64,000 nucleotides of DNA, taken from an uncultured Spirochaetota bacterium. GTDB lineage: Bacteria > Spirochaetota > Spirochaetia > SZUA-6 > Fen-1364. The position numbers and the translations under genes are program-made. The notes under the pieces are model-generated. The model was not told where the DNA came from. It ran no database searches and saw nothing but the letters and a program-made list of their open reading frames with translations. This document shows positions 1-64,000 of the stretch, in pieces (the first letter of the stretch is position 1; the number at the start of each line of letters is the position of its first letter). The stretch lies in NCBI GenBank assembly GCA_963745235.1, contig CAVUXE010000033.1, positions 64,536 through 128,535 of the forward strand, written 5' to 3'.

Positions 1-2
1 GC

Positions 3-1022
3 CGTGACGAAAAGCCCGTCTGGGTCCAGGCCATGAAAAAGTTCGAAAAGCCTGATCCGCGCAAGGTTGCCGTGCAGATGCTGGATACCGTGCCCGCCTA
101 TCTTGCCCTGCTCGCAGTCATGTACCTGACCATGGCATGGCACCTGCCTTACATAGTGACGCTTCTTCTGGCCATTCCCGCGGGCGCCCTTCTCATACGC
201 CTGTTCATCATCTTCCACGATTGCGGCCACGGGTCCTATGTCGCATCCCCCCTCGGGCTGCAGATCATCGGCAACGCCCTTGGCGTCTTGACCTTCACGG
301 CATTCGCGGACTGGCGCAGGTCCCACGGCATCCACCATTCCACGGCAGGCAACCTGGACCGCAGGGGAGTCGGGGATGTGTGGACGATGACCATGGACGA
401 GTACGCGGCAAGCCCTCCGTCCCGGCGCCTTCTGTACCGGGTGTTCCGAAATCCTTTCTTCATGTTCGGGCTGGTGCCTTTCTTCTCATTCCTGGTTCTT
501 CACAGGTTCCCATCCCGCGGATCGAGCCGCAAACAGGCTCTGAGCGTCCTTCTCACGGACGTCGTGCTCGCCGGGATCATTGTCGCGGTGAGCCTGACCA
601 TCGGGATCAAGGCGTACCTGCTCATCCAGCTGCCCATCATCCTTATCGGCGGCGCGGGCGGCGTGTGGCTGTTCTACATCCAGCACCAGTTCGATCCTTC
701 GTACTGGGCGCGCACCGAGGAGTGGGAGCCGATGGAAGCAGCGATGCAGGGTTCCTCGTACTACAAGCTCCCCAAGGTGCTGCAGTGGATCTCCGGCAAC
801 ATCGGTTTTCACCATATTCATCACCTGCGGCCGCGGATACCCAACTACAACCTTCAGCAGTGCCTGAATGAGACCCCGCAGCTCCAGCTCCCTGACCCGC
901 TGCGTCTCTGGCCGAGCCTTCTTTCCGTGCGGCTCAAGGTCTGGGACGAGAGGCAGAAGATCCTGCTCACCCTCAGGGAGATGAGGGAGCAGCTTCGCGT
1001 GCGCCGCCAGAGCCTTGCGTAG
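3..1022 (+). CDS. Fatty acid desaturase, Bacillus Des-like (probably 5'-truncated by the window edge)
   Basis: His boxes HDCGH, HGIHH, HHIHH and QH motif; frame is open upstream of the ATG at 33. Confidence 0.9.
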   Translation, partial: RDEKPVWVQAMKKFEKPDPRKVAVQMLDTVPAYLALLAVMYLTMAWHLPYIVTLLLAIPAGALLIRLFIIFHDCGHGSYVASPLGLQIIGNALGVLTFTAFADWRRSHGIHHSTAGNLDRRGVGDVWTMTMDEYAASPPSRRLLYRVFRNPFFMFGLVPFFSFLVLHRFPSRGSSRKQALSVLLTDVVLAGIIVAVSLTIGIKAYLLIQLPIILIGGAGGVWLFYIQHQFDPSYWARTEEWEPMEAAMQGSSYYKLPKVLQWISGNIGFHHIHHLRPRIPNYNLQQCLNETPQLQLPDPLRLWPSLLSVRLKVWDERQKILLTLREMREQLRVRRQSLA

Positions 1023-1031
1023 CGCATATTC

Positions 1032-1697
1032 GTGACCATGAAGCTTCGCGTTCTCCTGGTTGAAGACCACGTCCTGGTGCGGGAAGGCATCAGGAGCCTC
1101 CTCGGGCGTGACACCGGGATCGAGGTTGTCGGGGAAGCCGAAACCGGGGAAGAGGCAATCAGCCTTGCCGCGGAGACGAAGCCCGACCTGGTGATCATGG
1201 ACGTGGTCATGGCCGGAATGACGGGGATCGAAGCCTCGCGGAAGATCATCCGGGAAAACCCGGGGACGAAAATCATTGCCTTGTCGATGTACGACAACCA
1301 GAGCTACATCTCCCGCATGGTGGAGGCCGGGGTCACGGGCTACGTCGTCAAGACGAGCGCGTTCGACGAGCTGGCTCGGGCCATCGAGGTGGTGATGAGG
1401 GGAGAGGTCTACCTGTGCGGCACCATCACGAGCGTGATCGTGAATGACTACCTGGCCAGGATGAAAGCGGGCCCCTCCGGCCTCAAGGCCACTCCTGTTC
1501 TTTCCCTGCGTGAGCGCGAGGTGCTGGTGATGATATCCGAGGGGAAATCCGGCGCGGATATCGCCCGGGAGCTGAGCGTGACTGCGAAGACCGTGGAAAG
1601 CCACAGGCTCCACATCATGGACAAGCTGAAGATCCACAGCGTCGCAGGGCTGACAAAGTACGCGCTGCGCGAGGGGCTTACCGCGCTGGATCGCTGA
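1032..1697 (+). CDS. NarL/LuxR-family response regulator
   Basis: Receiver domain (VEDH, DLVIMD) and LuxR HTH (LSLREREVL...TAKTVESH). Confidence 0.93.
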   Translation: MTMKLRVLLVEDHVLVREGIRSLLGRDTGIEVVGEAETGEEAISLAAETKPDLVIMDVVMAGMTGIEASRKIIRENPGTKIIALSMYDNQSYISRMVEAGVTGYVVKTSAFDELARAIEVVMRGEVYLCGTITSVIVNDYLARMKAGPSGLKATPVLSLREREVLVMISEGKSGADIARELSVTAKTVESHRLHIMDKLKIHSVAGLTKYALREGLTALDR

Positions 1698-1712
1698 CGT
1701 CACTCGCCCCCA

Positions 1713-2345
1713 TCACTCAAGGCCCCCGCAGAATGCCCTGGTCTCCTTGACCGCCTGCGCAAGGTTCTCTTCGTAGGTGTGGCCGGAGGCCTTGCGCGGC
1801 TTGAAGGAGTGGTCACCGTCAGGGAGGAACACCAGGCGGATGGCTTTCGAAAGCGTGTATGCGCGTATCTCCTCACTGTTCCCCAGCGTGTCCCTTTCCC
1901 CCTGCAGGAAAAGGGCCGGAGTGGAAAGGTCCTTCAGATGGGCCACGCGCAGGGTCTTCGGCCTTCCCGTGGGATGGAACGGATAGCCAAGGCAGACAAG
2001 CCCCTTCACGCCCGCCTGATCTGCAACCATGCTCGCGATCCGGCCCCCCATGGATTTCCCGCCAATCACGAGCGTCGACGGATCTCCGAGCTGCTCAATG
2101 ACGCGACGCCACGTCGCCTCCAGCACGGAGGGGAAATCGGGACGGGTCCTCTTTCCCGTCTCCCGCACGTGATGCATGTAGGGGAACTCGAAGCGCACGA
2201 CGCGCAGGGATTCCTCCGACAGCGCGCGGGCAATCTCCTCCATGAACGGGGAGTCCATGGCCGCCCCCGCGCCATGGGCAAGAACTATGGAAAGCCGCGA
2301 GGCGCGGCCCTTTGGCTCGTTGACAAGGAGAGGTATCTCGCTCAC
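1713..2345 (-). CDS. Alpha/beta-fold hydrolase (KANL3/Tex30-like)
   Basis: HGAG, GKSMGG nucleophile elbow, GDHS; SD aaggagg. Confidence 0.88.
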   Translation of the reverse strand: MSEIPLLVNEPKGRASRLSIVLAHGAGAAMDSPFMEEIARALSEESLRVVRFEFPYMHHVRETGKRTRPDFPSVLEATWRRVIEQLGDPSTLVIGGKSMGGRIASMVADQAGVKGLVCLGYPFHPTGRPKTLRVAHLKDLSTPALFLQGERDTLGNSEEIRAYTLSKAIRLVFLPDGDHSFKPRKASGHTYEENLAQAVKETRAFCGGLE

Positions 2346-2377
2346 GGAGGCGCCTCCTTATGGTACATTGAGCGAGT

Positions 2378-4411
2378 ATGGCGATCGAGGAGTACCGGCG
2401 CAAGCGTGACTTCAAGAAGACCTCCGAGCCGGCCCCGCGGCGCGCAAAGGGGCAGGGGAATGGATTTGTCGTTCATCGCCACGAGGCCCGCAACCTCCAC
2501 TACGACCTTCGCATCGAGGCGGGCGGGGCGCTTGCCTGCTGGGCCGTGCCGAAGGGGTTCTCCTACACGCCAGCGGACAAGCGGCTTGCCGTGCACGTGG
2601 AGGACCATCCCCTCCTGTACAAGGACTGGGAGGGAACGATCCCGAAGGGGCAGTACGGCGCCGGGACCATGAAGATCTGGGACGCCGGCACCTACGAGGT
2701 CCTGAAGGCGCCGAACATCACGAAGGCGATCGAGAAGGGCGAGCTGAAGCTGGAGCTGAAAGGCCGGCGCTTGCGGGGCGAATGGCACATGGTCCAGACA
2801 AAGCAGGAGGAGGGAAAGAACTGGCTCCTGTTCAAGGCTCGGGACCGGTACGTCGGCTCCGGGAGCGACCTCTTCGGAGGAGCGGACCTGGGCCGCGCCG
2901 TCCAGAAGCCCCTTCCGCGCAGCCTGCCCCGCATGGAGGCCTCCCCGGGCAGGCAGGCCTTCAACGATCCGGACTGGCTCTTCGAGCCCGCGTTCGTCGG
3001 CACGCGCGTCCTGGCACGGGTGGAGGGAGACAGGGTAGGTCTTCGCTCGAGCTCGGAGGACCTCGCGGGCCGCCTCCCCGGCATCGTCAAAGCTCTTGCT
3101 GTTGTTCGGGCAGAGACGGCTGTGTTCGACGGAATTGTCGTGGCCCTGGATGAGCACGGGAAGCCGTCGGAGGCCGCGCTTGCCGCGGAGCTGGAATCAG
3201 GCGGCTCAAGGGCGGTCCTCTACCTCTTCGATGTGCTGTACGCGGAGGAATGGGACTTGAGAAAGCTCGCTCTCCGGGAGCGCAAGGCGGTCCTGCGGGC
3301 GCTGCTTCCTGAATCAGGGAAGCTTTTCCTGGTGGATGCCGTGCCGGAGCGCGGGGAGGCGCTGGCGCAGGCGGCGGCGGAATCCGGCCTGCCGGCCATC
3401 GTGGCAAAAAAGTCGGCCAGCCAGTACCGCGCAGGGGCCTCCGAGGACTGGCTGCTGATCCCGGCAGCCACGGGCCAGTCAAAGCCAGACTCTGCGCCGC
3501 GCCCCGCCCGTCGGCGGGAAGGCGGTGAGCCGTCCTTCGTGGTAACACACCCGCGAAAGGTGTATTGGCCGGACCAGGGCTACACGAAGGGAGACCTTGT
3601 GAGCTACTACGACAGGGTGGCCAACTGGATCCTGCCGTATCTCGAGGACCGACCCCTGCACCTGTACCGTTGGCCGGACGGCATCCGCGGCAAGTCGTTC
3701 TACCAGAAGCAGCTTCCCGAGGACATCCTCAACCAGGTGGAGACGGTCGACGTTTCCCGCGACGGGGAGGGTCCGGTCTTCTACGCCATGTGCAACGACA
3801 GAAAGACGCTTCTCACCCTCATCAACACGGGCAGCATCGACCTTCATCCGTGGATGTCGCACAAAGGCAGCCTGGATTCCCCTGACTGGGCGTTTATAGA
3901 CCTGGATCCCAAGGAGGCACCCTTTTCCAGCGTCATAAAGATCGCCCGGACCGTCGGGAGGCTCTTGAGGGGTGTCGGCATCGAGCCCTACCTGAAGACG
4001 TCCGGCTCGACGGGGCTTCACGTCTGCATCCCCTTGCAGCCGGGCTACACTTTCGACCAGAGCAGGATGTTCAGCGAAGCAGTCGCGCGCCTCGTTGTTC
4101 GAGACCACGCTGACATTGCCACGGTGGAGCGCGTGGTGAGCCGCCGGGAGGGCCGGGTCTATGTCGACTTCCTGCAGAACCGCCGGGAGCAGACCATCGT
4201 GCCGCCCTATGTTGTTCGGCCCGTGGAGGCAGCCTCCGTATCCATGCCGCTGGCGTGGGACGAGCTGGAAACGGAGCTCTCGGTCGCGGACTTCACGCTT
4301 CTGAATGCGCCGGCGCGGATAGAGAAGACGGGAGACCTGTTTCGAACGGCGCTGACGGCGCCGCAGGACCTCGGGCCGGCAATCGAAGCGCTGGGCAAAT
4401 ACCTCTCGTAA
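2378..4411 (+). CDS. ligD: LigD-like protein: 3'-phosphoesterase + degenerate ligase domain + primase-polymerase domain
   Basis: PE motifs HEARNLHYDLR and VEDHPLLY; Pol motifs FYQK, IDLDP, KTSG, YVDFLQN; middle domain is ligase-like but lacks catalytic residues. Confidence 0.92.
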   Translation: MAIEEYRRKRDFKKTSEPAPRRAKGQGNGFVVHRHEARNLHYDLRIEAGGALACWAVPKGFSYTPADKRLAVHVEDHPLLYKDWEGTIPKGQYGAGTMKIWDAGTYEVLKAPNITKAIEKGELKLELKGRRLRGEWHMVQTKQEEGKNWLLFKARDRYVGSGSDLFGGADLGRAVQKPLPRSLPRMEASPGRQAFNDPDWLFEPAFVGTRVLARVEGDRVGLRSSSEDLAGRLPGIVKALAVVRAETAVFDGIVVALDEHGKPSEAALAAELESGGSRAVLYLFDVLYAEEWDLRKLALRERKAVLRALLPESGKLFLVDAVPERGEALAQAAAESGLPAIVAKKSASQYRAGASEDWLLIPAATGQSKPDSAPRPARRREGGEPSFVVTHPRKVYWPDQGYTKGDLVSYYDRVANWILPYLEDRPLHLYRWPDGIRGKSFYQKQLPEDILNQVETVDVSRDGEGPVFYAMCNDRKTLLTLINTGSIDLHPWMSHKGSLDSPDWAFIDLDPKEAPFSSVIKIARTVGRLLRGVGIEPYLKTSGSTGLHVCIPLQPGYTFDQSRMFSEAVARLVVRDHADIATVERVVSRREGRVYVDFLQNRREQTIVPPYVVRPVEAASVSMPLAWDELETELSVADFTLLNAPARIEKTGDLFRTALTAPQDLGPAIEALGKYLS

Positions 4412-4420
4412 GGAACGTTC

Positions 4421-7400
4421 ATGCAGAAAGAAGCAACAGGCCTGCGCCTTGCGGCCACCGACATCTCCAATCATCTTGCCTGCCGGCACCTGACGCAGTT
4501 GGATCGCGCCGTCGCGGAGGGCCTGCGTGCCGCGCCGGCCTGGAGGGACCCCGCTCTTGCGGTCCTGCAGCAGCGCGGTTTCGCGCATGAGCGGGCCTAC
4601 ATCCAGAGCCTGCGGGAAAAGGGGCTTGCCATCGTCGAGCCGGCACAGGAGGGCGGCAAGCTGACCGCGGAGCAGACCCGGGAGGCCATGCGCGCCGGCG
4701 CGCAGGCCCTCGTGCAGGCGGAGCTTCGCAGGGACGGGTGGATCGGCCGCGCGGACGTTCTTCTCAAGGTGAGCAGGCCCAGCCGGCTGGGTGGCTGGTC
4801 CTACGAAGTGGCGGACACGAAGCTGGCAGAGGAGACGCGCGCGGGAGCCGTGCTTCAGCTCTGCCTGTATTCCGAGCTGGTTGCCGACGTGCAGGGCGTG
4901 ACTCCTGAATGGATGCACGTGGTGAAACCGGGGCCGGACTTCCCGCGTGAGAGCTTTCGCTTTGATGACTTCGGCGCCTACTATCGCCTGATCCGCGGCC
5001 GGCTGGAGCAGGTCATTGCGGCCCCGCCGTCTTCTTCGACGTATCCGGATCCGGTGCCTCACTGCGACATATGCCGCTGGTGGAGCGTGTGCGACGCGCG
5101 CAGGCACGCGGATGACAACCTCTGCCTGGTGGCCGGCATGCGGCCGCTGCACCGAAGCGAGATCCAGGGCCAGGGAATCAATACGCTGGCGCAGTATGCG
5201 GAAGAGCCGCGGCCCTTTCGGCGGAAACCGGAGCGGGGGAGCCCTGAAGCTTTCATCAGGGCGCACGGCCAGGCTCGCATACAGCTGGATGGAAGGAAGG
5301 CGGGCGCGCCGCGCTACCGCCTGCTGCCGCAGGAACCCGGGCTCGGATTCTTCCTTCTTCCTGAGCCTGACAGCGGGGACATCTTTTTCGACATCGAGTC
5401 AGATCCTTTTGCCGGTGAGGAGGGCATGGAGTACCTCCTGGGTTTTGCGTTCGCCGGGCTCGGCAAGGAGGCGCCGCAGTACACGGCGCTGTGGGCCTTG
5501 GATCCGACGGAAGAGCGAAAGGCGCTGGAGCAGCTGATTGACTTCATCATGGAGCGCTGGCGTGCCCATCCCGGCATGCACATCTACCATTTTTCGCCCT
5601 ACGAGCCTGGCGCGGTGAAGCGCCTGATTGGCAGGCATGGCACTCGGGAGGCGGACCTGGACCAGGTGCTCCGCGCGGAGCGGTTCGTTGACCTCCTTGC
5701 CGTGACTCGCCACGGCCTTCAGGCCAGCGTTGAAAGCTACTCTCTGAAGGAGCTGGAGCAGTTCCACGGGTTCACGCGGACAATCGAGCTTCCAGCCGCC
5801 GCTGCCGCGCTGCGGCGGCTGGCAAAAGCGCTGGAGCTGACGGGGGCGCAGGACATCGCCCCGGAGGACAGCGCGGCGGTTTCCGCCTACAACCGGGATG
5901 ACTGCCTCTCAACCGCTTTGCTGAGAGACTGGCTGGAAGCTCGACGCTCGGAAGCAGAGCGGCAGGGGGGATCCATCCCACGGCCCCTCAATAAAACCGG
6001 GGATGCAAGTGAGGCCGTTGAGGAACGGGCTGCCGATATCCAGGTCCTGTTCGAGCGGTTGACGAACGGTCTTCCTGACGAGCGCACCGCGTGGGGACCG
6101 GCGGAGCGCGCACGGTGGCTCCTCGCCCACCAGCTGGAGTACTTCCGGCGGGAGGACAAGTGCGCGTGGTGGGAGTACTTCCGCATCCATGGCCTGGATT
6201 TCGAAGATCTCATGGAAGAGCGCAAGGCCATAACCGGGCTTCAGTTCGTTGGCCAGGTCGGGTCTGGCTCCCGGCTTCCCGTCCACCGCTACAGTTTTCC
6301 CGAGCAGGAGGTGGACCCTGACGAGGGAAAGACCCTCCAGGAGGTCGGAACGAAAGTGCCGGTCGGGACAATGCTTTCACTTGACCTTTCGGCCCACACA
6401 ATGGACATCGCAAAAAGTGCGAGGGCGGTTGACCTGCATCCGGTGGCCGTCATGATGGATGATCACATCCGGCCGGCGCCCGTGGACAAAGCGTTCCTGG
6501 ACCTCGCGCGCTCGATCGCGGCTCACGGGGTGGAGGGCGCAGGGCCGTTTCGCGCGGCGCGGGACCTCCTTCTTGGCTCAAAGCCCCGGCTGCGCACGAC
6601 TGCTGGCGGATCGCTTCGAAAGGATGGAGAAAACGTCGTGGATGCGGCGGTCAGGCTGGCAAGAGATCTGGACAGCAGCGTCCTCCCCATTCAGGGGCCG
6701 CCGGGATCCGGCAAGACGTTCACCGGGGCGCGGATGATCGTCGCCCTTGCGCGGGAAGGAAAGCGCATCGGCGTCACGGCTGTCAGCCACAAGGTCATTC
6801 AGAAGCTGCTCATGGAAGCGCTGACTGCGGCAGCGGAGGCCGGCGTGCCGGTCAGGGCGATGCGGAAGGACAGGAGGGCGGACGGCGAGGTGGTTGAGGG
6901 GGTGCTCGTGACAAAGGAGAACGCGAGGCTCCTCAGCGGCCTCGACCAGGGCGCCGTGGTTGGAGGCACCGCCTGGTTCTGGTCCCAGGAAGACATGAAG
7001 GAAGCCGTGGACTATCTCTTCGTTGACGAGGCCGGACAGATGTCGCTGGCGCACGTTCTGGCGACCTCCCGGTCCGCGCGGAACCTCGTGCTGCTGGGGG
7101 ACCCGCAGCAGCTGGAACAGCCGCAGAAGGGCGCCCATCCCGAAGGGGCGGAGGTTGCCGCCCTCGTTCACATCCTGGCCGGGCACAAGACCATCTCGAA
7201 CGACGCAGGCCTTTTCCTGGACGTGACCTGGAGGCTGCATCCGCGGCATCTGCGCATTCACTTCCGAGCTGTTCTACGAAAGCAGGCTCTTCGCTCGCGC
7301 CGGTCTTGAAAAGCAATCTCTCGGCGGGACCGCCCACTTTGCGGGAAGCGGGCTTTTCTACGTGCCGGTCGAGCACACCGGGAACCAGAACAGCAGCAGG

Positions 7401-7835
7401 GAGGAAGTGGAGGCGGTCTGGCGCATCGTCACGGAGCTTCGAAGCGGGGCATCCTGGACGGATGTCAAGGGCAGGACAAGACCCCTGGGCCAGGCCGACA
7501 TTCTCGTGGTGGCCCCGTACAACGCCCAGGTTGCGGCCCTTGGACGTCGACTCGGCGACACGGCACGCGTCGGTACGGTGGACAAGTTCCAGGGCCAGGA
7601 AGCGCCGGTGGTCATCTATTCCATGACAAGCTCATCCGCGCAGGATGCCCCGCGCGGCATGAGCTTCCTGTACAGCCCCAACCGACTGAATGTCGCCACC
7701 AGCCGCGCGCGCTGCGCCAGCATCCTGGTCTCCTCTCGACGGCTCCTGGAGCCGGAGTGCGGCAGCCCGGACCAGATGCGCTGGGCCAACGGCCTGTGCC
7801 GCTACCGGGAGATGGCCACGGAGGTTGCCATCTAG
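4421..7835 (+). CDS. TM0106-family RecB-like nuclease + RNase H-like domain + SF1 helicase (one frameshift near 7246)
   Basis: ADVL...EVADTKL nuclease motif, FFDIE, GPPGSGKT, DEAGQ, GDPQQL, TVDKFQGQE, NRLNVATSRA; removing one base near 7246 joins the two ORFs. Confidence 0.88.
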
Positions 7836-7845
7836 CCCGCTCGTG

Positions 7846-8527
7846 CTAGTAGGCGAGCTCGAATCCGAATGCGCCGACGCCGATTCGCGGCACGAACGTG
7901 ATGGCCCCCTGGTCGACATTTCGCGTCGCTGCATGAGCGGCATCACTGGCGGCCCAGTGCCTGACTATCTGGTCCACGATCACGCCACCCAGGAAAACCC
8001 CGAAGGCCGGCAGGTAATCGACAATGCTGTGTCCGTTCCATGCGTCGCTGATGCTCGAGAAAGAATCCCTGAAGTAGTCTATCCGGTCGAAGCGCAGATC
8101 AGAGGGCAGGCTGTAGTAGACGCCCAGGAGAGTTCCGGCGAGCGTCGCCAGGTCCAGGGCAAGAAAACCGAATCCGCTTCCCGTGTTCCCCGTCTCGAAC
8201 TGCCCGAGCCCGGGAAGAGCCAGGGAGTGCAGGGAGATGGCCCTGACATACTGATCCTTCTGCGCGGCAATGCTGAGCCTGCTCACGCAGGGAGACCATG
8301 GCGGCCACATCGAAGTCCCCCAGCTTCTGCTGACCCATCTCGGACTGGATCTTGAGGATCTCAGCGGAGTAGTAGGGACCCGCTTCCGGCGGCCGCATCC
8401 CGGGGAACTGCTGTGACGGGAACCAGGGGCCCTGCGGGACGGCAAAAAGGGCGGCCGGCAGAAGAGCGACCGCAAGCACAACAAGGGCGCGTTTCACTTT
8501 GGTTTCTCCTTCCGCAAAGTGAAACAA
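7846..8527 (-). CDS. Hypothetical exported/membrane protein (frameshift near 8281)
   Basis: Signal-peptide-like start in the 8099..8527 ORF continues into the 7846 ORF (LSIAAQK...SLALPGLGQF) after one extra G. Confidence 0.6.
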
Positions 8528-8556
8528 CCGCGGCCGCCCGATGTGTCACCCCGGGG

Positions 8557-8772
8557 CTAAACCGCTCCGCCGAGCCGCTTGTATTCCTCTATCTCCCACG
8601 ACGTGGCGGGGTGATACCAGCCGCGGTACTTTTCCAGGTAGCCCGAGTCAACGGGTTCTTCTGCAAGCCTGTTCGCCCTGTCTATCCGGTAGCCTTTGAT
8701 CTTCAAGGGCTGCTCCGAGAAGACCCTCACATAGTCGCAGCGGGGATGGCCATTCCAGGGCCGGTTTTTCAT
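8557..8772 (-). CDS. Small hypothetical protein, 71 aa
   Basis: ORF MKNRPWNGHPRC... directly downstream of a sigma70-like promoter. Confidence 0.6.
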   Translation of the reverse strand: MKNRPWNGHPRCDYVRVFSEQPLKIKGYRIDRANRLAEEPVDSGYLEKYRGWYHPATSWEIEEYKRLGGAV

Positions 8773-8790
8773 GTACAGTGAGATCACAAC

Positions 8791-8822
8791 GTATACTATA
8801 CATATGTATAGTATACTGTCAA
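8791..8822 (-). promoter_or_regulatory. Sigma70-like promoter overlaid by a perfect 26-bp palindrome
   Basis: TTGACA (8822-8817), TATAGT/TAGTAT -10 candidates; palindrome GTATACTATACATATGTATAGTATAC at 8791-8816. Confidence 0.75.
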
Positions 8823-9370
8823 GACTTCGGCTCGTAGGAAAGGAGGACATTCCCCGAACGGAACGTCCTGCTCCTGATAAGCTTCAGCACCCGCGTGCCC
8901 TCCGTGAACAAGGGCTTGCCGTTTCCCAGCACCACGGGGTTCAGCATGATCCGAAGCTCATCGATCAAGCCCGTGCCCATGAGGCTGGTCGTGAGATCCG
9001 AGCTGCCGAATATCGCCATGTCCTTGCCGGGAAGCCTCTTCAGCTTCTCTATCTCCTGCGCGGCGTTCTCTTTCACAAGCCGCGAGTTGCTCCATTCGAC
9101 TTTCCGGAGCGTTCTGGAAAACACGAGCTTCGAAATGCTGTTCATTCGTCCTGCCACAACCGGATCGTTTCTCAGAGCCGTCGGCGTTGGCCAATAACCT
9201 GCCATCAGCTCATAGGTGACGCGTCCGAACAGGAGGGTATCGATTTCGTCCAGCTGTTCCACGGCGAAGGAGTTGAACTCCGCGTCCACGTTGTGCCAGC
9301 GTATGTCCCTGTTCGGACCTTCGAAGAACCCGTCCAGGGTCATCATGTTGAACATGAAGAGCTTTCTCAA
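8819..9370 (-). CDS. Dihydrofolate reductase/RibD C-terminal family protein
   Basis: MTLDGF, LLFGRVTY, GSS, LIDEL, PVVLGNG. Confidence 0.9.
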   Translation of the reverse strand: MRKLFMFNMMTLDGFFEGPNRDIRWHNVDAEFNSFAVEQLDEIDTLLFGRVTYELMAGYWPTPTALRNDPVVAGRMNSISKLVFSRTLRKVEWSNSRLVKENAAQEIEKLKRLPGKDMAIFGSSDLTTSLMGTGLIDELRIMLNPVVLGNGKPLFTEGTRVLKLIRSRTFRSGNVLLSYEPKS

Positions 9371-9377
9371 ACGCGTG

Positions 9378-10760
9378 TCACCCCTCCGAGCCTGACTGCC
9401 TCAGGTGCTGAGGCTGGATGGACCCGGCGGCGCGAAAGCTGCGCAAATACAGCGCCCCGCCCAGGATGACAACCACCGCAAAAGCAAGCATCACGTTGGT
9501 GTAGCCGAACCCTTTCGCAATGCCTGCCACAGGCAGGATCCGGAAGTCCAGCCACCCGCCCGTGAGAATCTTGCCGACCAGCGCAGTGCCCACCGCACCG
9601 GATATGATGCCCACCAGGTTGAAGAGGCCCATACCGATGCCCGTTTCCTGCTCGTCAAGGGTCTGGGAGACCGCATTGATCATTGCCGTCTGGAAGAGAG
9701 AAAACCCGACATACGTGAGAAGCAGCGCGGCGGCGATTATCAGCGCCGAAATGCTCAGGAGAACAGCCATGACGAGAATGCTGGTCGCCAGCAGCGCAAG
9801 GCCGATGGCCACCACGAAGCTGTTTCCTCTCCGATCGGATAGTCTCCCCGCGATGGGCCCGAAGACCACCGAGCTGATTGCCCCCGGGAACAGGACGAGC
9901 CCGATCTGGCTGCTGGAAAGATGGTGAATATCGTTCAGCATGAGAGGAATGAGGAAGATCGTTCCGATGACAACCGAGAAGAGGCAGAATCCGACAATCA
10001 CGCCGCTGCGGAACCTGGCGTTCATGAACAGGGATGGTTTGATGAACGGATCTGCGGCGGTCATGATGCGCAGGACGAAAAGGAAAAGCAGCCCGAGGAA
10101 CGCCACGAGGTAGTACCACGCGCTGAAGTTCAGGTAGACGATCAGTGTTCCGACGCTCGTGGCTACCAGCATGGCGCCGGGAATGTCCACTGTCCCCCTG
10201 CGGCGGGGCTCCCGGGGCAGCTCTCTGTTGAAAAATGGGATGGAAACGAGCATGAGCAGGGGAATCAGGAACAGGTACGGCCAGTGAAGCGTTCCTGACA
10301 CAAAGCCTCCGAGGACCGGGCCAAGTCCGATCGCAAGAGACACCGTGGAGGTGATGAGACCGAAGATCCGCCCTCGTTCCGATGGCTCGAAATACCGGGC
10401 CGCAATGATGAAGATCAACGCGGGAATGGCGGAGCCCCCGATTCCCTGGATTGCCCTCGCGGCGATGACCAGGGGGTACGAGGACTGCAGCGCGAAGCCC
10501 AGGACGGAGCCGATGCTGTAGATGACCACTCCGACGAGGATCAGCCCGCGCATGCTGTATATGTCAGCCAGCCTGCCGTAGATGACAGAGCCGATCCCGA
10601 AGAAAACCATGAATATCGTCATCATCCAGCTGACCCCCGAGGGCGTCAGCGCGAACTGGCGGGCGATCATGGGCGTCGACACGTTGAACACCGTTTCATT
10701 CAGGACCGCAAAGAATATGAGATATGTGATCCAGGGGACAAGTTTGCGCAAGGAAATCAT
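9378..10760 (-). CDS. MFS efflux transporter, 14-TM, Tet(K)/Tet(L)-like
   Basis: LNETVFNVS, GRLAD motif A, GLGPVLGG antiporter motif. Confidence 0.85.
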   Translation of the reverse strand: MISLRKLVPWITYLIFFAVLNETVFNVSTPMIARQFALTPSGVSWMMTIFMVFFGIGSVIYGRLADIYSMRGLILVGVVIYSIGSVLGFALQSSYPLVIAARAIQGIGGSAIPALIFIIAARYFEPSERGRIFGLITSTVSLAIGLGPVLGGFVSGTLHWPYLFLIPLLMLVSIPFFNRELPREPRRRGTVDIPGAMLVATSVGTLIVYLNFSAWYYLVAFLGLLFLFVLRIMTAADPFIKPSLFMNARFRSGVIVGFCLFSVVIGTIFLIPLMLNDIHHLSSSQIGLVLFPGAISSVVFGPIAGRLSDRRGNSFVVAIGLALLATSILVMAVLLSISALIIAAALLLTYVGFSLFQTAMINAVSQTLDEQETGIGMGLFNLVGIISGAVGTALVGKILTGGWLDFRILPVAGIAKGFGYTNVMLAFAVVVILGGALYLRSFRAAGSIQPQHLRQSGSEG

Positions 10761-10878
10761 CCTTTCCTGTGGTGGTAAAATGGCAAAATCGCGGACGCAA
10801 CGGCAAGCTCTTTCTTCACGCCCTGTAGTCGCTCGGGGGCTCGAAAATCGACATTGAGCATTTCAGTGAGATCGCGAA

Positions 10879-12042
10879 TCAGTCCTCGCTGTCGAGCGAC
10901 CCCTGGCGCAGGAGCGTCAGGTGCGCCAGGCTGGGGAACGCTTTCTGGCAGATGGCGCGATGCTCGAGGGCCTCGGCGAACCTGCCCATGCGATCCAGAA
11001 CCGTGACGAGATTGCAGTGGGGCTCGGGGTAGTCGGGCTCCATGGAAAGGGCCATTTCGTAGGCGTGCGCCCCGTCCTCCAGCTTGCCCAGCGCCACCAG
11101 TGAATTGCCCAGGTTGTTCCATGCCTCCGCGAAGTTGTGGTCCGCCTCGATTGCCTGCAGGTAGCGCTCCGCGGCGCTGGCCTCCCGTCCCAGGTCATAG
11201 AGGACGTTGCCGAGGTTGAAGAAGGCATCAGGCTGGGGAGATGAGACCAGCGCGCGCGTGTACATCTGCACCGCGGATTCCAGGTCTCCGGATTCTTCCG
11301 CCTCAACGGCCTTTTCGAACCAGTCCCCCACGGCCTCCGCCACCGCATCGCGGCTTTCCGCGGGAAACAGCGACACGACCGCCGCGCCATGGTCTGCCTG
11401 GAAATCCATCAGGCGCTGGCCGCTGGGCTCGACCCAGCTTCCGTCCGGCAGCCGCAGCCGCAGGCCGGTGGCGTAGGCCTCCAATCGGCCCAGGAGACGA
11501 TCTCCGTCGGGAAGCCATCGTGCGATCTCTGACAGGCTTCTGTGGATCTGGGACGCCGGCACTCCGGACGCCGTGAGCCTGTTCAGGTTGCGGGCGGTCA
11601 GGATGTCCTTGAACTCGAACCAGGCAAGCCGGTTTGTCAGGCGGGCCGGCTGGAGAAGGCCTTTGCGGACCCAGCCGCGCACCTGGGACAGCGGCGCCTC
11701 AACGATGCGGCTCACCTGCTCAACCGTGTAGAGCTTCGAGAAATCTTCCCGGTCATCTTCGGCGCCCAGGAGGCGCAGGAACTCCTGCTCCTCCACGAGC
11801 CTGATTGATGCGCCCTGCTTCTTGAGCGCCTGGAAAACCTCCAGGTTGCGGGAGATGCCTCCGTCGGAGGTGAGATGGCCAAGAGCATTCCCCGCCACCA
11901 GGATGGCGGTTGTCGGCCCCGGCTCACGGGCGTGGCGGCCTCCGGCCTTGAGGATGCGTTCAACGGCTTCCGCCCTGGTCATGGAGAACAGGCGGCCGGT
12001 CAGGGCAACTTCCTTGTCCGCTAAGGGTGAGACTTCAGCCAT
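10879..12042 (-). CDS. BRCT + MerR-type HTH + TPR protein
   Basis: LADKEVALTGRLFSMTR...AGG...ILVAG...EQEFLRLL (LigA-type BRCT); YTVEQVS...WVRKGLL HTH; FNLGN and WNNLGN TPR repeats. Confidence 0.85.
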   Translation of the reverse strand: MAEVSPLADKEVALTGRLFSMTRAEAVERILKAGGRHAREPGPTTAILVAGNALGHLTSDGGISRNLEVFQALKKQGASIRLVEEQEFLRLLGAEDDREDFSKLYTVEQVSRIVEAPLSQVRGWVRKGLLQPARLTNRLAWFEFKDILTARNLNRLTASGVPASQIHRSLSEIARWLPDGDRLLGRLEAYATGLRLRLPDGSWVEPSGQRLMDFQADHGAAVVSLFPAESRDAVAEAVGDWFEKAVEAEESGDLESAVQMYTRALVSSPQPDAFFNLGNVLYDLGREASAAERYLQAIEADHNFAEAWNNLGNSLVALGKLEDGAHAYEMALSMEPDYPEPHCNLVTVLDRMGRFAEALEHRAICQKAFPSLAHLTLLRQGSLDSED

Positions 12043-12046
12043 GCGA

Positions 12047-12946
12047 CTACTCTTCGATCAGCCCTTCGAAGACCGGGGCCCGCAGCAGCCCCGCTTCCGT
12101 GAGCTCCGCAAAGCTTACCTCGCAGTAGAGGCCAGGCTCAACCCATAGTGCGCGCTCGGGGCAGGCCACCAGGGGCGCCGCCCGGGGGTGCTCTCTCACA
12201 AGAGCGTTCATTTTTGCTCGCATGGACTCGGTAAAGCCCCCCCCGACCCTCCCCAGGTAGCGCAGCGGCCCCGGCTCCTCCCCCGGAAGCCCGCTGCCTG
12301 CGACCAGCAGGCACTGGAAGTCTTTGCCCGGCTTCTCGATGAACCCGATGATTGCAGCCTGGATCTTCAGTCGCCGCTTGATCTTTATCCAGGCGCCGTT
12401 TCGCTTTCCGGCTGCGTAGGTGCTGGCCGCGCGCTTGGCAACCACGCCTTCAATGCCCTGCTCGCAGGCTTGCCGGTACAGGGCCTTCCCGTTGGCCATG
12501 ACGCCTTCAGACAGGAGAAGCTCCGGGCAGGCCGCCGCCTTCACAATCCGTTCCAGGATCTGCCGGCGCTCGGAAAACGGCAGCGCGAGGCGGGCTTCGA
12601 AGTCTTCGTACAGCACGTCGAAGGCGACAAACCTGACCTGAGAGGAAGTCCCCTTTCGCCCACGGCTGAGCATGAGGTCGAAATCAGGCTTGCCGTCGCG
12701 AAAAGCTACAATCTCGCCGTCCAGGGCGAGCCCCGACGGGAGCGCGCGAAGCGGGGCGAGGTCGGGAAATCTCTCCAGGAGGTCGATGCTGTTGCGACTC
12801 ATCAGGCGGACGGTGCCGCGCTCAATCATCGCGCCGGCGCGAAAGCCGTCCCACTTGAACTCGAAGAAATGCGCCTCCGAATCGAAGGGCTGACCGTGGA
12901 CGGCAAGCATGGGGGGCACGAACTGCGGAAGCGCTTTGGTCGGCAT
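12047..12946 (-). CDS. Stand-alone ATP-dependent DNA ligase (adenylation + OB domains)
   Basis: EFKWDGFR, SRN, LDGEI, FDVL, EGVVAK, WIKIK, LRAPVF. Confidence 0.93.
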   Translation of the reverse strand: MPTKALPQFVPPMLAVHGQPFDSEAHFFEFKWDGFRAGAMIERGTVRLMSRNSIDLLERFPDLAPLRALPSGLALDGEIVAFRDGKPDFDLMLSRGRKGTSSQVRFVAFDVLYEDFEARLALPFSERRQILERIVKAAACPELLLSEGVMANGKALYRQACEQGIEGVVAKRAASTYAAGKRNGAWIKIKRRLKIQAAIIGFIEKPGKDFQCLLVAGSGLPGEEPGPLRYLGRVGGGFTESMRAKMNALVREHPRAAPLVACPERALWVEPGLYCEVSFAELTEAGLLRAPVFEGLIEE

Positions 12947-12960
12947 CCCCCCTAATATAC

Positions 12961-12990
12961 TGTAACCAGGAGCGCTCCCCCCCATCTAAT
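12961..12990 (+). promoter_or_regulatory. Putative ECF sigma promoter
   Basis: TGTAACC-N15-CATCTAAT just before ATG 12996; same motif recurs at 14069. Confidence 0.6.
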
Positions 12991-12995
12991 GGCAG

Positions 12996-13436
12996 ATGAA
13001 TGGCATGAAGCTCCTGGGCCACCCCCTGCACCCGGCCATTGTTCATTTCCCCGTGTCCGCCTGGACCGCCGTTCTCGCAACCGATGCGCTTTCCTTGTGT
13101 CTCGGTGACCCGCTGTGGCACCGGATCTCCGAGTGGCTTCTCATCATCGGAGCAGTCACCGCGCTCGGCGCAATGACAGCGGGCTTCATCGACCTCATTG
13201 CGCTTCCCGCGGGCCAGCCGGCGCAGCAGAAGGCGCTTCGACACATGTATGTCATGACCACGGCGTGGGCAGTCTACGTGATCGACCTGCTCGTGCGTCT
13301 CGCGCAGCTGCCGGGATGGGTTGGCCTGGTGTTGTCAGCGGCCGGCTTTTTCACCCTTCTGGTTGGAACCCACTTCGGAGCACAGCTTGTGTACGATTTT
13401 GGCGTCGGCCGGACAGGACGCCGACCTTCTCCATGA
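12996..13436 (+). CDS. DUF2231-family membrane protein
   Basis: GHPLHPAIVHFP, G.QLVY.FGVG, four TM segments. Confidence 0.87.
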   Translation: MNGMKLLGHPLHPAIVHFPVSAWTAVLATDALSLCLGDPLWHRISEWLLIIGAVTALGAMTAGFIDLIALPAGQPAQQKALRHMYVMTTAWAVYVIDLLVRLAQLPGWVGLVLSAAGFFTLLVGTHFGAQLVYDFGVGRTGRRPSP

Positions 13437-14037
13437 CGCGCTTCGTCAAGGCGTTGCAGCGATCACCCAGGAACCCGTAGAGGGAAATATCGGGCATCTG
13501 TTGGCGCAGCCCCTCCCGCAGGAGCCGCTTCGCCCTGTGGAGGCGCACTTTCGCGTTTGACGGGCTGATCCCCAGGACTGCCGCTGTCTCAGCCACCGAC
13601 ATGTGCTCCAGCTCCCGAAGGACGAAGACCACGCGGTAGTTTGGCGGCAACGCGTCAACCGTGCACTCGATACGACGCGCCATCTGCTTCTGCGCGAGGG
13701 CAAGCTCCTTGTCATCCTCCTCTGCTGCCCGTCCTTGCGCCGCATCCAGGGCGACCTCCACCCGCCGCGCCCGGCTTCGAAGTGACGCCAGCGCGCAGTT
13801 GATGAGGATTCTCGTGAGCCACGTGGAGAAGAGCGCTTTTCCCTGGAACCGCGGGAGCCCGGTGAATGCCTTGAGGTAGGCCTCCTGCATCACGTCCTCC
13901 ACTTCCGCTTCATCGTGGAGGAAGGCGCGCGCCACGCGATAGAGCCGCTGGTTGTGCCGCCTGACCAGGACCTCGTAGAGGAACGTCTCACCGTCGCGAA
14001 CGCGTTCCACGATCTGCGTGTCCGGATCCCCTGTCAT
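13351..14037 (-). CDS. ECF RNA polymerase sigma factor with C-terminal FLGDRC extension
   Basis: Region 2 (EDVMQEAY, FSTWLTRI), region 4 (VAETAAVLGIS...KVRLHRA). Confidence 0.9.
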   Translation of the reverse strand: MTGDPDTQIVERVRDGETFLYEVLVRRHNQRLYRVARAFLHDEAEVEDVMQEAYLKAFTGLPRFQGKALFSTWLTRILINCALASLRSRARRVEVALDAAQGRAAEEDDKELALAQKQMARRIECTVDALPPNYRVVFVLRELEHMSVAETAAVLGISPSNAKVRLHRAKRLLREGLRQQMPDISLYGFLGDRCNALTKRVMEKVGVLSGRRQNRTQAVLRSGFQPEG

Positions 14038-14068
14038 CACGTCCAAGATAATGATTCCCGGGGCGGCG

Positions 14069-14099
14069 TGTAACCTTTTGCGCGTGTGCAGCATCGAAT
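14069..14099 (+). promoter_or_regulatory. Putative ECF sigma promoter
   Basis: TGTAACC-N16-CATCGAAT just before ATG 14104. Confidence 0.6.
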
Positions 14100-14103
14100 A
14101 GGT

Positions 14104-14454
14104 ATGATCATGGTTTACATCTGCATCGTTCTTTTCGCCATTGCAGCAGTCTTTGGCGTCATCAACGTCGTGAGGATCGTGGCGGCAGACCGCGCGCCGC
14201 GGGCAACCGTGTACATTCACGGCGCATTCGCCGGCGTGTCCCTGGTGCTGCTGGTGATCTTTTCGATCGTACACTCGCAGGCCGCGCCGATTGTCGCGCT
14301 CATCCTCTTCATCATCGCGGCCCTTGGCGGCTTTCTCCTGTTCGGCATAGATGTTGCCACGAAGCAACCGCCCAAATGGCTCGGGTTCGTCCACGGCGCA
14401 GTAGCGGTCGCGGGTTTCGTTTTCCTGCTTGTCTTCGCATTCGCCGGGGCATAG
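14104..14454 (+). CDS. Small 4-TM membrane protein with two HG motifs
   Basis: Four hydrophobic helices; YIHGA and FVHGA. Confidence 0.75.
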   Translation: MIMVYICIVLFAIAAVFGVINVVRIVAADRAPRATVYIHGAFAGVSLVLLVIFSIVHSQAAPIVALILFIIAALGGFLLFGIDVATKQPPKWLGFVHGAVAVAGFVFLLVFAFAGA

Positions 14455-14513
14455 CCGCGCACGCAAGGCACTGCTTCCTTGATGGCGGTCACGGGCCATG
14501 ATACCGTGGCCGC

Positions 14514-15311
14514 ATGCCCGAAGCAGTCAAGCCGAGAGACCTCACAATTTCGGGAAGGAAAGTCCATGCATGGATGGGCGGGGCCGGCCCCGCGCTCCTC
14601 CTCCTCCACGCGGCCTGGGGCAATGCGGAGATGAGCTGGTCCGCCGTCTGGGACGAGCTTGCAAACGCCTTCGCGGTCGTGGCCCCGGACATGCCAGGGT
14701 TCGCTGCCTCGGAGCCGGTGGAGCGACCTGGGGTTTCAGGAAGCGCCCGGCAGATCATGGACCTGCTGGACTCCTTGAAGACGGATCGCTTTGCAGTGGT
14801 CGGGAGCTCCTTCGGCGCCGCCGTTGCCATCGAGATCGCCTCGGCGTTTCCTGATCGGGTGAGCCACCTCGTGGTTGTGAACGGCACGAACCTTCCCGCC
14901 GTTCCCGGTCTCATGAAAAGCATCATCAGCATTCCTTTTGTCAAAGGACGCTTCAGCCGGTTGATCAAGAACATGTCCTGGTCCGAAAAGGCGTTCGCGC
15001 GGGGCTTTCCGAACCCTGCGGCCCTGCCCAGGGGGTTCATCGACAAGGTGCGAAGCTTCAAAGACGCCCATGGCATGACCGGCTTTCAAGCGGTCATGGA
15101 TCAGGCCGGACGGCAGTCCCGGCCGCCGGTACCCACCACAGTCATTTGGGGCACGGGAGATCGCCTCGTGTCGCCCGCGCAGATGAGATCCTTCCTCAAA
15201 TGGCTTGGCAGGCACGAGTACGTGCCCCTGGAGGGCGCGGGTCACATGCCGCAGGTGGAACGGCCGCGGGAGTTCTCGGCTGCGCTGCGCATGGCCGTCT
15301 CCCAGCGCTAA
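14514..15311 (+). CDS. Alpha/beta hydrolase
   Basis: LLLHA, DMPGF, GSSFG, GAGHMPQ. Confidence 0.88.
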   Translation: MPEAVKPRDLTISGRKVHAWMGGAGPALLLLHAAWGNAEMSWSAVWDELANAFAVVAPDMPGFAASEPVERPGVSGSARQIMDLLDSLKTDRFAVVGSSFGAAVAIEIASAFPDRVSHLVVVNGTNLPAVPGLMKSIISIPFVKGRFSRLIKNMSWSEKAFARGFPNPAALPRGFIDKVRSFKDAHGMTGFQAVMDQAGRQSRPPVPTTVIWGTGDRLVSPAQMRSFLKWLGRHEYVPLEGAGHMPQVERPREFSAALRMAVSQR

Positions 15312-15574
15312 CCGCCGCTCAGCGCGCCGAGGATGAGCACCTCGTCTCCCGGGGCGATCCGGCAGGTCAGGTCCCGCACAAGGTCGCCTCTCACAAAGAA
15401 GTTCATGTGCGGGCGAATGCGGTCCTGCTCATCGATCACCCGGAAGCGAATCCCGGGGAAGCGGCGGTCCAGGTCCGTCATCAATTCAGCAAGCGTGGCG
15501 CCATCACCTTCCACGTCGGACTCCCCGTGAGTGTATGAGCGCAGGTGCGACGAGAGGTGCACGGGGACGCTCAT
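15308..15574 (-). CDS. MoaD/ThiS-family ubiquitin-like protein
   Basis: 88 aa beta-grasp pattern ending ALSGG; start overlaps upstream stop (ATGA). Confidence 0.88.
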   Translation of the reverse strand: MSVPVHLSSHLRSYTHGESDVEGDGATLAELMTDLDRRFPGIRFRVIDEQDRIRPHMNFFVRGDLVRDLTCRIAPGDEVLILGALSGG

Positions 15575-16689
15575 GACCCGGCTACTTCCAGGGAGAGTAT
15601 ACGAGGCAGGTGGCTCGCCACCAGCTTCCAGCTTGACCCTTCGTTGCGGCTCGCCCAGACCTCCCCGGCGGTTGTCCCGAGGTAGAGACCCACGGGGTCT
15701 TCCGAGTCGCTTTTCATCGCCTGGCGAAACACGGTGAACCACCCGTTGGATTCCGGGAAGCCCTTGGCTTGCCTGGTCCAGGAAGCGCCTCCGTCCGTGC
15801 TGCGATAGGCAGCGGGCTTGCCCGCCGGGCTCGTCCGCGGCCAGACGTCCGTTCCATCCATGGGGAACACCCAGAGCACGTCCTGCTTTCGCGGGTGGGC
15901 GACAATGGGAAAGCCGATGTCCCCGACCGGGGCAGGAAGGTTGCGCCCGATCCGCTCCCAGGTCGATCCCGGCCTGTCCAGTCGATACACGCCGCAGTGG
16001 TTCTGCTGGTAGATCCTGTCAGGATTGGCCGGGCTCATGACCACGCAATGCGGGTCCTGGCCGTATTCCGGGAACTTGTCGGGAAGGAAATCCGCCGACG
16101 ATCCGTCGTTCATCGGGCTCCAGCTGCGCGCGGCATCCCGCGTCTCGAAGAAGCCACCTGTGGAGAGGGACACGTACATGTGGTTCGCGTCCCGCGGGTC
16201 GATCAGAATCGAATGCGTGATGGGGCCGCCCGGCGTCTCTCCGATGTTGGCCGGCTTCTTCTCCTTCAGCCCAGCCACATACCTGGTGAACTCCGCAATG
16301 TGATCCCACGTCTCTCCGCCGTCCTCGGACCTGAAGAGAGCGTGCGGCACGGTCCCCGCCCACCAGACTCCTGGCTGGCTCGCGTGGCCCGGCGCCAGGG
16401 CAAAAGTGCGCTGCACGGCGGGGCCGTTCTGTCCCTCGGGCGCCTTGGGGAACGAAGGCGGCATTCGGGCCTCGAGCCACGTTTTGCCCTTGTCCTGGGA
16501 GCGGAACACGGTTGGGCCCAGGTGGCCGGTTCTTGCCGCCAGGAGCAGGGTCCTGCCGTCGCGGGGGTCCTGCACCAGGTGATTCGTCTCCGCGCCCAGG
16601 AAATGCGGACTGGAGACCTTCCATTCCCGTCTGCTTCCATCCCCCTTCAGGACGAAAGCTCCCTTGATCGTCGCCACATGAAGCTTCAC
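15571..16689 (-). CDS. BNR/Asp-box beta-propeller (sialidase-like) protein
   Basis: Repeated SxDxGxTW Asp boxes; QQNHCG. Confidence 0.88.
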   Translation of the reverse strand: MKLHVATIKGAFVLKGDGSRREWKVSSPHFLGAETNHLVQDPRDGRTLLLAARTGHLGPTVFRSQDKGKTWLEARMPPSFPKAPEGQNGPAVQRTFALAPGHASQPGVWWAGTVPHALFRSEDGGETWDHIAEFTRYVAGLKEKKPANIGETPGGPITHSILIDPRDANHMYVSLSTGGFFETRDAARSWSPMNDGSSADFLPDKFPEYGQDPHCVVMSPANPDRIYQQNHCGVYRLDRPGSTWERIGRNLPAPVGDIGFPIVAHPRKQDVLWVFPMDGTDVWPRTSPAGKPAAYRSTDGGASWTRQAKGFPESNGWFTVFRQAMKSDSEDPVGLYLGTTAGEVWASRNEGSSWKLVASHLPRILSLEVAGS

Positions 16690-16778
16690 GGGTATATAAG
16701 GTACAGAAAATCCACGCGAAAGTTGACGAGCTGATGGCGCAAAAGTATCTTTGCTGATCTGAAGGAGGGGACGGAACC

Positions 16779-17747
16779 TTGTCTGGTACCAAGACGGCTC
16801 TCTTCTCTTTGCTGATCGGGCTGACCCTTGCTTTTTCCGCCTTCGCGGAGGCGAAGCTGAGGATAGCGATGGTGCTTCCCGGTCCCATCAATGACAACGA
16901 CTGGAACTCGGTCGGCTTCAACGGATTGAAACAGGCGGCCACCGACCTGAAGGTGGAGTACGCCTATTCGGAGAACGTGCCTGACTCCGACGCCGAGCGC
17001 GTGCTTCGGGACTACGCTTCGCGCGGCTACACGCTCATATTCGCCCACAGCTTCTCCTTCGGAAGCGCGACGCTGGACGTCGCCAGGGATTTCCCCAAGG
17101 TCTACTTCATGGCGGGAACAGCGACGGAGCTCGCGCCAAACATGGGCACTTACGACAACCCGGATTACCAGGGTGCCTACCTGGCGGGCATGCTTGCCGC
17201 CGGAGTGAGCAAGTCAGGCGTCGTGGGGTGGGTTGACGGCAACCCTGCGCCGAACATGCTGGCAAACCTGCACGCCTACGAGGCGGGCGCCAAGGCGATG
17301 AACCCGAATGCAAAGGTGCTCCACACGTTCATCGGCAGCTGGTACGACCCCCCGAAGTCCAAGGAGGCCGCTCTCGCGCAGGTGGAGCAGGGAGCGGACG
17401 TTCTGAGCGCTCAGGGAGTGGGCGTCATCGATGCCGCGAAGGAAAAGAAAGTCTTCGCGCTCGGGGCGATGACGGACCAGAACTACATGGGACCCTCCGT
17501 GGTGCTCACCAGCGTCACCTGGAACCTCGCCCCCCTGATCAAGGGCGTGGCGCAATCCATTCTCGACGGCAAATGGGTGAGCAAGAACTGGTCGTTCGGC
17601 ATCGCCGAAGGATCCGTGAACCTGGCCCCTTTCCACGGCCTGGACAAGACCGTGCCGGCAAGCGTCGTGCGCAAGGTGAACAAGACGCTGGATGAGATCA
17701 AGTCCGGCAAGTTCGTGGTTCCGCACGACACGAGCGCGGTCCAATAA
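16779..17747 (+). CDS. BMP-family ABC substrate-binding protein (nucleoside type)
   Basis: Signal peptide; PGPINDNDWN, AYLAGMLAA, GSWYDP. Confidence 0.9.
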   Translation: MSGTKTALFSLLIGLTLAFSAFAEAKLRIAMVLPGPINDNDWNSVGFNGLKQAATDLKVEYAYSENVPDSDAERVLRDYASRGYTLIFAHSFSFGSATLDVARDFPKVYFMAGTATELAPNMGTYDNPDYQGAYLAGMLAAGVSKSGVVGWVDGNPAPNMLANLHAYEAGAKAMNPNAKVLHTFIGSWYDPPKSKEAALAQVEQGADVLSAQGVGVIDAAKEKKVFALGAMTDQNYMGPSVVLTSVTWNLAPLIKGVAQSILDGKWVSKNWSFGIAEGSVNLAPFHGLDKTVPASVVRKVNKTLDEIKSGKFVVPHDTSAVQ

Positions 17748-17775
17748 GCCGACGACTGACGCCCCGTTTCTGCGG

Positions 17776-19270
17776 ATGCACGGGATCGTTGTCGCATACG
17801 GGTCCCTCGTCGCCAACGACAACATCGATCTCGAAGTGCAAAGGGGGGAGATCCGCGCCCTCCTGGGTGAGAACGGGGCAGGGAAGACGACCCTGATGAA
17901 GGCCCTGGTCGGCCTTGCCCCCCTGAAGAGCGGGACACTATCGCTGAACGGGCAGGCCATCACCGACATCAGCCCGGTTGCCGCGCGCAATGCGGGCATC
18001 GGGATGGTCCATCAGCACTTCATGCTGATCCCGACCCTGACGGTGGCACAGAACGTCTGCATTGGATTGCGAAGCGCCGGGTACCCGTTCCCGGACTCCA
18101 GGAAGGTTTCGGCGAGCCTCCAGGACCTCTCCGAGCAATATAGACTGAAGGTGAATCCGGCGGCCCGCGTCTCGGATCTCTCCGTGGGGGAGCAGCAACG
18201 GGTGGAAATCCTCAAGACCCTGTACCGAGGCGCAATGCTCCTTGTCCTTGACGAGCCGACATCCGTCCTGATCCCCCAGGAGATCGACGGGTTGTTCGAA
18301 ATCATTCGCGGCCTGTCCGCTCTTGGCACTGCGGTCATTTTCATCAGCCACAAGCTGAATGAAGTCATGAACATCAGCCAGACTGTCACCGTCCTTCGAA
18401 ACGGGAGAGTTGCGGCAACCCGGGCCACCAGGGAAACCAACGCCCGGGAGCTTGCGAGGTTGATGGTGGGCCGCGACATGGAGGATCTGCCCGCCGCCCC
18501 CTCCCTGGCCGCATCCGCGCCGCTTGTGGCGCGGGTCCACGGGCTGCGATACGTGGACCCGCGCGGGGTGAGCACGCTGCGCGGGATAGACCTCGACATC
18601 CATGCCGGTGAGATCCACGGCATTGCCCGGCGTGGACGGGAATGGGCAGGTGGAGCTGGCGAGGATAGTCGCCGGGATTCTCCCGGCTTCCTCGGGGACG
18701 GTCCTGCTGGACGGAAAGGACATCACGCGCCTGAATCCGGCGAAGCGGATCCAGGCCGGCCTGGCATACATACCCGCGGACCGTCAGCGCAGCGCGCTCG
18801 CCATGGAGCTCTCGATCTTCGACAACCTGATGCTGAAGGCGAGCGACCGTCCACCGTTTTCCGCCCACGGGTTTCTGAACTTCGCGCGGCTGAAAGAGCT
18901 TGTGGACGCGTCGGTCAAGGATTTCGACATCCGGTGCACGAGCACCGAACAGGCAGTCCGGACCCTCTCCGGAGGCAACCAGCAGAAGCTTGTCCTTGCC
19001 CGCGAGCTTCGCGCCAACCCCCGCCTGATCGTCGCGGTGCAGCCGACGCACGGGCTGGATGTCAGCGCAACCCACTACGTCCATTCCATGCTGCTGGAAC
19101 AGCGGCGCAAGGGCTGCGCAATCCTCCTGATCTCCACCGAGCTTGACGAGATCCTTTCCCTGTCGAACAGGCTGTCCGTCATCTATGAGGGGACCCTTTC
19201 GGCCACATTCGACCGCGCCCAGGCAAACAGGGAAACCCTGGGCCTCCTGATGGCCGGCAAGAGGCCATGA
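17776..19270 (+). CDS. ABC transporter ATP-binding protein, double domain (frameshift near 18627)
   Basis: GENGAGKT, LSVGEQQR, LSGGNQQK; extra C in GCCC splits the ORF; start uncertain. Confidence 0.88.
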
Positions 19271-19271
19271 G

Positions 19272-20294
19272 GTGAAGTCCGACGCGGTGCGCAGTGTCGC
19301 GGCCTTTGCCCTGGCGCTCGTCATCGGCGCGCTCATCATTTCCGTGATGGGCGTGAGTCCCGTGCGGGCATATGTCGCCCTGGTGAACGGAGCGGCGGGC
19401 AATCTCAACAGCGTGGCCGAGACCCTGCTTCGCGCGGTGCCCCTGGGGCTGGCAGGAGTCGGAGTCTCCATCGCCTTTCGGGCCGGAGCTTTCAATGTCG
19501 GCGCCGAAGGTCAGCTCTACGTGGGAGCCATGGCGTCGGCCTGGACCGGTCTTGCATTCCCTTTCCTTCCGCCTGCGGTCCTGCTTGCCCTCATGGGCCT
19601 GTCGGCCGTTCTGGCGGGCGGAATCTGGGCGGGGATTGCCGGAGTCCTCAAGGCCTGGGTGAATGCCAGCGAGATGATCGTCACCATCATGTTGAACTAC
19701 GTCGCGATCTTCCTCATCAACTACCTGGTGCACGGGCCTTTGAAAGACCCAGCCTCTCCGCTGGGCCAGACCGCACGGCTTGCGCGCGCGGCATACCTGC
19801 CCATCCTGGTCGGAGGCACAAGACTGCACGTGGGTCTGATTCTGACCGCTGTCCTGGCAGTGCTTTTCTTCTTCCTCCTTCGGCGGACCTCGTGGGGCTT
19901 TCACATCCGCGTGCTCGGCAGGAGCCCCGTGGTTGCGCACGCATCCGGCATTCACGTGAACAGGGTAACGGTCTCCGTGCTGGTGGTCAGCGGGGCGCTT
20001 GCCGGCCTTGCCGGATTCTGCGAGGCCGCCGGCGTGCAGCATCGCATGATAGAGAACATCTCGCCCGGGTACGGATATACGGCCATTGTCGTCGCTCTCC
20101 TCGGACAGACCGACCCGATTGGAGTGTTTGTCGCCGCCGTCCTTTTCGCCGCGCTGCAGATCGGGGCCAGCACCATGGAGTCCGCCGTCGGTGTGCCGAG
20201 CTCGGTGATAACCGTCATCCAATACCTGGTCGTCCTCCTTCTCATCGGGAGGGGCGCGATGGACCTGGTCCGCGCGCGGCTCCGGAGGGCCTGA
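19272..20294 (+). CDS. ABC permease (nucleoside/sugar type)
   Basis: FNVGAEGQ, TIMLNY, GYGYTAIVVALLG. Confidence 0.9.
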   Translation: MKSDAVRSVAAFALALVIGALIISVMGVSPVRAYVALVNGAAGNLNSVAETLLRAVPLGLAGVGVSIAFRAGAFNVGAEGQLYVGAMASAWTGLAFPFLPPAVLLALMGLSAVLAGGIWAGIAGVLKAWVNASEMIVTIMLNYVAIFLINYLVHGPLKDPASPLGQTARLARAAYLPILVGGTRLHVGLILTAVLAVLFFFLLRRTSWGFHIRVLGRSPVVAHASGIHVNRVTVSVLVVSGALAGLAGFCEAAGVQHRMIENISPGYGYTAIVVALLGQTDPIGVFVAAVLFAALQIGASTMESAVGVPSSVITVIQYLVVLLLIGRGAMDLVRARLRRA

Positions 20295-20295
20295 G

Positions 20296-21232
20296 ATGCT
20301 TGCTTCCCCGGTGCCTGCAGGGGTTCCTGTCAGCGAGCATGCGCCTGGCTGTTCCCATCCTGCTGGCGGCCCTTGGCGGGATCTACAACGAGAAGTCCGG
20401 CGTGTTGAACATCGGGATGGAAGGCATGATGATCGTCGGCAGCCTGGTGGGTTTCGTTACCGGCTTTTTCCTGCACAGCCTGTGGCTGGGCGTGCTGGCG
20501 GCGGTCACGAGCGGAATCCTCCTGGGGATGCTGCTGGGTTTTTTCGTCATCACGCTGGACGCGAACCAGGTGGTGGCCGGAATTGCTCTCAACCTGCTGT
20601 GCGTGGGGGTGACCAGCCTGCTGTTCCGCGTGATCTTCGGCGTCGGCAGGGCCCCGCGGGTGAACAGCTTCGAAGCGCTGCCCGTCCCCGGCCTGGGCGA
20701 CATCCCCATCCTGGGCCCGCTTCTTTTTCGACAGTCACCGCTGGTATACATCACCTATGCCCTCGTGGCGCTCACCTTCATCATCATCTATCGAACGAGC
20801 TGGGGATTGAGCATCATCTCCACGGGAGAGAATCCCGAGGCTGCCGAGACACTCGGGGTGAACGTCTCTCGGACGCGCTACGCGGCCATGATGGTGAGCG
20901 GCGCACTGTGCGCGCTGGGCGGCGCCTTCCTCTCGGTGGATTCAACCGGCCTGTTCATCGACAACATGACCGCCGGGAGAGGGTACATCGCCCTGGCCCT
21001 GCTGATCCTGGGGCGCAGGCATCCATTCGGCCTGCTGGCGGCGGCCCTGATGTTCGGCGCCGCTGATGCGCTGCAGCTTCGGACGCAGATCCTGAACATC
21101 GGCATACCCTTTCAATTCATGCTCATGCTGCCCTATCTCCTGACGGTCGTCGTCCTGGTGGTTTTTGTGCGCCGGATCGACAATCCTGCTGCCTTGGGCG
21201 TGCACTACAAGCACGGGGGGGACACGGAATGA
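20296..21232 (+). CDS. ABC permease (frameshift near 20314)
   Basis: EKSGVLNIGMEG, GENPEAA, GRGYIALA. Confidence 0.88.
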
Positions 21233-21957
21233 CGGATGCCGCTGGTTCTGCCTGGCCTGATCTCCAGTCCGCATGGGAGAACGGAAAGATCGCTGTTGTC
21301 GCCTTCGGCGCGCAGGAAGAGCATGGGCCGCATTGCCCGCTGGCAACCGACACGCTGATTGCCAACGGTCTTGCAGCCCGGCTGGCCGCGGAGCTGGACG
21401 CGGTGCTGCTGCCCGCCATCCCGTACGGGGAGACGTGGAGCACCTCCGGCTATCCTGGTACGGTGTCCCTTTCTCCGCAGACCGTCCGGCAGATCGCGCT
21501 GGAGATTGGAGTCAGCCTCAAGGGGCAGGGAGCGAGGGCCCTTGTGATCGTCAACGGGCATTTTGGAAACCGCGGCCCCATCGCGCTTGCCTGCAGAGAG
21601 CTGAGGCAGAGCCATTCTTTCCCGGCGCTGCTGGTGGATTACCCCGGCCTGGAAGAGCTGGCAAGAGAAATCAGCTCGAGCATACCGGCGGCCCCCCTGT
21701 TCTATCATGCGGAGGAGGTGGAGACTTCCCTGGTGCTCGCCCTGGCTCCGCAGCTGGTCCAGATGGAGAAAGCGGTGGCTGAATATCCGGTTTTTCCGCC
21801 GACCTTCAACGCCGAGCCGGTCCTCCTCAACACGTTCTGCAAGAGCGGCGTCTTTGGAGACCCGCGCGCTGCTGACGCGGAGAAGGGGAAGAAGCTCCTG
21901 GAGGGATTGACCGTGCGGAGCGTTGAGCTTGTCCGCGAGTTTCTGAAACACCCGTAG
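21229..21957 (+). CDS. Creatininase/creatinine amidohydrolase family protein
   Basis: EEHGPH...D, NGHFGN, HAEEVETS, GVFGDP. Confidence 0.9.
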   Translation: MTDAAGSAWPDLQSAWENGKIAVVAFGAQEEHGPHCPLATDTLIANGLAARLAAELDAVLLPAIPYGETWSTSGYPGTVSLSPQTVRQIALEIGVSLKGQGARALVIVNGHFGNRGPIALACRELRQSHSFPALLVDYPGLEELAREISSSIPAAPLFYHAEEVETSLVLALAPQLVQMEKAVAEYPVFPPTFNAEPVLLNTFCKSGVFGDPRAADAEKGKKLLEGLTVRSVELVREFLKHP

Positions 21958-21989
21958 CGTCCCCGAATACCCAGGAAGGTGGTCTTGCA

Positions 21990-23348
21990 ATGGTAGACGG
22001 AAAGCAGCTGGACCAGGCGATCGAGCGCAACAAGGAAGCTGCGCTTCAGGAGCTCAGTGCGTTCTGCGCGCAGCCGAGCATCTCCGCGCAGGGCGTGGGC
22101 ATGCGCGAAATGGCGGCGCTCGTGCGGCAATCGCTGGAGCGGCGCGGGTTTGAGACGCGCCTGGTGGAGACCAGGCGCCACCCGGCGATCCTGGCGGAGC
22201 GCAGCGGCCGCGGGATCGCCTCGGTGCTTTTCTACAATCACTACGACGTCCAGCCCCCCGACCCTCTCGAGCAGTGGATCAGCCCCGCGTTCAAGCCGAC
22301 CGTGCGGGACGGCAAGCTCTTCGCGAGGGGAGCCATGGACGACAAGGGGCACCTGGCCTGCCGCCTGGCCGCGCTGGATGCCGTGCGGGACGTCTACGGG
22401 GAGCTGCCCTGTACGGTGAAGCTTCTGATCGAAGGGGAGGAGGAGATTGCCAGCCCGAACCTCGAGGAGGTCATTCGGCAAAACAGGGATGACCTGATGG
22501 CGGATCTGTGCCTGTGGGAGTTCGGAGAAGTCGATGCGGACGGGGCCTCCCTGCAATACCTGGGGTTTCGGGGAATCCTTTCTGTGGAGCTTTCCGTGCA
22601 GACCCTCTCTCAGGACTGCCACTCCGGCATCTGGGGGACACTGCTTCCGAATGCTGCGTGGAGGCTGAGCTGGGCCCTCTCCAGCCTGAAGAGCCCTGAT
22701 GAGAGGGTGGCCATCCCGGGCTTCTATGACCGGGTGGTGCCTCCCTCGGAGCTCGACATGCAGCTGATGAACCAGCTGCCCGTCATCTCCGATGCCCAGC
22801 TGTCCGCTCTCGGGGCCAAAGAGGTCATCTTCCAGTACTCCACGCCCGGTGAGTTCCACAGGAACGCCGTGCTTTCCCCCAGCTGCACCATCTGCGGTCT
22901 GGCGTCCGGCTATCAGGGAGAGGGGCAGAAGACCATCGTTCCTTCCCGGGCTTCCGCGAAGCTGGATTTCCGCCTGGTTCCAGATCAGACCCCGGAGGAG
23001 ATCCTGGACAAGCTGAGGAAGCACCTCGATTCGCGCGGGTTCAAGGACATCCAGGCAACATCCATCGGCACGCTCTATCCCTCAAGGACCCCGGTGGACC
23101 ATCCCCTTGTCCGGATGGTGACCGAGTGCGCCAGGGACGTCTACGGCCAGCCCCAGCGCATCTACCCGATGAGCGGCGGGTCGGGACCCGCCCACTTCTT
23201 CCGCAAGCACCTCGGCCTCCCCGTGGTGACCGCGGGGGTCGGCTACCTCGGCTCCAACATCCATGCCCCCAACGAACATATCCGTCTCCGGGACTTCTCC
23301 AACGGGATCCGCCACACGGCCCGTATTCTGGCCAACCTCGGGCAATGA
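21990..23348 (+). CDS. M20/M25/M40 family metallohydrolase
   Basis: HYDVQP, RGAMDDKG, EGEEE, HAPNE. Confidence 0.92.
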   Translation: MVDGKQLDQAIERNKEAALQELSAFCAQPSISAQGVGMREMAALVRQSLERRGFETRLVETRRHPAILAERSGRGIASVLFYNHYDVQPPDPLEQWISPAFKPTVRDGKLFARGAMDDKGHLACRLAALDAVRDVYGELPCTVKLLIEGEEEIASPNLEEVIRQNRDDLMADLCLWEFGEVDADGASLQYLGFRGILSVELSVQTLSQDCHSGIWGTLLPNAAWRLSWALSSLKSPDERVAIPGFYDRVVPPSELDMQLMNQLPVISDAQLSALGAKEVIFQYSTPGEFHRNAVLSPSCTICGLASGYQGEGQKTIVPSRASAKLDFRLVPDQTPEEILDKLRKHLDSRGFKDIQATSIGTLYPSRTPVDHPLVRMVTECARDVYGQPQRIYPMSGGSGPAHFFRKHLGLPVVTAGVGYLGSNIHAPNEHIRLRDFSNGIRHTARILANLGQ

Positions 23349-23370
23349 ACGGACGCCGCGGACTTTTCCG

Positions 23371-23688
23371 CTATGTCTTCCGGAATTGCATCGAAACTTC
23401 CCTCGGAAGCGCAAGTCCGGCCGCTGCTTCGATGGCCTTGAGAAAGCCGGAGTACAACGGGCAGGTGACGTGGGGGAGATGCTTCGACAGGGCGGCGTAC
23501 ACAGCGGTCTCGTGCGGTTTGCGGAAAAGCTCGGCGTAGGCATCCACGCTCGTGAGCGCACCGTAAGCTTTCGCCGCATTCGGGCAGGTCGTTTCAAAGT
23601 TGATGGTCACGGTCTGCTGGTCCTCCGAGGAGGTCCGGATGGTCGTCAGGAAACCGCAGACTCCTGCAGCAACGGTCAGTTCGTGCAT
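23371..23688 (-). CDS. Small Cys-containing hypothetical protein (DUF6951-like)
   Basis: GVCGF, TCP, HVTCP, GLALP. Confidence 0.65.
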   Translation of the reverse strand: MHELTVAAGVCGFLTTIRTSSEDQQTVTINFETTCPNAAKAYGALTSVDAYAELFRKPHETAVYAALSKHLPHVTCPLYSGFLKAIEAAAGLALPREVSMQFRKT

Positions 23689-23834
23689 GGGGCGAAGCAT
23701 AGCAGAAAAGCATCGATTTTGTGTGCCAGGGGCTTCCGATAGAGGCGCATTCGATGGATCCCGGTGAGGCTTGAGGACGGCACGCTTCCCGACTACACTT
23801 GGAGAAGGAGATGCTGCGGCGTCAGGAGGCCGGG

Positions 23835-24287
23835 ATGAGTAGACTGCCCTCTTTAGTCACGATGTTTGCGCTGGCCTGCCTCGTTGCGACTGGCTGCAAG
23901 ACCACCGGCACGCCCACCGCGTCGCAACAGGGAGACCAGTCCGCGGCGCAGCCGTCAAGCAAGGGGCAGCAGGCGGTCCAATCCCAGGCCCAGCCCATGG
24001 CGCAGTCTCAGACGCAGCCGACTGCCCGGTCCCCGGCCCGACCCGTGGTCCGTCTCGAGGCGCCGGCATTCGCCAAGCGCGCCGCCAGGCGCATCAGCGA
24101 AGCCCCCTTTGTAAACAACGCTCTTTCTGCGCTGCATCGGATCGATCTCGGAAAGATGAAGGTCAGACTTTTTGGCGCGAACCTGCCTGCATCGGATCTT
24201 GTCGCGCCGATTGTGGCGGCCGCCCTCCTTCTGGGCGGTGGATACTGGGTTTTTGCCTCGCGGAAACTGGCCCGGCAGGGCAGGTAG
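23835..24287 (+). CDS. Putative lipoprotein with Gln/Pro-rich linker and C-terminal TM helix
   Basis: SD aggagg; lipobox-like ATGC; C-terminal hydrophobic helix and basic tail. Confidence 0.55.
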   Translation: MSRLPSLVTMFALACLVATGCKTTGTPTASQQGDQSAAQPSSKGQQAVQSQAQPMAQSQTQPTARSPARPVVRLEAPAFAKRAARRISEAPFVNNALSALHRIDLGKMKVRLFGANLPASDLVAPIVAAALLLGGGYWVFASRKLARQGR

Positions 24288-24309
24288 CGCAGGCGGCCCC
24301 GGGGCCTGC

Positions 24310-25223
24310 TCAGCTCGCCTTCTTCTTCCGCGCCGTGGTGACCGCAGCGGCGGTCTTCGCCGGCTTCGCGCTCGGCGCCTGCTTCAGCCCTGCCTTCACC
24401 TTCTTCTTTTCCCCGTTCTCTACCGGAGTGCCGCCGCCTGCCGCCTGCGCCTCGGCGACGCTTCGCTTCAGGGCCTCCATCAGGTTGATGATCTTGGGCT
24501 CCTCGGGGTCACGCACTTGCACGACTTCCTTGCCTTCGATCTTCAGCTGGATGAGCTTCGTGAGCTTCTCCTTGTACACGTCCTTGTAGTGGCCGTAGTC
24601 GAAGCTCTTGATCATCGACGCCTTGATGAGCGTGTCAGTGAGGGACATTTCCGCCTCGGAGAGCTGGGTCTCAGCGATCTCATCCTTGAACGCGGAGGCC
24701 GACTTCACCTCGTCCTTTCGGGTGAGCACGGTCATGGCCAGCACGCCGTCGATGGGCCGAACCAGCACTACCTGTTCCTTCTGCGAGATGACGACCTCCG
24801 CGACGGCGCAGACCTTGTTCGCCTCCATGCTCTTCATGAGCAGGCTGTAGGGCTTCTGGCCCACGGGCCCATCAGGGGTCAGGTAGTAGGTGCGGCCCGC
24901 CATGTAGATGCTGGAGAGCTGGTCCGGCTTGATGAACCCGTCGATGCGCACGGACTTGTCGCTCTCCGTGCGCAGCTTATCGAGCTCCTCCTCATCCACG
25001 ATGACATACTGACCCTTGGCGTACTCATAGCCCTTGACGATTTCATCCTGGAGACCTCCCCCACCTCGGGGGCAAACTTCTTGTACTGGATGCGCGTGTG
25101 CGTCTTGGCATGAAGCTGATGAAGCGTGATATCGCTGCCGGTCGCGGTGGCCGTGTAGGCCTTTACCGGAACAGAGACCAGGCTGAGCTTGAGAAAGCCC
25201 TTCCACGATGCGTGGGCTGCCAT
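24310..25223 (-). CDS. ku: Ku protein (frameshift near 25050)
   Basis: WKGFLKLSLVSVPVK, IVKGYE, YYLTPD, INLMEALKRS, Lys/Ala-rich tail; one missing C restores the frame. Confidence 0.92.
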
Positions 25224-25393
25224 GCTACCCCCTATCCCCCCCCGTTGAAAGAAGCTACAAAGCCCTCCTCCGGGAGTCAACCCGTATCAGTGTCGGCGGG
25301 AAGAGCCTTGAGCTGCAATGGTCGCGGCTTTCCTGTCCACAGTCGACGGCGGCCGCCAGTCGACACGAGGGGCTTTGTCCGCTACACTATGCC

Positions 25394-26572
25394 ATGAGGA
25401 GCAGGCTTTCCCCGAGCATCTTCTTCCACGTAATGACAAGGGCCCCGGACCTTCTTCCGAAGGTAACGAGGTTCCTGCTCAGAAAAAAACTCGGCGCTGA
25501 CAGGGACGTGCGGCGCGGGGACGGTATATCCTCCAAGCCTCCCTACATGGTGAGCTTGAGAATAACCAATGCCTGCAACCACAGGTGTCCCGTCTGTGGG
25601 CAATACGGGGCGTACGGGTACATGGGGGAATCCGAAAGGCGGAAGGCGCTCCTGAAGACACTCCCCGTGGAAGTCTACAGGAAGATGGTCGACGACTTGT
25701 CGTTCTACCGCCCTTTCTACTACGCGACCGGCGGTGAGCCTTTTCTCTATCCGGGGATCGTGGAGCTGCTCAACTACGCGAAGGCAAAGGGGAGCAGCGT
25801 GTTCATCGTCACCAACGGCGTCAAGCTGCAGGAGCATGCGGAAGAGATCGTGAGGAACGAATGGGACCTCCTGGTGGTTTCCCTGGACGGACCGGAGGAA
25901 GTTCACGACGAGTGCAGGCGCACGAAAGGCGCATACAGGACGCTCATGGAGGGGATCACCGCGGTGCGCGAGTGGCGTTCCCGGCTGGGAAAAGCGCGCC
26001 CGTTCATCGTGACCTCAACGACTCTGTCACGGAAAAACGCAGAATGCCTGGAGGAGACATACGAGATGGGTCGGACTCTGAACCCGGACATCATGGCTGT
26101 TTTCCTGTCCTGGTTCACCAGCGAGCAGCTGGGGGAAGCCCAGCAGAAGCTCCTTCGCGACGCGCTGGGAGTGGAAGCATTCACCTGGAAGGCCTATGCC
26201 CGGGAGTTCTCCGTGGAAGACGCGAACCTGTTCATGAACGCGATGGCCCGGGCGGACAGCAGGAAGTGGCCTTTCGAGCGCCTCGTGATACCGAGCCTGA
26301 GAGGGACCGACGTCCGGGACTACTACCTGGAGCCGGCGAAGATGTTCGGATTCAGCAAGTGCGTCACTCCTTTCCTCGAAGTCAACGTCATGCCGAACGG
26401 CGACGTTGTGACCTGCCGTGATTATATCGATGTCAAGGTTGGCAATATTTCCGAAGAGGGGCTCCTCGATATCTGGAATAACGAGGGCTTCAGAAAGTTT
26501 CGACGTCTCCTCATCGAAAAAGGCGGGCTCCTGCCCCAGTGCACCAGATGCTGCGGACTCATGGGATTCTAG
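25394..26572 (+). CDS. Radical SAM protein with SPASM/Twitch domain
   Basis: CNHRCPVC, GGEP, TNG, SLDG; C-terminal C...GDVVTC...CTRCC. Confidence 0.9.
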   Translation: MRSRLSPSIFFHVMTRAPDLLPKVTRFLLRKKLGADRDVRRGDGISSKPPYMVSLRITNACNHRCPVCGQYGAYGYMGESERRKALLKTLPVEVYRKMVDDLSFYRPFYYATGGEPFLYPGIVELLNYAKAKGSSVFIVTNGVKLQEHAEEIVRNEWDLLVVSLDGPEEVHDECRRTKGAYRTLMEGITAVREWRSRLGKARPFIVTSTTLSRKNAECLEETYEMGRTLNPDIMAVFLSWFTSEQLGEAQQKLLRDALGVEAFTWKAYAREFSVEDANLFMNAMARADSRKWPFERLVIPSLRGTDVRDYYLEPAKMFGFSKCVTPFLEVNVMPNGDVVTCRDYIDVKVGNISEEGLLDIWNNEGFRKFRRLLIEKGGLLPQCTRCCGLMGF

Positions 26573-27414
26573 TCTTTCTCCTCCTTGGCGTGTGCGCCGC
26601 GTCGCCTCTGTCCTCACTGACGGTCCACGTCAACGATATCGACATTGCCTGGCAGGACCTCGGCTCGGGAGATCCGATCGTGATGATCATGGGATACGGC
26701 GGATCGATGGATCTCTGGAGCCCGCGGCTCCTGAAGCTCTTGTCCGCCTCCCACAGGGTCATTGTTTTCGACAACCGCGGAATGGGGCATTCGACCTCGA
26801 CGGATGAGGAGTACTCCATCCCCCTGTTCGCGCGCGACACGCTGGGCCTGATGGATGCCCTCAGCATCGACAAGGCAACGATACTGGCGTGGTCACTGGG
26901 GACGGAGATTGCCCTTGAGCTGGCGATAACGAACCCGACGCGGGTCGCCAACCTGGTCCTGATATCCGGCACTCCCGGCGGCAGGGAGAAAATAGATCCC
27001 GACCCCCAGATCATGCGAACATTTGCGGACGACTCGGGATCAGCGATGGACCGGGGATTGCGCCTGATCGGATTGCTGTTTCCGCTGGACTGGCTGATCT
27101 TTCATCCCTTCATTTCAGGTTATTTCCCGACGGACGCGAAGATGAATCCGCCGGAGCGGACCAGGCGGCAGCTCGCCGCCATGAGGGATTGGGAGGGATG
27201 CTATGATCGCCTGGGGGAGATCACTTCACCTGCTCTTGTCATGGTGGGGGAGTCCGACGCGCTGGTTCCGCCGGCAAACTCTCTCCTGCTCGCAAACGCC
27301 ATCCCGTCCTCCCGTCTCGTCCGGCTTCCCGGCGGGGGCCACGGGGTCATCTTCCAGTATCCTGACCGGATATCGGAGGAAATCACCGCCTTTCTCAAAG
27401 ACCCCGGATACTGA
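26539..27414 (+). CDS. Exported alpha/beta hydrolase
   Basis: Hydrophobic N-terminus; DNRGMG, AWSLG, GGGHG. Confidence 0.83.
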   Translation: MHQMLRTHGILVFLLLGVCAASPLSSLTVHVNDIDIAWQDLGSGDPIVMIMGYGGSMDLWSPRLLKLLSASHRVIVFDNRGMGHSTSTDEEYSIPLFARDTLGLMDALSIDKATILAWSLGTEIALELAITNPTRVANLVLISGTPGGREKIDPDPQIMRTFADDSGSAMDRGLRLIGLLFPLDWLIFHPFISGYFPTDAKMNPPERTRRQLAAMRDWEGCYDRLGEITSPALVMVGESDALVPPANSLLLANAIPSSRLVRLPGGGHGVIFQYPDRISEEITAFLKDPGY

Positions 27415-27429
27415 CCAGCGCCCGGATGC

Positions 27430-29691
27430 TCAGAAGGCGTGACCGCTTCGAATGATCACGGTAAAGCCCTCGGGGGAGAGTGGCTCACCGTCGAACCCCA
27501 CGTCGAGGGAGATGATTGAGCGCTCGGAAAATGCGAAGCGCAGTCCCGCGCCTCCGCTCAGGTGAAAGGCGTCGAACCTGAGCTGCCCGTAGTCTCCGCA
27601 CACCTGGCCGGCGTCCAGGAACAGGTCCCCTCCGATGATGGACCAGACGGGGAAGCGGTACTCGAGCTGGCCGAAGAACCCGAAGTTTCCGATGAATCGA
27701 TCCGGCTGGAAGCCTCTGCCGATCGACAAACCGCCGAAAGACGGCATGGCGTAAAAAGGCGCGTCCCCAAAGGTGTTCTTCAGCAGGAGCCTCGCCGCCA
27801 GGACGTGGTGATGGAAGATGCTGAGGAAATACCTGAAATCCGCATCCAGGGAGCAGTACCGGAACTCGCTTCCGAGGTACGCGCTCGAAATGCCCGCTGC
27901 GATTGCCTCGTAATCCCCGTACCACGGCTCTGTTGGCAAGTCCCGTGTGTCGTGCGCGACCTCCGCGCGCAGGAGCGTCATGAGGCCGCCCCCGTCTCCA
28001 GTTACGTTGGACACACCGTCGACGACGGAGTACTCCACGAGGGGAGAAAGAGTTGCCGTGACCGTGGGCAGCACGGTTGTGCTGGCAGCCATCGAGGCTT
28101 CGAACGATTTCCACGAGTACAGTCGGGCGTCCTGGAGAACAGTCGCATTTCCCATGCCGAAGTATCGCTTCGGGAATCCGTCGTAGCTCAGGCCGAAATC
28201 CAGCGACGTTGCCGGGATGGGGCTGGGGGAGGACGCTGTGAGCTGGGCGGCAAAGCAGTTGCTGAAGCTGTACATCGCGGTCACGCCGATGGCCGCCCCG
28301 GTTCCGAACAGGTTGAAATCCAGAAAGCTCGCTCCCGCTGAAAAACCAGAAACAGTGTCGTAGAACCCAAACGGGAAGATCATGATCGGCTGCCTGCTCA
28401 AGCCCTTCCGACTCTCCTCCGGGATCTCTCCATCCACAACGACGTCCTTGCCCTGGAGAACGACGCGTCGGACGCGCTTCGCGTCGAGCGGGCCTTCTTT
28501 GAGGTCTCCCGAAAAGAAGAGAAAGTCCGCCACGCGCCCCGGGGCGATGCTCCCGACCTCTCCCTCTTTGCGGATCTTCCTGGCGCCGTTTGCAGTAGCC
28601 GCCTCCAGCACCTCCGCGCGTGAAAGTCCTGCCTCTTCCAGGAGAGCCAGCTCGCGGTAGAATCCCTCCCCCGCGGTCTCGAGCTTCGATGAAGGGAAGT
28701 CGGTCCCCGCCGCGATGATGACCCCGTTCTGGTGCGCCTTCGCGACGGTCAGCATCATCCGGGGCATGACCGCGGTGGCATAGATCTCGTAGATCGACAG
28801 GGTAGGGGTGAAGACAACGCCGCGCGCTGCGGCTTCACGGAATGCCGCCTCCGAGCCGCTGTACGGGAAGCAGTGCACCATGCCGTCCACGTCGGCGCAG
28901 ATCATGTCGGAAAAATCTTCTTCAAGCGCCCCCAGGTCGGCGATGACCGGAAGACCTCGGGAATGAGCTTCCGAGGTGATCCGCGCGGCCAGCCCGGGGT
29001 CCAGGCGCGGCACCTTCTTTCCGTAATACGTCCCGTCGTCATACACGAGCTTGATGAAGGACACCCCCTGGCCGGAAAGCTGGGCCACCTTCATGAGCGC
29101 AGGACCCTGCTCGTCAACCTGGAAAGTGGCATTGTCGATCAGCTCGTGCTGGCCGCGGTAGATCGTACCGGCCGGGTGGCCGCCAGGCGCGGTGAACAGC
29201 GGGCCGCAATAATACAGCCGAGGCCCGAGCAGCTTCCCGCTTCGAAGTCCGGCCGCCAGCCCCTGCATGCCCGCGATGGTCGAGCCCATGTCCACCACGG
29301 AGGTGATGCCGTTTTTGAGGAGCTGTTCACGGTTTGCCGGCGCCTGGGACACGGACTCTTCGGCGAGCCGGCCCCACCCGCGCTGCGCGGTCTGCTCCAG
29401 GACTTCAAGGGGCGCGCCGAGCACGTGCACGTGGGAATCCATGAAGCCGGGGGTGACTGTCATCCCGTGCGCATCGATGATGCGGGCCCCCGCGACGGGA
29501 ACGTAGCCAGCGCTCGGCACGACGTCACGAATGAAGCCGCCTTCAATGACGATGGCGACATCCGTGACGAACTGGTGCCCGGTGAAGGCTTCGTGGGCCA
29601 GGATGACGGTCTGTTGTGGCTGGCATGGGCCCGCCGTTGCGGCGCCGAGAAGCAGGCACAGCGCCGCCGCTGTGAGCAGCAATCGGTTCAT
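27430..29691 (-). CDS. Amidohydrolase fused to an Omp85/BamA-type beta-barrel
   Basis: Signal peptide; PGFMDSHVH, IK, VH, GTD, GSIAPG..AD; C-terminal barrel with GRGF, LEYRF, GAGLRF and terminal F. Confidence 0.85.
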   Translation of the reverse strand: MNRLLLTAAALCLLLGAATAGPCQPQQTVILAHEAFTGHQFVTDVAIVIEGGFIRDVVPSAGYVPVAGARIIDAHGMTVTPGFMDSHVHVLGAPLEVLEQTAQRGWGRLAEESVSQAPANREQLLKNGITSVVDMGSTIAGMQGLAAGLRSGKLLGPRLYYCGPLFTAPGGHPAGTIYRGQHELIDNATFQVDEQGPALMKVAQLSGQGVSFIKLVYDDGTYYGKKVPRLDPGLAARITSEAHSRGLPVIADLGALEEDFSDMICADVDGMVHCFPYSGSEAAFREAAARGVVFTPTLSIYEIYATAVMPRMMLTVAKAHQNGVIIAAGTDFPSSKLETAGEGFYRELALLEEAGLSRAEVLEAATANGARKIRKEGEVGSIAPGRVADFLFFSGDLKEGPLDAKRVRRVVLQGKDVVVDGEIPEESRKGLSRQPIMIFPFGFYDTVSGFSAGASFLDFNLFGTGAAIGVTAMYSFSNCFAAQLTASSPSPIPATSLDFGLSYDGFPKRYFGMGNATVLQDARLYSWKSFEASMAASTTVLPTVTATLSPLVEYSVVDGVSNVTGDGGGLMTLLRAEVAHDTRDLPTEPWYGDYEAIAAGISSAYLGSEFRYCSLDADFRYFLSIFHHHVLAARLLLKNTFGDAPFYAMPSFGGLSIGRGFQPDRFIGNFGFFGQLEYRFPVWSIIGGDLFLDAGQVCGDYGQLRFDAFHLSGGAGLRFAFSERSIISLDVGFDGEPLSPEGFTVIIRSGHAF

Positions 29692-29739
29692 GTCTCTTCC
29701 TCGAGCTATCTCAACACCGCTCGAGGACGTTCCTGCTCC

Positions 29740-30768
29740 TCAGCCCTGGTCGTCGGCCGGCCCCGGCGGCGCGGCGGCAAGATCGCCCAGCTTCACCTTC
29801 TGCGCATCGAACCTCGCCGCGGCGGCCGCCATTGCATCCAGCGCATCTGCCGCCCCCATTGTGGCCCCGCGCTGGAACCGCACGGGATTGATCCGCGCCA
29901 CGACGAACGCTTTCAGGTACGGGCTCGTGAATCCCCGCTCCTTGAGGGCGGCCACCGCCTCCGCCACCGTGTCGTCCAGGGCAATGAGCTTCTCCGCAAG
30001 CTCACCCCGGACACGCAAAGCATCCGGCAGGGGTTCGTCCAGGAACACTTCCACGCGCTTGAGCACCGGATGGTAAGCGCCTCCGCTCAGGCGTCCACGC
30101 TTCTCGTAGGCCAATCCAAGCGTGAGGTACGCGGGCTCTTCGAACTCGAGCGCGAAGTCCTTCTCCGGGCGGCTGTCCAGCTCCGCCAGCGAACGTGCCA
30201 TGCGGATCACCTCCAGGGACTTCTCCCGAAGGTTGTGGCCCTTCTCCGTGTTCATGGCGAGGATCTGGTATGCAACGGAGAGCTCGGGGACAACCACGGC
30301 GAGGATGCAGCGTGCGCCCAGCGCCCGCATGGCCGCAAGCCGGTGATGGCCGTTGGGCGTCCAGAAAGTTCCTTCGGCCGTGCGCACCGCAATGATAGGG
30401 TCCAGGAAGCGCCCCATCCGCCCGATGACGTCCCCGAGCCTTTCGACGTGTGTCTTCGAGATGTCTCTCTGAAACGGTGTGGGCTCCACGCGTTGAATGG
30501 GAAGGCTCGCCAGGATGTGCCAATGCCCGCCCACGGGGTCCCGGTAGCATCCGACAACCCCGCCGCCGCTTTCCCAGATGCTCTGAGTCAGGGCGTTGAC
30601 ATCGGCGGGCGGCGTGTCACCGGTCACTTCGGGGGCGGTCAGCCCCTTGATGGATGCCGTCCCTTTCTTTCGCCGAGATCTGGCCGGCTTCCCCGTCTTT
30701 TCCGCCCTGGCCGCTTTCTTTGCCGGCTTCTTTTCCGTACTGTCCGAGTCGCCACGCCTGGCTAACAT
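29740..30768 (-). CDS. ParB/Srx-like N-terminal domain protein
   Basis: PTPFQRD, DPII, PNGHHR, MNTEK; SD gaaggagg. Confidence 0.82.
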   Translation of the reverse strand: MLARRGDSDSTEKKPAKKAARAEKTGKPARSRRKKGTASIKGLTAPEVTGDTPPADVNALTQSIWESGGGVVGCYRDPVGGHWHILASLPIQRVEPTPFQRDISKTHVERLGDVIGRMGRFLDPIIAVRTAEGTFWTPNGHHRLAAMRALGARCILAVVVPELSVAYQILAMNTEKGHNLREKSLEVIRMARSLAELDSRPEKDFALEFEEPAYLTLGLAYEKRGRLSGGAYHPVLKRVEVFLDEPLPDALRVRGELAEKLIALDDTVAEAVAALKERGFTSPYLKAFVVARINPVRFQRGATMGAADALDAMAAAAARFDAQKVKLGDLAAAPPGPADDQG

Positions 30769-30944
30769 GACGCCTCCTTCTCGAGACATCGTATCACGCA
30801 TGGCCTGCCGGCAGCGAGGGCCGTGCCGCGAGGGCTCGGCAGCCACGGCCGGAGAGCGGGAGCAGCGGGAGCCTGGCTTGCGCCGGAGAGAAACTCGCCG
30901 TACACTTGTGCCTCACCCGATATTCTGCGTTTCGGAGGCTGGCA

Positions 30945-32072
30945 GTGCCGGACGAGCATGAACCGTTGAACAAGGTCCGAGAGACCTTCAAGGTGCCCTG
31001 GTATCGATCTCCCATCGAGCCGGCGCGGCTGAAAGAGCTGACGAGTCGAAGCGATCTCCGGGGGGCGTTCCAGACTCTTGGTCACATTGTGCTGCTTGCA
31101 ATCAGCGGCGCGGCTACCTGGATCTTCTTCGACCATGGGATATGGGTCGGGTTTGCGGTGGCGCTTTTTGTCCATGGGACGATGTACTCCTTCCTTGCAG
31201 GCCTGGCCACCCACGAGCTTGCGCACGGGACCGTGTTCAAGACGAAATGGCTCAACAACATCTTCGTGAGGTTCCTCAGCCTCATTTCCTGGTTCAACTT
31301 CCTCGACTACAAGGTGAGCCATACCTATCATCATTTGTATACGCTTCATCCCCGGGGGGACCGGGAGGTGGTCCTGCCGAACAACCCGTCGCTGAATCCG
31401 CTCTTCCTCCTGCAGCTGCTCACCCTCAACGTGGTGGGCGCGAAGAGGGAGCCCTATTCGTATCCCATCGTTCAGACCGTTGCTTCGACGGTGAAGCTGG
31501 CCTTCACGGGAAGGTTCAGCAAGGAATGGCTGCGGGCCGTGTATGCTGACCAGGAGGAAGCCCACCGGAAGTCGGTCACCTGGGCGCGCCTGATCCTGCT
31601 TTTCCATGCCGCCGTTATTGCAGTTTCCGTCATCTTCAGGCTCTGGCCGCTGGCCCTGGTTGTCACCTGTGCGCCTTTCATTGCCAACTGGCTGAGATAC
31701 TTCGTGGGTGTCCCCATGCACACCGGGCTGAAGGACAACGTTGCAGACTTCAGATTGTGCGTCAGGACGATCACCCTGGACCCCGTCAGCCAGTTCCTGT
31801 ACTGGCGGATGAACTGGCATCTCGAGCACCACATGTTCGCGGCTGTGCCCTGCTACAACCTCAAGCGGCTCCACGGGGTCGTGGCCGCTGACATGCCGCG
31901 GCCGCGGACCCTGGTCGGCGCGTGGCGGGAGATGCGTCAAACATGGAAGCGGCAGCAGGTGGACCCGACCTACCAGTTTGAGACGCCTCTGCCGGGTCGC
32001 AAGGAGAAAGAGAAAACGCGGGATGCGCTGGAGTCCTCGCTGGGGGACCTGGCTCCCAAGGGGCTGGAGTAG
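30945..32072 (+). CDS. Membrane di-iron desaturase/oxygenase (MocD-like)
   Basis: HELAH, HTYHH, HLEHH. Confidence 0.87.
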   Translation: MPDEHEPLNKVRETFKVPWYRSPIEPARLKELTSRSDLRGAFQTLGHIVLLAISGAATWIFFDHGIWVGFAVALFVHGTMYSFLAGLATHELAHGTVFKTKWLNNIFVRFLSLISWFNFLDYKVSHTYHHLYTLHPRGDREVVLPNNPSLNPLFLLQLLTLNVVGAKREPYSYPIVQTVASTVKLAFTGRFSKEWLRAVYADQEEAHRKSVTWARLILLFHAAVIAVSVIFRLWPLALVVTCAPFIANWLRYFVGVPMHTGLKDNVADFRLCVRTITLDPVSQFLYWRMNWHLEHHMFAAVPCYNLKRLHGVVAADMPRPRTLVGAWREMRQTWKRQQVDPTYQFETPLPGRKEKEKTRDALESSLGDLAPKGLE

Positions 32073-32087
32073 CAGTATCCTTATGGT

Positions 32088-33137
32088 ATGTCGAGTGCAC
32101 GGTTTGCCACCCGGGACCAGCTTTCGCAGTCCGAGTGGGATAATCAGCGCAAGGACTGGAGGCGGCCGCCCGTGGATCGCGCGGTCCTCCGGGAGCTTTC
32201 CCAGCGCAGCACCGTGAACGGCCTCCTGAGGGTCGCATGGTTCCTGTTCCTGCTTGCCGTTCCCGCGGTCGCCGCGATCTTTGTCAGCCGCGTCAACATC
32301 TGGCTCACAATTCCGATTCTATACGTTTACTATTTCTTCTATGGCTTCTGGGTTGCCATTGCCCATGAGCTGCAGCACAAGACGGTGTTAGCGGAGTCCG
32401 CGGACTGGTTCAGCGAGATAGTATTTTTCCTCGTCCAGACGCTGATGTGGAACGGACCGAGCTACGCGCGCATCTCCCACCAGCTCCATCATCGCTACAC
32501 CATGGTGCGGGGCGTGGATCCGGAGACCGACTGGCCTGAGGTCATCACGACGGCCTGGCTGCGCGCGTTTCTCATCAAGCTGGTGCTGAAGATCCTGGTG
32601 GTGGGCGCGGTTGCAGACCTTTTCCTGTCCGTTCGGACCCAGGTGCTTCGCGTCGCCGGGGTGAAAAACCGCATGATGAGGGATCATTGCAGCGAAGAGC
32701 AAATCTCCGCCATCAGGAGGGAGTCCCTGGGCATCCTCATGATCCACGCGGCCGTTGCCGCCGCAGCCGTTGCGTTTCACGCCTGGATCCTGCTCGCCCT
32801 CGTCACGGTGGCGTGGCAGATCGGCTCTCCCATCGAGATCCTCTGGCACGCGACGAAGCACATCGGGCGCCCATACAATGTCAACGACCATCGCCTCAAC
32901 ACGAGGTCCATTCGCGTCAGCTGGTTCATCAAGACGTTCTTCTGGGGGCTGGACGATCATGTGGATCATCACCTGTACCCGATTGTTCCGTCCCGCAACC
33001 TTCCCAGGCTTCACCGCATCCTGGAAAAAGACCTGCCCGTCCCGGACAACATCTTCGGCTGCTGGGTGGAGATGTTCGAGATCTCCCGTCAGAAGGACCA
33101 GGATCCGAAGCAGGAGTTCGTGTCGTGGCGAGGCTGA
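32088..33137 (+). CDS. Membrane di-iron desaturase/oxygenase (MocD-like)
   Basis: HELQH, HQLHH, HVDHH. Confidence 0.87.
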   Translation: MSSARFATRDQLSQSEWDNQRKDWRRPPVDRAVLRELSQRSTVNGLLRVAWFLFLLAVPAVAAIFVSRVNIWLTIPILYVYYFFYGFWVAIAHELQHKTVLAESADWFSEIVFFLVQTLMWNGPSYARISHQLHHRYTMVRGVDPETDWPEVITTAWLRAFLIKLVLKILVVGAVADLFLSVRTQVLRVAGVKNRMMRDHCSEEQISAIRRESLGILMIHAAVAAAAVAFHAWILLALVTVAWQIGSPIEILWHATKHIGRPYNVNDHRLNTRSIRVSWFIKTFFWGLDDHVDHHLYPIVPSRNLPRLHRILEKDLPVPDNIFGCWVEMFEISRQKDQDPKQEFVSWRG

Positions 33138-33688
33138 TCTATTCCGCAATCACCTCGCTTGACGGCTACGTCGCTGACCAGGAGGGCAAGTTCGGCTGGG
33201 CCGCGCCGAGTGAAGAGGTGTTCGCCTTCGTGAACGACCTCCTGCGGCCCGTTGGCACGTTCCTCTTCGGGCGCCGCATGTACGACGTGATGGTGCCATG
33301 GGAAACGATGCAGGTTGCCGGCCAGCTGCCCGTGGTCGTGGATTTCGCAAAGATATGGCATGCGTCGGACAAGGTCGTGTTCTCTCGAGCTCTGAAGACG
33401 GCGCCGAGCGCCAGGACAAGGGTCGCGGGGGATTTCGATCCTGAAGCTGTCCGCCAGATGAAGGCCGCGGCGGGACGCGACCTCTCCGTGGGCGGTCCCG
33501 AGCTTGCCGCGCAGGCGCTCAAGGCCGGACTTGTGGACGAGGTCCACCTTTTCCTGACACCTGTCGTGGCAGGTGGCGGCACAGCGTCTTTTCCGGGGGG
33601 CCTCCGGTTGAAGCTCGAGCTGGTTGGCGAGCGCCGTTTCAGCGATGGCGTGGTATACCTGCACTATCGCACGGCGACATCCACGTGA
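33125..33688 (+). CDS. Dihydrofolate reductase/RibD C-terminal family protein
   Basis: SLDGY, LFGRRMY, VGG, LVDE. Confidence 0.88.
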   Translation: MARLIYSAITSLDGYVADQEGKFGWAAPSEEVFAFVNDLLRPVGTFLFGRRMYDVMVPWETMQVAGQLPVVVDFAKIWHASDKVVFSRALKTAPSARTRVAGDFDPEAVRQMKAAAGRDLSVGGPELAAQALKAGLVDEVHLFLTPVVAGGGTASFPGGLRLKLELVGERRFSDGVVYLHYRTATST

Positions 33689-33709
33689 ACACCCCAGGGT
33701 GCGGCGGCT

Positions 33710-34759
33710 CTATCGCCTCCGGGCCCTCCGCAGCGGCCAGAACTGGAACAGCTCCGCGAAAATGACCAGGAACGGAAACGTCACGGCGAGAAGGGCGGAG
33801 GCAAGCCAGATTTCGAAGACGTAGCCGGGAGGGCCCGGTTCCATGTGTCCCGAGACGATGGGGCCCAGGGCGCCGTATAACCGCGCGAGGCCGACGCCGA
33901 TGACAGCGGCGGTGGCGGCGTTGAGGACACCCTTCAGCGGCTGAGAAAACCGGGCAAAAAGAGATCCCTCCATCATGTTCATGACGATGATGGTGCCGAA
34001 CACGAACGGGATTGGCGCGCGCACCATGAAAGCGGGCGCATCCATCCCGAGCAGGCCTTCTCCAACGAAGACGGCAAGGCCGCCGATTCCCAGCATGATT
34101 GCCGTCCAAACGGCCCCCAGGAGCGGCTGCCGGGTCAGCGCCGGCCGTTTTGCGAGCGGCCACAATTCGAAGCACACCAGCAGGAACATCGCGCTGATGG
34201 CTGTCACGAAAAAGACCACCGCGTTCCAGGCGTTGAACAGCCCATGCGGGTCCTGCGCCGGCTGGTATGCGGGGGTGCCCTTCATGAACCCGTAATTGAA
34301 GAAAAGCCGGAACAGCAGGTAGTTCACCACGTAGCCCGCCACCAGCATGAGAAGCCCGGCCGCGGGGTTCTTCATGAGCCTGCTGAAGGGCCAGCCGCCC
34401 CAGACGATGGCGAACCAGAAGGCGACAACGACGGTCGTGATGATGCACATGGACATCATGGGGGTCGGCGGACTGACGCTTCCGCCCACTGCGACGAAGT
34501 GGACAAGCGCAACGGGAACGCCGGCAGCCAGCAGGAGAAGGACAAAGAGAAGACCACGCGCGGGCTGGGCGTGCCTGACCGCAAACGCCGGATGCTTTGC
34601 AGCCCATGTCACGCTGATGACGACCACCATGGGAATGAGGCAGATCATCAGGTATGCGACCCACGTCGTAAACGTCGGGAGCCGAAAGATCGAGATGAAC
34701 CCCAGCGAAACGAGGATCACGAGGACGGATGAAATGATTCCAAGGGTCGGCTGCTTCAT
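33710..34759 (-). CDS. Multi-pass membrane protein of unknown function
   Basis: About 10 hydrophobic helices; recurring WP motifs. Confidence 0.75.
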   Translation of the reverse strand: MKQPTLGIISSVLVILVSLGFISIFRLPTFTTWVAYLMICLIPMVVVISVTWAAKHPAFAVRHAQPARGLLFVLLLLAAGVPVALVHFVAVGGSVSPPTPMMSMCIITTVVVAFWFAIVWGGWPFSRLMKNPAAGLLMLVAGYVVNYLLFRLFFNYGFMKGTPAYQPAQDPHGLFNAWNAVVFFVTAISAMFLLVCFELWPLAKRPALTRQPLLGAVWTAIMLGIGGLAVFVGEGLLGMDAPAFMVRAPIPFVFGTIIVMNMMEGSLFARFSQPLKGVLNAATAAVIGVGLARLYGALGPIVSGHMEPGPPGYVFEIWLASALLAVTFPFLVIFAELFQFWPLRRARRR

Positions 34760-34838
34760 GAGGTCAAAGGGTAGCATACAGAGTCAAGCTCTTGCGTTCC
34801 GCCCCGCAAGGGACTATAACAGTGCCACGAAAAACTGC

Positions 34839-36136
34839 ATGACTGTCCTGGTTGCGGCCTTGCTGGGCCTGTCCGGATTGAGCTGCCAGGCGCCAGGCCA
34901 GACTCCGGGAACCTCATCGACAACCGCGCCAGCCGCCGCTGCGACCACGGAGGCCCCGGCTGCCGCCACCCCGAGCACGCCGCCCCCGGCCCCTGCGGCC
35001 CAGGCAGCCGCGTCGTCAGCCACGGCGCCGCAACAGGTGGCGACCCCGACATTCAGCCCTGTCGCCGGGACCTATTCAGCGGACCTGGCGGTGGCAATCA
35101 GCTGCGGCACAGCGGGCGCGGCCATTCATTACACCACCGACGGTTCCGCGCCAACCAGCTTGTCTGCCTTGTATTCGGCGCCGATTGCGGTAGCCGGGAA
35201 CGCAGCGAATGAGACCATCAAGGCGATAGCGAGCAGGGATGGAATGACAATCTCAACCGCGGGGACCGCCCAGTACATCATCAACTACGCGTGGCGGACA
35301 ATCGGCACACTCGGCAAGGGCGTACGGCAGCTGCAGTATCCCACGGGAGTCGCTCTGGACAGCAGGGGCCGGATCTACATCGTGGACCAGGGCAACAGCC
35401 GCATCATCCGCATGGCTGACATGAGCGGCTCGGAATGGACCGCGTTCGGCAGCTTCGGCAGCGGCTCGAACCAGTTCAAGCATCCGACGGGAGTTGCCCT
35501 GGATGCCAGGGGAAGGATCTACGTCGGTGATTCAGGCAACAACCGAGTCGTGCGTTTCAGCGGCATGCGCGGCCAGGAGTGGACTCCCTTCGGCAGCCTG
35601 GGCGGCGGCGCCAATCAGTTCGCCCATCCCACGGGAGTCCTGGTGGATTCCAGCGGGCATATCTATGTGGTGGACCAGGGCAACAGCCGCATCGTTCGCA
35701 TGGACGATATGACCGGCGGCGGGTGGACAACCTTCGGCAAACGGGGCAGCAGCACCGATCAGCTCAAAGACCCCTCAGGGGCGGCCCTCGACGCGAGCGG
35801 CCGCATCTACATAGCGGATTATGCCAATTCGCGGATCGTCCGCGTGGATGACATGGACGGCGCCAACTGGACCGCGCTCGGGAAGACCGGGGGGACGCCG
35901 GGCAGTTCGACTATCCTTCAGGAATTGCCGTTGATGCCTCGGGGCGCATTCTCGTCACGGACACGATGAACGACCGGGTCGTTCGAACGGACGACATGAA
36001 GGGCAGCAAGTGGACTGCGCTGGGCAATGCCCTCAACCAGCTCAGCCATCCCTGGGCGCTTCAGACGGACGCGGACGGGTTGGTCTACGTCGCGGACATG
36101 CTGAACGATCGGATCGTCCGGTTCACTCTGCCTTGA
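34839..36136 (+). CDS. Lipoprotein with Ig-like (chitobiase/FN3-associated) domain and NHL repeats (frameshift in G-run near 35892)
   Basis: Lipobox-like GLSC, Ala/Pro/Thr linker, IHYTTDGSAP, repeated PTGVALD.GRIY..D.GNSRI. Confidence 0.82.
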
Positions 36137-36191
36137 GGTGGTCCCCATCCTAATTCTCCTCCTCATCGGGTTCCTCCCAACGCTCCGCTAT

Positions 36192-36247
36192 ACAAGTGGA
36201 CACAAGTGGACAAGATTGTTGACTTGGTGCATGAAAGCATATATGAT
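36192..36247 (+). promoter_or_regulatory. Sigma70 promoter preceded by a 10-bp direct repeat
   Basis: ACAAGTGGAC x2 (36192-36211), then TTGACT-N17-TATGAT. Confidence 0.6.
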
Positions 36248-36469
36248 AATCGGGCTATGTAGCTGACACGATACAAGCGGCGTCTCACGTAAAGCGAGGC
36301 GACTCCGGTGTTGCACTCCTTGTCTTTCGCAAAACCTACACGACATAGACGTTTTCGCACTCCGGAAGCTTGCGGCCCACCTTGCAGGGTCCTGACGAGC
36401 TTTTTCGGACTGTCTGCAACAGCCTGATCAAAGGACGCGAAATATGAAATGGCGAAGGAAGGAAAACAA

Positions 36470-37339
36470 ATGAACAGGCGAATTGCTGTTGCGGCCGCTT
36501 TTGCGGTGCTCTCTGTGGCTTCCGCCTATGCACAGGTCACGGATTTTTTTGCCTTGGTGCAAACTGGAACGCCACAGCAAATACAAGCGGCGGTTGACCA
36601 AGGCGCAAACGCAAAGGCGCAGGACTCACAGGGACGGACCCCGTTGATGGTCGCCGCCCAGAACAACCAGGACCCTGAGGTAATCACCACGCTCCTGAAG
36701 GCAGGATCGGACATCAACGCTCGGGACGTGAACGGCTATACTGCGCTCACATATGCTGTTTGGCACAACTCAGGCCTTGGAGTAATTGACGCTTTTCTGA
36801 ACGCTGGCATCGATATCAACGGTGACGCTGGCTATGGCGTTAGCTATCTAATGGTTGCCGCGCAGCACAACCCCAACCCCGCAGTGATCGTGAGGCTTCT
36901 GAAAGCTGGCTCAAACGTCAACTTTCGAGAGCCTGACGCGGGGGTCACACCGCTCCTCGCGGCTGCATCTGATAATAAGAACGCGGCAGTAATTGACCTG
37001 CTCATAAAGGCTGGCGCAAACATCAATGCGCAGACCGTCAATAGCCAGACTGCGCTGATACTTGCCGCTGAATCCAACCCGAATCCTGAGGTAATCACTG
37101 CGCTCATAAATGCCGGTCTGAACGTCGAAACGAGGGACTCTCTGGGCCGAACTCCCCTCATGCGGGCTGCCGCAAAGAATCCGAACCCTGATGTGATCAT
37201 TGTACTCCTGAAAGTGGGCGCGGACGCGAAGGCGAAAGACAACGAGGGAAAGACGGCTTTTGACTACGCGAAAACAAACTACAGTCTTAGAGTAAGCGGG
37301 GCCGATGCCTATCGGCAGCTTCAAGATGCGTCACGGTGA
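36470..37339 (+). CDS. Secreted ankyrin-repeat protein
   Basis: Signal peptide (AYA-Q); repeats GxTPLMxAAxxNxNPxVIxxLxxAG. Confidence 0.92.
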   Translation: MNRRIAVAAAFAVLSVASAYAQVTDFFALVQTGTPQQIQAAVDQGANAKAQDSQGRTPLMVAAQNNQDPEVITTLLKAGSDINARDVNGYTALTYAVWHNSGLGVIDAFLNAGIDINGDAGYGVSYLMVAAQHNPNPAVIVRLLKAGSNVNFREPDAGVTPLLAAASDNKNAAVIDLLIKAGANINAQTVNSQTALILAAESNPNPEVITALINAGLNVETRDSLGRTPLMRAAAKNPNPDVIIVLLKVGADAKAKDNEGKTAFDYAKTNYSLRVSGADAYRQLQDASR

Positions 37340-37555
37340 ACGGACATGGAATTCCAATCGTGTCCTCCATCACCCTGTATCACGCCATGGGGTGGCTGGG
37401 GTGATGAGGAGGAGCCTATTCGCCGCAACCGCGATCTGTTCTGGGATGGTACGGGCACAGCAAGGACCACCCGCCCGATCTGAGGCAGATGGTAGTGCGG
37501 GCGGTGCTGGACGGTGCGTACAAACCAAACAGAGTTTGGCCATGGAGGGAGCGAC

Positions 37556-38119
37556 ATGAAAAAACGAATAGTCGTTGTAGTTCTTGCTGTTTTCTTGGCC
37601 GCTTCGGCGCATGCGCAAGCGATGAGCTTCGTTGGGCTTGTAAGAAATGGAACTCCGAAGGAAGTTCAGGCTGCCGTCAACAAGGGTGCGGACTTGAAAG
37701 GGCGTGACACGGGCTTCGGCTTGACACCGCTGATAGCGGCCGCTGCGTACAACAGCAATCCAGAGGTGGTCACCATACTCTTACGAGCCGGCGCGGAAAT
37801 AGAGGCTCGAGACCTGGTACACGGCGGAACCGCGCTGTTGTGGGCTGCTACATGGAACCGGAACCCCGATGTAGTGGTCACCCTTCTCAAGGCTGGGGCA
37901 GGCATCGATGTTCAGAACACGTTGGAAGGCAGGACGGCGTTGTTGTGGGCCGCACACGAGGGCGCAAACCCTACGGGCATGATTATGGTGCTATTGAAGG
38001 CAGGCGCTGACGCGAAGGTGAAGGATAAGGAAGGAATGATAGCCCTTGACTACGCCCAGAGCAACTATTTGCTGAAAGGCACTGAGGCCTTGAAGCAACT
38101 CGAAGAAGTGTCTCAGTAG
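37556..38119 (+). CDS. Secreted ankyrin-repeat protein
   Basis: Signal peptide (AHA-Q); ankyrin repeats; SD ggagg. Confidence 0.92.
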   Translation: MKKRIVVVVLAVFLAASAHAQAMSFVGLVRNGTPKEVQAAVNKGADLKGRDTGFGLTPLIAAAAYNSNPEVVTILLRAGAEIEARDLVHGGTALLWAATWNRNPDVVVTLLKAGAGIDVQNTLEGRTALLWAAHEGANPTGMIMVLLKAGADAKVKDKEGMIALDYAQSNYLLKGTEALKQLEEVSQ

Positions 38120-38246
38120 GAAGGGGGTGGAGGGGGAGGGCGTCAAATCGTTCTCTGTCGGCCGGGCACGAGGCGGGTGATGCTGCAAAAGGTCTAACTA
38201 TCGAGTTTGAGGACGCCCTCGTGACCGAATTTTCTTATATTAGACC

Positions 38247-39926
38247 ATGTCATCATCGCCCGTCCCCAGCGCTCTCAGCGCTTCTACGCAGACATTTCCG
38301 ACACTGACGGCCGCACAGATACGCCGCGCCCGCTCCTGCGGCACGGTGCGCAGTGTTGCTGCCGGCGAGATCCTTTTTCGGCCGGGGGACACCGAGGTGC
38401 CCTTTTTCGTGCTGCTGTCCGGCGGGATGGAGATCCTGCAGCCGGATCTCAGTGGAGAGCGCCTGATCACGAGGCATGGTCCCGGCGCGTTCACCGGAGA
38501 GGTGAGCATGATCTCAGGGCAGAGATGCCTTGTCCTGGGCCGTGTCACGGAGCCCGGGGAGTTCGTCCAGATCAGCCCTGACGGATTGCGAAGCCTTGTG
38601 GCGAAAGACGCGGAGCTCAGTGAGATAATCATGAGGGCGTTCATCCTGCGCCGCCTCGCCTTGATCACCAACCATCTTGGCAACGTGGTCCTGATGGGTT
38701 CCCGCCACTCCGCGGCAACGCTGCGGCTCTGCGAGTTCCTCATCCGCAACGGACATCCCTACACGTACATCGATCTGGATACCGACAAGGCGTCCCAGCA
38801 GCTCCTTGACCGGTTCGAGGTCACCGTGGAGGAAGTCCCGGTCGTCATCTGCGACGCCCATATCGTCCTGCGCAACCCTTCCAACCAGGAGCTGGCGGAC
38901 CGCCTCGGGCTCAACGTGAGCATCGATCGCGCACACCTGCGGGACCTGATCATTGTCGGTGCAGGCCCCTCCGGCCTGGCAGCCGCGGTCTACGCCGCAT
39001 CCGAAGGTCTGGACGCCTTGCTCATCGAGACTGAGGCGCCCGGGGGTCAGGCGGGTTCCAGCTCGAAAATCGAGAACTACCTGGGCTTCCCCACCGGGGT
39101 CTCCGGGCAGGAGCTGTCGACGCGCGCAATCCATCAGGCGCAGAAGTTCGGCGCCAAGATGATGGTTGCTCATACCGTTTCGAAACTGGAATGCCGGCGC
39201 AGCCCTTACAGGCTGGTCCTGGACGACGGGAGCGCGCTTTCCACCCGGGCCGTTGTTATTGCAACGGGCGCCCAGTACAACAGGCCCGCAATCGCGAATC
39301 TCAGGAGGTTCGAGGGCCAGGGTGTCTACTACGGCGCGACATTCATGGAGTCGCAGCTCTGTGAAGGCGAAGAGGTGGTCGTGGTGGGCGGGGGCAATTC
39401 GGCGGGACAAGCGGCCGTGTTCCTGTCCCAGTCAGTGAGAAGGGTTTACATGCTTGTGCGATCCGGAGGGCTGGCGGAAACGATGTCCCGCTACCTGATC
39501 CAGCGGATCACGGAAAACCCCGATATCGAGCTGCACTGCAACACGGAAATCTTCAGTCTCGATGGGAATGGCAGCCTGGAGCGCATCGCCTGGACGGATA
39601 AGTCCACGGGTGAAACCTCGACGCACGACATTCGGCACCTCTTCATCATGACGGGGGCTTCCCCGCGAACGGAGTGGCTGCGCGGGTGCATCGCCCTTGA
39701 CGACAAGGGCTTCATCCTCACGGGACGGGACCTGGACGGGTCCGCGGGGTCAGATCCGTCTCTCGCCTGGCCGCTTGGGCGCGCCCCCCAGATGCTGGAG
39801 ACAAGCTTGCCCGGAGTATTTGCGGTGGGCGATGTTCGATTCGGCAACGTGAAGCGCGTGGCTTCAGCGGTCGGGGAAGGGGCAATCTCGGTGCACCTGG
39901 TGCACCGCACGCTGGCGGAGCTTTAG
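38247..39926 (+). CDS. cNMP-binding domain + thioredoxin reductase-like FAD oxidoreductase
   Basis: FTGE cNMP motif, GAGPSG, IENYLGFP, GGGNSAG, AVGD, KRVASAVGEG. Confidence 0.9.
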   Translation: MSSSPVPSALSASTQTFPTLTAAQIRRARSCGTVRSVAAGEILFRPGDTEVPFFVLLSGGMEILQPDLSGERLITRHGPGAFTGEVSMISGQRCLVLGRVTEPGEFVQISPDGLRSLVAKDAELSEIIMRAFILRRLALITNHLGNVVLMGSRHSAATLRLCEFLIRNGHPYTYIDLDTDKASQQLLDRFEVTVEEVPVVICDAHIVLRNPSNQELADRLGLNVSIDRAHLRDLIIVGAGPSGLAAAVYAASEGLDALLIETEAPGGQAGSSSKIENYLGFPTGVSGQELSTRAIHQAQKFGAKMMVAHTVSKLECRRSPYRLVLDDGSALSTRAVVIATGAQYNRPAIANLRRFEGQGVYYGATFMESQLCEGEEVVVVGGGNSAGQAAVFLSQSVRRVYMLVRSGGLAETMSRYLIQRITENPDIELHCNTEIFSLDGNGSLERIAWTDKSTGETSTHDIRHLFIMTGASPRTEWLRGCIALDDKGFILTGRDLDGSAGSDPSLAWPLGRAPQMLETSLPGVFAVGDVRFGNVKRVASAVGEGAISVHLVHRTLAEL

Positions 39927-39937
39927 CCCGAGCCTGC

Positions 39938-40556
39938 TCAGTACCGCCAGCCCATGATCGCAAGGCCAAAGGCGTTCATCACCACCGGCACGGCGTGGAT
40001 GGTCCCGATGACCGAGACCTTCTTTTGAATGGTCTTCAACCCGAGCACGACGTTGATGGCAGCGAAAAACTCGAAGTATCCGAACAGGAAGGTGAGCCAG
40101 ATTCCCGCGAAGGATCGGTTCCAGAAGGGATATTCCCAGACGAGCAGGCCGCCGACATTCAACACGCACTCCACCAGCACGCAGAACGCCGAGAATGCGA
40201 TTGCCCAGAACCAGCGGGCGGGGAGCCACAGAATGCGCTCCGCGCGGTTCTCAGGGCACAGGGAATGGAAAACGATCCCAGCGATGGCGAACATGAGCAT
40301 GATCTCGATGTTCCACCCCACCATGGTGCGAAGGGCGGTGTCCCCGGGAGTGGTCCAGAACGCTGAACGCCCTGAGATGGCGAGCGCCCATCTGGGTCAG
40401 CCCGGCAAGGACCGGGTCCCAGTTCCTGCTCGCCCTGGCCTTCCGCACTTCCGTCGCGTAGATGAAAAGGACCACTGCGAGAAGCGGGATCACGTACCAC
40501 TTCAACGTTGAGAAATCACGGAGGCCCTGCAGGGCCTTTACCGAGGCGTCTGTCAT
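39938..40556 (-). pseudogene. Disrupted conserved membrane protein
   Basis: N-terminal half and C-terminal half are in different frames, break near 40395. Confidence 0.55.
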
Positions 40557-42376
40557 ACGTTCTCCTTTCGGAACTCCCGTATCGCCTGGAGGAAGAGAGC
40601 TCCGTACGCAGCCAACTTTGCTTCACCCACGCCCGGGCAACGCAGGAGGCCCGCGGAGTCCGCGGGCCTGGTGCCTGCCATTGCTCGAAGCGTCTTGTCG
40701 CTGAAAACGATATATGCCGGCAATCCTCTCGCATCTGCAATGCGCTTTCGCAATTGTCGAAGGCTCTGGAAGAGACCATCCAGAGCAGGACCGTCCAGCC
40801 GTGCCACCTCCAGCTCAAGCGGCTTTTGTGTGACCTCCGCGCTTCGTGTCCCGAGAAATGTTTCCTTGCCCTGGAGGATGAGACGACCCTTGCTGGAAAG
40901 ACTGTATCCCGCTGTGCGGCCTTCACCTCTGCGTATGCAGCCAGCCGCGTCCAGATCTCTCACCAGGTCCAGCCACCATTCCCGATTTTGATCCCGGCCG
41001 ATACCGTACGTCGGCAGCGAATCATGCCCGCGCTCAAGGACCTTGTCAGTCGGGTTGCCCGTCAGGATGTCCACCAGGTGATGCGCCCCGAATCTTTCCC
41101 CGGTTCGCACCGCGGCGGAGAGCACCTTGCGCGCGGCCTCCGTCAGGTCCGCCAGCGCCACCTCTCCCGTGCACACATCGCAGCGGGCGCAGTTGCCGTC
41201 CCGGTGCTCTGCGAAATGCGCCAGGAGCTGCGCCCGGCGGCAGACCGGAGACTCCGCGTAGCGCAGCATCTCCCGCAGCCGACCCTCCGCCCGCATACTC
41301 TCCTGCTGGTTTTCCATCCTCTCGATGTGCCACCTGATGGAGGCGATGTCGCCAGGCCCATAGAGGAGCAGCGCCTCAGCATCTTCGCCGTCCCGGGCCG
41401 CTCTTCCTGTTTCCTGATAGTAACCCTCAACGCTGCGGGGAAGGTCGCCGTGCACCACCCAGCGGACGTTCGGCTTGTCGATGCCCATGCCGAAAGCGAT
41501 GGTGGCCACGACGACTGTCACCTTGTCCGCGAGGAAGCTCTCCTGCCGCGAGCGTCGAGCCTCGTCCTCCAGGCCGGCGTGGTACGCAACGGCGTTGATT
41601 CCTTTTGACGCCAGAAACTCCGCGGTGCGTTCCACGGCTTTGCGCGTGCCGCGATACACTATGCCCGGCTCCCCCTCATGCCGTCGGAGGAAATGCAGGA
41701 TCTGCCCGTCACCGTCCCCCTCCCTCGCGCGGACCCTGTAGAAAATCTCCGGCCTGTCGAAGCTTGCGCGCACAACGAAAGGAGCCTTCAGCGCCAGGAG
41801 CCGTATCACGTCGTCCTGCACGTGCGGTGTGGCGGTTGCCGTAAAGGCGGCAATGGGGACCGCGGGGAACTCGCTGCGCAGAAGCCCCAGGGACCTGTAG
41901 TCGGGGCGGAACTCGTGCCCCCACTCGGAAATGCAGTGCGCCTCGTCCACGGCAATCAGCGTGAGCCCGAGCCTGGCCAGGGAGGAACGGAAGGCAGGAA
42001 TGGACAGCCTTTCGGGAGAAGCGTAGAGCAGGCGAACCTCGCCGGATTCGAGCGCTCGCCATGTCTTCCGGGCATCATCAGCGGACAGAGTGCTGTTGAG
42101 AAACGCCGCGGGGATGCCGTCTTCCCGCGCGCCGTCCACCTGGTCCTTCATGAGGGAGATCAGGGGACTGACTACCAGGGTGAGCCCGTCAAGCATGAGG
42201 GCGGGAAGTTGATAGCAGAGCGACTTTCCCCCGCCCGTGGGCAACGATGCGAACACGTCCCGTCCGGCCAGAACGGCTTCGACGATCTCCCGCTGGTGGG
42301 GTCGAAAGCCGTCGAATCCGAATTGATGCTTCAGGACGCGCGCAAGGTCTGCTGAGCCTCTCTTTCCCGCGTTCAC
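40553..42376 (-). CDS. recQ: ATP-dependent DNA helicase RecQ
   Basis: TGGGKSLCYQ, DEAHC, TATA, FGMGID, QETGRAARDG, Zn-binding Cys, RQC and HRDC domains. Confidence 0.95.
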   Translation of the reverse strand: MNAGKRGSADLARVLKHQFGFDGFRPHQREIVEAVLAGRDVFASLPTGGGKSLCYQLPALMLDGLTLVVSPLISLMKDQVDGAREDGIPAAFLNSTLSADDARKTWRALESGEVRLLYASPERLSIPAFRSSLARLGLTLIAVDEAHCISEWGHEFRPDYRSLGLLRSEFPAVPIAAFTATATPHVQDDVIRLLALKAPFVVRASFDRPEIFYRVRAREGDGDGQILHFLRRHEGEPGIVYRGTRKAVERTAEFLASKGINAVAYHAGLEDEARRSRQESFLADKVTVVVATIAFGMGIDKPNVRWVVHGDLPRSVEGYYQETGRAARDGEDAEALLLYGPGDIASIRWHIERMENQQESMRAEGRLREMLRYAESPVCRRAQLLAHFAEHRDGNCARCDVCTGEVALADLTEAARKVLSAAVRTGERFGAHHLVDILTGNPTDKVLERGHDSLPTYGIGRDQNREWWLDLVRDLDAAGCIRRGEGRTAGYSLSSKGRLILQGKETFLGTRSAEVTQKPLELEVARLDGPALDGLFQSLRQLRKRIADARGLPAYIVFSDKTLRAMAGTRPADSAGLLRCPGVGEAKLAAYGALFLQAIREFRKENV

Positions 42377-42485
42377 GGGCGGACTATAACCGTGGCGCTG
42401 ACGAAACACAACGGTGGCGGGCAGACCAAGGCGGCAGACCACAGGCGGTTGACACCGCGGCAACTGACGCTGCAATTTAGGCGGT

Positions 42486-42965
42486 ATGAAGAACACATTC
42501 CTCCTTGCCGTCTTTGTTGTCGTGTCGACGGCGGCGTTCGCTTTCAACCAGCCGACGGAGCTCCGGGGCATAACGACTGTGAATGTCATGGTTGCCGACC
42601 TGCCGGATGTCTTGTCTGCCAACGGCGTTGGAAAAGATGCCCTTGCATCGGCCCTCGAAGAGGCTTTGCGGGCAGCCGGGCTGACTGTCCTTTCGCAGGG
42701 TGAGTACGCTGACACGGTTCCCACGGTTTCCTTGGAGGTCCGCGCAATAAAGCCGCCCGACGGCCGAATCTATGCGGCGGACATTGTCCTTGACTGCCTG
42801 GACAATGTCTCCAGCAGGCGAACCGCCGGCGTGTTCACGGCAATAATCTGGTCGAAGAACGTGCTTGCGCTCCTGGGAGCCGTTGACCAGGGCAGGATAA
42901 TGGACGGTGAGAAAAAGCTGATCGAAATGTTTCTTGGAGACTACGCGCAGGCAAATCAGAAATAG
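42486..42965 (+). CDS. Secreted hypothetical protein
   Basis: Signal peptide (AFA); fills the gap between recQ and the next gene. Confidence 0.65.
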   Translation: MKNTFLLAVFVVVSTAAFAFNQPTELRGITTVNVMVADLPDVLSANGVGKDALASALEEALRAAGLTVLSQGEYADTVPTVSLEVRAIKPPDGRIYAADIVLDCLDNVSSRRTAGVFTAIIWSKNVLALLGAVDQGRIMDGEKKLIEMFLGDYAQANQK

Positions 42966-42995
42966 CGCGACGGCGCCGGAGAGGCCGCCGTCGCG
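42966..42995. terminator. GC-rich hairpin between convergent genes
   Basis: CGCGACGGCG...CGCCGTCGCG inverted repeat. Confidence 0.5.
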
Positions 42996-43005
42996 GCGGC
43001 TGCGC

Positions 43006-44403
43006 TCAGGCCGCGCCCTTGAGGGCCGCGCGATGCATGGGCGCCATCATCTGTTTCCTGATCATGAGCGTGAACTGCGTCCTGATCCCGGGCAGCCCCG
43101 TGATGAACCAGGCAAGACCCATCAGCATGCGGTGGCCAATCCTGCGCTGCGGGAAGTCGTAGAAGCCCAGTCTCTTGTACGCCTGGTGATCCGCGCGGAA
43201 GACGACTTTGAGCTCCGACCAGATGTCGTCCCGAAAGATTTTCATGCCGGCAACGCCAAGGAACGTGCGGGGCCTGATGTATGCTGCTTCCGAAAACCTG
43301 ACCAGCCGTTCCGCAAGCTGGTCCAGCGCCGCGTCCAGCATGGCCGCGGGGACCTCATCCGACACGAACGCCGCGAGGTTGGACTGCTGAAGCTCGGTCC
43401 AGGCCTCGTAGGTCTCCCTGAGCTCGGGCAGGAGCGAGAGGGGGCCGGAAACGATGAATGCGAGCTGCTTGCCCACCAGGGACGGGGTGTGCGTGTTGAA
43501 GAAGCTCCTGTCGAAGAACTCCCTCCATTTCCACGAAAGCTGCCGGGCCGCCAGCGCGCCGGCAAACACGATGATGTCCGCCGGCACCAGCACCGAGTTG
43601 TAGAAGTCTATGAAGCCGTCCTTGCCCGTGTACGCGCACTGGTAGGCCGCGCCGCAGCGCAGACAGCCCTGACAGCCGCCCTTGATGTCGATGTCGTAGA
43701 GGTTGACCACGCGCGCACTGCCACCCCAGGCGGCTTCGAGCCGGGTCGTCATCGCCATGAGGCTTTCCTGGCCAGACCGACCCTGAGGCCGCGCATCCGT
43801 CACTATCACGATCTTTCGCCCGCGCGTATCTGCGACATGGACGGGCGCCGCGGACCGATACGGCAGGGCGGCCCCGTCCGGCAGCTTCGCAGAAAGCCTC
43901 GGGTACTCCAGCCCGCCCTCGATGGCCGTGAAAAAGTCCTCCGCAAACAGGCGCAGGCGGCGTCTTTCCTCCGGCTTTGTCAGGTCATGCATCTTCGCGG
44001 AGTGCACGCCGACGAACCTCATTCCCAGGTCCTCGCACACGGATCGCATGTAAACGTGCGCGTTGGAATCGTAATAGTTGATGGACGTGGAAAGGGTGAC
44101 CGCGTGCTTCCCGCTGAAGGCGGACTGGGCGCCGCGCTCGGTGATGAGCTCGATGAACCTCTTGTACTGCGAGCAGACCAGCAGGATGTACAGCGGGAAC
44201 GCCCAGATCACCCCGTCCGCAGACCGCACCTCGTTCATGACGCGGTCGAGCGCCGCGGCATCCCTCTCCAGCTTCCTTGCCTGCTGCGCCACGGGCAGGA
44301 CTACGAACTGATGCTGAGGGAATGACCTTTCCAGTGACAGGACGTACTGGCGAGTCACGCTCACATCGCCCTTGGGGCTTCCATTCAGGACCACGATCTT
44401 CAT
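43006..44403 (-). CDS. Tandem flavodoxin-fold NAD(P)H-dependent oxidoreductase (iron-sulfur flavoprotein-like)
   Basis: NGSPKG; second domain with CQGCLRC-x5-C. Confidence 0.85.
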   Translation of the reverse strand: MKIVVLNGSPKGDVSVTRQYVLSLERSFPQHQFVVLPVAQQARKLERDAAALDRVMNEVRSADGVIWAFPLYILLVCSQYKRFIELITERGAQSAFSGKHAVTLSTSINYYDSNAHVYMRSVCEDLGMRFVGVHSAKMHDLTKPEERRRLRLFAEDFFTAIEGGLEYPRLSAKLPDGAALPYRSAAPVHVADTRGRKIVIVTDARPQGRSGQESLMAMTTRLEAAWGGSARVVNLYDIDIKGGCQGCLRCGAAYQCAYTGKDGFIDFYNSVLVPADIIVFAGALAARQLSWKWREFFDRSFFNTHTPSLVGKQLAFIVSGPLSLLPELRETYEAWTELQQSNLAAFVSDEVPAAMLDAALDQLAERLVRFSEAAYIRPRTFLGVAGMKIFRDDIWSELKVVFRADHQAYKRLGFYDFPQRRIGHRMLMGLAWFITGLPGIRTQFTLMIRKQMMAPMHRAALKGAA

Positions 44404-44420
44404 GATATTCCTCCCTATTT

Positions 44421-44447
44421 GTTACATCGTTATATTAACGATGTTAA
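44421..44447. promoter_or_regulatory. Putative TetR operator (two TTAAC-N3-GTTAA-like boxes)
   Basis: GTTACATCGTTAT-A-TTAACGATGTTAA. Confidence 0.7.
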
Positions 44448-44489
44448 GTACCTTGGCAAAAAAAGGGCTGGCTCGACGTCAACCCGGCA

Positions 44490-45074
44490 TCACCCTTGCG
44501 GCCCGCCCGGGTAATAGCGCATGAACAGTTCCTGCAGAGACTCTCTGGTCATGCCCTCTGCCGGCGGAAGCACTCCCGACATCATGAGAGAGCAGAAGCC
44601 GTGCAGCATCATCCATCCCATCATTGCTCCAAGGCGAGGGTCATGTTTGATCACACCGTCTTTCGCCATCTTTTCCAGGGCGCCCCGAGCCGCGAGGTAG
44701 GTGAAGTACATGACGGGGTGGTCCTCCGCGCTGGTGCTTTCGCCGAGGGGAGCCTCGAACACCAGCCGATACAGGTTGGGGTTCTCCTGCGCGTACGCAA
44801 GGTACTGCCTGCCGAGCTCCCCCAGGAACTCGTGCGGCGACAGGCCCGGATCTATTGCGCGGATCATGTCGTTGAGCTTCTCAGTGGCCCGAAGCCGCAG
44901 CTTCCTGAGAATGGCCTCCTTGCTCTCGAAGTAGTGGTAGATCGCCGTTGCGCTCACACCCACCGCCCTTGCAAGCCGCCGCATGTTGATCCCCTGGTAG
45001 CCTGAGGCGATGACCACCTTTTCCGCTTCTTCGAGGATTCTGGCTGGCAGATCGATATTGGCTGCCCTGGTCAT
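44490..45074 (-). CDS. TetR/AcrR regulator (WHG-type C-terminus)
   Basis: MRRLARAVGVSATAIYHYFESKE; WMMLHG. Confidence 0.92.
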   Translation of the reverse strand: MTRAANIDLPARILEEAEKVVIASGYQGINMRRLARAVGVSATAIYHYFESKEAILRKLRLRATEKLNDMIRAIDPGLSPHEFLGELGRQYLAYAQENPNLYRLVFEAPLGESTSAEDHPVMYFTYLAARGALEKMAKDGVIKHDPRLGAMMGWMMLHGFCSLMMSGVLPPAEGMTRESLQELFMRYYPGGPQG

Positions 45075-45091
45075 ATCGTTCTCAATACTCC

Positions 45092-45118
45092 TTAACGTCG
45101 TTACTTTAACACTGTTAA
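45092..45118. promoter_or_regulatory. Putative TetR autoregulatory operator
   Basis: TTAACGTCGTTAC-T-TTAACACTGTTAA next to minus-strand TTGACA (45132-45127). Confidence 0.7.
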
Positions 45119-45171
45119 ATGAAGTTTGTCAACAACTTTTTCAAGGTATCTTGCCGGCTAGTTTTTGCCAG

Positions 45172-46246
45172 CTACTGAGAAGCTTTTTCAAGCTGCCGAT
45201 AGGCGCTCGTGTTTATCAGCTTTGCGTTGGCCCTCGCGTAGTCAAGCGCGGTTTTGCCGGTCTTGTCTTTTGCCTTCGCATCCGCGCCCGCGGCGAGGAG
45301 TGTCGCAACCAGCATCTCCGCGCTGGCGGAGTTCGCTGCGTACATCAGGACAGTGTCGCCGCTCGAGTCCGCGACATTCACATCTGCTCCCGCTTTCACG
45401 AGCGCGACAATCACTTCGGGGATCTGGCCCGTGAGCGCACCCCACGTAACGGCATACATCAGCGCTGTCATGCCCTGCGGATCCTTGGCGTTGACATCCA
45501 CTCCCGCCGTTACGAGCAGGGAGATCACGTCCGGGTTGTGGTTGTCCGCGGCCGCGAGCATCAAGGAGCTCAGACCGTCCTGCGTCCTGGCCCCCGCCCT
45601 GGCGCCGGCGCGCAACAGCGCCGTCACAACGTCAGGAGACCCGTCGTTCATGAGGGCGGCCGTCAGCGGAGTCATCCCGTTGGGGTTGGGGTCAGTGGCA
45701 GACGCGCCGGCTTGCAGGAATGCTGAGATCACCTCGGCGGGATACCTGTTTGCCAGGGCGGAGACCAGCGGAGTATCTGCCTTTGCGGGCTTCATGTCCG
45801 CGCCGGCTTTCACAATCGCGGTTATCACATCAGACCGGATACTTGTTGCCGAGCGCAAGGATGAGCGGCGTGTACCCGTTGTTGTCTGCCACATTCACTG
45901 CGGCGCCGGCCTGCAGGAGGGCGGTGACCACGTCCGGTGACGTGTGAGCGCTCTCCAGTGCAAGGCCCAGCGGAGTCGATCCGTTGACGTCTTTGACATT
46001 TGGATCTGCTCCTGCTTTCGCCAGCACCGCTATCACGGCGGGGTCCTTGTTGTACTGCGCGGCGACGTGCAGCGAGCTCTGCCTGTTTGCATCCAGCGCT
46101 TTGACGTCCGCCCCCTGGGCAATGGCCGCTTGCACTTGCTGCGCGGACCCCGTTCGCACGAGTTCAGAAAAGTCCGCCGCCTGGGCACTCGCCCAGGAGG
46201 CCACGAAAACCGAGAAAACAACCGCGGCAACCAATCCCTTCGACAC
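45172..46246 (-). CDS. Secreted ankyrin-repeat protein (frameshift near 45835)
   Basis: Signal peptide (ASA-Q); ankyrin repeats in both partial ORFs. Confidence 0.87.
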
Positions 46247-46263
46247 GTGTGCCCCCTCGTCGA

Positions 46264-47184
46264 TCATCGAATCTGCAGAAGCGCCGACAGATTCCGGGCC
46301 AGCTTTTCCTCGTGCCCTTCGAGCTCCAGAAGCCGGATGAGCTCCGCAGCCTCTGGAGGGAGCGCAGCAGCCGGCCTCCCGTCGAGGATGGCCCGACTGG
46401 TCTGTCGGTCGAAGATAAACCTGCGCTCCACGAATCTGCGGTGCTTGGCGTTCTCAGGACACGCCTCCTGGCAGCGCAGGCAACCTATGGCCGCTGAATG
46501 CGCCCTCTGCGGAAGCCACCCGGGGAAGTCGCCGACTCCTTCGTTCAAAAATGTCAGGCACCGTGAGGCGTCGATGGAGAAGATGCCTTCCCGGAAGCAC
46601 CCGTTCGGGCAGGCGCGAAGGCAGGCGCTGCATGTGGCGCAGCGCGCAAGGGTCTTCGGCGTTCCCCAGCTTGCTTCCGGCAAGCCTGCGTCTATCCACC
46701 ATGCGTCCAGACGCGCGTAGCTCCCCATACCTTCGATGCGCAGGACGTTGTCCTTGCCATACACGCCAAGTCCTGCCCACGCTGCGAGAGTCTTGAGGGG
46801 AAGGATTGCCGGTTCAAATGCGCATCCGAGCGGTCCCAGCACCGTGCCCAGGATCTCGTTGTTCCCCGCGTTGACCCGATCCGCGAGGTATGTCGAGGGG
46901 ATGGTTGCCTCCACCAGGCCGCCCGGCAGGTCCAGGACGAGGACTGACCTGGAATGAGGGGAAGCGGCAACCAGGAGAGACGCTTCCGTGTGGTAGGAGG
47001 CGGGCGGCTCGAACCTCATTCCGCCGAAATACCCCTGGTGCACGCGGGGATCCATGAGGCCGTCACGAAGACGCGCCTGGATCCGTTCCCCGATTTCCTT
47101 CGCCCGGGCCGCGTGACAGGAGGCAATCCGCCTTCCTTCAACCTGGAAAGATTGTCTGAGCGCATCGAAAACAGAGCTTGCCAT
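46264..47184 (-). CDS. QueG-like 4Fe-4S dicluster protein
   Basis: AGLGVYGKDN, CATCSACLRACP, RCLTF, GCLRCQEACP. Confidence 0.82.
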   Translation of the reverse strand: MASSVFDALRQSFQVEGRRIASCHAARAKEIGERIQARLRDGLMDPRVHQGYFGGMRFEPPASYHTEASLLVAASPHSRSVLVLDLPGGLVEATIPSTYLADRVNAGNNEILGTVLGPLGCAFEPAILPLKTLAAWAGLGVYGKDNVLRIEGMGSYARLDAWWIDAGLPEASWGTPKTLARCATCSACLRACPNGCFREGIFSIDASRCLTFLNEGVGDFPGWLPQRAHSAAIGCLRCQEACPENAKHRRFVERRFIFDRQTSRAILDGRPAAALPPEAAELIRLLELEGHEEKLARNLSALLQIR

Positions 47185-47306
47185 CCCCAATCCCCCGGAA
47201 ACGATTATACAGGGCATTTCCCCGGTTTGCGACAACGTCACAGCTCCCGAGAGTCGATATCGATTTGGCCTCGTGCCATCGACCGCATGCCGCAGCGGCG
47301 CGGTCC

Positions 47307-48047
47307 CTATTCCCGGGAGATCTCTTGCAGCTCTTTCAGAATAAGCGCATCCGGCTGCTCTCCGTCAGAGCGCCAGGCAACCTTCCCGTTCCTGCCAATG
47401 ATGTAGAAAGTCGGAAAGATCTGGACCGCGTAGGACTTCGTCACCCGTCCCGCGCCGCCTCTTTTGTTGAAGCTGCCTCCCGCATCCCCTGGATCCAGGA
47501 GGGTCGGGTAGGGCACGTCAAAGAACCGATCGTACGCGTAGAGGCTTGCCGCGTCTTCGCTGTCTGCGTTCACCGAAAGGAATGCGAACTTCGTCGCAGA
47601 AAGCGATGCCCGAATTGCCACCATGTGCTCAGCCTCTGCCTGGCAATGAGGGCACCAGGTGGCAAAGAACTCCAGGAGCAGGGTTTTTCCCTTTTCATCC
47701 GAAAGGCTGGCCGTCTGGCCCATCGGCGTCTGAAGGGCAAAGTCCGGCGCCCGCGTCCCTACGGGAAGCAGCAAGGTGTTTCCAGACGGATAAGCCGATT
47801 CGGCGGAGAGATTCTCAATAACCCCGACAGAGCCGTCCATTGTCGAATGGAAGCCGACTGCATTTGCCGCCGTGACGAGAGCCGGGTCGGAGAAGGCGGC
47901 ATCCATATCCTCAGTTGGTGACGGAGTGCCGAACACCCTGCTCAGCTTCGCGCTCGCTCCTTTGCTGCCGCCAAGGGCCACCAGGACCCCCGCAAGAACG
48001 CTGAGGACAAGCAGTCCGCCCGTGATGAAATAGAAAAGTCTTCGCAT
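47307..48047 (-). CDS. Membrane-anchored TlpA/redoxin-family thioredoxin-fold protein
   Basis: APDF, FFATWCPHC, FPTFY. Confidence 0.85.
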   Translation of the reverse strand: MRRLFYFITGGLLVLSVLAGVLVALGGSKGASAKLSRVFGTPSPTEDMDAAFSDPALVTAANAVGFHSTMDGSVGVIENLSAESAYPSGNTLLLPVGTRAPDFALQTPMGQTASLSDEKGKTLLLEFFATWCPHCQAEAEHMVAIRASLSATKFAFLSVNADSEDAASLYAYDRFFDVPYPTLLDPGDAGGSFNKRGGAGRVTKSYAVQIFPTFYIIGRNGKVAWRSDGEQPDALILKELQEISRE

Positions 48048-48181
48048 TCTGCCTCGAGTAAATATAACCAAAAGCGGCTGCAGACAGGCGGCTCAACATC
48101 CGTAAACCAGCGGTGCCGGTACCATGCCGAAATGCTCCCGACAAAATGCCGCCCCGTCAGCTGCTTGACCTCTTGCCAGGA

Positions 48182-48219
48182 TTAATCTCTACGCAATAAC
48201 TCCTTAATGGCCCCGTAAA
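48182..48219 (+). promoter_or_regulatory. Putative OmpR/PhoB-type tandem binding sites
   Basis: TTAAT, GCAAT, TTAAT, GTAAA at an exact 11-bp period (48182, 48193, 48204, 48215). Confidence 0.5.
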
Positions 48220-48271
48220 CCCCCTGGGGTAGATTCTTCGCGTGATGCAACAAGCACCACAGGAGGTTTCC

Positions 48272-48727
48272 ATGAGTCAATCGAACAAGCGAGCCCTGAC
48301 CTGGTCACTGATCGTGATCGGGGTCATCATACTCGCCATTGGCGGCGTGATGCTGGCCACCTTCCCGTGGCAGCAGGGGGGATTTCCCTTCGCGCACATG
48401 TGGGGGCAAGGACAGGGCGTTCCGCAGGGAGCCGCGCCGGACGGCCCGCAAGCACAGGGGACTCCGCAAGCCGGGCCCGGCGGCTGGTACGGCTATCACG
48501 GGTGGTTCATGCATGGTCCACGGTTTTTCGGCGGAGGCTTCCTGATCCTCATCCTTATCGTCATTGCCATCAGCTTCTTTGCGCGGCGCTTCTGGTACTG
48601 GGGTTCATGGAGGCACGACGGGCCTGATCGGGGGCTCAACGCCGAGGAGATCCTTCGCAGAAAGTTCGCGATGGGCGAGATCTCCGAGGAAGAGTACAAG
48701 AGCCGCCTGAGCGCGCTCAGAAAGTGA
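48272..48727 (+). CDS. SHOCT-domain membrane protein
   Basis: Two TM helices; AEEILRRKFAMGEISEEEY. Confidence 0.82.
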   Translation: MSQSNKRALTWSLIVIGVIILAIGGVMLATFPWQQGGFPFAHMWGQGQGVPQGAAPDGPQAQGTPQAGPGGWYGYHGWFMHGPRFFGGGFLILILIVIAISFFARRFWYWGSWRHDGPDRGLNAEEILRRKFAMGEISEEEYKSRLSALRK

Positions 48728-48734
48728 GGACAGC

Positions 48735-48932
48735 ATGGCGTGGTTTATCGGGGGCTTTGTTCTGCTGCGGATTCTCGGAGTCGTCTTCATCGTCCTGCTC
48801 ATCGGGCGGATATTCGCCGGGGCAAGGAGCCACCATCATGGTGCGCTCGGGATCCTGAGCCGGCGGTTCGCCGAGGGTGAGATCACGGAAGAGCAGCTTC
48901 GAAAGATGCGGGACGTCCTGGAGTCAGATTGA
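48735..48932 (+). CDS. Small SHOCT-domain membrane protein
   Basis: ALGILSRRFAEGEITEEQ. Confidence 0.8.
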   Translation: MAWFIGGFVLLRILGVVFIVLLIGRIFAGARSHHHGALGILSRRFAEGEITEEQLRKMRDVLESD

Positions 48933-48990
48933 AGGTGACGGCCGCCCCCAAGGCGGGCGGCCGCACTCCGGCTGTCACGGCCCCCGAGCT

Positions 48991-49019
48991 TTGACAGCCG
49001 CTTGTGTTTACCGGATAAT
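48991..49019 (+). promoter_or_regulatory. Sigma70 promoter of the two-component operon
   Basis: TTGACA-N17-GATAAT. Confidence 0.6.
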
Positions 49020-49030
49020 CGAGCTCGCTC

Positions 49031-50503
49031 ATGACGATCAAACGGCGAGTACGGGTTGCCCTCTTCCTGATGATGCTCGTCCCGGTGTTCTTCATGGTCG
49101 GCGCTTTCGGATTCGCCAGGAGGTACATCACCAGCATAAGCCCGCTGGAACGCGAGCGGGCCTTCTTTGGCGAGTTCAACCGGCTGGTGAACGATAATCC
49201 CGGAGCCCTTTCCGACCCGCAGACCCTTGCTGCCCTGGACCAGGTGTTCGGCAGGAACACCCCCGGGTGGTGGGAGATATTGCGCGGTGACCGGGAGGTG
49301 TACCGCTCCTCGGGCGGCGTCGAGGGCGGCATGATGGGCGCGGACCCGCAGCAGGGCTCCCGCTGGCACTCGGACTGGCGCTGGCAGCGCGACTGGGGTT
49401 TGCACGCGGGCTCCATGAACCGCCGTCCCCCGGACCTGATCTGGAACTTCCGGTTCGAGGACGGAAGCCCGGGCACTCTCCGGGTGCACCTCGGTGTGCC
49501 CTGGACACCGCTGTTCAGAAGCCCGTTCGGCTTCATCGGCCTTCTTGCGTTCCTCTTCGGGTGCAACGCCCTCCTGGGTTGGTGGGTTTCCTCCAGCGTC
49601 ATCGCGCCCCTGGCAAGGCTTCGCAATGCTGCTGTCCGCATCGGCGAAGGAGACCTTCGCTTTCACCTGGACCCCGGCGGCCCTGACGAGCTCGGCCAGG
49701 TCACCGGTGCCTTCGAGACGATGCGGGAAAAGCTGGAGGCCGCTGTGAACCGGCAGCTCGCGGAGGGGACTTCCCGCAAGGAGCTCATCGCCCATGTCTC
49801 CCACGACCTTCGAACGCCCATCAACCTGATTCGCGGCTACGCCGAGGGCCTCCGAGACGGAGTGGCCTCCACGGCGCAGATGCGGGAGCGCTACCTGGAT
49901 ACCATCCTGGAACGCGCGGGAGAGCTGGAGCGGCTCATCGAGCTCCTGTTCTCCTACTCCACCATGGATCTGGAGGGCGTGCGCCCGAAGCTTGCGGCCG
50001 TCGAGGTGACCCCGTACCTGCAGGGCCTGCGAGACTCCCTCGCGGCGGCATTTCCCACCGCCGCCATCACGCTCACCCCCGACCCTTCATCTCCCCGGCT
50101 GTTCATCAAAGCGGACGTCGAGCTGACCCGACGAGTGATGTCCAACATCGTGGAAAACGCGGTCACGCACGGAGGCAAGCCGGACATTGCCATCGAGTGG
50201 CGCGTTTCGAGCGCACCGGGCGGGATTGATGTCGCCGTAAGGGACAACGGAGTCGGCGTGTCCGCAGAGGACCTCCCCAGGATTTTCGAGCCTTTCTTCC
50301 GGGCGGACCGTGCCCGCACGCGCCAGAGAGGCGGGTACGGTGCGGGGCTCGGTCTGTCCATCGTTTCCAGGATAATGCAGGCCCAGGGCGGATCGGCGCG
50401 CGCCGCGGCCAATGCTGCCGGCGGCCTCGAAGTGACTCTCTCCTTCGCGAAGGCGGAGAACGGTGTCGAGGACAACGGTGTCGAAGCGAATCCTGATCAT
50501 TGA
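49031..50503 (+). CDS. HAMP-domain sensor histidine kinase
   Basis: SHDLRTP, NIVENA, DNGVG, GAGLGL. Confidence 0.93.
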   Translation: MTIKRRVRVALFLMMLVPVFFMVGAFGFARRYITSISPLERERAFFGEFNRLVNDNPGALSDPQTLAALDQVFGRNTPGWWEILRGDREVYRSSGGVEGGMMGADPQQGSRWHSDWRWQRDWGLHAGSMNRRPPDLIWNFRFEDGSPGTLRVHLGVPWTPLFRSPFGFIGLLAFLFGCNALLGWWVSSSVIAPLARLRNAAVRIGEGDLRFHLDPGGPDELGQVTGAFETMREKLEAAVNRQLAEGTSRKELIAHVSHDLRTPINLIRGYAEGLRDGVASTAQMRERYLDTILERAGELERLIELLFSYSTMDLEGVRPKLAAVEVTPYLQGLRDSLAAAFPTAAITLTPDPSSPRLFIKADVELTRRVMSNIVENAVTHGGKPDIAIEWRVSSAPGGIDVAVRDNGVGVSAEDLPRIFEPFFRADRARTRQRGGYGAGLGLSIVSRIMQAQGGSARAAANAAGGLEVTLSFAKAENGVEDNGVEANPDH

Positions 50504-51173
50504 GGATGAAAAGGCGCTTTCGGCGCTGCTCTCCGACTACCTGTCGGCGGACGGGTTCGCCGTGGAGGCGCGCGCGGACGGGCCGTCCGGCCTCCAGGCC
50601 GCCCTCTCAGGCGGATTCGACCTGGTCCTGCTGGACATCATGCTGCCCGGCATGGACGGGTTCGAAATCTGCCGCGCCTTGCGGGCGCAAAGCAATGTTC
50701 CCGTTCTGATCCTTTCGGCCCGCCGGGAGGACGGGGACAAGATCCGCGGGCTCGGGCTGGGCGCCGACGACTACATCGTCAAACCGTTCAGCCCCGCAGA
50801 GCTGGTTGCGCGGGTGAAGAGCCATCTCGCGCGCTACGAGAGGCTTACGGGGCGCGCCACGGCAGACCGCTGGATCGTGGACGGCGGCCTCGAGGTCAAC
50901 GTCGAAGCGCGCCGGGTCCGAACGAACGGAGCCGAGGTGACGCTGACGGCGAAGGAGTTCGACCTGCTGCTCCTTTTCATCCGCAATCCAGACCGCGCGT
51001 TCACCCGTGACGAGATTTACTCCCGCATCTGGGGGGATGACCTGTACGTCGATTCTTCGAACATCGCGGTCCACGTGCGAAGGCTCAGGGAGAAGATAGA
51101 GGACGATCCGTCCCAGCCTCAGCACATCGAGACCGTATGGGGGGTGGGCTACCGCTGGAAGCCCCGCGCGTGA
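50478..51173 (+). CDS. OmpR-family response regulator
   Basis: LLDIMLP, GADDYIVKPF, TVWGVGY. Confidence 0.94.
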   Translation: MSKRILIIEDEKALSALLSDYLSADGFAVEARADGPSGLQAALSGGFDLVLLDIMLPGMDGFEICRALRAQSNVPVLILSARREDGDKIRGLGLGADDYIVKPFSPAELVARVKSHLARYERLTGRATADRWIVDGGLEVNVEARRVRTNGAEVTLTAKEFDLLLLFIRNPDRAFTRDEIYSRIWGDDLYVDSSNIAVHVRRLREKIEDDPSQPQHIETVWGVGYRWKPRA

Positions 51174-51266
51174 TCGCCTCCGCGGCGCAGCGCTTGCCGG
51201 GCCGTGGGGGGGCGACGCATTTGCCCCCGGACAGATCAGGGTCGTATCTTCCCTGCGGAGGAAGCC

Positions 51267-51569
51267 ATGATACTTGTCAGGGACATCTTTCAGGTTAAGT
51301 TCGGACGGATGAAGGAGGCGAAGGACGTCTGGAAGGAGATGTTGAAGCTCATGACGGCTCAGGGGCAGAGCCGGCCGCGTCTGCTCACCGACCTTGTGGG
51401 CCCGTACTACACTCTTGTCCTCGAGAGCACGTACAAGGATCTGGCCGACTATGAGGCCTTCTCGCGGCAGGGTATGTCTGCGCCGGAGCTCGGAGCACTC
51501 TACGGAAAGTTTGTGCCGCTTGTGGATTCCGGCCGGCGGGAGATCTTTACGATCCTGGATCAGGCCTGA
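51267..51569 (+). CDS. NIPSNAP-like small alpha/beta barrel protein
   Basis: RLLTDLVG, SGRREIF; SD ggagg. Confidence 0.7.
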   Translation: MILVRDIFQVKFGRMKEAKDVWKEMLKLMTAQGQSRPRLLTDLVGPYYTLVLESTYKDLADYEAFSRQGMSAPELGALYGKFVPLVDSGRREIFTILDQA

Positions 51570-51581
51570 CCGAAGCAGACT

Positions 51582-54060
51582 TCACGCAGGGCTTGCCGCG
51601 CCCAGGGAATGAGCGAGTGCCTCTTTGTCCATGGGTCTGGCGAAATAGTACCCCTGGGCGAAATCGCACCCGTATTCGCTGAGCCGGCGAACCTGCGCTT
51701 CCGTCTCGACCCCCTCGGCGACAACCGTTTTTCGCAGCTCGTGCGAGAGTGAGATCATACCACGGACGATCCTCGCCGAGTCCTGGTCACTCTCTTCCTG
51801 CTCCAGTCTCGAGATGAACCCGCGGTCTATCTTCACGCAGCTGATGGGAATCCTGTGCAGGGAGCCTAGCGACGAGTACCCCGTGCCAAAATCGTCCAGC
51901 TTGAAGCTGATCCCCTCGGCGGACAGCCGTTCGATGACCTGGATGGCCGTGTCGCGGTTCTCCATGATGGCGCTCTCTGTCAGCTCCAGATGAAGCATGG
52001 CGCGCGGGAGCTCCATGCGATCCACCGACGAAAGGACAAGCTCCGCAAAATCCGCCTGCCCGAGCTGGATGGCCGAAACGTTGACCGCGAAAAACTTCGC
52101 CTCCTGTTCTCCCTTGTCCAGCAGGCCCTCCGCGCGAAGAGACGCGGCCATCTTCAAGGTCTCCAGGAAAACGTAGGCGCCCAGCGGCACGATCAAGCCG
52201 GATTCCTCAGCAAGCGGGATGAACCGATCCGGACCGATGGGACCCAGGCGCTCATGGCGCCACCGAGACAGGACCTCCCAGCCGACCAGGGAGCCGTTCA
52301 TGCGGACAATCGGCTGAAAAGCCAGCGAAATCTCCCCTCGTGAGACGGCGGTCCGCAGCGCCGCGGACAGGAGATTGCGCTCGTCCACCTGGAGGCGCAT
52401 CTCTTCGGAGAACACCATTCTCTGGCCTCTGCCCATGGATTTGGCCTTGTGAACGGCAATCTCCGCGTCGTGCAGAATCGACTCGGGGTTCCTGTAGTCG
52501 GGCGTGCCAACGACGATGCCGATGCCGGCGGACGGTATCAATGGCGTGGACCTGAAATCGATGGGGACGCACACGTTGTCAACCAGGCGATCCACGATTT
52601 CTTCAAGTTTCGAAGGCGTGCCATATCCTTCCAGGAGAACGACGAACTCGTCGGCTCCGAGCCTGGCCGCCAGGTCGGTCTCCCGTACGCTGCGCTTCAG
52701 CCGAAGGGCCACGGCGCTGAGGAACATGTCTCCCGCGCCGCGACCGAACCTGTCGTTTATCGTTTTGAACCCGTCGAAGTTTACGTGCAGAACCGCGTAG
52801 GACAACGAGGGATCGCGGCGACTGCGCAGAAGCGCCTGCTCGATACGGTTGAGCGCGAGGCTGCGATTGGCCAGGCCCGTCAGGGGATCATGAAGAACGT
52901 CATGGGCAAGCTGTCGCTCGGCGCGCTTCCTCTGCTCCAGCTCCGCGGTCAGCTTGAGATTGCTTTCCTCCAGCGCCCGCGTTCTTTCCGCAACCCTTTC
53001 CTCCAGGAGGAGGTTTGATTTCCGCAGCTCCTCCCCTGCCGCTGCGCGGCGCGTCACATCGAAGAACGTCACCACGGATCCGATCCGTCTCCCGCGCCGG
53101 ATAATGGGGCCGCTTCGTACGTCGTACTGGCGATCACCGTGGGATCAGGACTGACTCTTCCGAGTGTGCGTCCCCGCCGGCGTGACGGGCCAGCGGCAGA
53201 TCCGCAAGAGGCGGTCCCATGTCCATCAGTCTTTTGCCGACGTCCCGTTCGCTGGCAGAAAAAGAGATGCGGGCGGCGTGGTTTACGTACGCCAGGTGCC
53301 CGTCCCGATCCAGGATGAGGACCGCATCCCTGAGCTGCTGAATGGCGGTGGCCTGGGCGGTGGTCACGAGGGCCAGGAAGCGGAACCGAGTGAGATTGAG
53401 CACGGTCAGGAGCCCCGTGATGGAGAACGCCAGGGGAGTTGGATCGACGAAGCCGAATGGGAAAATGCCGGAGAGATAGACCAGGTTGGCCGCAACCGGG
53501 AGCAGCGTACCCGCCACCAGAGTGACCCGCTGGGCTCTGCGGGTGCCTGGGCTCAGGTGCAGCGCTCGAAGGAGGAGCACGGTGCCGGCAATGATCAAAA
53601 CGTAGGAGTACGCGGAATGCACCCAGAACCACGGCCCGAACTGCTTGGCGATCACGGAGAAACCCGACTGGACCTCAAGGTGAATCCCGCGGCGGACCAG
53701 TCCGAGATAGGGGTCGGTCCAGACCAGGATGGCAGTGACCGCGGGGAGGATCCACACGAACCAGGGAAGCCGCCGGGCCGTGCCGCCGCGCTGCTCCTGT
53801 CCAAGCAGGGATCCAAGCGCGAACCACAACACGGGGATGGCGGCGATGGCCAGGTATTCAAGGTTTGCGAAGATGAGCTTCGCGCGAAGATCGGGCGCCA
53901 GGTATTCGGCGGCATTCCACGCGGCCCACCAGGCGGTTGCCCCCATCAGCACGGCCATGAGCGCGGCGCTCCGGGAGCCTCGGGCGCGGACAGCCATGTA
54001 TGCGCTCAATTGACCAGACAGCAGTGCGGTGACGGCAAGGATGCCAACGAAGAGGACCAT
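51582..54060 (-). CDS. 7TM sensor + PAS + GGDEF + EAL c-di-GMP enzyme (frameshift near 53141)
   Basis: HisKA_7TM-like N-terminus; HDPLTGLANR, GADEF, EVL, DDFGTGYSS, VVAEGVE; extra C splits the ORF. Confidence 0.88.
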
Positions 54061-54423
54061 GATCTCCTTTCCTTCGAGCGGTGCCTCAGTCTTCGGCATT
54101 CCTCAGGCGGTGTCAAGACAGCTTGTTTCGCGTGCCTCCAGCGGGTCGTGTTGGATCCGGAGCATAGACGGCGGGACCGTGAAAGGGCTGACTCGTGGCG
54201 CTCGAGTTTCCAGGAGGGTAGGCTTCTGGCGATATGGCTCAACCTCCGCGATAGGGGTGTCGCGGTCGCTTATGAGAAGTCTATGCGCTGGTCAAGCGTT
54301 GGCGCCGCTGCCGCCCCGGACCTGTTCATACTTATTGATTACGCCCGGTTCGTTCTGGGCTTCCAGGCTTTCGCGGTGACCGTTTGCGTTGTCTTGCGGG
54401 ATCGGTCGGACAGGACTACAACT

Positions 54424-55344
54424 ATGGCAGGAGGACGCTCCGTGCCGGAGTTCGACGTTCGCATCGCCGCGTTTGCCTGGCTCAAAGAGCATGGAGCTGC
54501 CAACGGAGACGTCTTTCCGGGCACGTTGCTGAACCAGGGGTTCACGTACCAGGGCCGACGCGTCACTTTGAAGGGCGCAGCCGGCATCTGGTTCCCGCAT
54601 GGCTTCTCCGTCCCGATCTCAATCACGACTGCTCTCAACGGTCCCTACCGCCTGGACGACATAGCCGATGACGGCCTCCTCACCTACGCGTATCGCGGGA
54701 TGGACCCTCACCACCGCGACAACCAAGGGCTTCGCGAAGCCTGTCGAACGCGAGCTCCTCTCATCTACTTCAGGGAGGTCCACGACAGCCACTACCAGGC
54801 CATCTGGCCCGTCATAATTCTCGAAGACCACCCCGAAAGCCTTTTCGTCAGAGCTGCGAAGGAGCCCGCCTACGCGGACCTTCGGCCAGAGGTGGATCCT
54901 GCCTCAATTGCCCTTTCGCCGCTGGACTTGCGCCGATACGTCTGGGCGGAGACCCGCCAGCGCCTCCATCAAGGTGCTTTTCGGGATCTTGTCATCTCCG
55001 CCTATGGCAACCGATGCACCATCTGCCGCCTGGCGCACACGGAGCTTCTCGATGCGGCCCACATCATTCCAGATTCGGATGATCGTGGGACTCCGGTCAT
55101 CCAGAACGGACTGTCGCTCTGCAAGATCCATCATGCGGCCTACGACGCTGATATTCTGGGCATCAGCCCCGACTTCCACGTGCATGTGAGCGAGCGAGTC
55201 CTGGAAGAGCACGACGGTCCAATGCTCAAGCATGGCCTGCAAGAGCTCGACGGAACAGGTATCACTCTGCCGGCACGATCCATCGATCACCCTGACCGTG
55301 ATCGCCTGGCCCGCCGGTTTGAGAAATGGCGCACTGCAAGTTGA
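54424..55344 (+). CDS. HNH endonuclease with SRA-like N-terminal region, putative modification-dependent restriction enzyme
   Basis: CTIC, LDAAHI, NGLSLCKIHH; YAYRG...DN.GL...LIYF. Confidence 0.8.
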   Translation: MAGGRSVPEFDVRIAAFAWLKEHGAANGDVFPGTLLNQGFTYQGRRVTLKGAAGIWFPHGFSVPISITTALNGPYRLDDIADDGLLTYAYRGMDPHHRDNQGLREACRTRAPLIYFREVHDSHYQAIWPVIILEDHPESLFVRAAKEPAYADLRPEVDPASIALSPLDLRRYVWAETRQRLHQGAFRDLVISAYGNRCTICRLAHTELLDAAHIIPDSDDRGTPVIQNGLSLCKIHHAAYDADILGISPDFHVHVSERVLEEHDGPMLKHGLQELDGTGITLPARSIDHPDRDRLARRFEKWRTAS

Positions 55345-55425
55345 TTGTGAGGTCGCATTACCACTTCCTTCGCGAAAGACCGCGCACGGCGTACTGCTCA
55401 GTCTTGCCGGGACGCCCTTCGTAGT

Positions 55426-55447
55426 ATAGATTATGATTGTAATCTAT
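55426..55447. promoter_or_regulatory. Putative TetR operator
   Basis: ATAGATTA-N6-TAATCTAT upstream of the SDR-TetR operon. Confidence 0.7.
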
Positions 55448-55460
55448 GCTGGAGGTGGTC

Positions 55461-56273
55461 ATGTCGGAACAGAGAGTCGCTGTTGTCACCGGGATTTCAT
55501 CAGGCATCGGCAAGGCAACTGCCCAGGGGCTTGCGGAATCCGGGTTCATCGTTTTCGGAACGGTTCGATCAGCCCAGGCTGGCGTCCCGAATGGAGTTGA
55601 GCAGGTGGTGCTCGACGTGCGAGACCAGGCATCGATCGATGCCGCGGTCACCTCGGTTCTCTCCCGGGCAAAACGCATAGACGTGCTGGTGAACAACGCG
55701 GGCAGCAGCATCCTTGGCGCGATTGAGGAGACAGAAACTCAGGAGGCGCAGGCGCTCTTCGATGTCAATTTCTTCGGCGCGGTCAGGGTCACCAAGGCGG
55801 TGCTGCCCGCCATGAGAGCCCAACGGGGCGGCAGAATCCTTTTCATCAGCAGCATTCTGGGGTTTCTGCCCGCCCCTTTCATGGCTTTCTACTCCGCTTC
55901 GAAGCATGCGCTGGAGGGGTACGCCGAATCCCTTGATCACGAGGTTCGTACGCTGGGCATCCGGGCGATCCTCATAGAGCCGGGGTTCATGCGGTCCCGG
56001 CTCGGCCAGAACTCCGCGAGGGTTGCGCGTCACATCCCGGACTACGCGGGTGCAGGCCAGCGTGCCGCGGACTATGTCCGTACGAGCCTGGCGAAAGCGG
56101 AAGATCCATCGATTGTCGCGAAGGCCGTCCTGGAAGCGGTGGCCGCGGCGCGCCCCCGCCTGCGCTACCCAGTTGGCAAGAACGCGCGCCTGTTGGCGCG
56201 GCTGCGGAGCCTCATGCCGGCACCGATGTTCGATAGATCCCTGCGCGCGACATTTGGCATGGGCGCCTCGTGA
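55461..56273 (+). CDS. Short-chain dehydrogenase/reductase
   Basis: TGISSGIG, NNAG, YSASK. Confidence 0.93.
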   Translation: MSEQRVAVVTGISSGIGKATAQGLAESGFIVFGTVRSAQAGVPNGVEQVVLDVRDQASIDAAVTSVLSRAKRIDVLVNNAGSSILGAIEETETQEAQALFDVNFFGAVRVTKAVLPAMRAQRGGRILFISSILGFLPAPFMAFYSASKHALEGYAESLDHEVRTLGIRAILIEPGFMRSRLGQNSARVARHIPDYAGAGQRAADYVRTSLAKAEDPSIVAKAVLEAVAAARPRLRYPVGKNARLLARLRSLMPAPMFDRSLRATFGMGAS

Positions 56274-56283
56274 AGGGGACGAC

Positions 56284-56844
56284 GTGAGACGATCACAGGC
56301 GGATGCAATCCAGACGAGGCGCCGGATCGTCGAATCAGCATCCCGCCTGTTTCGGATGCATGGCATAGCGGAGGTCAGCGTCGCAGACATCATGAGCTCG
56401 CTGGGGCTGACGGTGGGAGGGTTTTACAAGCACTTTGCGAGCAAAGAGGCCCTGGTGGCCGAGGCAATAGACGCCGCTTCCATTCAAACAACAGAAGGGC
56501 ATGAAAAGGCCGTGGGGCGGGATGAGCGTGCTTCGGCCCTGCTTGCCTCGTACCTGTCCGACTTTCACCGAACACATGCCGGCGACGGTTGCCCCGTTGC
56601 GGCTCTGTGCTCGGAAGTCGGGCATGAAAGCAAGCCGACGAAGGCGGCGTTCACGACCGCGCTGCGGCGCCTGATCGGCGTTGTGGATGACGTCATGCCG
56701 AAGAAGGTGCCGAGCCGGCGCGCCGCTGTGCTCGCGGCGTCGGCTGAGATAGTTGGCGCCCTGGTGCTCGCGCGGTCTACAGACGATGCCAGGCTCGCTC
56801 GCGAGCTCCTGAAGGCCGTTCGCAACCACCTGGATGCCCGTTGA
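56284..56844 (+). CDS. TetR/AcrR regulator
   Basis: VADIM...LTVGGFYKHFASK; GCP. Confidence 0.9.
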   Translation: MRRSQADAIQTRRRIVESASRLFRMHGIAEVSVADIMSSLGLTVGGFYKHFASKEALVAEAIDAASIQTTEGHEKAVGRDERASALLASYLSDFHRTHAGDGCPVAALCSEVGHESKPTKAAFTTALRRLIGVVDDVMPKKVPSRRAAVLAASAEIVGALVLARSTDDARLARELLKAVRNHLDAR

Positions 56845-56890
56845 AACCGACGATCAGAGACAATGCCGCGAAGCTGTCTCGCCTTGGGCT

Positions 56891-57316
56891 TCAATCCGGA
56901 ACTACGGAGAATCCCAGCGCCTTCGCGTTGTCACGCACGCGGCTGTCCGTTGAGAGAACCGCCAGAGGTTCTATGACGCCGCTCAGCTTCTCCAGCGTGG
57001 CCAGGTGAACGGCATCCAGCGTTCGCAGGGGTTCCCGGGGGAACGGGCGCGAGCACCGGCTCCAGATCCCCTCGTCTACGGGCTGGATAACCCAGAGATC
57101 GCTGTCCATCTGGAACTGTGATTCGCGGGCGGCGGCGGCCGCGGCGGCTGTGGGCTCCAGGACTCTCAATCTGGCCAGGACCCGGCCCACTTCAGCGAGC
57201 GTGCACCGCGAGGTTGCAACCACATCGGCAGCGCTCAGCAGACGGCGGATCTCTTCGCATCCGTCTCCGCCAAGAAGATCCCGTAGCGCGGCGCTCGACT
57301 CGAGGTAGAGATTCAC
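56891..57316 (-). CDS. vapC: VapC-family PIN toxin
   Basis: YLESSA, LAEV, LRTLDAVHLAT, DSR; overlaps antitoxin stop. Confidence 0.85.
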   Translation of the reverse strand: MNLYLESSAALRDLLGGDGCEEIRRLLSAADVVATSRCTLAEVGRVLARLRVLEPTAAAAAAARESQFQMDSDLWVIQPVDEGIWSRCSRPFPREPLRTLDAVHLATLEKLSGVIEPLAVLSTDSRVRDNAKALGFSVVPD

Positions 57317-57612
57317 GGCTCCCCCCGCGACCAACTCAGGAGCGAGTTGATCTGCGCGGCGCTGAGGCCGGAGGAGCTGCCCGGCCGGGCGTAGTCCGTG
57401 GGCCGCCTTTCCCGCAGCGGGGGACGTGCGCCGATGGTGGTGAGCCTCATGGCAAGCTCAGTCTCCGCCTTCGCGCCGGGTGCCTGTTCCACGGGGCCCA
57501 GGCGCGCGACCACCTGGTTTCTGTCTGTCACCAGGAACGTCTCCCCTGCGCGAACCTGCCGAATGTAGGCGCTCAGTCGCGCCTTGAGCTCCTTGATGTT
57601 GACGACATGCAT
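57313..57612 (-). CDS. Phd/YefM-family antitoxin
   Basis: VNIKELKARLSAYIRQVRAGE...VTDR..VVARL. Confidence 0.87.
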   Translation of the reverse strand: MHVVNIKELKARLSAYIRQVRAGETFLVTDRNQVVARLGPVEQAPGAKAETELAMRLTTIGARPPLRERRPTDYARPGSSSGLSAAQINSLLSWSRGEP

Positions 57613-57618
57613 GTCCTG

Positions 57619-57647
57619 AAAGTAGTTACTGGTGACTACTTTGTCAA
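57619..57647 (-). promoter_or_regulatory. TA promoter with palindromic operator
   Basis: TTGACA-N17-TACTTT; AAAGTAGTTAC-TG-GTGACTACTTT near-palindrome. Confidence 0.75.
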
Positions 57648-57726
57648 GCAACAGGGGTCATCGCCGGAATCGAGCGGCCAGCGGCATGGTTTGACATATT
57701 CCCATATCGGTATGCATCTTTAGCGC

Positions 57727-58071
57727 ATGCCGAGGGCCGCCACCACGTCGGACATCTTCAACGCCGTTGCCGAGCCGCGACGCCGGGAGATCCTCACTTT
57801 CCTGGCCGTGCATGAGCAGTCCGTGGGGGCGATCTCCGACGCGCTGGGGCTTGAGCAGCCCTCGGTGTCCAAGCACTTGCGCGTCCTGCGAGACGTAGAC
57901 CTGGTCAGCTCGCGCCGCTCGGGCAGGACCCGCCTGTACCAGACGAAAGCCAATTCCATCCGGCCCCTGCATGACTGGGCCGCTACCTTCGAACGCTACT
58001 GGAAACACCAGCTTCACAGAATCAAGGAGATCGCTGAGGACAAGGACCGGCATGAGCCGTCATCGCCATAA
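57727..58071 (+). CDS. ArsR/SmtB regulator
   Basis: FNAVAEPRRREIL, QPSVSKHLRVL. Confidence 0.92.
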   Translation: MPRAATTSDIFNAVAEPRRREILTFLAVHEQSVGAISDALGLEQPSVSKHLRVLRDVDLVSSRRSGRTRLYQTKANSIRPLHDWAATFERYWKHQLHRIKEIAEDKDRHEPSSP

Positions 58072-58095
58072 CCATCAAACCAAGGAGGTTGCCGC

Positions 58096-58572
58096 ATGTC
58101 GCTGCAGTCCATAGAGGACCTTATTTTCGACATAACACTCGAGATGCGCGTCCGCGCGCCGCTTGATGCCACCTTTGCCGCGCTCCTGGAGCAGGTCGGA
58201 CCCGGGAACGAAACTCCCGAGGGAAAGCTTCTGCCCATGACGCTGGAGCCGTGGCCCGGCGGCAGGTGGTTCCGCGATCTGGGAGACCGGGACGGTCATT
58301 TCTGGGGAAACGTGCAGGCCATCAAGCGGCCCACGCTGCTGGAGATTTCGGGGCCGCTGTTTGCCTCCTACCCCCTGGTTTCCAATCTCCAGTACCGGCT
58401 CAGCGAGACCGCTGAGGGCACGCTGATCACCTTCCGCCACACTGCGTTGGGGTTCATGCACGAGGGCCATCGGCTGCATGTGGGTGAGGGGTGGCAGCAC
58501 ACGCTGGAGCGAGTGCGGCTGCAGGCAGAGGGCAAGCTCTCAGGCGCACCGGCGGGACGCGCCGCGAGATGA
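58096..58572 (+). CDS. SRPBCC/AHSA1 domain protein
   Basis: LEPWPGGRWFR, EGW; typical ArsR partner. Confidence 0.85.
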   Translation: MSLQSIEDLIFDITLEMRVRAPLDATFAALLEQVGPGNETPEGKLLPMTLEPWPGGRWFRDLGDRDGHFWGNVQAIKRPTLLEISGPLFASYPLVSNLQYRLSETAEGTLITFRHTALGFMHEGHRLHVGEGWQHTLERVRLQAEGKLSGAPAGRAAR

Positions 58573-58582
58573 GGGCCTTCCT

Positions 58583-59466
58583 GTGATCCTGGTCACCGGC
58601 GCAACCGGGACCGTCGGCAGCGAGCTCGTCAGCCGGCTTTCCCGCAGAGGCGTGCCGGTCCGGGCGCTCCTGAGGAGCCTGCAGAATGCGGCCCGTCTCT
58701 CGTCTCTGCCGAACGTCACCCTGGCAGTCGGCGACATGGGAAAGCCATCCACTCTCGTCGAGGCGCTCCGCGGCGTGGAGCGTGCCATGCTCATCTCCTC
58801 TTCGGCGCCGGACATGGCTGACGTGCAGGCGGGCTTTGTGGAGGCGGCGCGGAATGCGGGCCTGCGGCACATCGTCAAGCTTTCCGGGATTATGCCGGAG
58901 CTCGACTCCCCGTTCCGCTTTGCCCGGATGCACGGACAGATAGAGAGGAAGATAGAAGAATCCGGGATGGCCTTCACGCACGTGCGGGCCGGCGAGTTCT
59001 TTCACGCTTACTTCAGGCAGGTCCCATCAATTGCAAACAGGGGAGTCCTGGCGCTCTCCATGGAAGACGCGAGGATCGCCAGCATCGACATCGGGGATAT
59101 CGCTGAAGTTGCCGCAGCGGTCCTGACCGCTCCGGCCGGGCATGAGGGAAAGATCTATCCGCTGACCGGGCCGGAGGCCCTCACCATGGCAGAGGTGGCG
59201 GAGCGGCTCTCAAGGGCCATGGGAAGGAAGTCCGCTACGTGAACGTCCCGTCCGAAGATGCGCACAAGGCCCGCCTGGCGGCGGGCATGACGCCTTACAT
59301 GGCAGATGCTCTCTCGGAGTTGTTCGCCGAGCGACGCGCAGGCAAGGAATCAAAGGTCTGGCCGACGATATCTGATGTGTTCGGGTGGCGCCCCACTTCG
59401 TTCGAGGAGTTTGCCAGGCGGAACGCGGCCATTTTCCGTGGGGAGCAGCCGGCGCCAAGAGTCTGA
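58583..59466 (+). CDS. NmrA-family SDR (frameshift near 59230)
   Basis: VTGATGTVG, DIAEVAA, LTGPE; missing G splits the C-terminus. Confidence 0.85.
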
Positions 59467-59592
59467 GCCCGAACGGCCCCATCCAGGGGACGGGCAGATC
59501 CCGGGGCCAGTCGGGGACGGGGCCGCGGTCCCTTCCGTCCGTTCGACTCCGCGGACCGTTCTTGATACCTTGGTATGCAAAGGCGGATCCCC

Positions 59593-60627
59593 ATGAGCAC
59601 GATTCTTGTCACCGGTGGTTCCGGGTTCATCGGCAGCCACGCAATCATCCAGCTTCTGGCCGCAGGCCACACGGTGCGTACCACAGTGCGCAACCCTCAG
59701 CGCGAACCGGACGTGCGCGCCATGCTGGGGGTTGCCGGCGCGGACCCCGATGGACGCTTGTCCTTCTTTGCCGCGGACCTGGAGCGGGACGAGGGGTGGC
59801 GGAGCGCGGTGGCCGGCTGCGACTACGTGCTGCACGTTGCTTCGCCCTTTCCTCCTGCGGCGCCGAAGACCGAGGATGAGCTGATTGTGCCCGCGCGGGA
59901 TGGCGCGCTGCGCGTGCTGCGCGCCGCGCGGGACGCCGGCGTCAAACGAGTGGTGCTGACCTCATCTTTTGCGGCTATCGGCTACGGTCATGCTCCACGC
60001 GCGGTCCCGTTCACCGAAGCGGACTGGACAAACCTCGACGGCGGAGACGTGCCCGCCTACCAGAAGTCCAAGACCATCGCGGAGCGCGCGGCGTGGGACT
60101 TCATCTCCGCCGATGGAGGCGGCCTGGAGCTCGCCGTCGTCAACCCCGTGGGCGTGCTCGGCCCTGTTCTCGGGCCGGACTTCTCCACCTCCATTCTCCT
60201 GGTCCAGAGATTCATGGCCGGCACCGTGCCGGGCTGCCCGCGGCTCTCCTTTGGCCTGGTCGACGTGCGGGACGTCGTGGACCTGCACGTTCGCGCCATG
60301 ACGAATGCGGCCGCCCAAGGGGAGCGGTTCATAGCGGTGGGAAGCGATGATGTGCCAATGGTGGAAATCGCCCGCGTGCTGAAGACGCGCATGGGAGCGG
60401 CCGCGCGCCGGGTGCCGACCCGCCAGGTTCCCGACTGGCTCGTGCGCATCGCGGCGCTTCGCGACCCGACGGTGCGAGGGGTCCTGCCTGAGCTCGGCAA
60501 GAGGAAGAAGGCATCGAACGAAAAGGCGCGGCGACTCCTCGGCTGGTCGCCGAGATCATATGAAGAATCCGTTGTCGATACCGCTGAAAGCCTGCTCAGG
60601 CTGGGTCTCCTCAGGAACTGCGCCTGA
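59593..60627 (+). CDS. NAD-dependent epimerase/aldehyde reductase
   Basis: TGGSGFIG, HVASP, YQKSK, VDVRD. Confidence 0.92.
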   Translation: MSTILVTGGSGFIGSHAIIQLLAAGHTVRTTVRNPQREPDVRAMLGVAGADPDGRLSFFAADLERDEGWRSAVAGCDYVLHVASPFPPAAPKTEDELIVPARDGALRVLRAARDAGVKRVVLTSSFAAIGYGHAPRAVPFTEADWTNLDGGDVPAYQKSKTIAERAAWDFISADGGGLELAVVNPVGVLGPVLGPDFSTSILLVQRFMAGTVPGCPRLSFGLVDVRDVVDLHVRAMTNAAAQGERFIAVGSDDVPMVEIARVLKTRMGAAARRVPTRQVPDWLVRIAALRDPTVRGVLPELGKRKKASNEKARRLLGWSPRSYEESVVDTAESLLRLGLLRNCA

Positions 60628-60676
60628 TTTGACACGCGCATTGACAGCGCAGGCATGAGCGGGGCAGTGTTGCGGC

Positions 60677-61333
60677 GTGCCGCGGGAGACGTGCTACACG
60701 TGCTGGCGTCCAAGAAACTGCTGCCTTTGTCCGACGCAGCCGCCCATGGAAACGCGGACGCGAATGGTCCTTCTCATGCATCCGAAGGAGTACAGACACC
60801 AGAAATGCACCACGGGCAGGCTCCTCTGCCTGCATCTGAAGAACAGCGAAATCATTCCGGGCGTAGGTTTCGACAACAACGGCAGGGTACGCCAGCTCAT
60901 CGAAGACCCGGCCAATTACCCCGTTCTGCTCTATCCGGGAAAGGACGCGCTCAGCGTCCGGGACGTCTTTGCCGCCGGGCCCCGGGGCCGGCGGCTCGTC
61001 GTTTTTCTCATAGACGGGACCTGGCACTGCGCCCGCAAGATCGTTCGGGAGAGCCCGTTGCTTCTGCGTCTGCCCCGTCTCATGATCCGGCCCGACTCAC
61101 CCAGCCGTTTTACCATCAAACGCCAGCCGGCCCCCTGGTGCCTTTCCACTCTTGAAGCGGCACACGAGCTTCTCCTGCGGCTGGAGGCAGAGGACAGGGA
61201 CGTCTATCCCGACAGAGACAGGCTCCTCGCTGCATTCACCGCGATGCAGGACTTCCAGATCCGACAGACAGCCAGCGCGGCCGCCCAGGTCACCCATCGG
61301 GTTCGGGGAGTCAGAGAGCGGCTTGTGACCTGA
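60677..61333 (+). CDS. DTW-domain tRNA-uridine aminocarboxypropyltransferase
   Basis: CYTC..CLC, HPKE, TG, IDGTW, LSTLEA. Confidence 0.88.
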   Translation: MPRETCYTCWRPRNCCLCPTQPPMETRTRMVLLMHPKEYRHQKCTTGRLLCLHLKNSEIIPGVGFDNNGRVRQLIEDPANYPVLLYPGKDALSVRDVFAAGPRGRRLVVFLIDGTWHCARKIVRESPLLLRLPRLMIRPDSPSRFTIKRQPAPWCLSTLEAAHELLLRLEAEDRDVYPDRDRLLAAFTAMQDFQIRQTASAAAQVTHRVRGVRERLVT

Positions 61334-61452
61334 CTGCGACAGGAGGCGTGGGATGTCGGTTCTGATTCGCGTGTCATGACCATCGAAACCGAGCTCGACG
61401 TCTCCCCCTGGAGCGCAAAGGTGCAGCTGCAGAAAGGTCTGCCGCCCCTCGG

Positions 61453-62001
61453 CTAGAACACCTCCACAGTTTCGTGCACCAGCGAACGTCCTATCTCCAC
61501 TGCCTGCAGCGCCGGCCCGGTGCCCCGTTTCTCGAACCGAACGCGTACGGCCTCCGCCAGGGATTCGGTGGAAATGAAGTCGATGAGCCCCGTGAGCGCC
61601 CCCAGCATGCAGAGGTTCAGGTTTTGCGAGCTGTGCTGCGCGGCGAGGATGCTCGAATGCATGGGGAGCTCGATGCACCGGGCGTTGAGCTCATCGCGGC
61701 GATGCACGAAGTGCGGATCGACGAGCACGAAACCGCCCGGCCTGACGATCCAGGAGTACTTGTCGAAGGAAACCTGGCTCAGGCAGACAAGAACGTTCGG
61801 CTGCGTGACCTTGGGGAACTTGATCGGATCAGTGGCGATGATGACGTCCGCGCGAGCTGCACCGCCCCGTGCCTCCGCCCCGTAGCTCTGCGTCTGCACG
61901 GCCTCCAGGCCCTCGTAATGGATTGCGGCTTCGGCAAGGACAATAGCGGCAGTGATGATCCCCTGCCCACCGGTGCCGGAGAATACGAACCTCGTGATCA
62001 T
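61453..62001 (-). CDS. 2-oxoacid:ferredoxin oxidoreductase gamma subunit
   Basis: GTGGQG, QSYGAEARGG. Confidence 0.92.
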   Translation of the reverse strand: MITRFVFSGTGGQGIITAAIVLAEAAIHYEGLEAVQTQSYGAEARGGAARADVIIATDPIKFPKVTQPNVLVCLSQVSFDKYSWIVRPGGFVLVDPHFVHRRDELNARCIELPMHSSILAAQHSSQNLNLCMLGALTGLIDFISTESLAEAVRVRFEKRGTGPALQAVEIGRSLVHETVEVF

Positions 62002-62798
62002 CTTTCCACCCTCACTGCGCCGGCCGCCTTTGCCGCGTAGGAAGCGGTGTATTCGGGCTTTTCGATGTCCAGGAACACACCGACTCTTGTTTTCCCCTCG
62101 CCGTCTTCGGCGGCGGATGCGGAAACCGTATTGTCCCGGTACCACTTCATCATCTCCACGGCATCTCCCTTGCCGTTCTTCCTTCCGTAATAGGTGGGAC
62201 ACTGGGAAAGGACCTCGACGACCGAGAAGCCTTTGTGCTTGATTGCCCGCTCGAGAATCCTCGAAAGCTCCTGCGCATGATACGCGGTGGACCGGGCGAC
62301 GAAGGTGGCGCCCGCCGCCCTGGCAAGCTCCACGGCATCGAAGGGACTCTCGAGGTTCCCGGAAGGCGCAGTGGTGGCGTATTCCCCGCACCCGGTCATG
62401 GGAGATGACTGCCCTCCCGTCATCCCGTAGATCTGGTTGTTCATGATGATTGCGGTCAGGTCGATGTTCCTGCGCGCGGCATGGATGAAGTGGTTTCCGC
62501 CGATTGCGAGCGCGTCACCGTCTCCCATGGGGACAAGGATGGTGAGCTCCGGGCGGGCAAGCTTCACTCCCGTGGCGAAGGCAAGGGCGCGCCCGTGAAG
62601 AGTATGCAGTGTATGGAAGTCCGCATACCCTTCGATCCTTGAAGAGCAGCCGATCCCAGAGACCATCACCACGTTGTTGCGGTCCAGCTCCATTCTTTCC
62701 ACTGCGCGCAGCAGCGCGCCCAGGACAATGCCGTGACCGCATCCGGGGCACCAGATGTGCGGCATGAAGCGCGTGCGGAGAAATCCCGTTACCGGCAC
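61998..62798 (-). CDS. 2-oxoacid:ferredoxin oxidoreductase beta subunit
   Basis: WCPGCG, GIGCS, GDGD, YGMTGGQ. Confidence 0.94.
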   Translation of the reverse strand: MPVTGFLRTRFMPHIWCPGCGHGIVLGALLRAVERMELDRNNVVMVSGIGCSSRIEGYADFHTLHTLHGRALAFATGVKLARPELTILVPMGDGDALAIGGNHFIHAARRNIDLTAIIMNNQIYGMTGGQSSPMTGCGEYATTAPSGNLESPFDAVELARAAGATFVARSTAYHAQELSRILERAIKHKGFSVVEVLSQCPTYYGRKNGKGDAVEMMKWYRDNTVSASAAEDGEGKTRVGVFLDIEKPEYTASYAAKAAGAVRVER

Positions 62799-62799
62799 G

Positions 62800-63966
62800 T
62801 CACACCCCCTTTCCTTCTATGATGCGCATCACGTTCTTGATGTCGGTAGGGGTTATCATGGTGCCGTCGACACGGTTCGCCAGGAACACGCGCTGCGGAT
62901 TCTCTACCGCGGCTTTGACCTCCCGCACAATCTGGCCCATGTTCATCTCTACCACGATGACAAAGCGGGCATTGCGGCACTTCTGTCTCACCAGCTCTTC
63001 GGGGAATGGCCACAACGTCTGGAGCTCCAGGAGGCCGATCCGCGTGCCCACCGATCGCCTGTTCTCCATGATGTGCAGCGCGCTTCGCGCGGCCGAGCCA
63101 TAGGAGACAAGGACGATGTCCGCGTCCTCGAGGTGGTATTCCCGGTAGCGCAGCAGGGACTCCGCCCGGTTTTCGACCTTGTTCACCAGGTGATGGATCA
63201 GGTCGTTCGCCACATCCGGACGGTCTGACGGGAAACCCCACATGTCGTGAACGAGGCCGGTCACGTTGTAGCGATGCACGCCGCCGAAATCCGACATGGG
63301 GAGCCTTCCGTCCTCCCGGGGGAAGTACGGGTGATAGTCCACACCCCCCGGGACGGACGTGGTCAACCGTTCGGTAAGCTCGATTTCCCCCGGAGCCGGC
63401 ATGCGTATCTTCTCCCGCATGTGACCCAGGACCTCGTCCAGGAGCAGGACAACCGGGCTTCGGAAGACCTCGGAGAAGTTGAACGCGTCGACCACGAGGC
63501 GGAAGAGGTCCTGGTGATTGCTGGCGGTCAGCGCGATAATGGCGTGATCTCCGTGGGTTCCCCAGCGGGCCTGCATCACGTCGCCCTGTGCGGCCCGTGT
63601 GGGAAGGCCCGTCGACGGTCCGCCGCGCTGCACATCGATGATGACGCACGGGATCTCGGCCATGATTGCAAAGCCTATGGCTTCCTGCATGAGCGAGAAC
63701 CCCGGCCCGCTCGTTGCCGTCATTGCCTTTGCGCCCGTCAGCGACGCCCCGATCACGGCGCAGAGGCTGCCAATCTCGTCTTCCATCTGAATGAAACGGC
63801 CGCCGATTCTCGGAAGGCCATCGGAAAGGCGCTCAGCGATTTCCGTGGATGGTGTGATGGGATAACCGGCGAAGAAGCGAAGCCCAGCGTAGATTGCGGC
63901 CTCGGCGCAGACTTCGTTCCCCTGAAGGAACCGAACATCCGCGGACGTCTTTCGTGACACGCTCAT
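62800..63966 (-). CDS. 2-oxoacid:ferredoxin oxidoreductase alpha subunit
   Basis: YPITPS, MEDE, TSGPG, QRGGPSTG. Confidence 0.94.
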   Translation of the reverse strand: MSVSRKTSADVRFLQGNEVCAEAAIYAGLRFFAGYPITPSTEIAERLSDGLPRIGGRFIQMEDEIGSLCAVIGASLTGAKAMTATSGPGFSLMQEAIGFAIMAEIPCVIIDVQRGGPSTGLPTRAAQGDVMQARWGTHGDHAIIALTASNHQDLFRLVVDAFNFSEVFRSPVVLLLDEVLGHMREKIRMPAPGEIELTERLTTSVPGGVDYHPYFPREDGRLPMSDFGGVHRYNVTGLVHDMWGFPSDRPDVANDLIHHLVNKVENRAESLLRYREYHLEDADIVLVSYGSAARSALHIMENRRSVGTRIGLLELQTLWPFPEELVRQKCRNARFVIVVEMNMGQIVREVKAAVENPQRVFLANRVDGTMITPTDIKNVMRIIEGKGV

Positions 63967-64000
63967 AGCTCGGAGCTCTCCTGCCGGGGCTCAAGCGGTG

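Follow-up and report, generated by a model that had tools for sequence, protein, structure and literature searches.

The window, that is, the whole 64,000-nucleotide stretch of contig from an uncultured Spirochaetota bacterium analysed here, carries genes for a LigD-like protein with a defective ligase module (LigD-psi), a stand-alone ligase, a ligase-associated helper protein and Ku, together with several neighbours:

1713..2345, minus strand: Abhydrolase_11 alpha/beta hydrolase (PF20408, E 2e-75), divergent from LigD-psi across a 32-nt gap
2378..4411, plus strand: LigD-psi, 677 aa; 3'-phosphoesterase (PE), pseudo-ligase nucleotidyltransferase (NTase) lacking Lys and OB, and AEP polymerase (Pol)
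about 2387-2845, plus strand: PE domain of LigD-psi (Pfam, NCBIfam)
about 2951-3454, plus strand: pseudo-ligase NTase domain of LigD-psi, without Lys or OB (Pfam, motif mapping)
about 3542-4342, plus strand: AEP polymerase domain of LigD-psi (Pfam, NCBIfam)
4421..7835, plus strand: TM0106/RecB-like nuclease with RNase-H-like and SF1 (AAA_11/AAA_12) helicase parts, 9 nt past the LigD-psi stop
10879..12042, minus strand: ligase-associated helper, 387 aa, starting 4 nt past the ligase stop
about 10939-11322, minus strand: C-terminal TPR domain of the helper, helical repeats (Pfam TPR)
about 11515-11736, minus strand: MerR-type winged HTH of the helper (Pfam MerR_1, profile, fold match)
about 11770-12036, minus strand: BRCT domain of the helper, LigA/RFC1-type (family profile, fold match)
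12047..12985, minus strand: stand-alone LigD-type ATP-dependent DNA ligase (NTase and OB), 312 aa, all motifs intact
24310..25223, minus strand: Ku, in two frames in the assembly, with a junction near 25049
25252..25280, minus strand: candidate sigma-70 promoter of Ku (TTGACT, 17 nt, TAGCTT), inferred

The five genes of the initial annotation are thus all present, within a few codons of where it had placed them, but two of them, Ku and the nuclease-helicase, are each split over two frames.

LigD-psi keeps both of its end-processing domains. Pfam places LigD_N at residues 33-139 (E 1.8e-39) and LigD_Prim-Pol at residues 403-655 (E 1.6e-81), and the NCBIfam models for PE (TIGR02777, 197.3 bits vs. 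a cut-off of 144) and Pol (TIGR02778, 230 vs. 214.7 bits) both score above threshold, while the full-length LigD model TIGR02776 stays under its own (346.9 vs. 373.2 bits). PE residues H33, H35, H41, D43, R45, H77 and Y81 are invariant (n = 34 sequences) and, mapped to Pseudomonas residue numbers, are what we take to be the His/Asp/Arg/Tyr active-site set; in Pol, D508, D510, S542-G543, H548 and D597 are invariant, which includes the D-x-D pair and the third Asp. The ligase region gives only a weak DNA_ligase_A_M match (residues 195-359, 35.9 bits), and the OB domain (DNA_ligase_A_C, PF04679) was not found in LigD-psi by Pfam. Mapping its motifs by BLASTP against the window's own active ligase shows A205 and V207 at the Lys and Asp positions of motif I (K-x-D-G), I253 at the Glu of motif III, P339/A340 at the Glu-Gly of motif IV and L360/P362 at the lysines of motif V. 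Since only ~37 residues separate motif V from Pol, compared with 118-392 (mostly 135-230) in OB-containing representatives, the OB domain is absent.

This defect, which had been read from the single gene in the window as a dead ligase domain in a LigD with intact PE and Pol, extends to the whole family. The best-scoring 80 of 289 loci, all from MAGs (Spirochaetota, Planctomycetota and Acidobacteriota), share it: the motif III Glu and K-x-D are missing from every one of these 80 as from the window, with a single locus (L076) retaining the motif I Lys, yet without the Asp. Among close full-length homologues, the motif I Lys was found in 5/114 and the motif III Glu in 0/114. The same split appears among the 150 best cluster representatives, where three-domain LigDs containing an OB keep K-x-D and DGE in 99 of 100 cases and those lacking it in none of 38, the OB-less class making up 38 of the 138 three-domain representatives in that set. 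The dead module is nonetheless maintained, with a mean pairwise identity of 0.50 in the psi-domain, vs. 0.21 in the linker, 0.68 in PE and 0.66 in Pol, and with G208, R210, D285 and W358 invariant in 114/114 sequences and D251 and K344 in 113/114. On these alignments, the ligase module of LigD-psi is catalytically dead across the family, and LigD-psi is a conserved class rather than a product of decay or a pseudogene. A tblastn search of LigD-psi against plasmids, judged by size alone, returned only matches of ~2.4-2.6 kb, the size of a canonical LigD gene, and no named cultured carrier of a psi-type LigD emerged from it.

With the ligase activity of LigD-psi lost, sealing must fall to another gene, the separate ligase. 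This protein matches PF01068 (E 3.4e-29) and PF04679 (E 1.7e-14), and its best NCBIfam family is TIGR02779 (NHEJ_ligase_lig) at 217.4 bits, just under the 227.75 cut-off, whereas the second stand-alone-ligase model, PRK08224, reaches 95.6 of the 296 bits that it requires. All of motifs I, III, IIIa, IV and V are intact, as is the OB domain, and an alignment of 40 orthologues shows no variation at K44, D46, G47, R49, D89-G90-E91, E179-G180, K184, W199 or K201, so the enzyme appears catalytically competent. Its coupling to the BRCT-MerR-TPR gene holds as first proposed, but position 12946, previously given as its end, is an internal Met, and the gene reaches 12985. Besides LigD-psi, it is the genome's sole protein with an ATP-ligase domain (PF01068), although a further ligase could be missing from the assembly because the host genome is 85.7% complete with 5.87% contamination.

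Ku was recognized by Ku_bact TIGR02772 on the ORF at 24310-25206 (187.6 bits vs. a cut-off of 150, NCBIfam). Its N-terminus (MAAHASWKG...) and the N-terminal strands begin at 25223 in a different frame, so that the span 24310-25223 was right but is not a single reading frame. At the junction of these frames, contigs of three runs have one additional G, behind 25049, and the L009 orthologue is a single ORF spanning Pfam Ku positions 2-188. Ku is thus probably intact in the organism, and the frameshift in the window an assembly indel.

Broadly, compact relatives share an operon running from Ku through the stand-alone ligase to a (BRCT)-MerR-HTH-TPR gene, convergent to the LigD-psi gene, an arrangement that recurs across dozens of independent MAGs. 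The ligase was Ku-adjacent or in the cluster in all 68 evaluable LigD-psi loci or genomes, and 58 of these also carried the MerR-TPR gene, mostly directly abutting; synteny thereby establishes the gene linkage that the initial annotation had considered unproven. Anchored on LigD-psi, the best 80 of 289 loci comprised 40 with helper, ligase and Ku, eight with helper and ligase, one with the helper at the locus edge, one with ligase and Ku only, 12 with a downstream flank under 2.1 kb, and 18 with long flanks and none of the three genes. The genomes of these last loci have an adjacent Ku-ligase pair elsewhere in 18/18 cases, directly followed by the MerR-TPR gene in nine and without it in nine (Acidobacteriota). 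The end of the helper gene lies within 400 nt of the LigD-psi end in 25/49 loci, and the gap between ligase and helper, 4 nt in the window, is mostly under 100 nt between matched regions elsewhere.

Co-occurrence, suggested earlier as a check, was also seen for LigD-psi and the helper across the genomes of relatives. Among 61 relative genomes, 27 had both helper and LigD-psi, one the helper only, one LigD-psi only, and 32 neither of them and no Ku, a pattern spanning 5 of 24 genera that cannot separate psi from canonical LigD because it is largely one of NHEJ present vs. absent. For the converse, we anchored on the helper in metagenomes, with 19 loci offering at least 900 nt upstream: the same ligase type was found in 11, a different ATP ligase of ~550 aa directly upstream in two, Ku directly upstream in two, a convergent LigD-psi in one, and nothing in the short flanks of three. 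Two distant helper loci (L127 and L129) have the helper after an unrelated ligase type, with neither Ku nor LigD within 10 kb. Together with the unrelated genes that separate the parts in the window, these two loci would suit a reading in which the genes are mere neighbours, LigD-psi being a decaying remnant and the ligase-helper pair serving another pathway, such as the gap or base-excision repair in which mycobacterial LigC acts with Prim-PolC. Synteny largely contradicts such a reading, in that most compact loci have Ku, ligase and helper in an unbroken row next to LigD-psi; moreover, in three phyla LigD-psi is encoded by full-length ORFs whose PE and Pol catalytic motifs are conserved, and the ligase best matches the LigD ligase domain and not PRK08224. 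We therefore consider it highly improbable.

The helper itself combines the BRCT, MerR-type HTH and TPR domains first assigned to it with a conserved beta-hairpin and a disordered linker, but the BRCT proved optional, being missing in many lineages, and a search of nine Acidobacteriota genomes did not turn up the gene. As a single sequence, the BRCT falls below the Pfam cut-off (PF00533, 20.4 vs. 21.3 bits). The family profile, however, matches the BRCTs of LigA (2owo, E 4e-6) and RFC1 (2k6g, E 2.5e-5), compared with E 0.94 for Lig4, and a model of the N-terminal half aligns with the RFC1 BRCT in Foldseek (E 3e-4, TM 0.57, rmsd 2.2 A), the fold search on this region listing the BRCTs of RFC1, LigA, Pol mu, Lig4 and XRCC1. 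Profile and predicted fold would thus place the domain in the LigA/RFC1 class. Its conserved T15-G16 and R23 are putative equivalents of the phosphate-binding residues of RFC1, and the domain may bind 5'-phosphorylated DNA ends. In RFC, a 5'-DNA site adjoins the BRCT (PMC9293004). With the whole helper (AF2 model, pLDDT 87.4), the fold search returned TPR proteins only, and the N-terminal half was modelled separately for the BRCT and HTH matches; profile matches to PPR and designed-repeat PDB entries were summed weak repeats (each stretch E > 5) and were disregarded. Longer proteins in which the N-terminal 235 residues are fused to other parts were sought and not found, which is weak evidence, and a predicted complex of ligase and helper scored 0.00, below the mark, in a run without controls, a value that speaks neither for nor against contact. 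No helper homologue appeared in 400 other genomes sampled phylum-wide, which says little because the sample excluded the window's close kin. PADLOC offered no defence role, matching only mad1 (HTH, 23 bits) and PrimPol (TPR region, 17.5 bits).

The HTH raises the question of whether the helper is a transcription factor for the Ku-ligase operon, for instance one sensing damage or a peptide or protein signal via its TPR or BRCT, the rest of the split NHEJ standing as it is. MerR_1 (PF13411) reaches 35.7 bits (cut-off 21.6), the family profile matches the GlnR HTH (4r4e, E 1.6e-4), and the winged-HTH sequence and fold are shared with MerR regulators (profile and fold matches to GlnR/TnrA, BmrR, MtaN and CvkR). 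HTH plus TPR is a known regulator architecture (RNPP family), the helper is the last gene of its operon, and some sources annotate it as a MerR regulator, a close relative being labelled "DNA-binding transcriptional MerR regulator" in one of them. In addition, four Acidobacteriota loci inspected have a sigma-54 activator beside Ku and no helper, a replacement equally compatible with a regulator and with an adaptor. However, the AF2 model predicts only short helices past the wing (144-158, 163-176 and 180-186, each of at most 15 residues, then a beta-hairpin), with none of the long antiparallel coiled-coil dimerisation helix of MerR regulators, and the protein has no classical effector domain but an N-terminal BRCT of LigA/RFC1 type, a DNA-end or repair module, and a C-terminal TPR. 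The promoters tell against it as well: MerR-activated promoters typically have a 19-20 nt spacer, whereas the candidate promoters of Ku, with a TTGAC-type -35 and a TA-rich -10-like hexamer in the window and in the Spirochaetota-type loci shown, have a conserved spacer of about 17 nt. Finally, the helper is tightly coupled to the ligase gene and also follows the unrelated ligase type of L127 and L129. On balance, we regard a regulator as rather unlikely, and favor a ligase-associated adaptor.

The nuclease-helicase, initially included in the system, did not hold as a core part of it. As assembled it forms two ORFs in different frames (4421-7309 and 7362-7835), with one surplus base near 7243 relative to intact 1136-aa orthologues; this base is absent from the contigs of 3/3 other runs covering the site, so that the frameshift is probably an assembly error. 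The nuclease domain is well supported (TIGR03491, 248.8 vs. a cut-off of 97.45 bits, NCBIfam), and AAA_11 and AAA_12 match both the window pieces and the intact L002 orthologue. Such a RecB-like nuclease plus SF1 helicase architecture would suit end processing, for example resection before joining, and the gene is co-directional with LigD-psi, 9 nt downstream; in genomes, 11 Spirochaetota-type loci share this junction, as do L104 and L105 from metagenomes. Yet these are 11 of 22 Spirochaetota-type loci; nine others reaching past LigD-psi lack the gene (two more end at a contig edge), as do all Planctomycetota and Acidobacteriota loci. Moreover, 4/5 genomes without it at the locus encode an orthologue (57-70% identity) elsewhere, more than 1 Mb from LigD-psi in G482. 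An integral fifth component is thus doubtful, and the nuclease-helicase is a lineage-specific neighbour, not a core part. PADLOC suggested no defence role for it, with only partial helicase-domain matches (MkoA/MkoC, DpdJ). On the other side of LigD-psi, the Abhydrolase_11 gene adjoins it in 21/22 Spirochaetota-type loci and lies within the cluster in L043 and L060, and is a possible accessory gene. A seemingly conserved ORF of ~1,000 aa upstream of LigD-psi in Planctomycetota is probably unrelated, with weak Big_5 and beta-propeller matches on the opposite strand only.

From what the sequences show (domains present, catalytic residues lost, conservation, gene order and co-occurrence), we infer the biochemical steps, physical contacts and adaptor role of a system that the region probably encodes, namely a split NHEJ with a dead-ligase LigD-psi, a ligase acting in trans, Ku and a helper adaptor. 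Ku would bind the broken ends, and LigD-psi would clean 3' ends through PE and fill gaps or extend ends through Pol, its non-catalytic, OB-less NTase module probably serving as a surface for DNA binding or for docking, or else as a spacer. The stand-alone LigD-type ligase, encoded directly after Ku in compact relatives, would seal the strands in trans, and the helper would act as a ligase-associated DNA-end adaptor, with its BRCT and HTH on DNA and its TPR on a protein partner. In the window's lineage, an ancestral compact cluster would have been pulled apart by the insertion of the nuclease-helicase, an MFS transporter and other genes, leaving Ku ~11 kb from the ligase. It is tempting to speculate further that NHEJ in these phyla is a multi-subunit machine, in which the helper is a ligase-loading or end-bridging factor, the first prokaryotic accessory scaffold and a functional analogue of XRCC4/XRCC1, while the dead NTase module positions the trans ligase at the processed end, but we hold this extended version to be unlikely.

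Compared with the canonical PE-Lig-Pol LigD (Pseudomonas type) and Ku, the domain order is the same, TIGR02777 and TIGR02778 recognize LigD-psi too, and in relatives Ku lies in the same neighbourhood, but LigD-psi has lost the catalytic Lys along with the Glu of motif III, the lysines of motif V and the OB domain. The contrast originally drawn with a canonical, fused LigD was too strong, because "non-conventional" NHEJ, with LigD domains on separate polypeptides, is already a defined category in passages of PMC7719229, and an archaeo-prokaryotic NHEJ is described in PMC4797286. Such split systems (the archaeal Methanocella paludicola Ku/Lig/Pol/PE set, LigC-type stand-alone ligases) likewise have the ligase apart from Pol and PE, and Ku beside the ligase. 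Here, in contrast, the dead ligase module has been kept and still joins PE to Pol in one protein, and the ligase gene is followed by a fourth conserved gene, for (BRCT)-HTH-TPR. None of the words "catalytic," "inactive" and "BRCT" occurs in the passages of PMC7719229 that were searched, and in the literature searched we did not find a dead-ligase LigD with a helper described, which would make this a new form of split NHEJ. As in the BRCT-mediated ligase scaffolds of eukaryotes (Lig4 tandem BRCT-XRCC4, XRCC1 BRCT-Lig3), a BRCT is linked, here genetically, to a DNA ligase acting at breaks, but it sits on a separate protein with HTH and TPRs and is absent from many members; its sequence most resembles the BRCTs of RFC1 and of the bacterial NAD+ ligase LigA, and not that of Lig4, and we propose no homology to XRCC4 or XRCC1.

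Teaching and applications such as genome editing treat bacterial end joining as the work of two proteins, Ku and LigD. In this soil or peat bacterium, end joining seems instead to involve a ligase-less LigD, a separate ligase and a previously undescribed helper. The general picture would change with a widespread LigD class that keeps the ligase fold without its chemistry (38 of 138 three-domain representatives among the best 150), that is accompanied by a Ku-linked stand-alone ligase in every case evaluable here, and that in two phyla is joined by a conserved BRCT/HTH/TPR protein whose gene is coupled to the ligase. Surveys by domain presence may file these genomes under "conventional NHEJ," since, on our reading of the criteria in PMC7719229, a single protein would show all three LigD domains, and this count would overlook both the division of labour and the extra factor. 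With LigD-psi, the retention of a pseudoenzyme in DNA repair becomes open to test, and the helper is a candidate accessory factor of prokaryotic NHEJ.

The initial annotation had proposed a five-part NHEJ system made of LigD, a separate ligase, a BRCT-HTH-TPR protein, a nuclease-helicase and Ku, and all of these genes are real features of the window (positions 64536-128535 of contig C33). That contig is one of 104 in a MAG totalling 5.85 Mb, with 85.7% completeness and 5.87% contamination. Listing the ORFs and scanning them against protein families gave this map:

1713-2345, minus strand: Abhydrolase_11 hydrolase
2378-4411, plus strand: LigD-like protein, 677 aa
4421-7309 and 7362-7835, plus strand: RecB-like nuclease / SF1 helicase, in two frames
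7846-8484, minus strand: ORF without family
8771-9469, plus strand: ORF without family
9378-10760, minus strand: MFS transporter
10879-12042, minus strand: BRCT-MerR-TPR protein (hereafter the helper)
12047-12985, minus strand: ATP-dependent ligase, ending 4 nt before the helper gene
13351-14499, minus strand: ECF sigma factor
about 15.5-23.4 kb: BNR protein, ABC-transporter genes, creatininase, M20 peptidase
24310-25223, minus strand: Ku

Several neighbors on this map carry features of their own. The ORF at 7846-8484 (212 aa) has no match in Pfam, NCBIfam or PADLOC, and occupies the same position in L001-L004 (57-74% identity), which are among the loci closest to the window. The ECF sigma factor has an N-terminal extension of roughly 150 residues (the sigma domains span 158-360 of its 382 residues), and its start overlaps the end of an upstream 195-aa ORF (14489-15076, minus strand) that gave no match in family scans and could be an anti-sigma factor. 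Divergent from Ku lies a radical-SAM/SPASM gene (25208-26572, plus strand), whose true start is probably downstream of 25208, since the longest ORF would run over the start codon of Ku as well as its candidate promoter.

The LigD-like protein defines a class (LigD-psi) in which PE and Pol flank a ligase NTase module that is dead and has no OB domain. In the window, both PE and Pol pass the NCBIfam cut-offs for their domains (197.3 vs. 144 and 230 vs. 214.7 bits, respectively), and the whole protein falls below the full-length LigD equivalog cut-off (346.9 vs. 373.2 bits). Family scans found only a weak match to the ligase NTase model (35.9 bits) and none to the OB model. Residues 167-353 align by BLASTP to the window's active ligase at 35% identity, which pairs ligase K44, D46 and E91 with A205, V207 and I253, E179/G180 with P339/A340, and K201/K203 with L360/P362, while G208, R210, D251, D285, K344 and W358 are retained. 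Motif mapping and family scans thus agree with the initial description of a LigD with intact PE and Pol and an inactive ligase domain.

This loss is shared by the class. Almost all of the best 120 homologues in a search of 5.8 billion proteins are 650-720 aa long, and the named ones, called LigD or NHEJ ligase, come from Spirochaetia and Planctomycetota MAGs. Of these 120, 114 reach 600 aa or more; five of them have a lysine at the motif I position, and none has the motif III glutamate or the second motif V lysine. All 114 share G208, R210, D285 and W358, and D251 and K344 each persist in 113. A scan of GTDB species genomes returned 289 relatives, of which the best 80 were analyzed, all from MAGs of Spirochaetota, Planctomycetota or Acidobacteriota. 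None of these 80 has K-x-D or the motif III glutamate (L076 has the lysine, with R replacing D), and PE and Pol catalytic motifs are kept wherever the locus covers them. Mean pairwise identity is 0.68 for PE, 0.50 for the psi-NTase, 0.21 for the linker and 0.66 for Pol, values that show constraint on the dead module. Finally, among the 150 best cluster representatives from a library of 1.84 billion proteins, 100 have all three domains plus an insert the size of OB (K-x-D and DGE in 99), 38 have three regions without OB (K-x-D in none, the lysine in one), and 12 are partial. The representatives lose OB and the lysine together, and the catalytic positions have decayed variously, with the motif III glutamate still present in 12 of the 38. 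In a separate observation, seven genomes of family f68 (G448, G455, G460, G465, G470, G474 and G477) have, besides LigD-psi, a second match restricted to the Pol domain (35-39% identity, from residue 373 or 388 to about 670), probably a stand-alone polymerase paralogue.

The stand-alone ligase is best matched by the LigD ligase domain family (TIGR02779, 217.4 bits, just below the 227.75 cut-off), and its catalytic residues are all invariant across 40 orthologues. In this MAG (85.7% complete), PF01068 is found only in this ligase and in the dead LigD-psi module.

Broadly speaking, these genes travel together. Across the 80 LigD-psi loci (best 80 of 289), helper, ligase and Ku were all found in 40, helper and ligase with Ku past the locus or contig end in eight, the helper alone at the locus edge in one, and Ku and ligase without helper in one (L067); 12 had less than 2.1 kb of downstream DNA and were not evaluable, and 18 had none of the three within about 10 kb downstream. 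The usual arrangement is compact, with LigD-psi on the plus strand followed immediately by a convergent Ku-ligase-helper operon: in 25 of 49 loci, no more than 400 nt lie between the end of the helper match and LigD-psi, and the ligase and helper matches are mostly less than 100 nt apart. In the window and its nearest relatives (L001-L007), insertions separate these same genes. When the whole genomes behind the 18 "empty" loci were searched, each held Ku and ligase side by side elsewhere, and in nine a MerR-TPR gene came directly after the pair. The proposed linkage of Ku, ligase, helper and LigD-psi is thereby borne out. In the other nine genomes, all Acidobacteriota, these searches returned only generic TPR matches and no helper; at four loci inspected (L181-L184), Ku and ligase form a two-gene unit flanked by a divergent sigma-54-dependent response regulator (an activator) in all four and by a convergent NUDIX hydrolase gene in three. 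That these Acidobacteriota genomes lack the helper and place another regulator beside Ku speaks for the helper being a pure regulator, as does its position as last gene in the operon.

Two other genes recur around these loci. The Abhydrolase_11 (PF20408) hydrolase, which may be a further accessory gene, is transcribed away from LigD-psi at 21 of the 22 Spirochaetota-type loci, was also noted at the metagenome locus L105, and lies inside the cluster, adjoining the helper gene, in two Planctomycetota loci (L043, L060). A DUF72 gene (PF01904) is near Ku or LigD-psi in 13 Planctomycetota loci, either immediately upstream of Ku and co-directional with it (L024, L031, L038, L044, L048, L050, L053, L054, L056, L066, L071) or upstream of LigD-psi (L043, L060); the window's genome has DUF72 genes on other contigs only.

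Within the window's order (61 genomes), helper and LigD-psi were each detected in 28 genomes, 27 of them shared, and Ku in 26; the exceptions are G428 (410 contigs; helper without LigD-psi) and G465 (340 contigs; the converse). The other 32 genomes have none of the three, and carriers fall in five of 24 genera. This co-occurrence mostly reflects presence vs. absence of NHEJ, and related genomes are not independent. No helper was found in a phylum-wide sample of 400 other genomes, drawn from outside the window's close kin.

Anchoring on the helper gave 80 metagenome loci, including the window itself (L101); L102-L134 are true family members with matches reaching the HTH, and the rest are generic TPR proteins. 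Nineteen true members had at least 900 nt upstream: the same ligase type precedes the helper in 11, a different ATP-dependent ligase of roughly 550 aa in two (L127 and L129, 30-33% identity; separated by 77 nt in L127 and by one small ORF in L129), and Ku directly in two (L125, L126), while one has a convergent LigD-psi (L117) and three have nothing relevant in flanks of 1.0-2.4 kb. Six more short contigs carry a ligase fragment upstream. An ATP-dependent ligase thus accompanies the helper more constantly than any other neighbor. The L127 and L129 helpers have neither Ku nor LigD within 10 kb, and these loci (L127:7451-11675, L129:7635-11675) share a conserved 194-aa ORF without family after the helper homologue; their divergent ligase scores weakly against every NCBIfam ligase model.

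The AF2 model of the helper (pLDDT 87.4) suggests a BRCT-like alpha/beta unit (residues 11-92), a winged HTH (104-176), a short beta-hairpin holding the invariant G201, G208 and Q209, a disordered stretch (216-233) and helical TPR repeats (241-368). A family profile of the N-terminal half matched the BRCT domains of E. coli LigA (E 4e-6) and RFC1 (2.5e-5) as well as GlnR (1.6e-4), the single sequence aligned to LigA 596-648, and Foldseek with the N-terminal model ranked the RFC1 BRCT first (E 3e-4, TM 0.57), followed by BmrR, MtaN and CvkR. Full-length helpers occur in Spirochaetota-type and 13 Planctomycetota loci, and forms beginning at the HTH in 17 Planctomycetota loci and the f68 group; a search for longer fused forms found none, which is weak evidence. 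The MerR HTH itself and its combination with TPR repeats again favor a regulator. Against this, the model lacks a long dimerisation helix and the candidate Ku promoter appears conserved with a 17-nt spacer; a purely regulatory helper seems rather unlikely to us. These two predicted features, with the kind of BRCT and the tight coupling to two ligase types, point instead to an adaptor or ligase cofactor, which we tentatively hold to be the likeliest role; the remaining share goes to a protein that is both, or something else.

The nuclease-helicase, also counted as a system part by the initial annotation, proved peripheral. Intact orthologues have 1136 aa (TIGR03491 nuclease, RNase_H_2, AAA_11, AAA_12). 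Of the 22 Spirochaetota-type loci, 11 have the gene behind LigD-psi, as do L104 and L105; it is absent there from the nine others whose flanks extend beyond LigD-psi (two more stop at the contig end) and from every Planctomycetota and Acidobacteriota locus, and an orthologue occurs elsewhere in four of five genomes without one at the locus. We regard this gene as a lineage-specific neighbor, possibly a functional one. In the window it carries one base near 7243 that L002 and L004 lack, and the Ku frame changes near 25049. Both positions were checked against short-read contigs from four runs of four studies labeled peat or soil metagenomes, one of which may be the source sample: the base at 7243 is left out in all three covering runs, and a G is put in behind 25049 in three. 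Both genes are intact in near-identical populations. Other single-base or 2-base indels relative to up to four runs (8281, 14461, 18626, 20313, 24301, 25236) indicate that the window assembly contains indel errors or strain variants, and several lie inside ORFs (e.g., the ABC-transporter ATPase at 18626), so that ORF calls here need frameshift tolerance.

Full-text searches, covering literature outside subscription journals and supplements, returned no paper on a LigD whose ligase module is a pseudo-ligase or inactive, or on Ku or LigD with MerR, TPR or BRCT partners. A comparative NHEJ survey (PMC7719229), in the portion consulted, sorts systems by domain presence and contains none of "catalytic," "inactive," "BRCT," "Planctomyc" or "Spirochaet," nor does a 2023 preprint on NHEJ distribution; a LigD structural review (PMC8656161) applies "inactive" to PE mutants only, and a BRCT review mentions no "LigD," "MerR" or "tetratricopeptide." Overall, the region probably encodes a split NHEJ system in a form new relative to the literature searched, with protein contacts and a division of roles that we infer.
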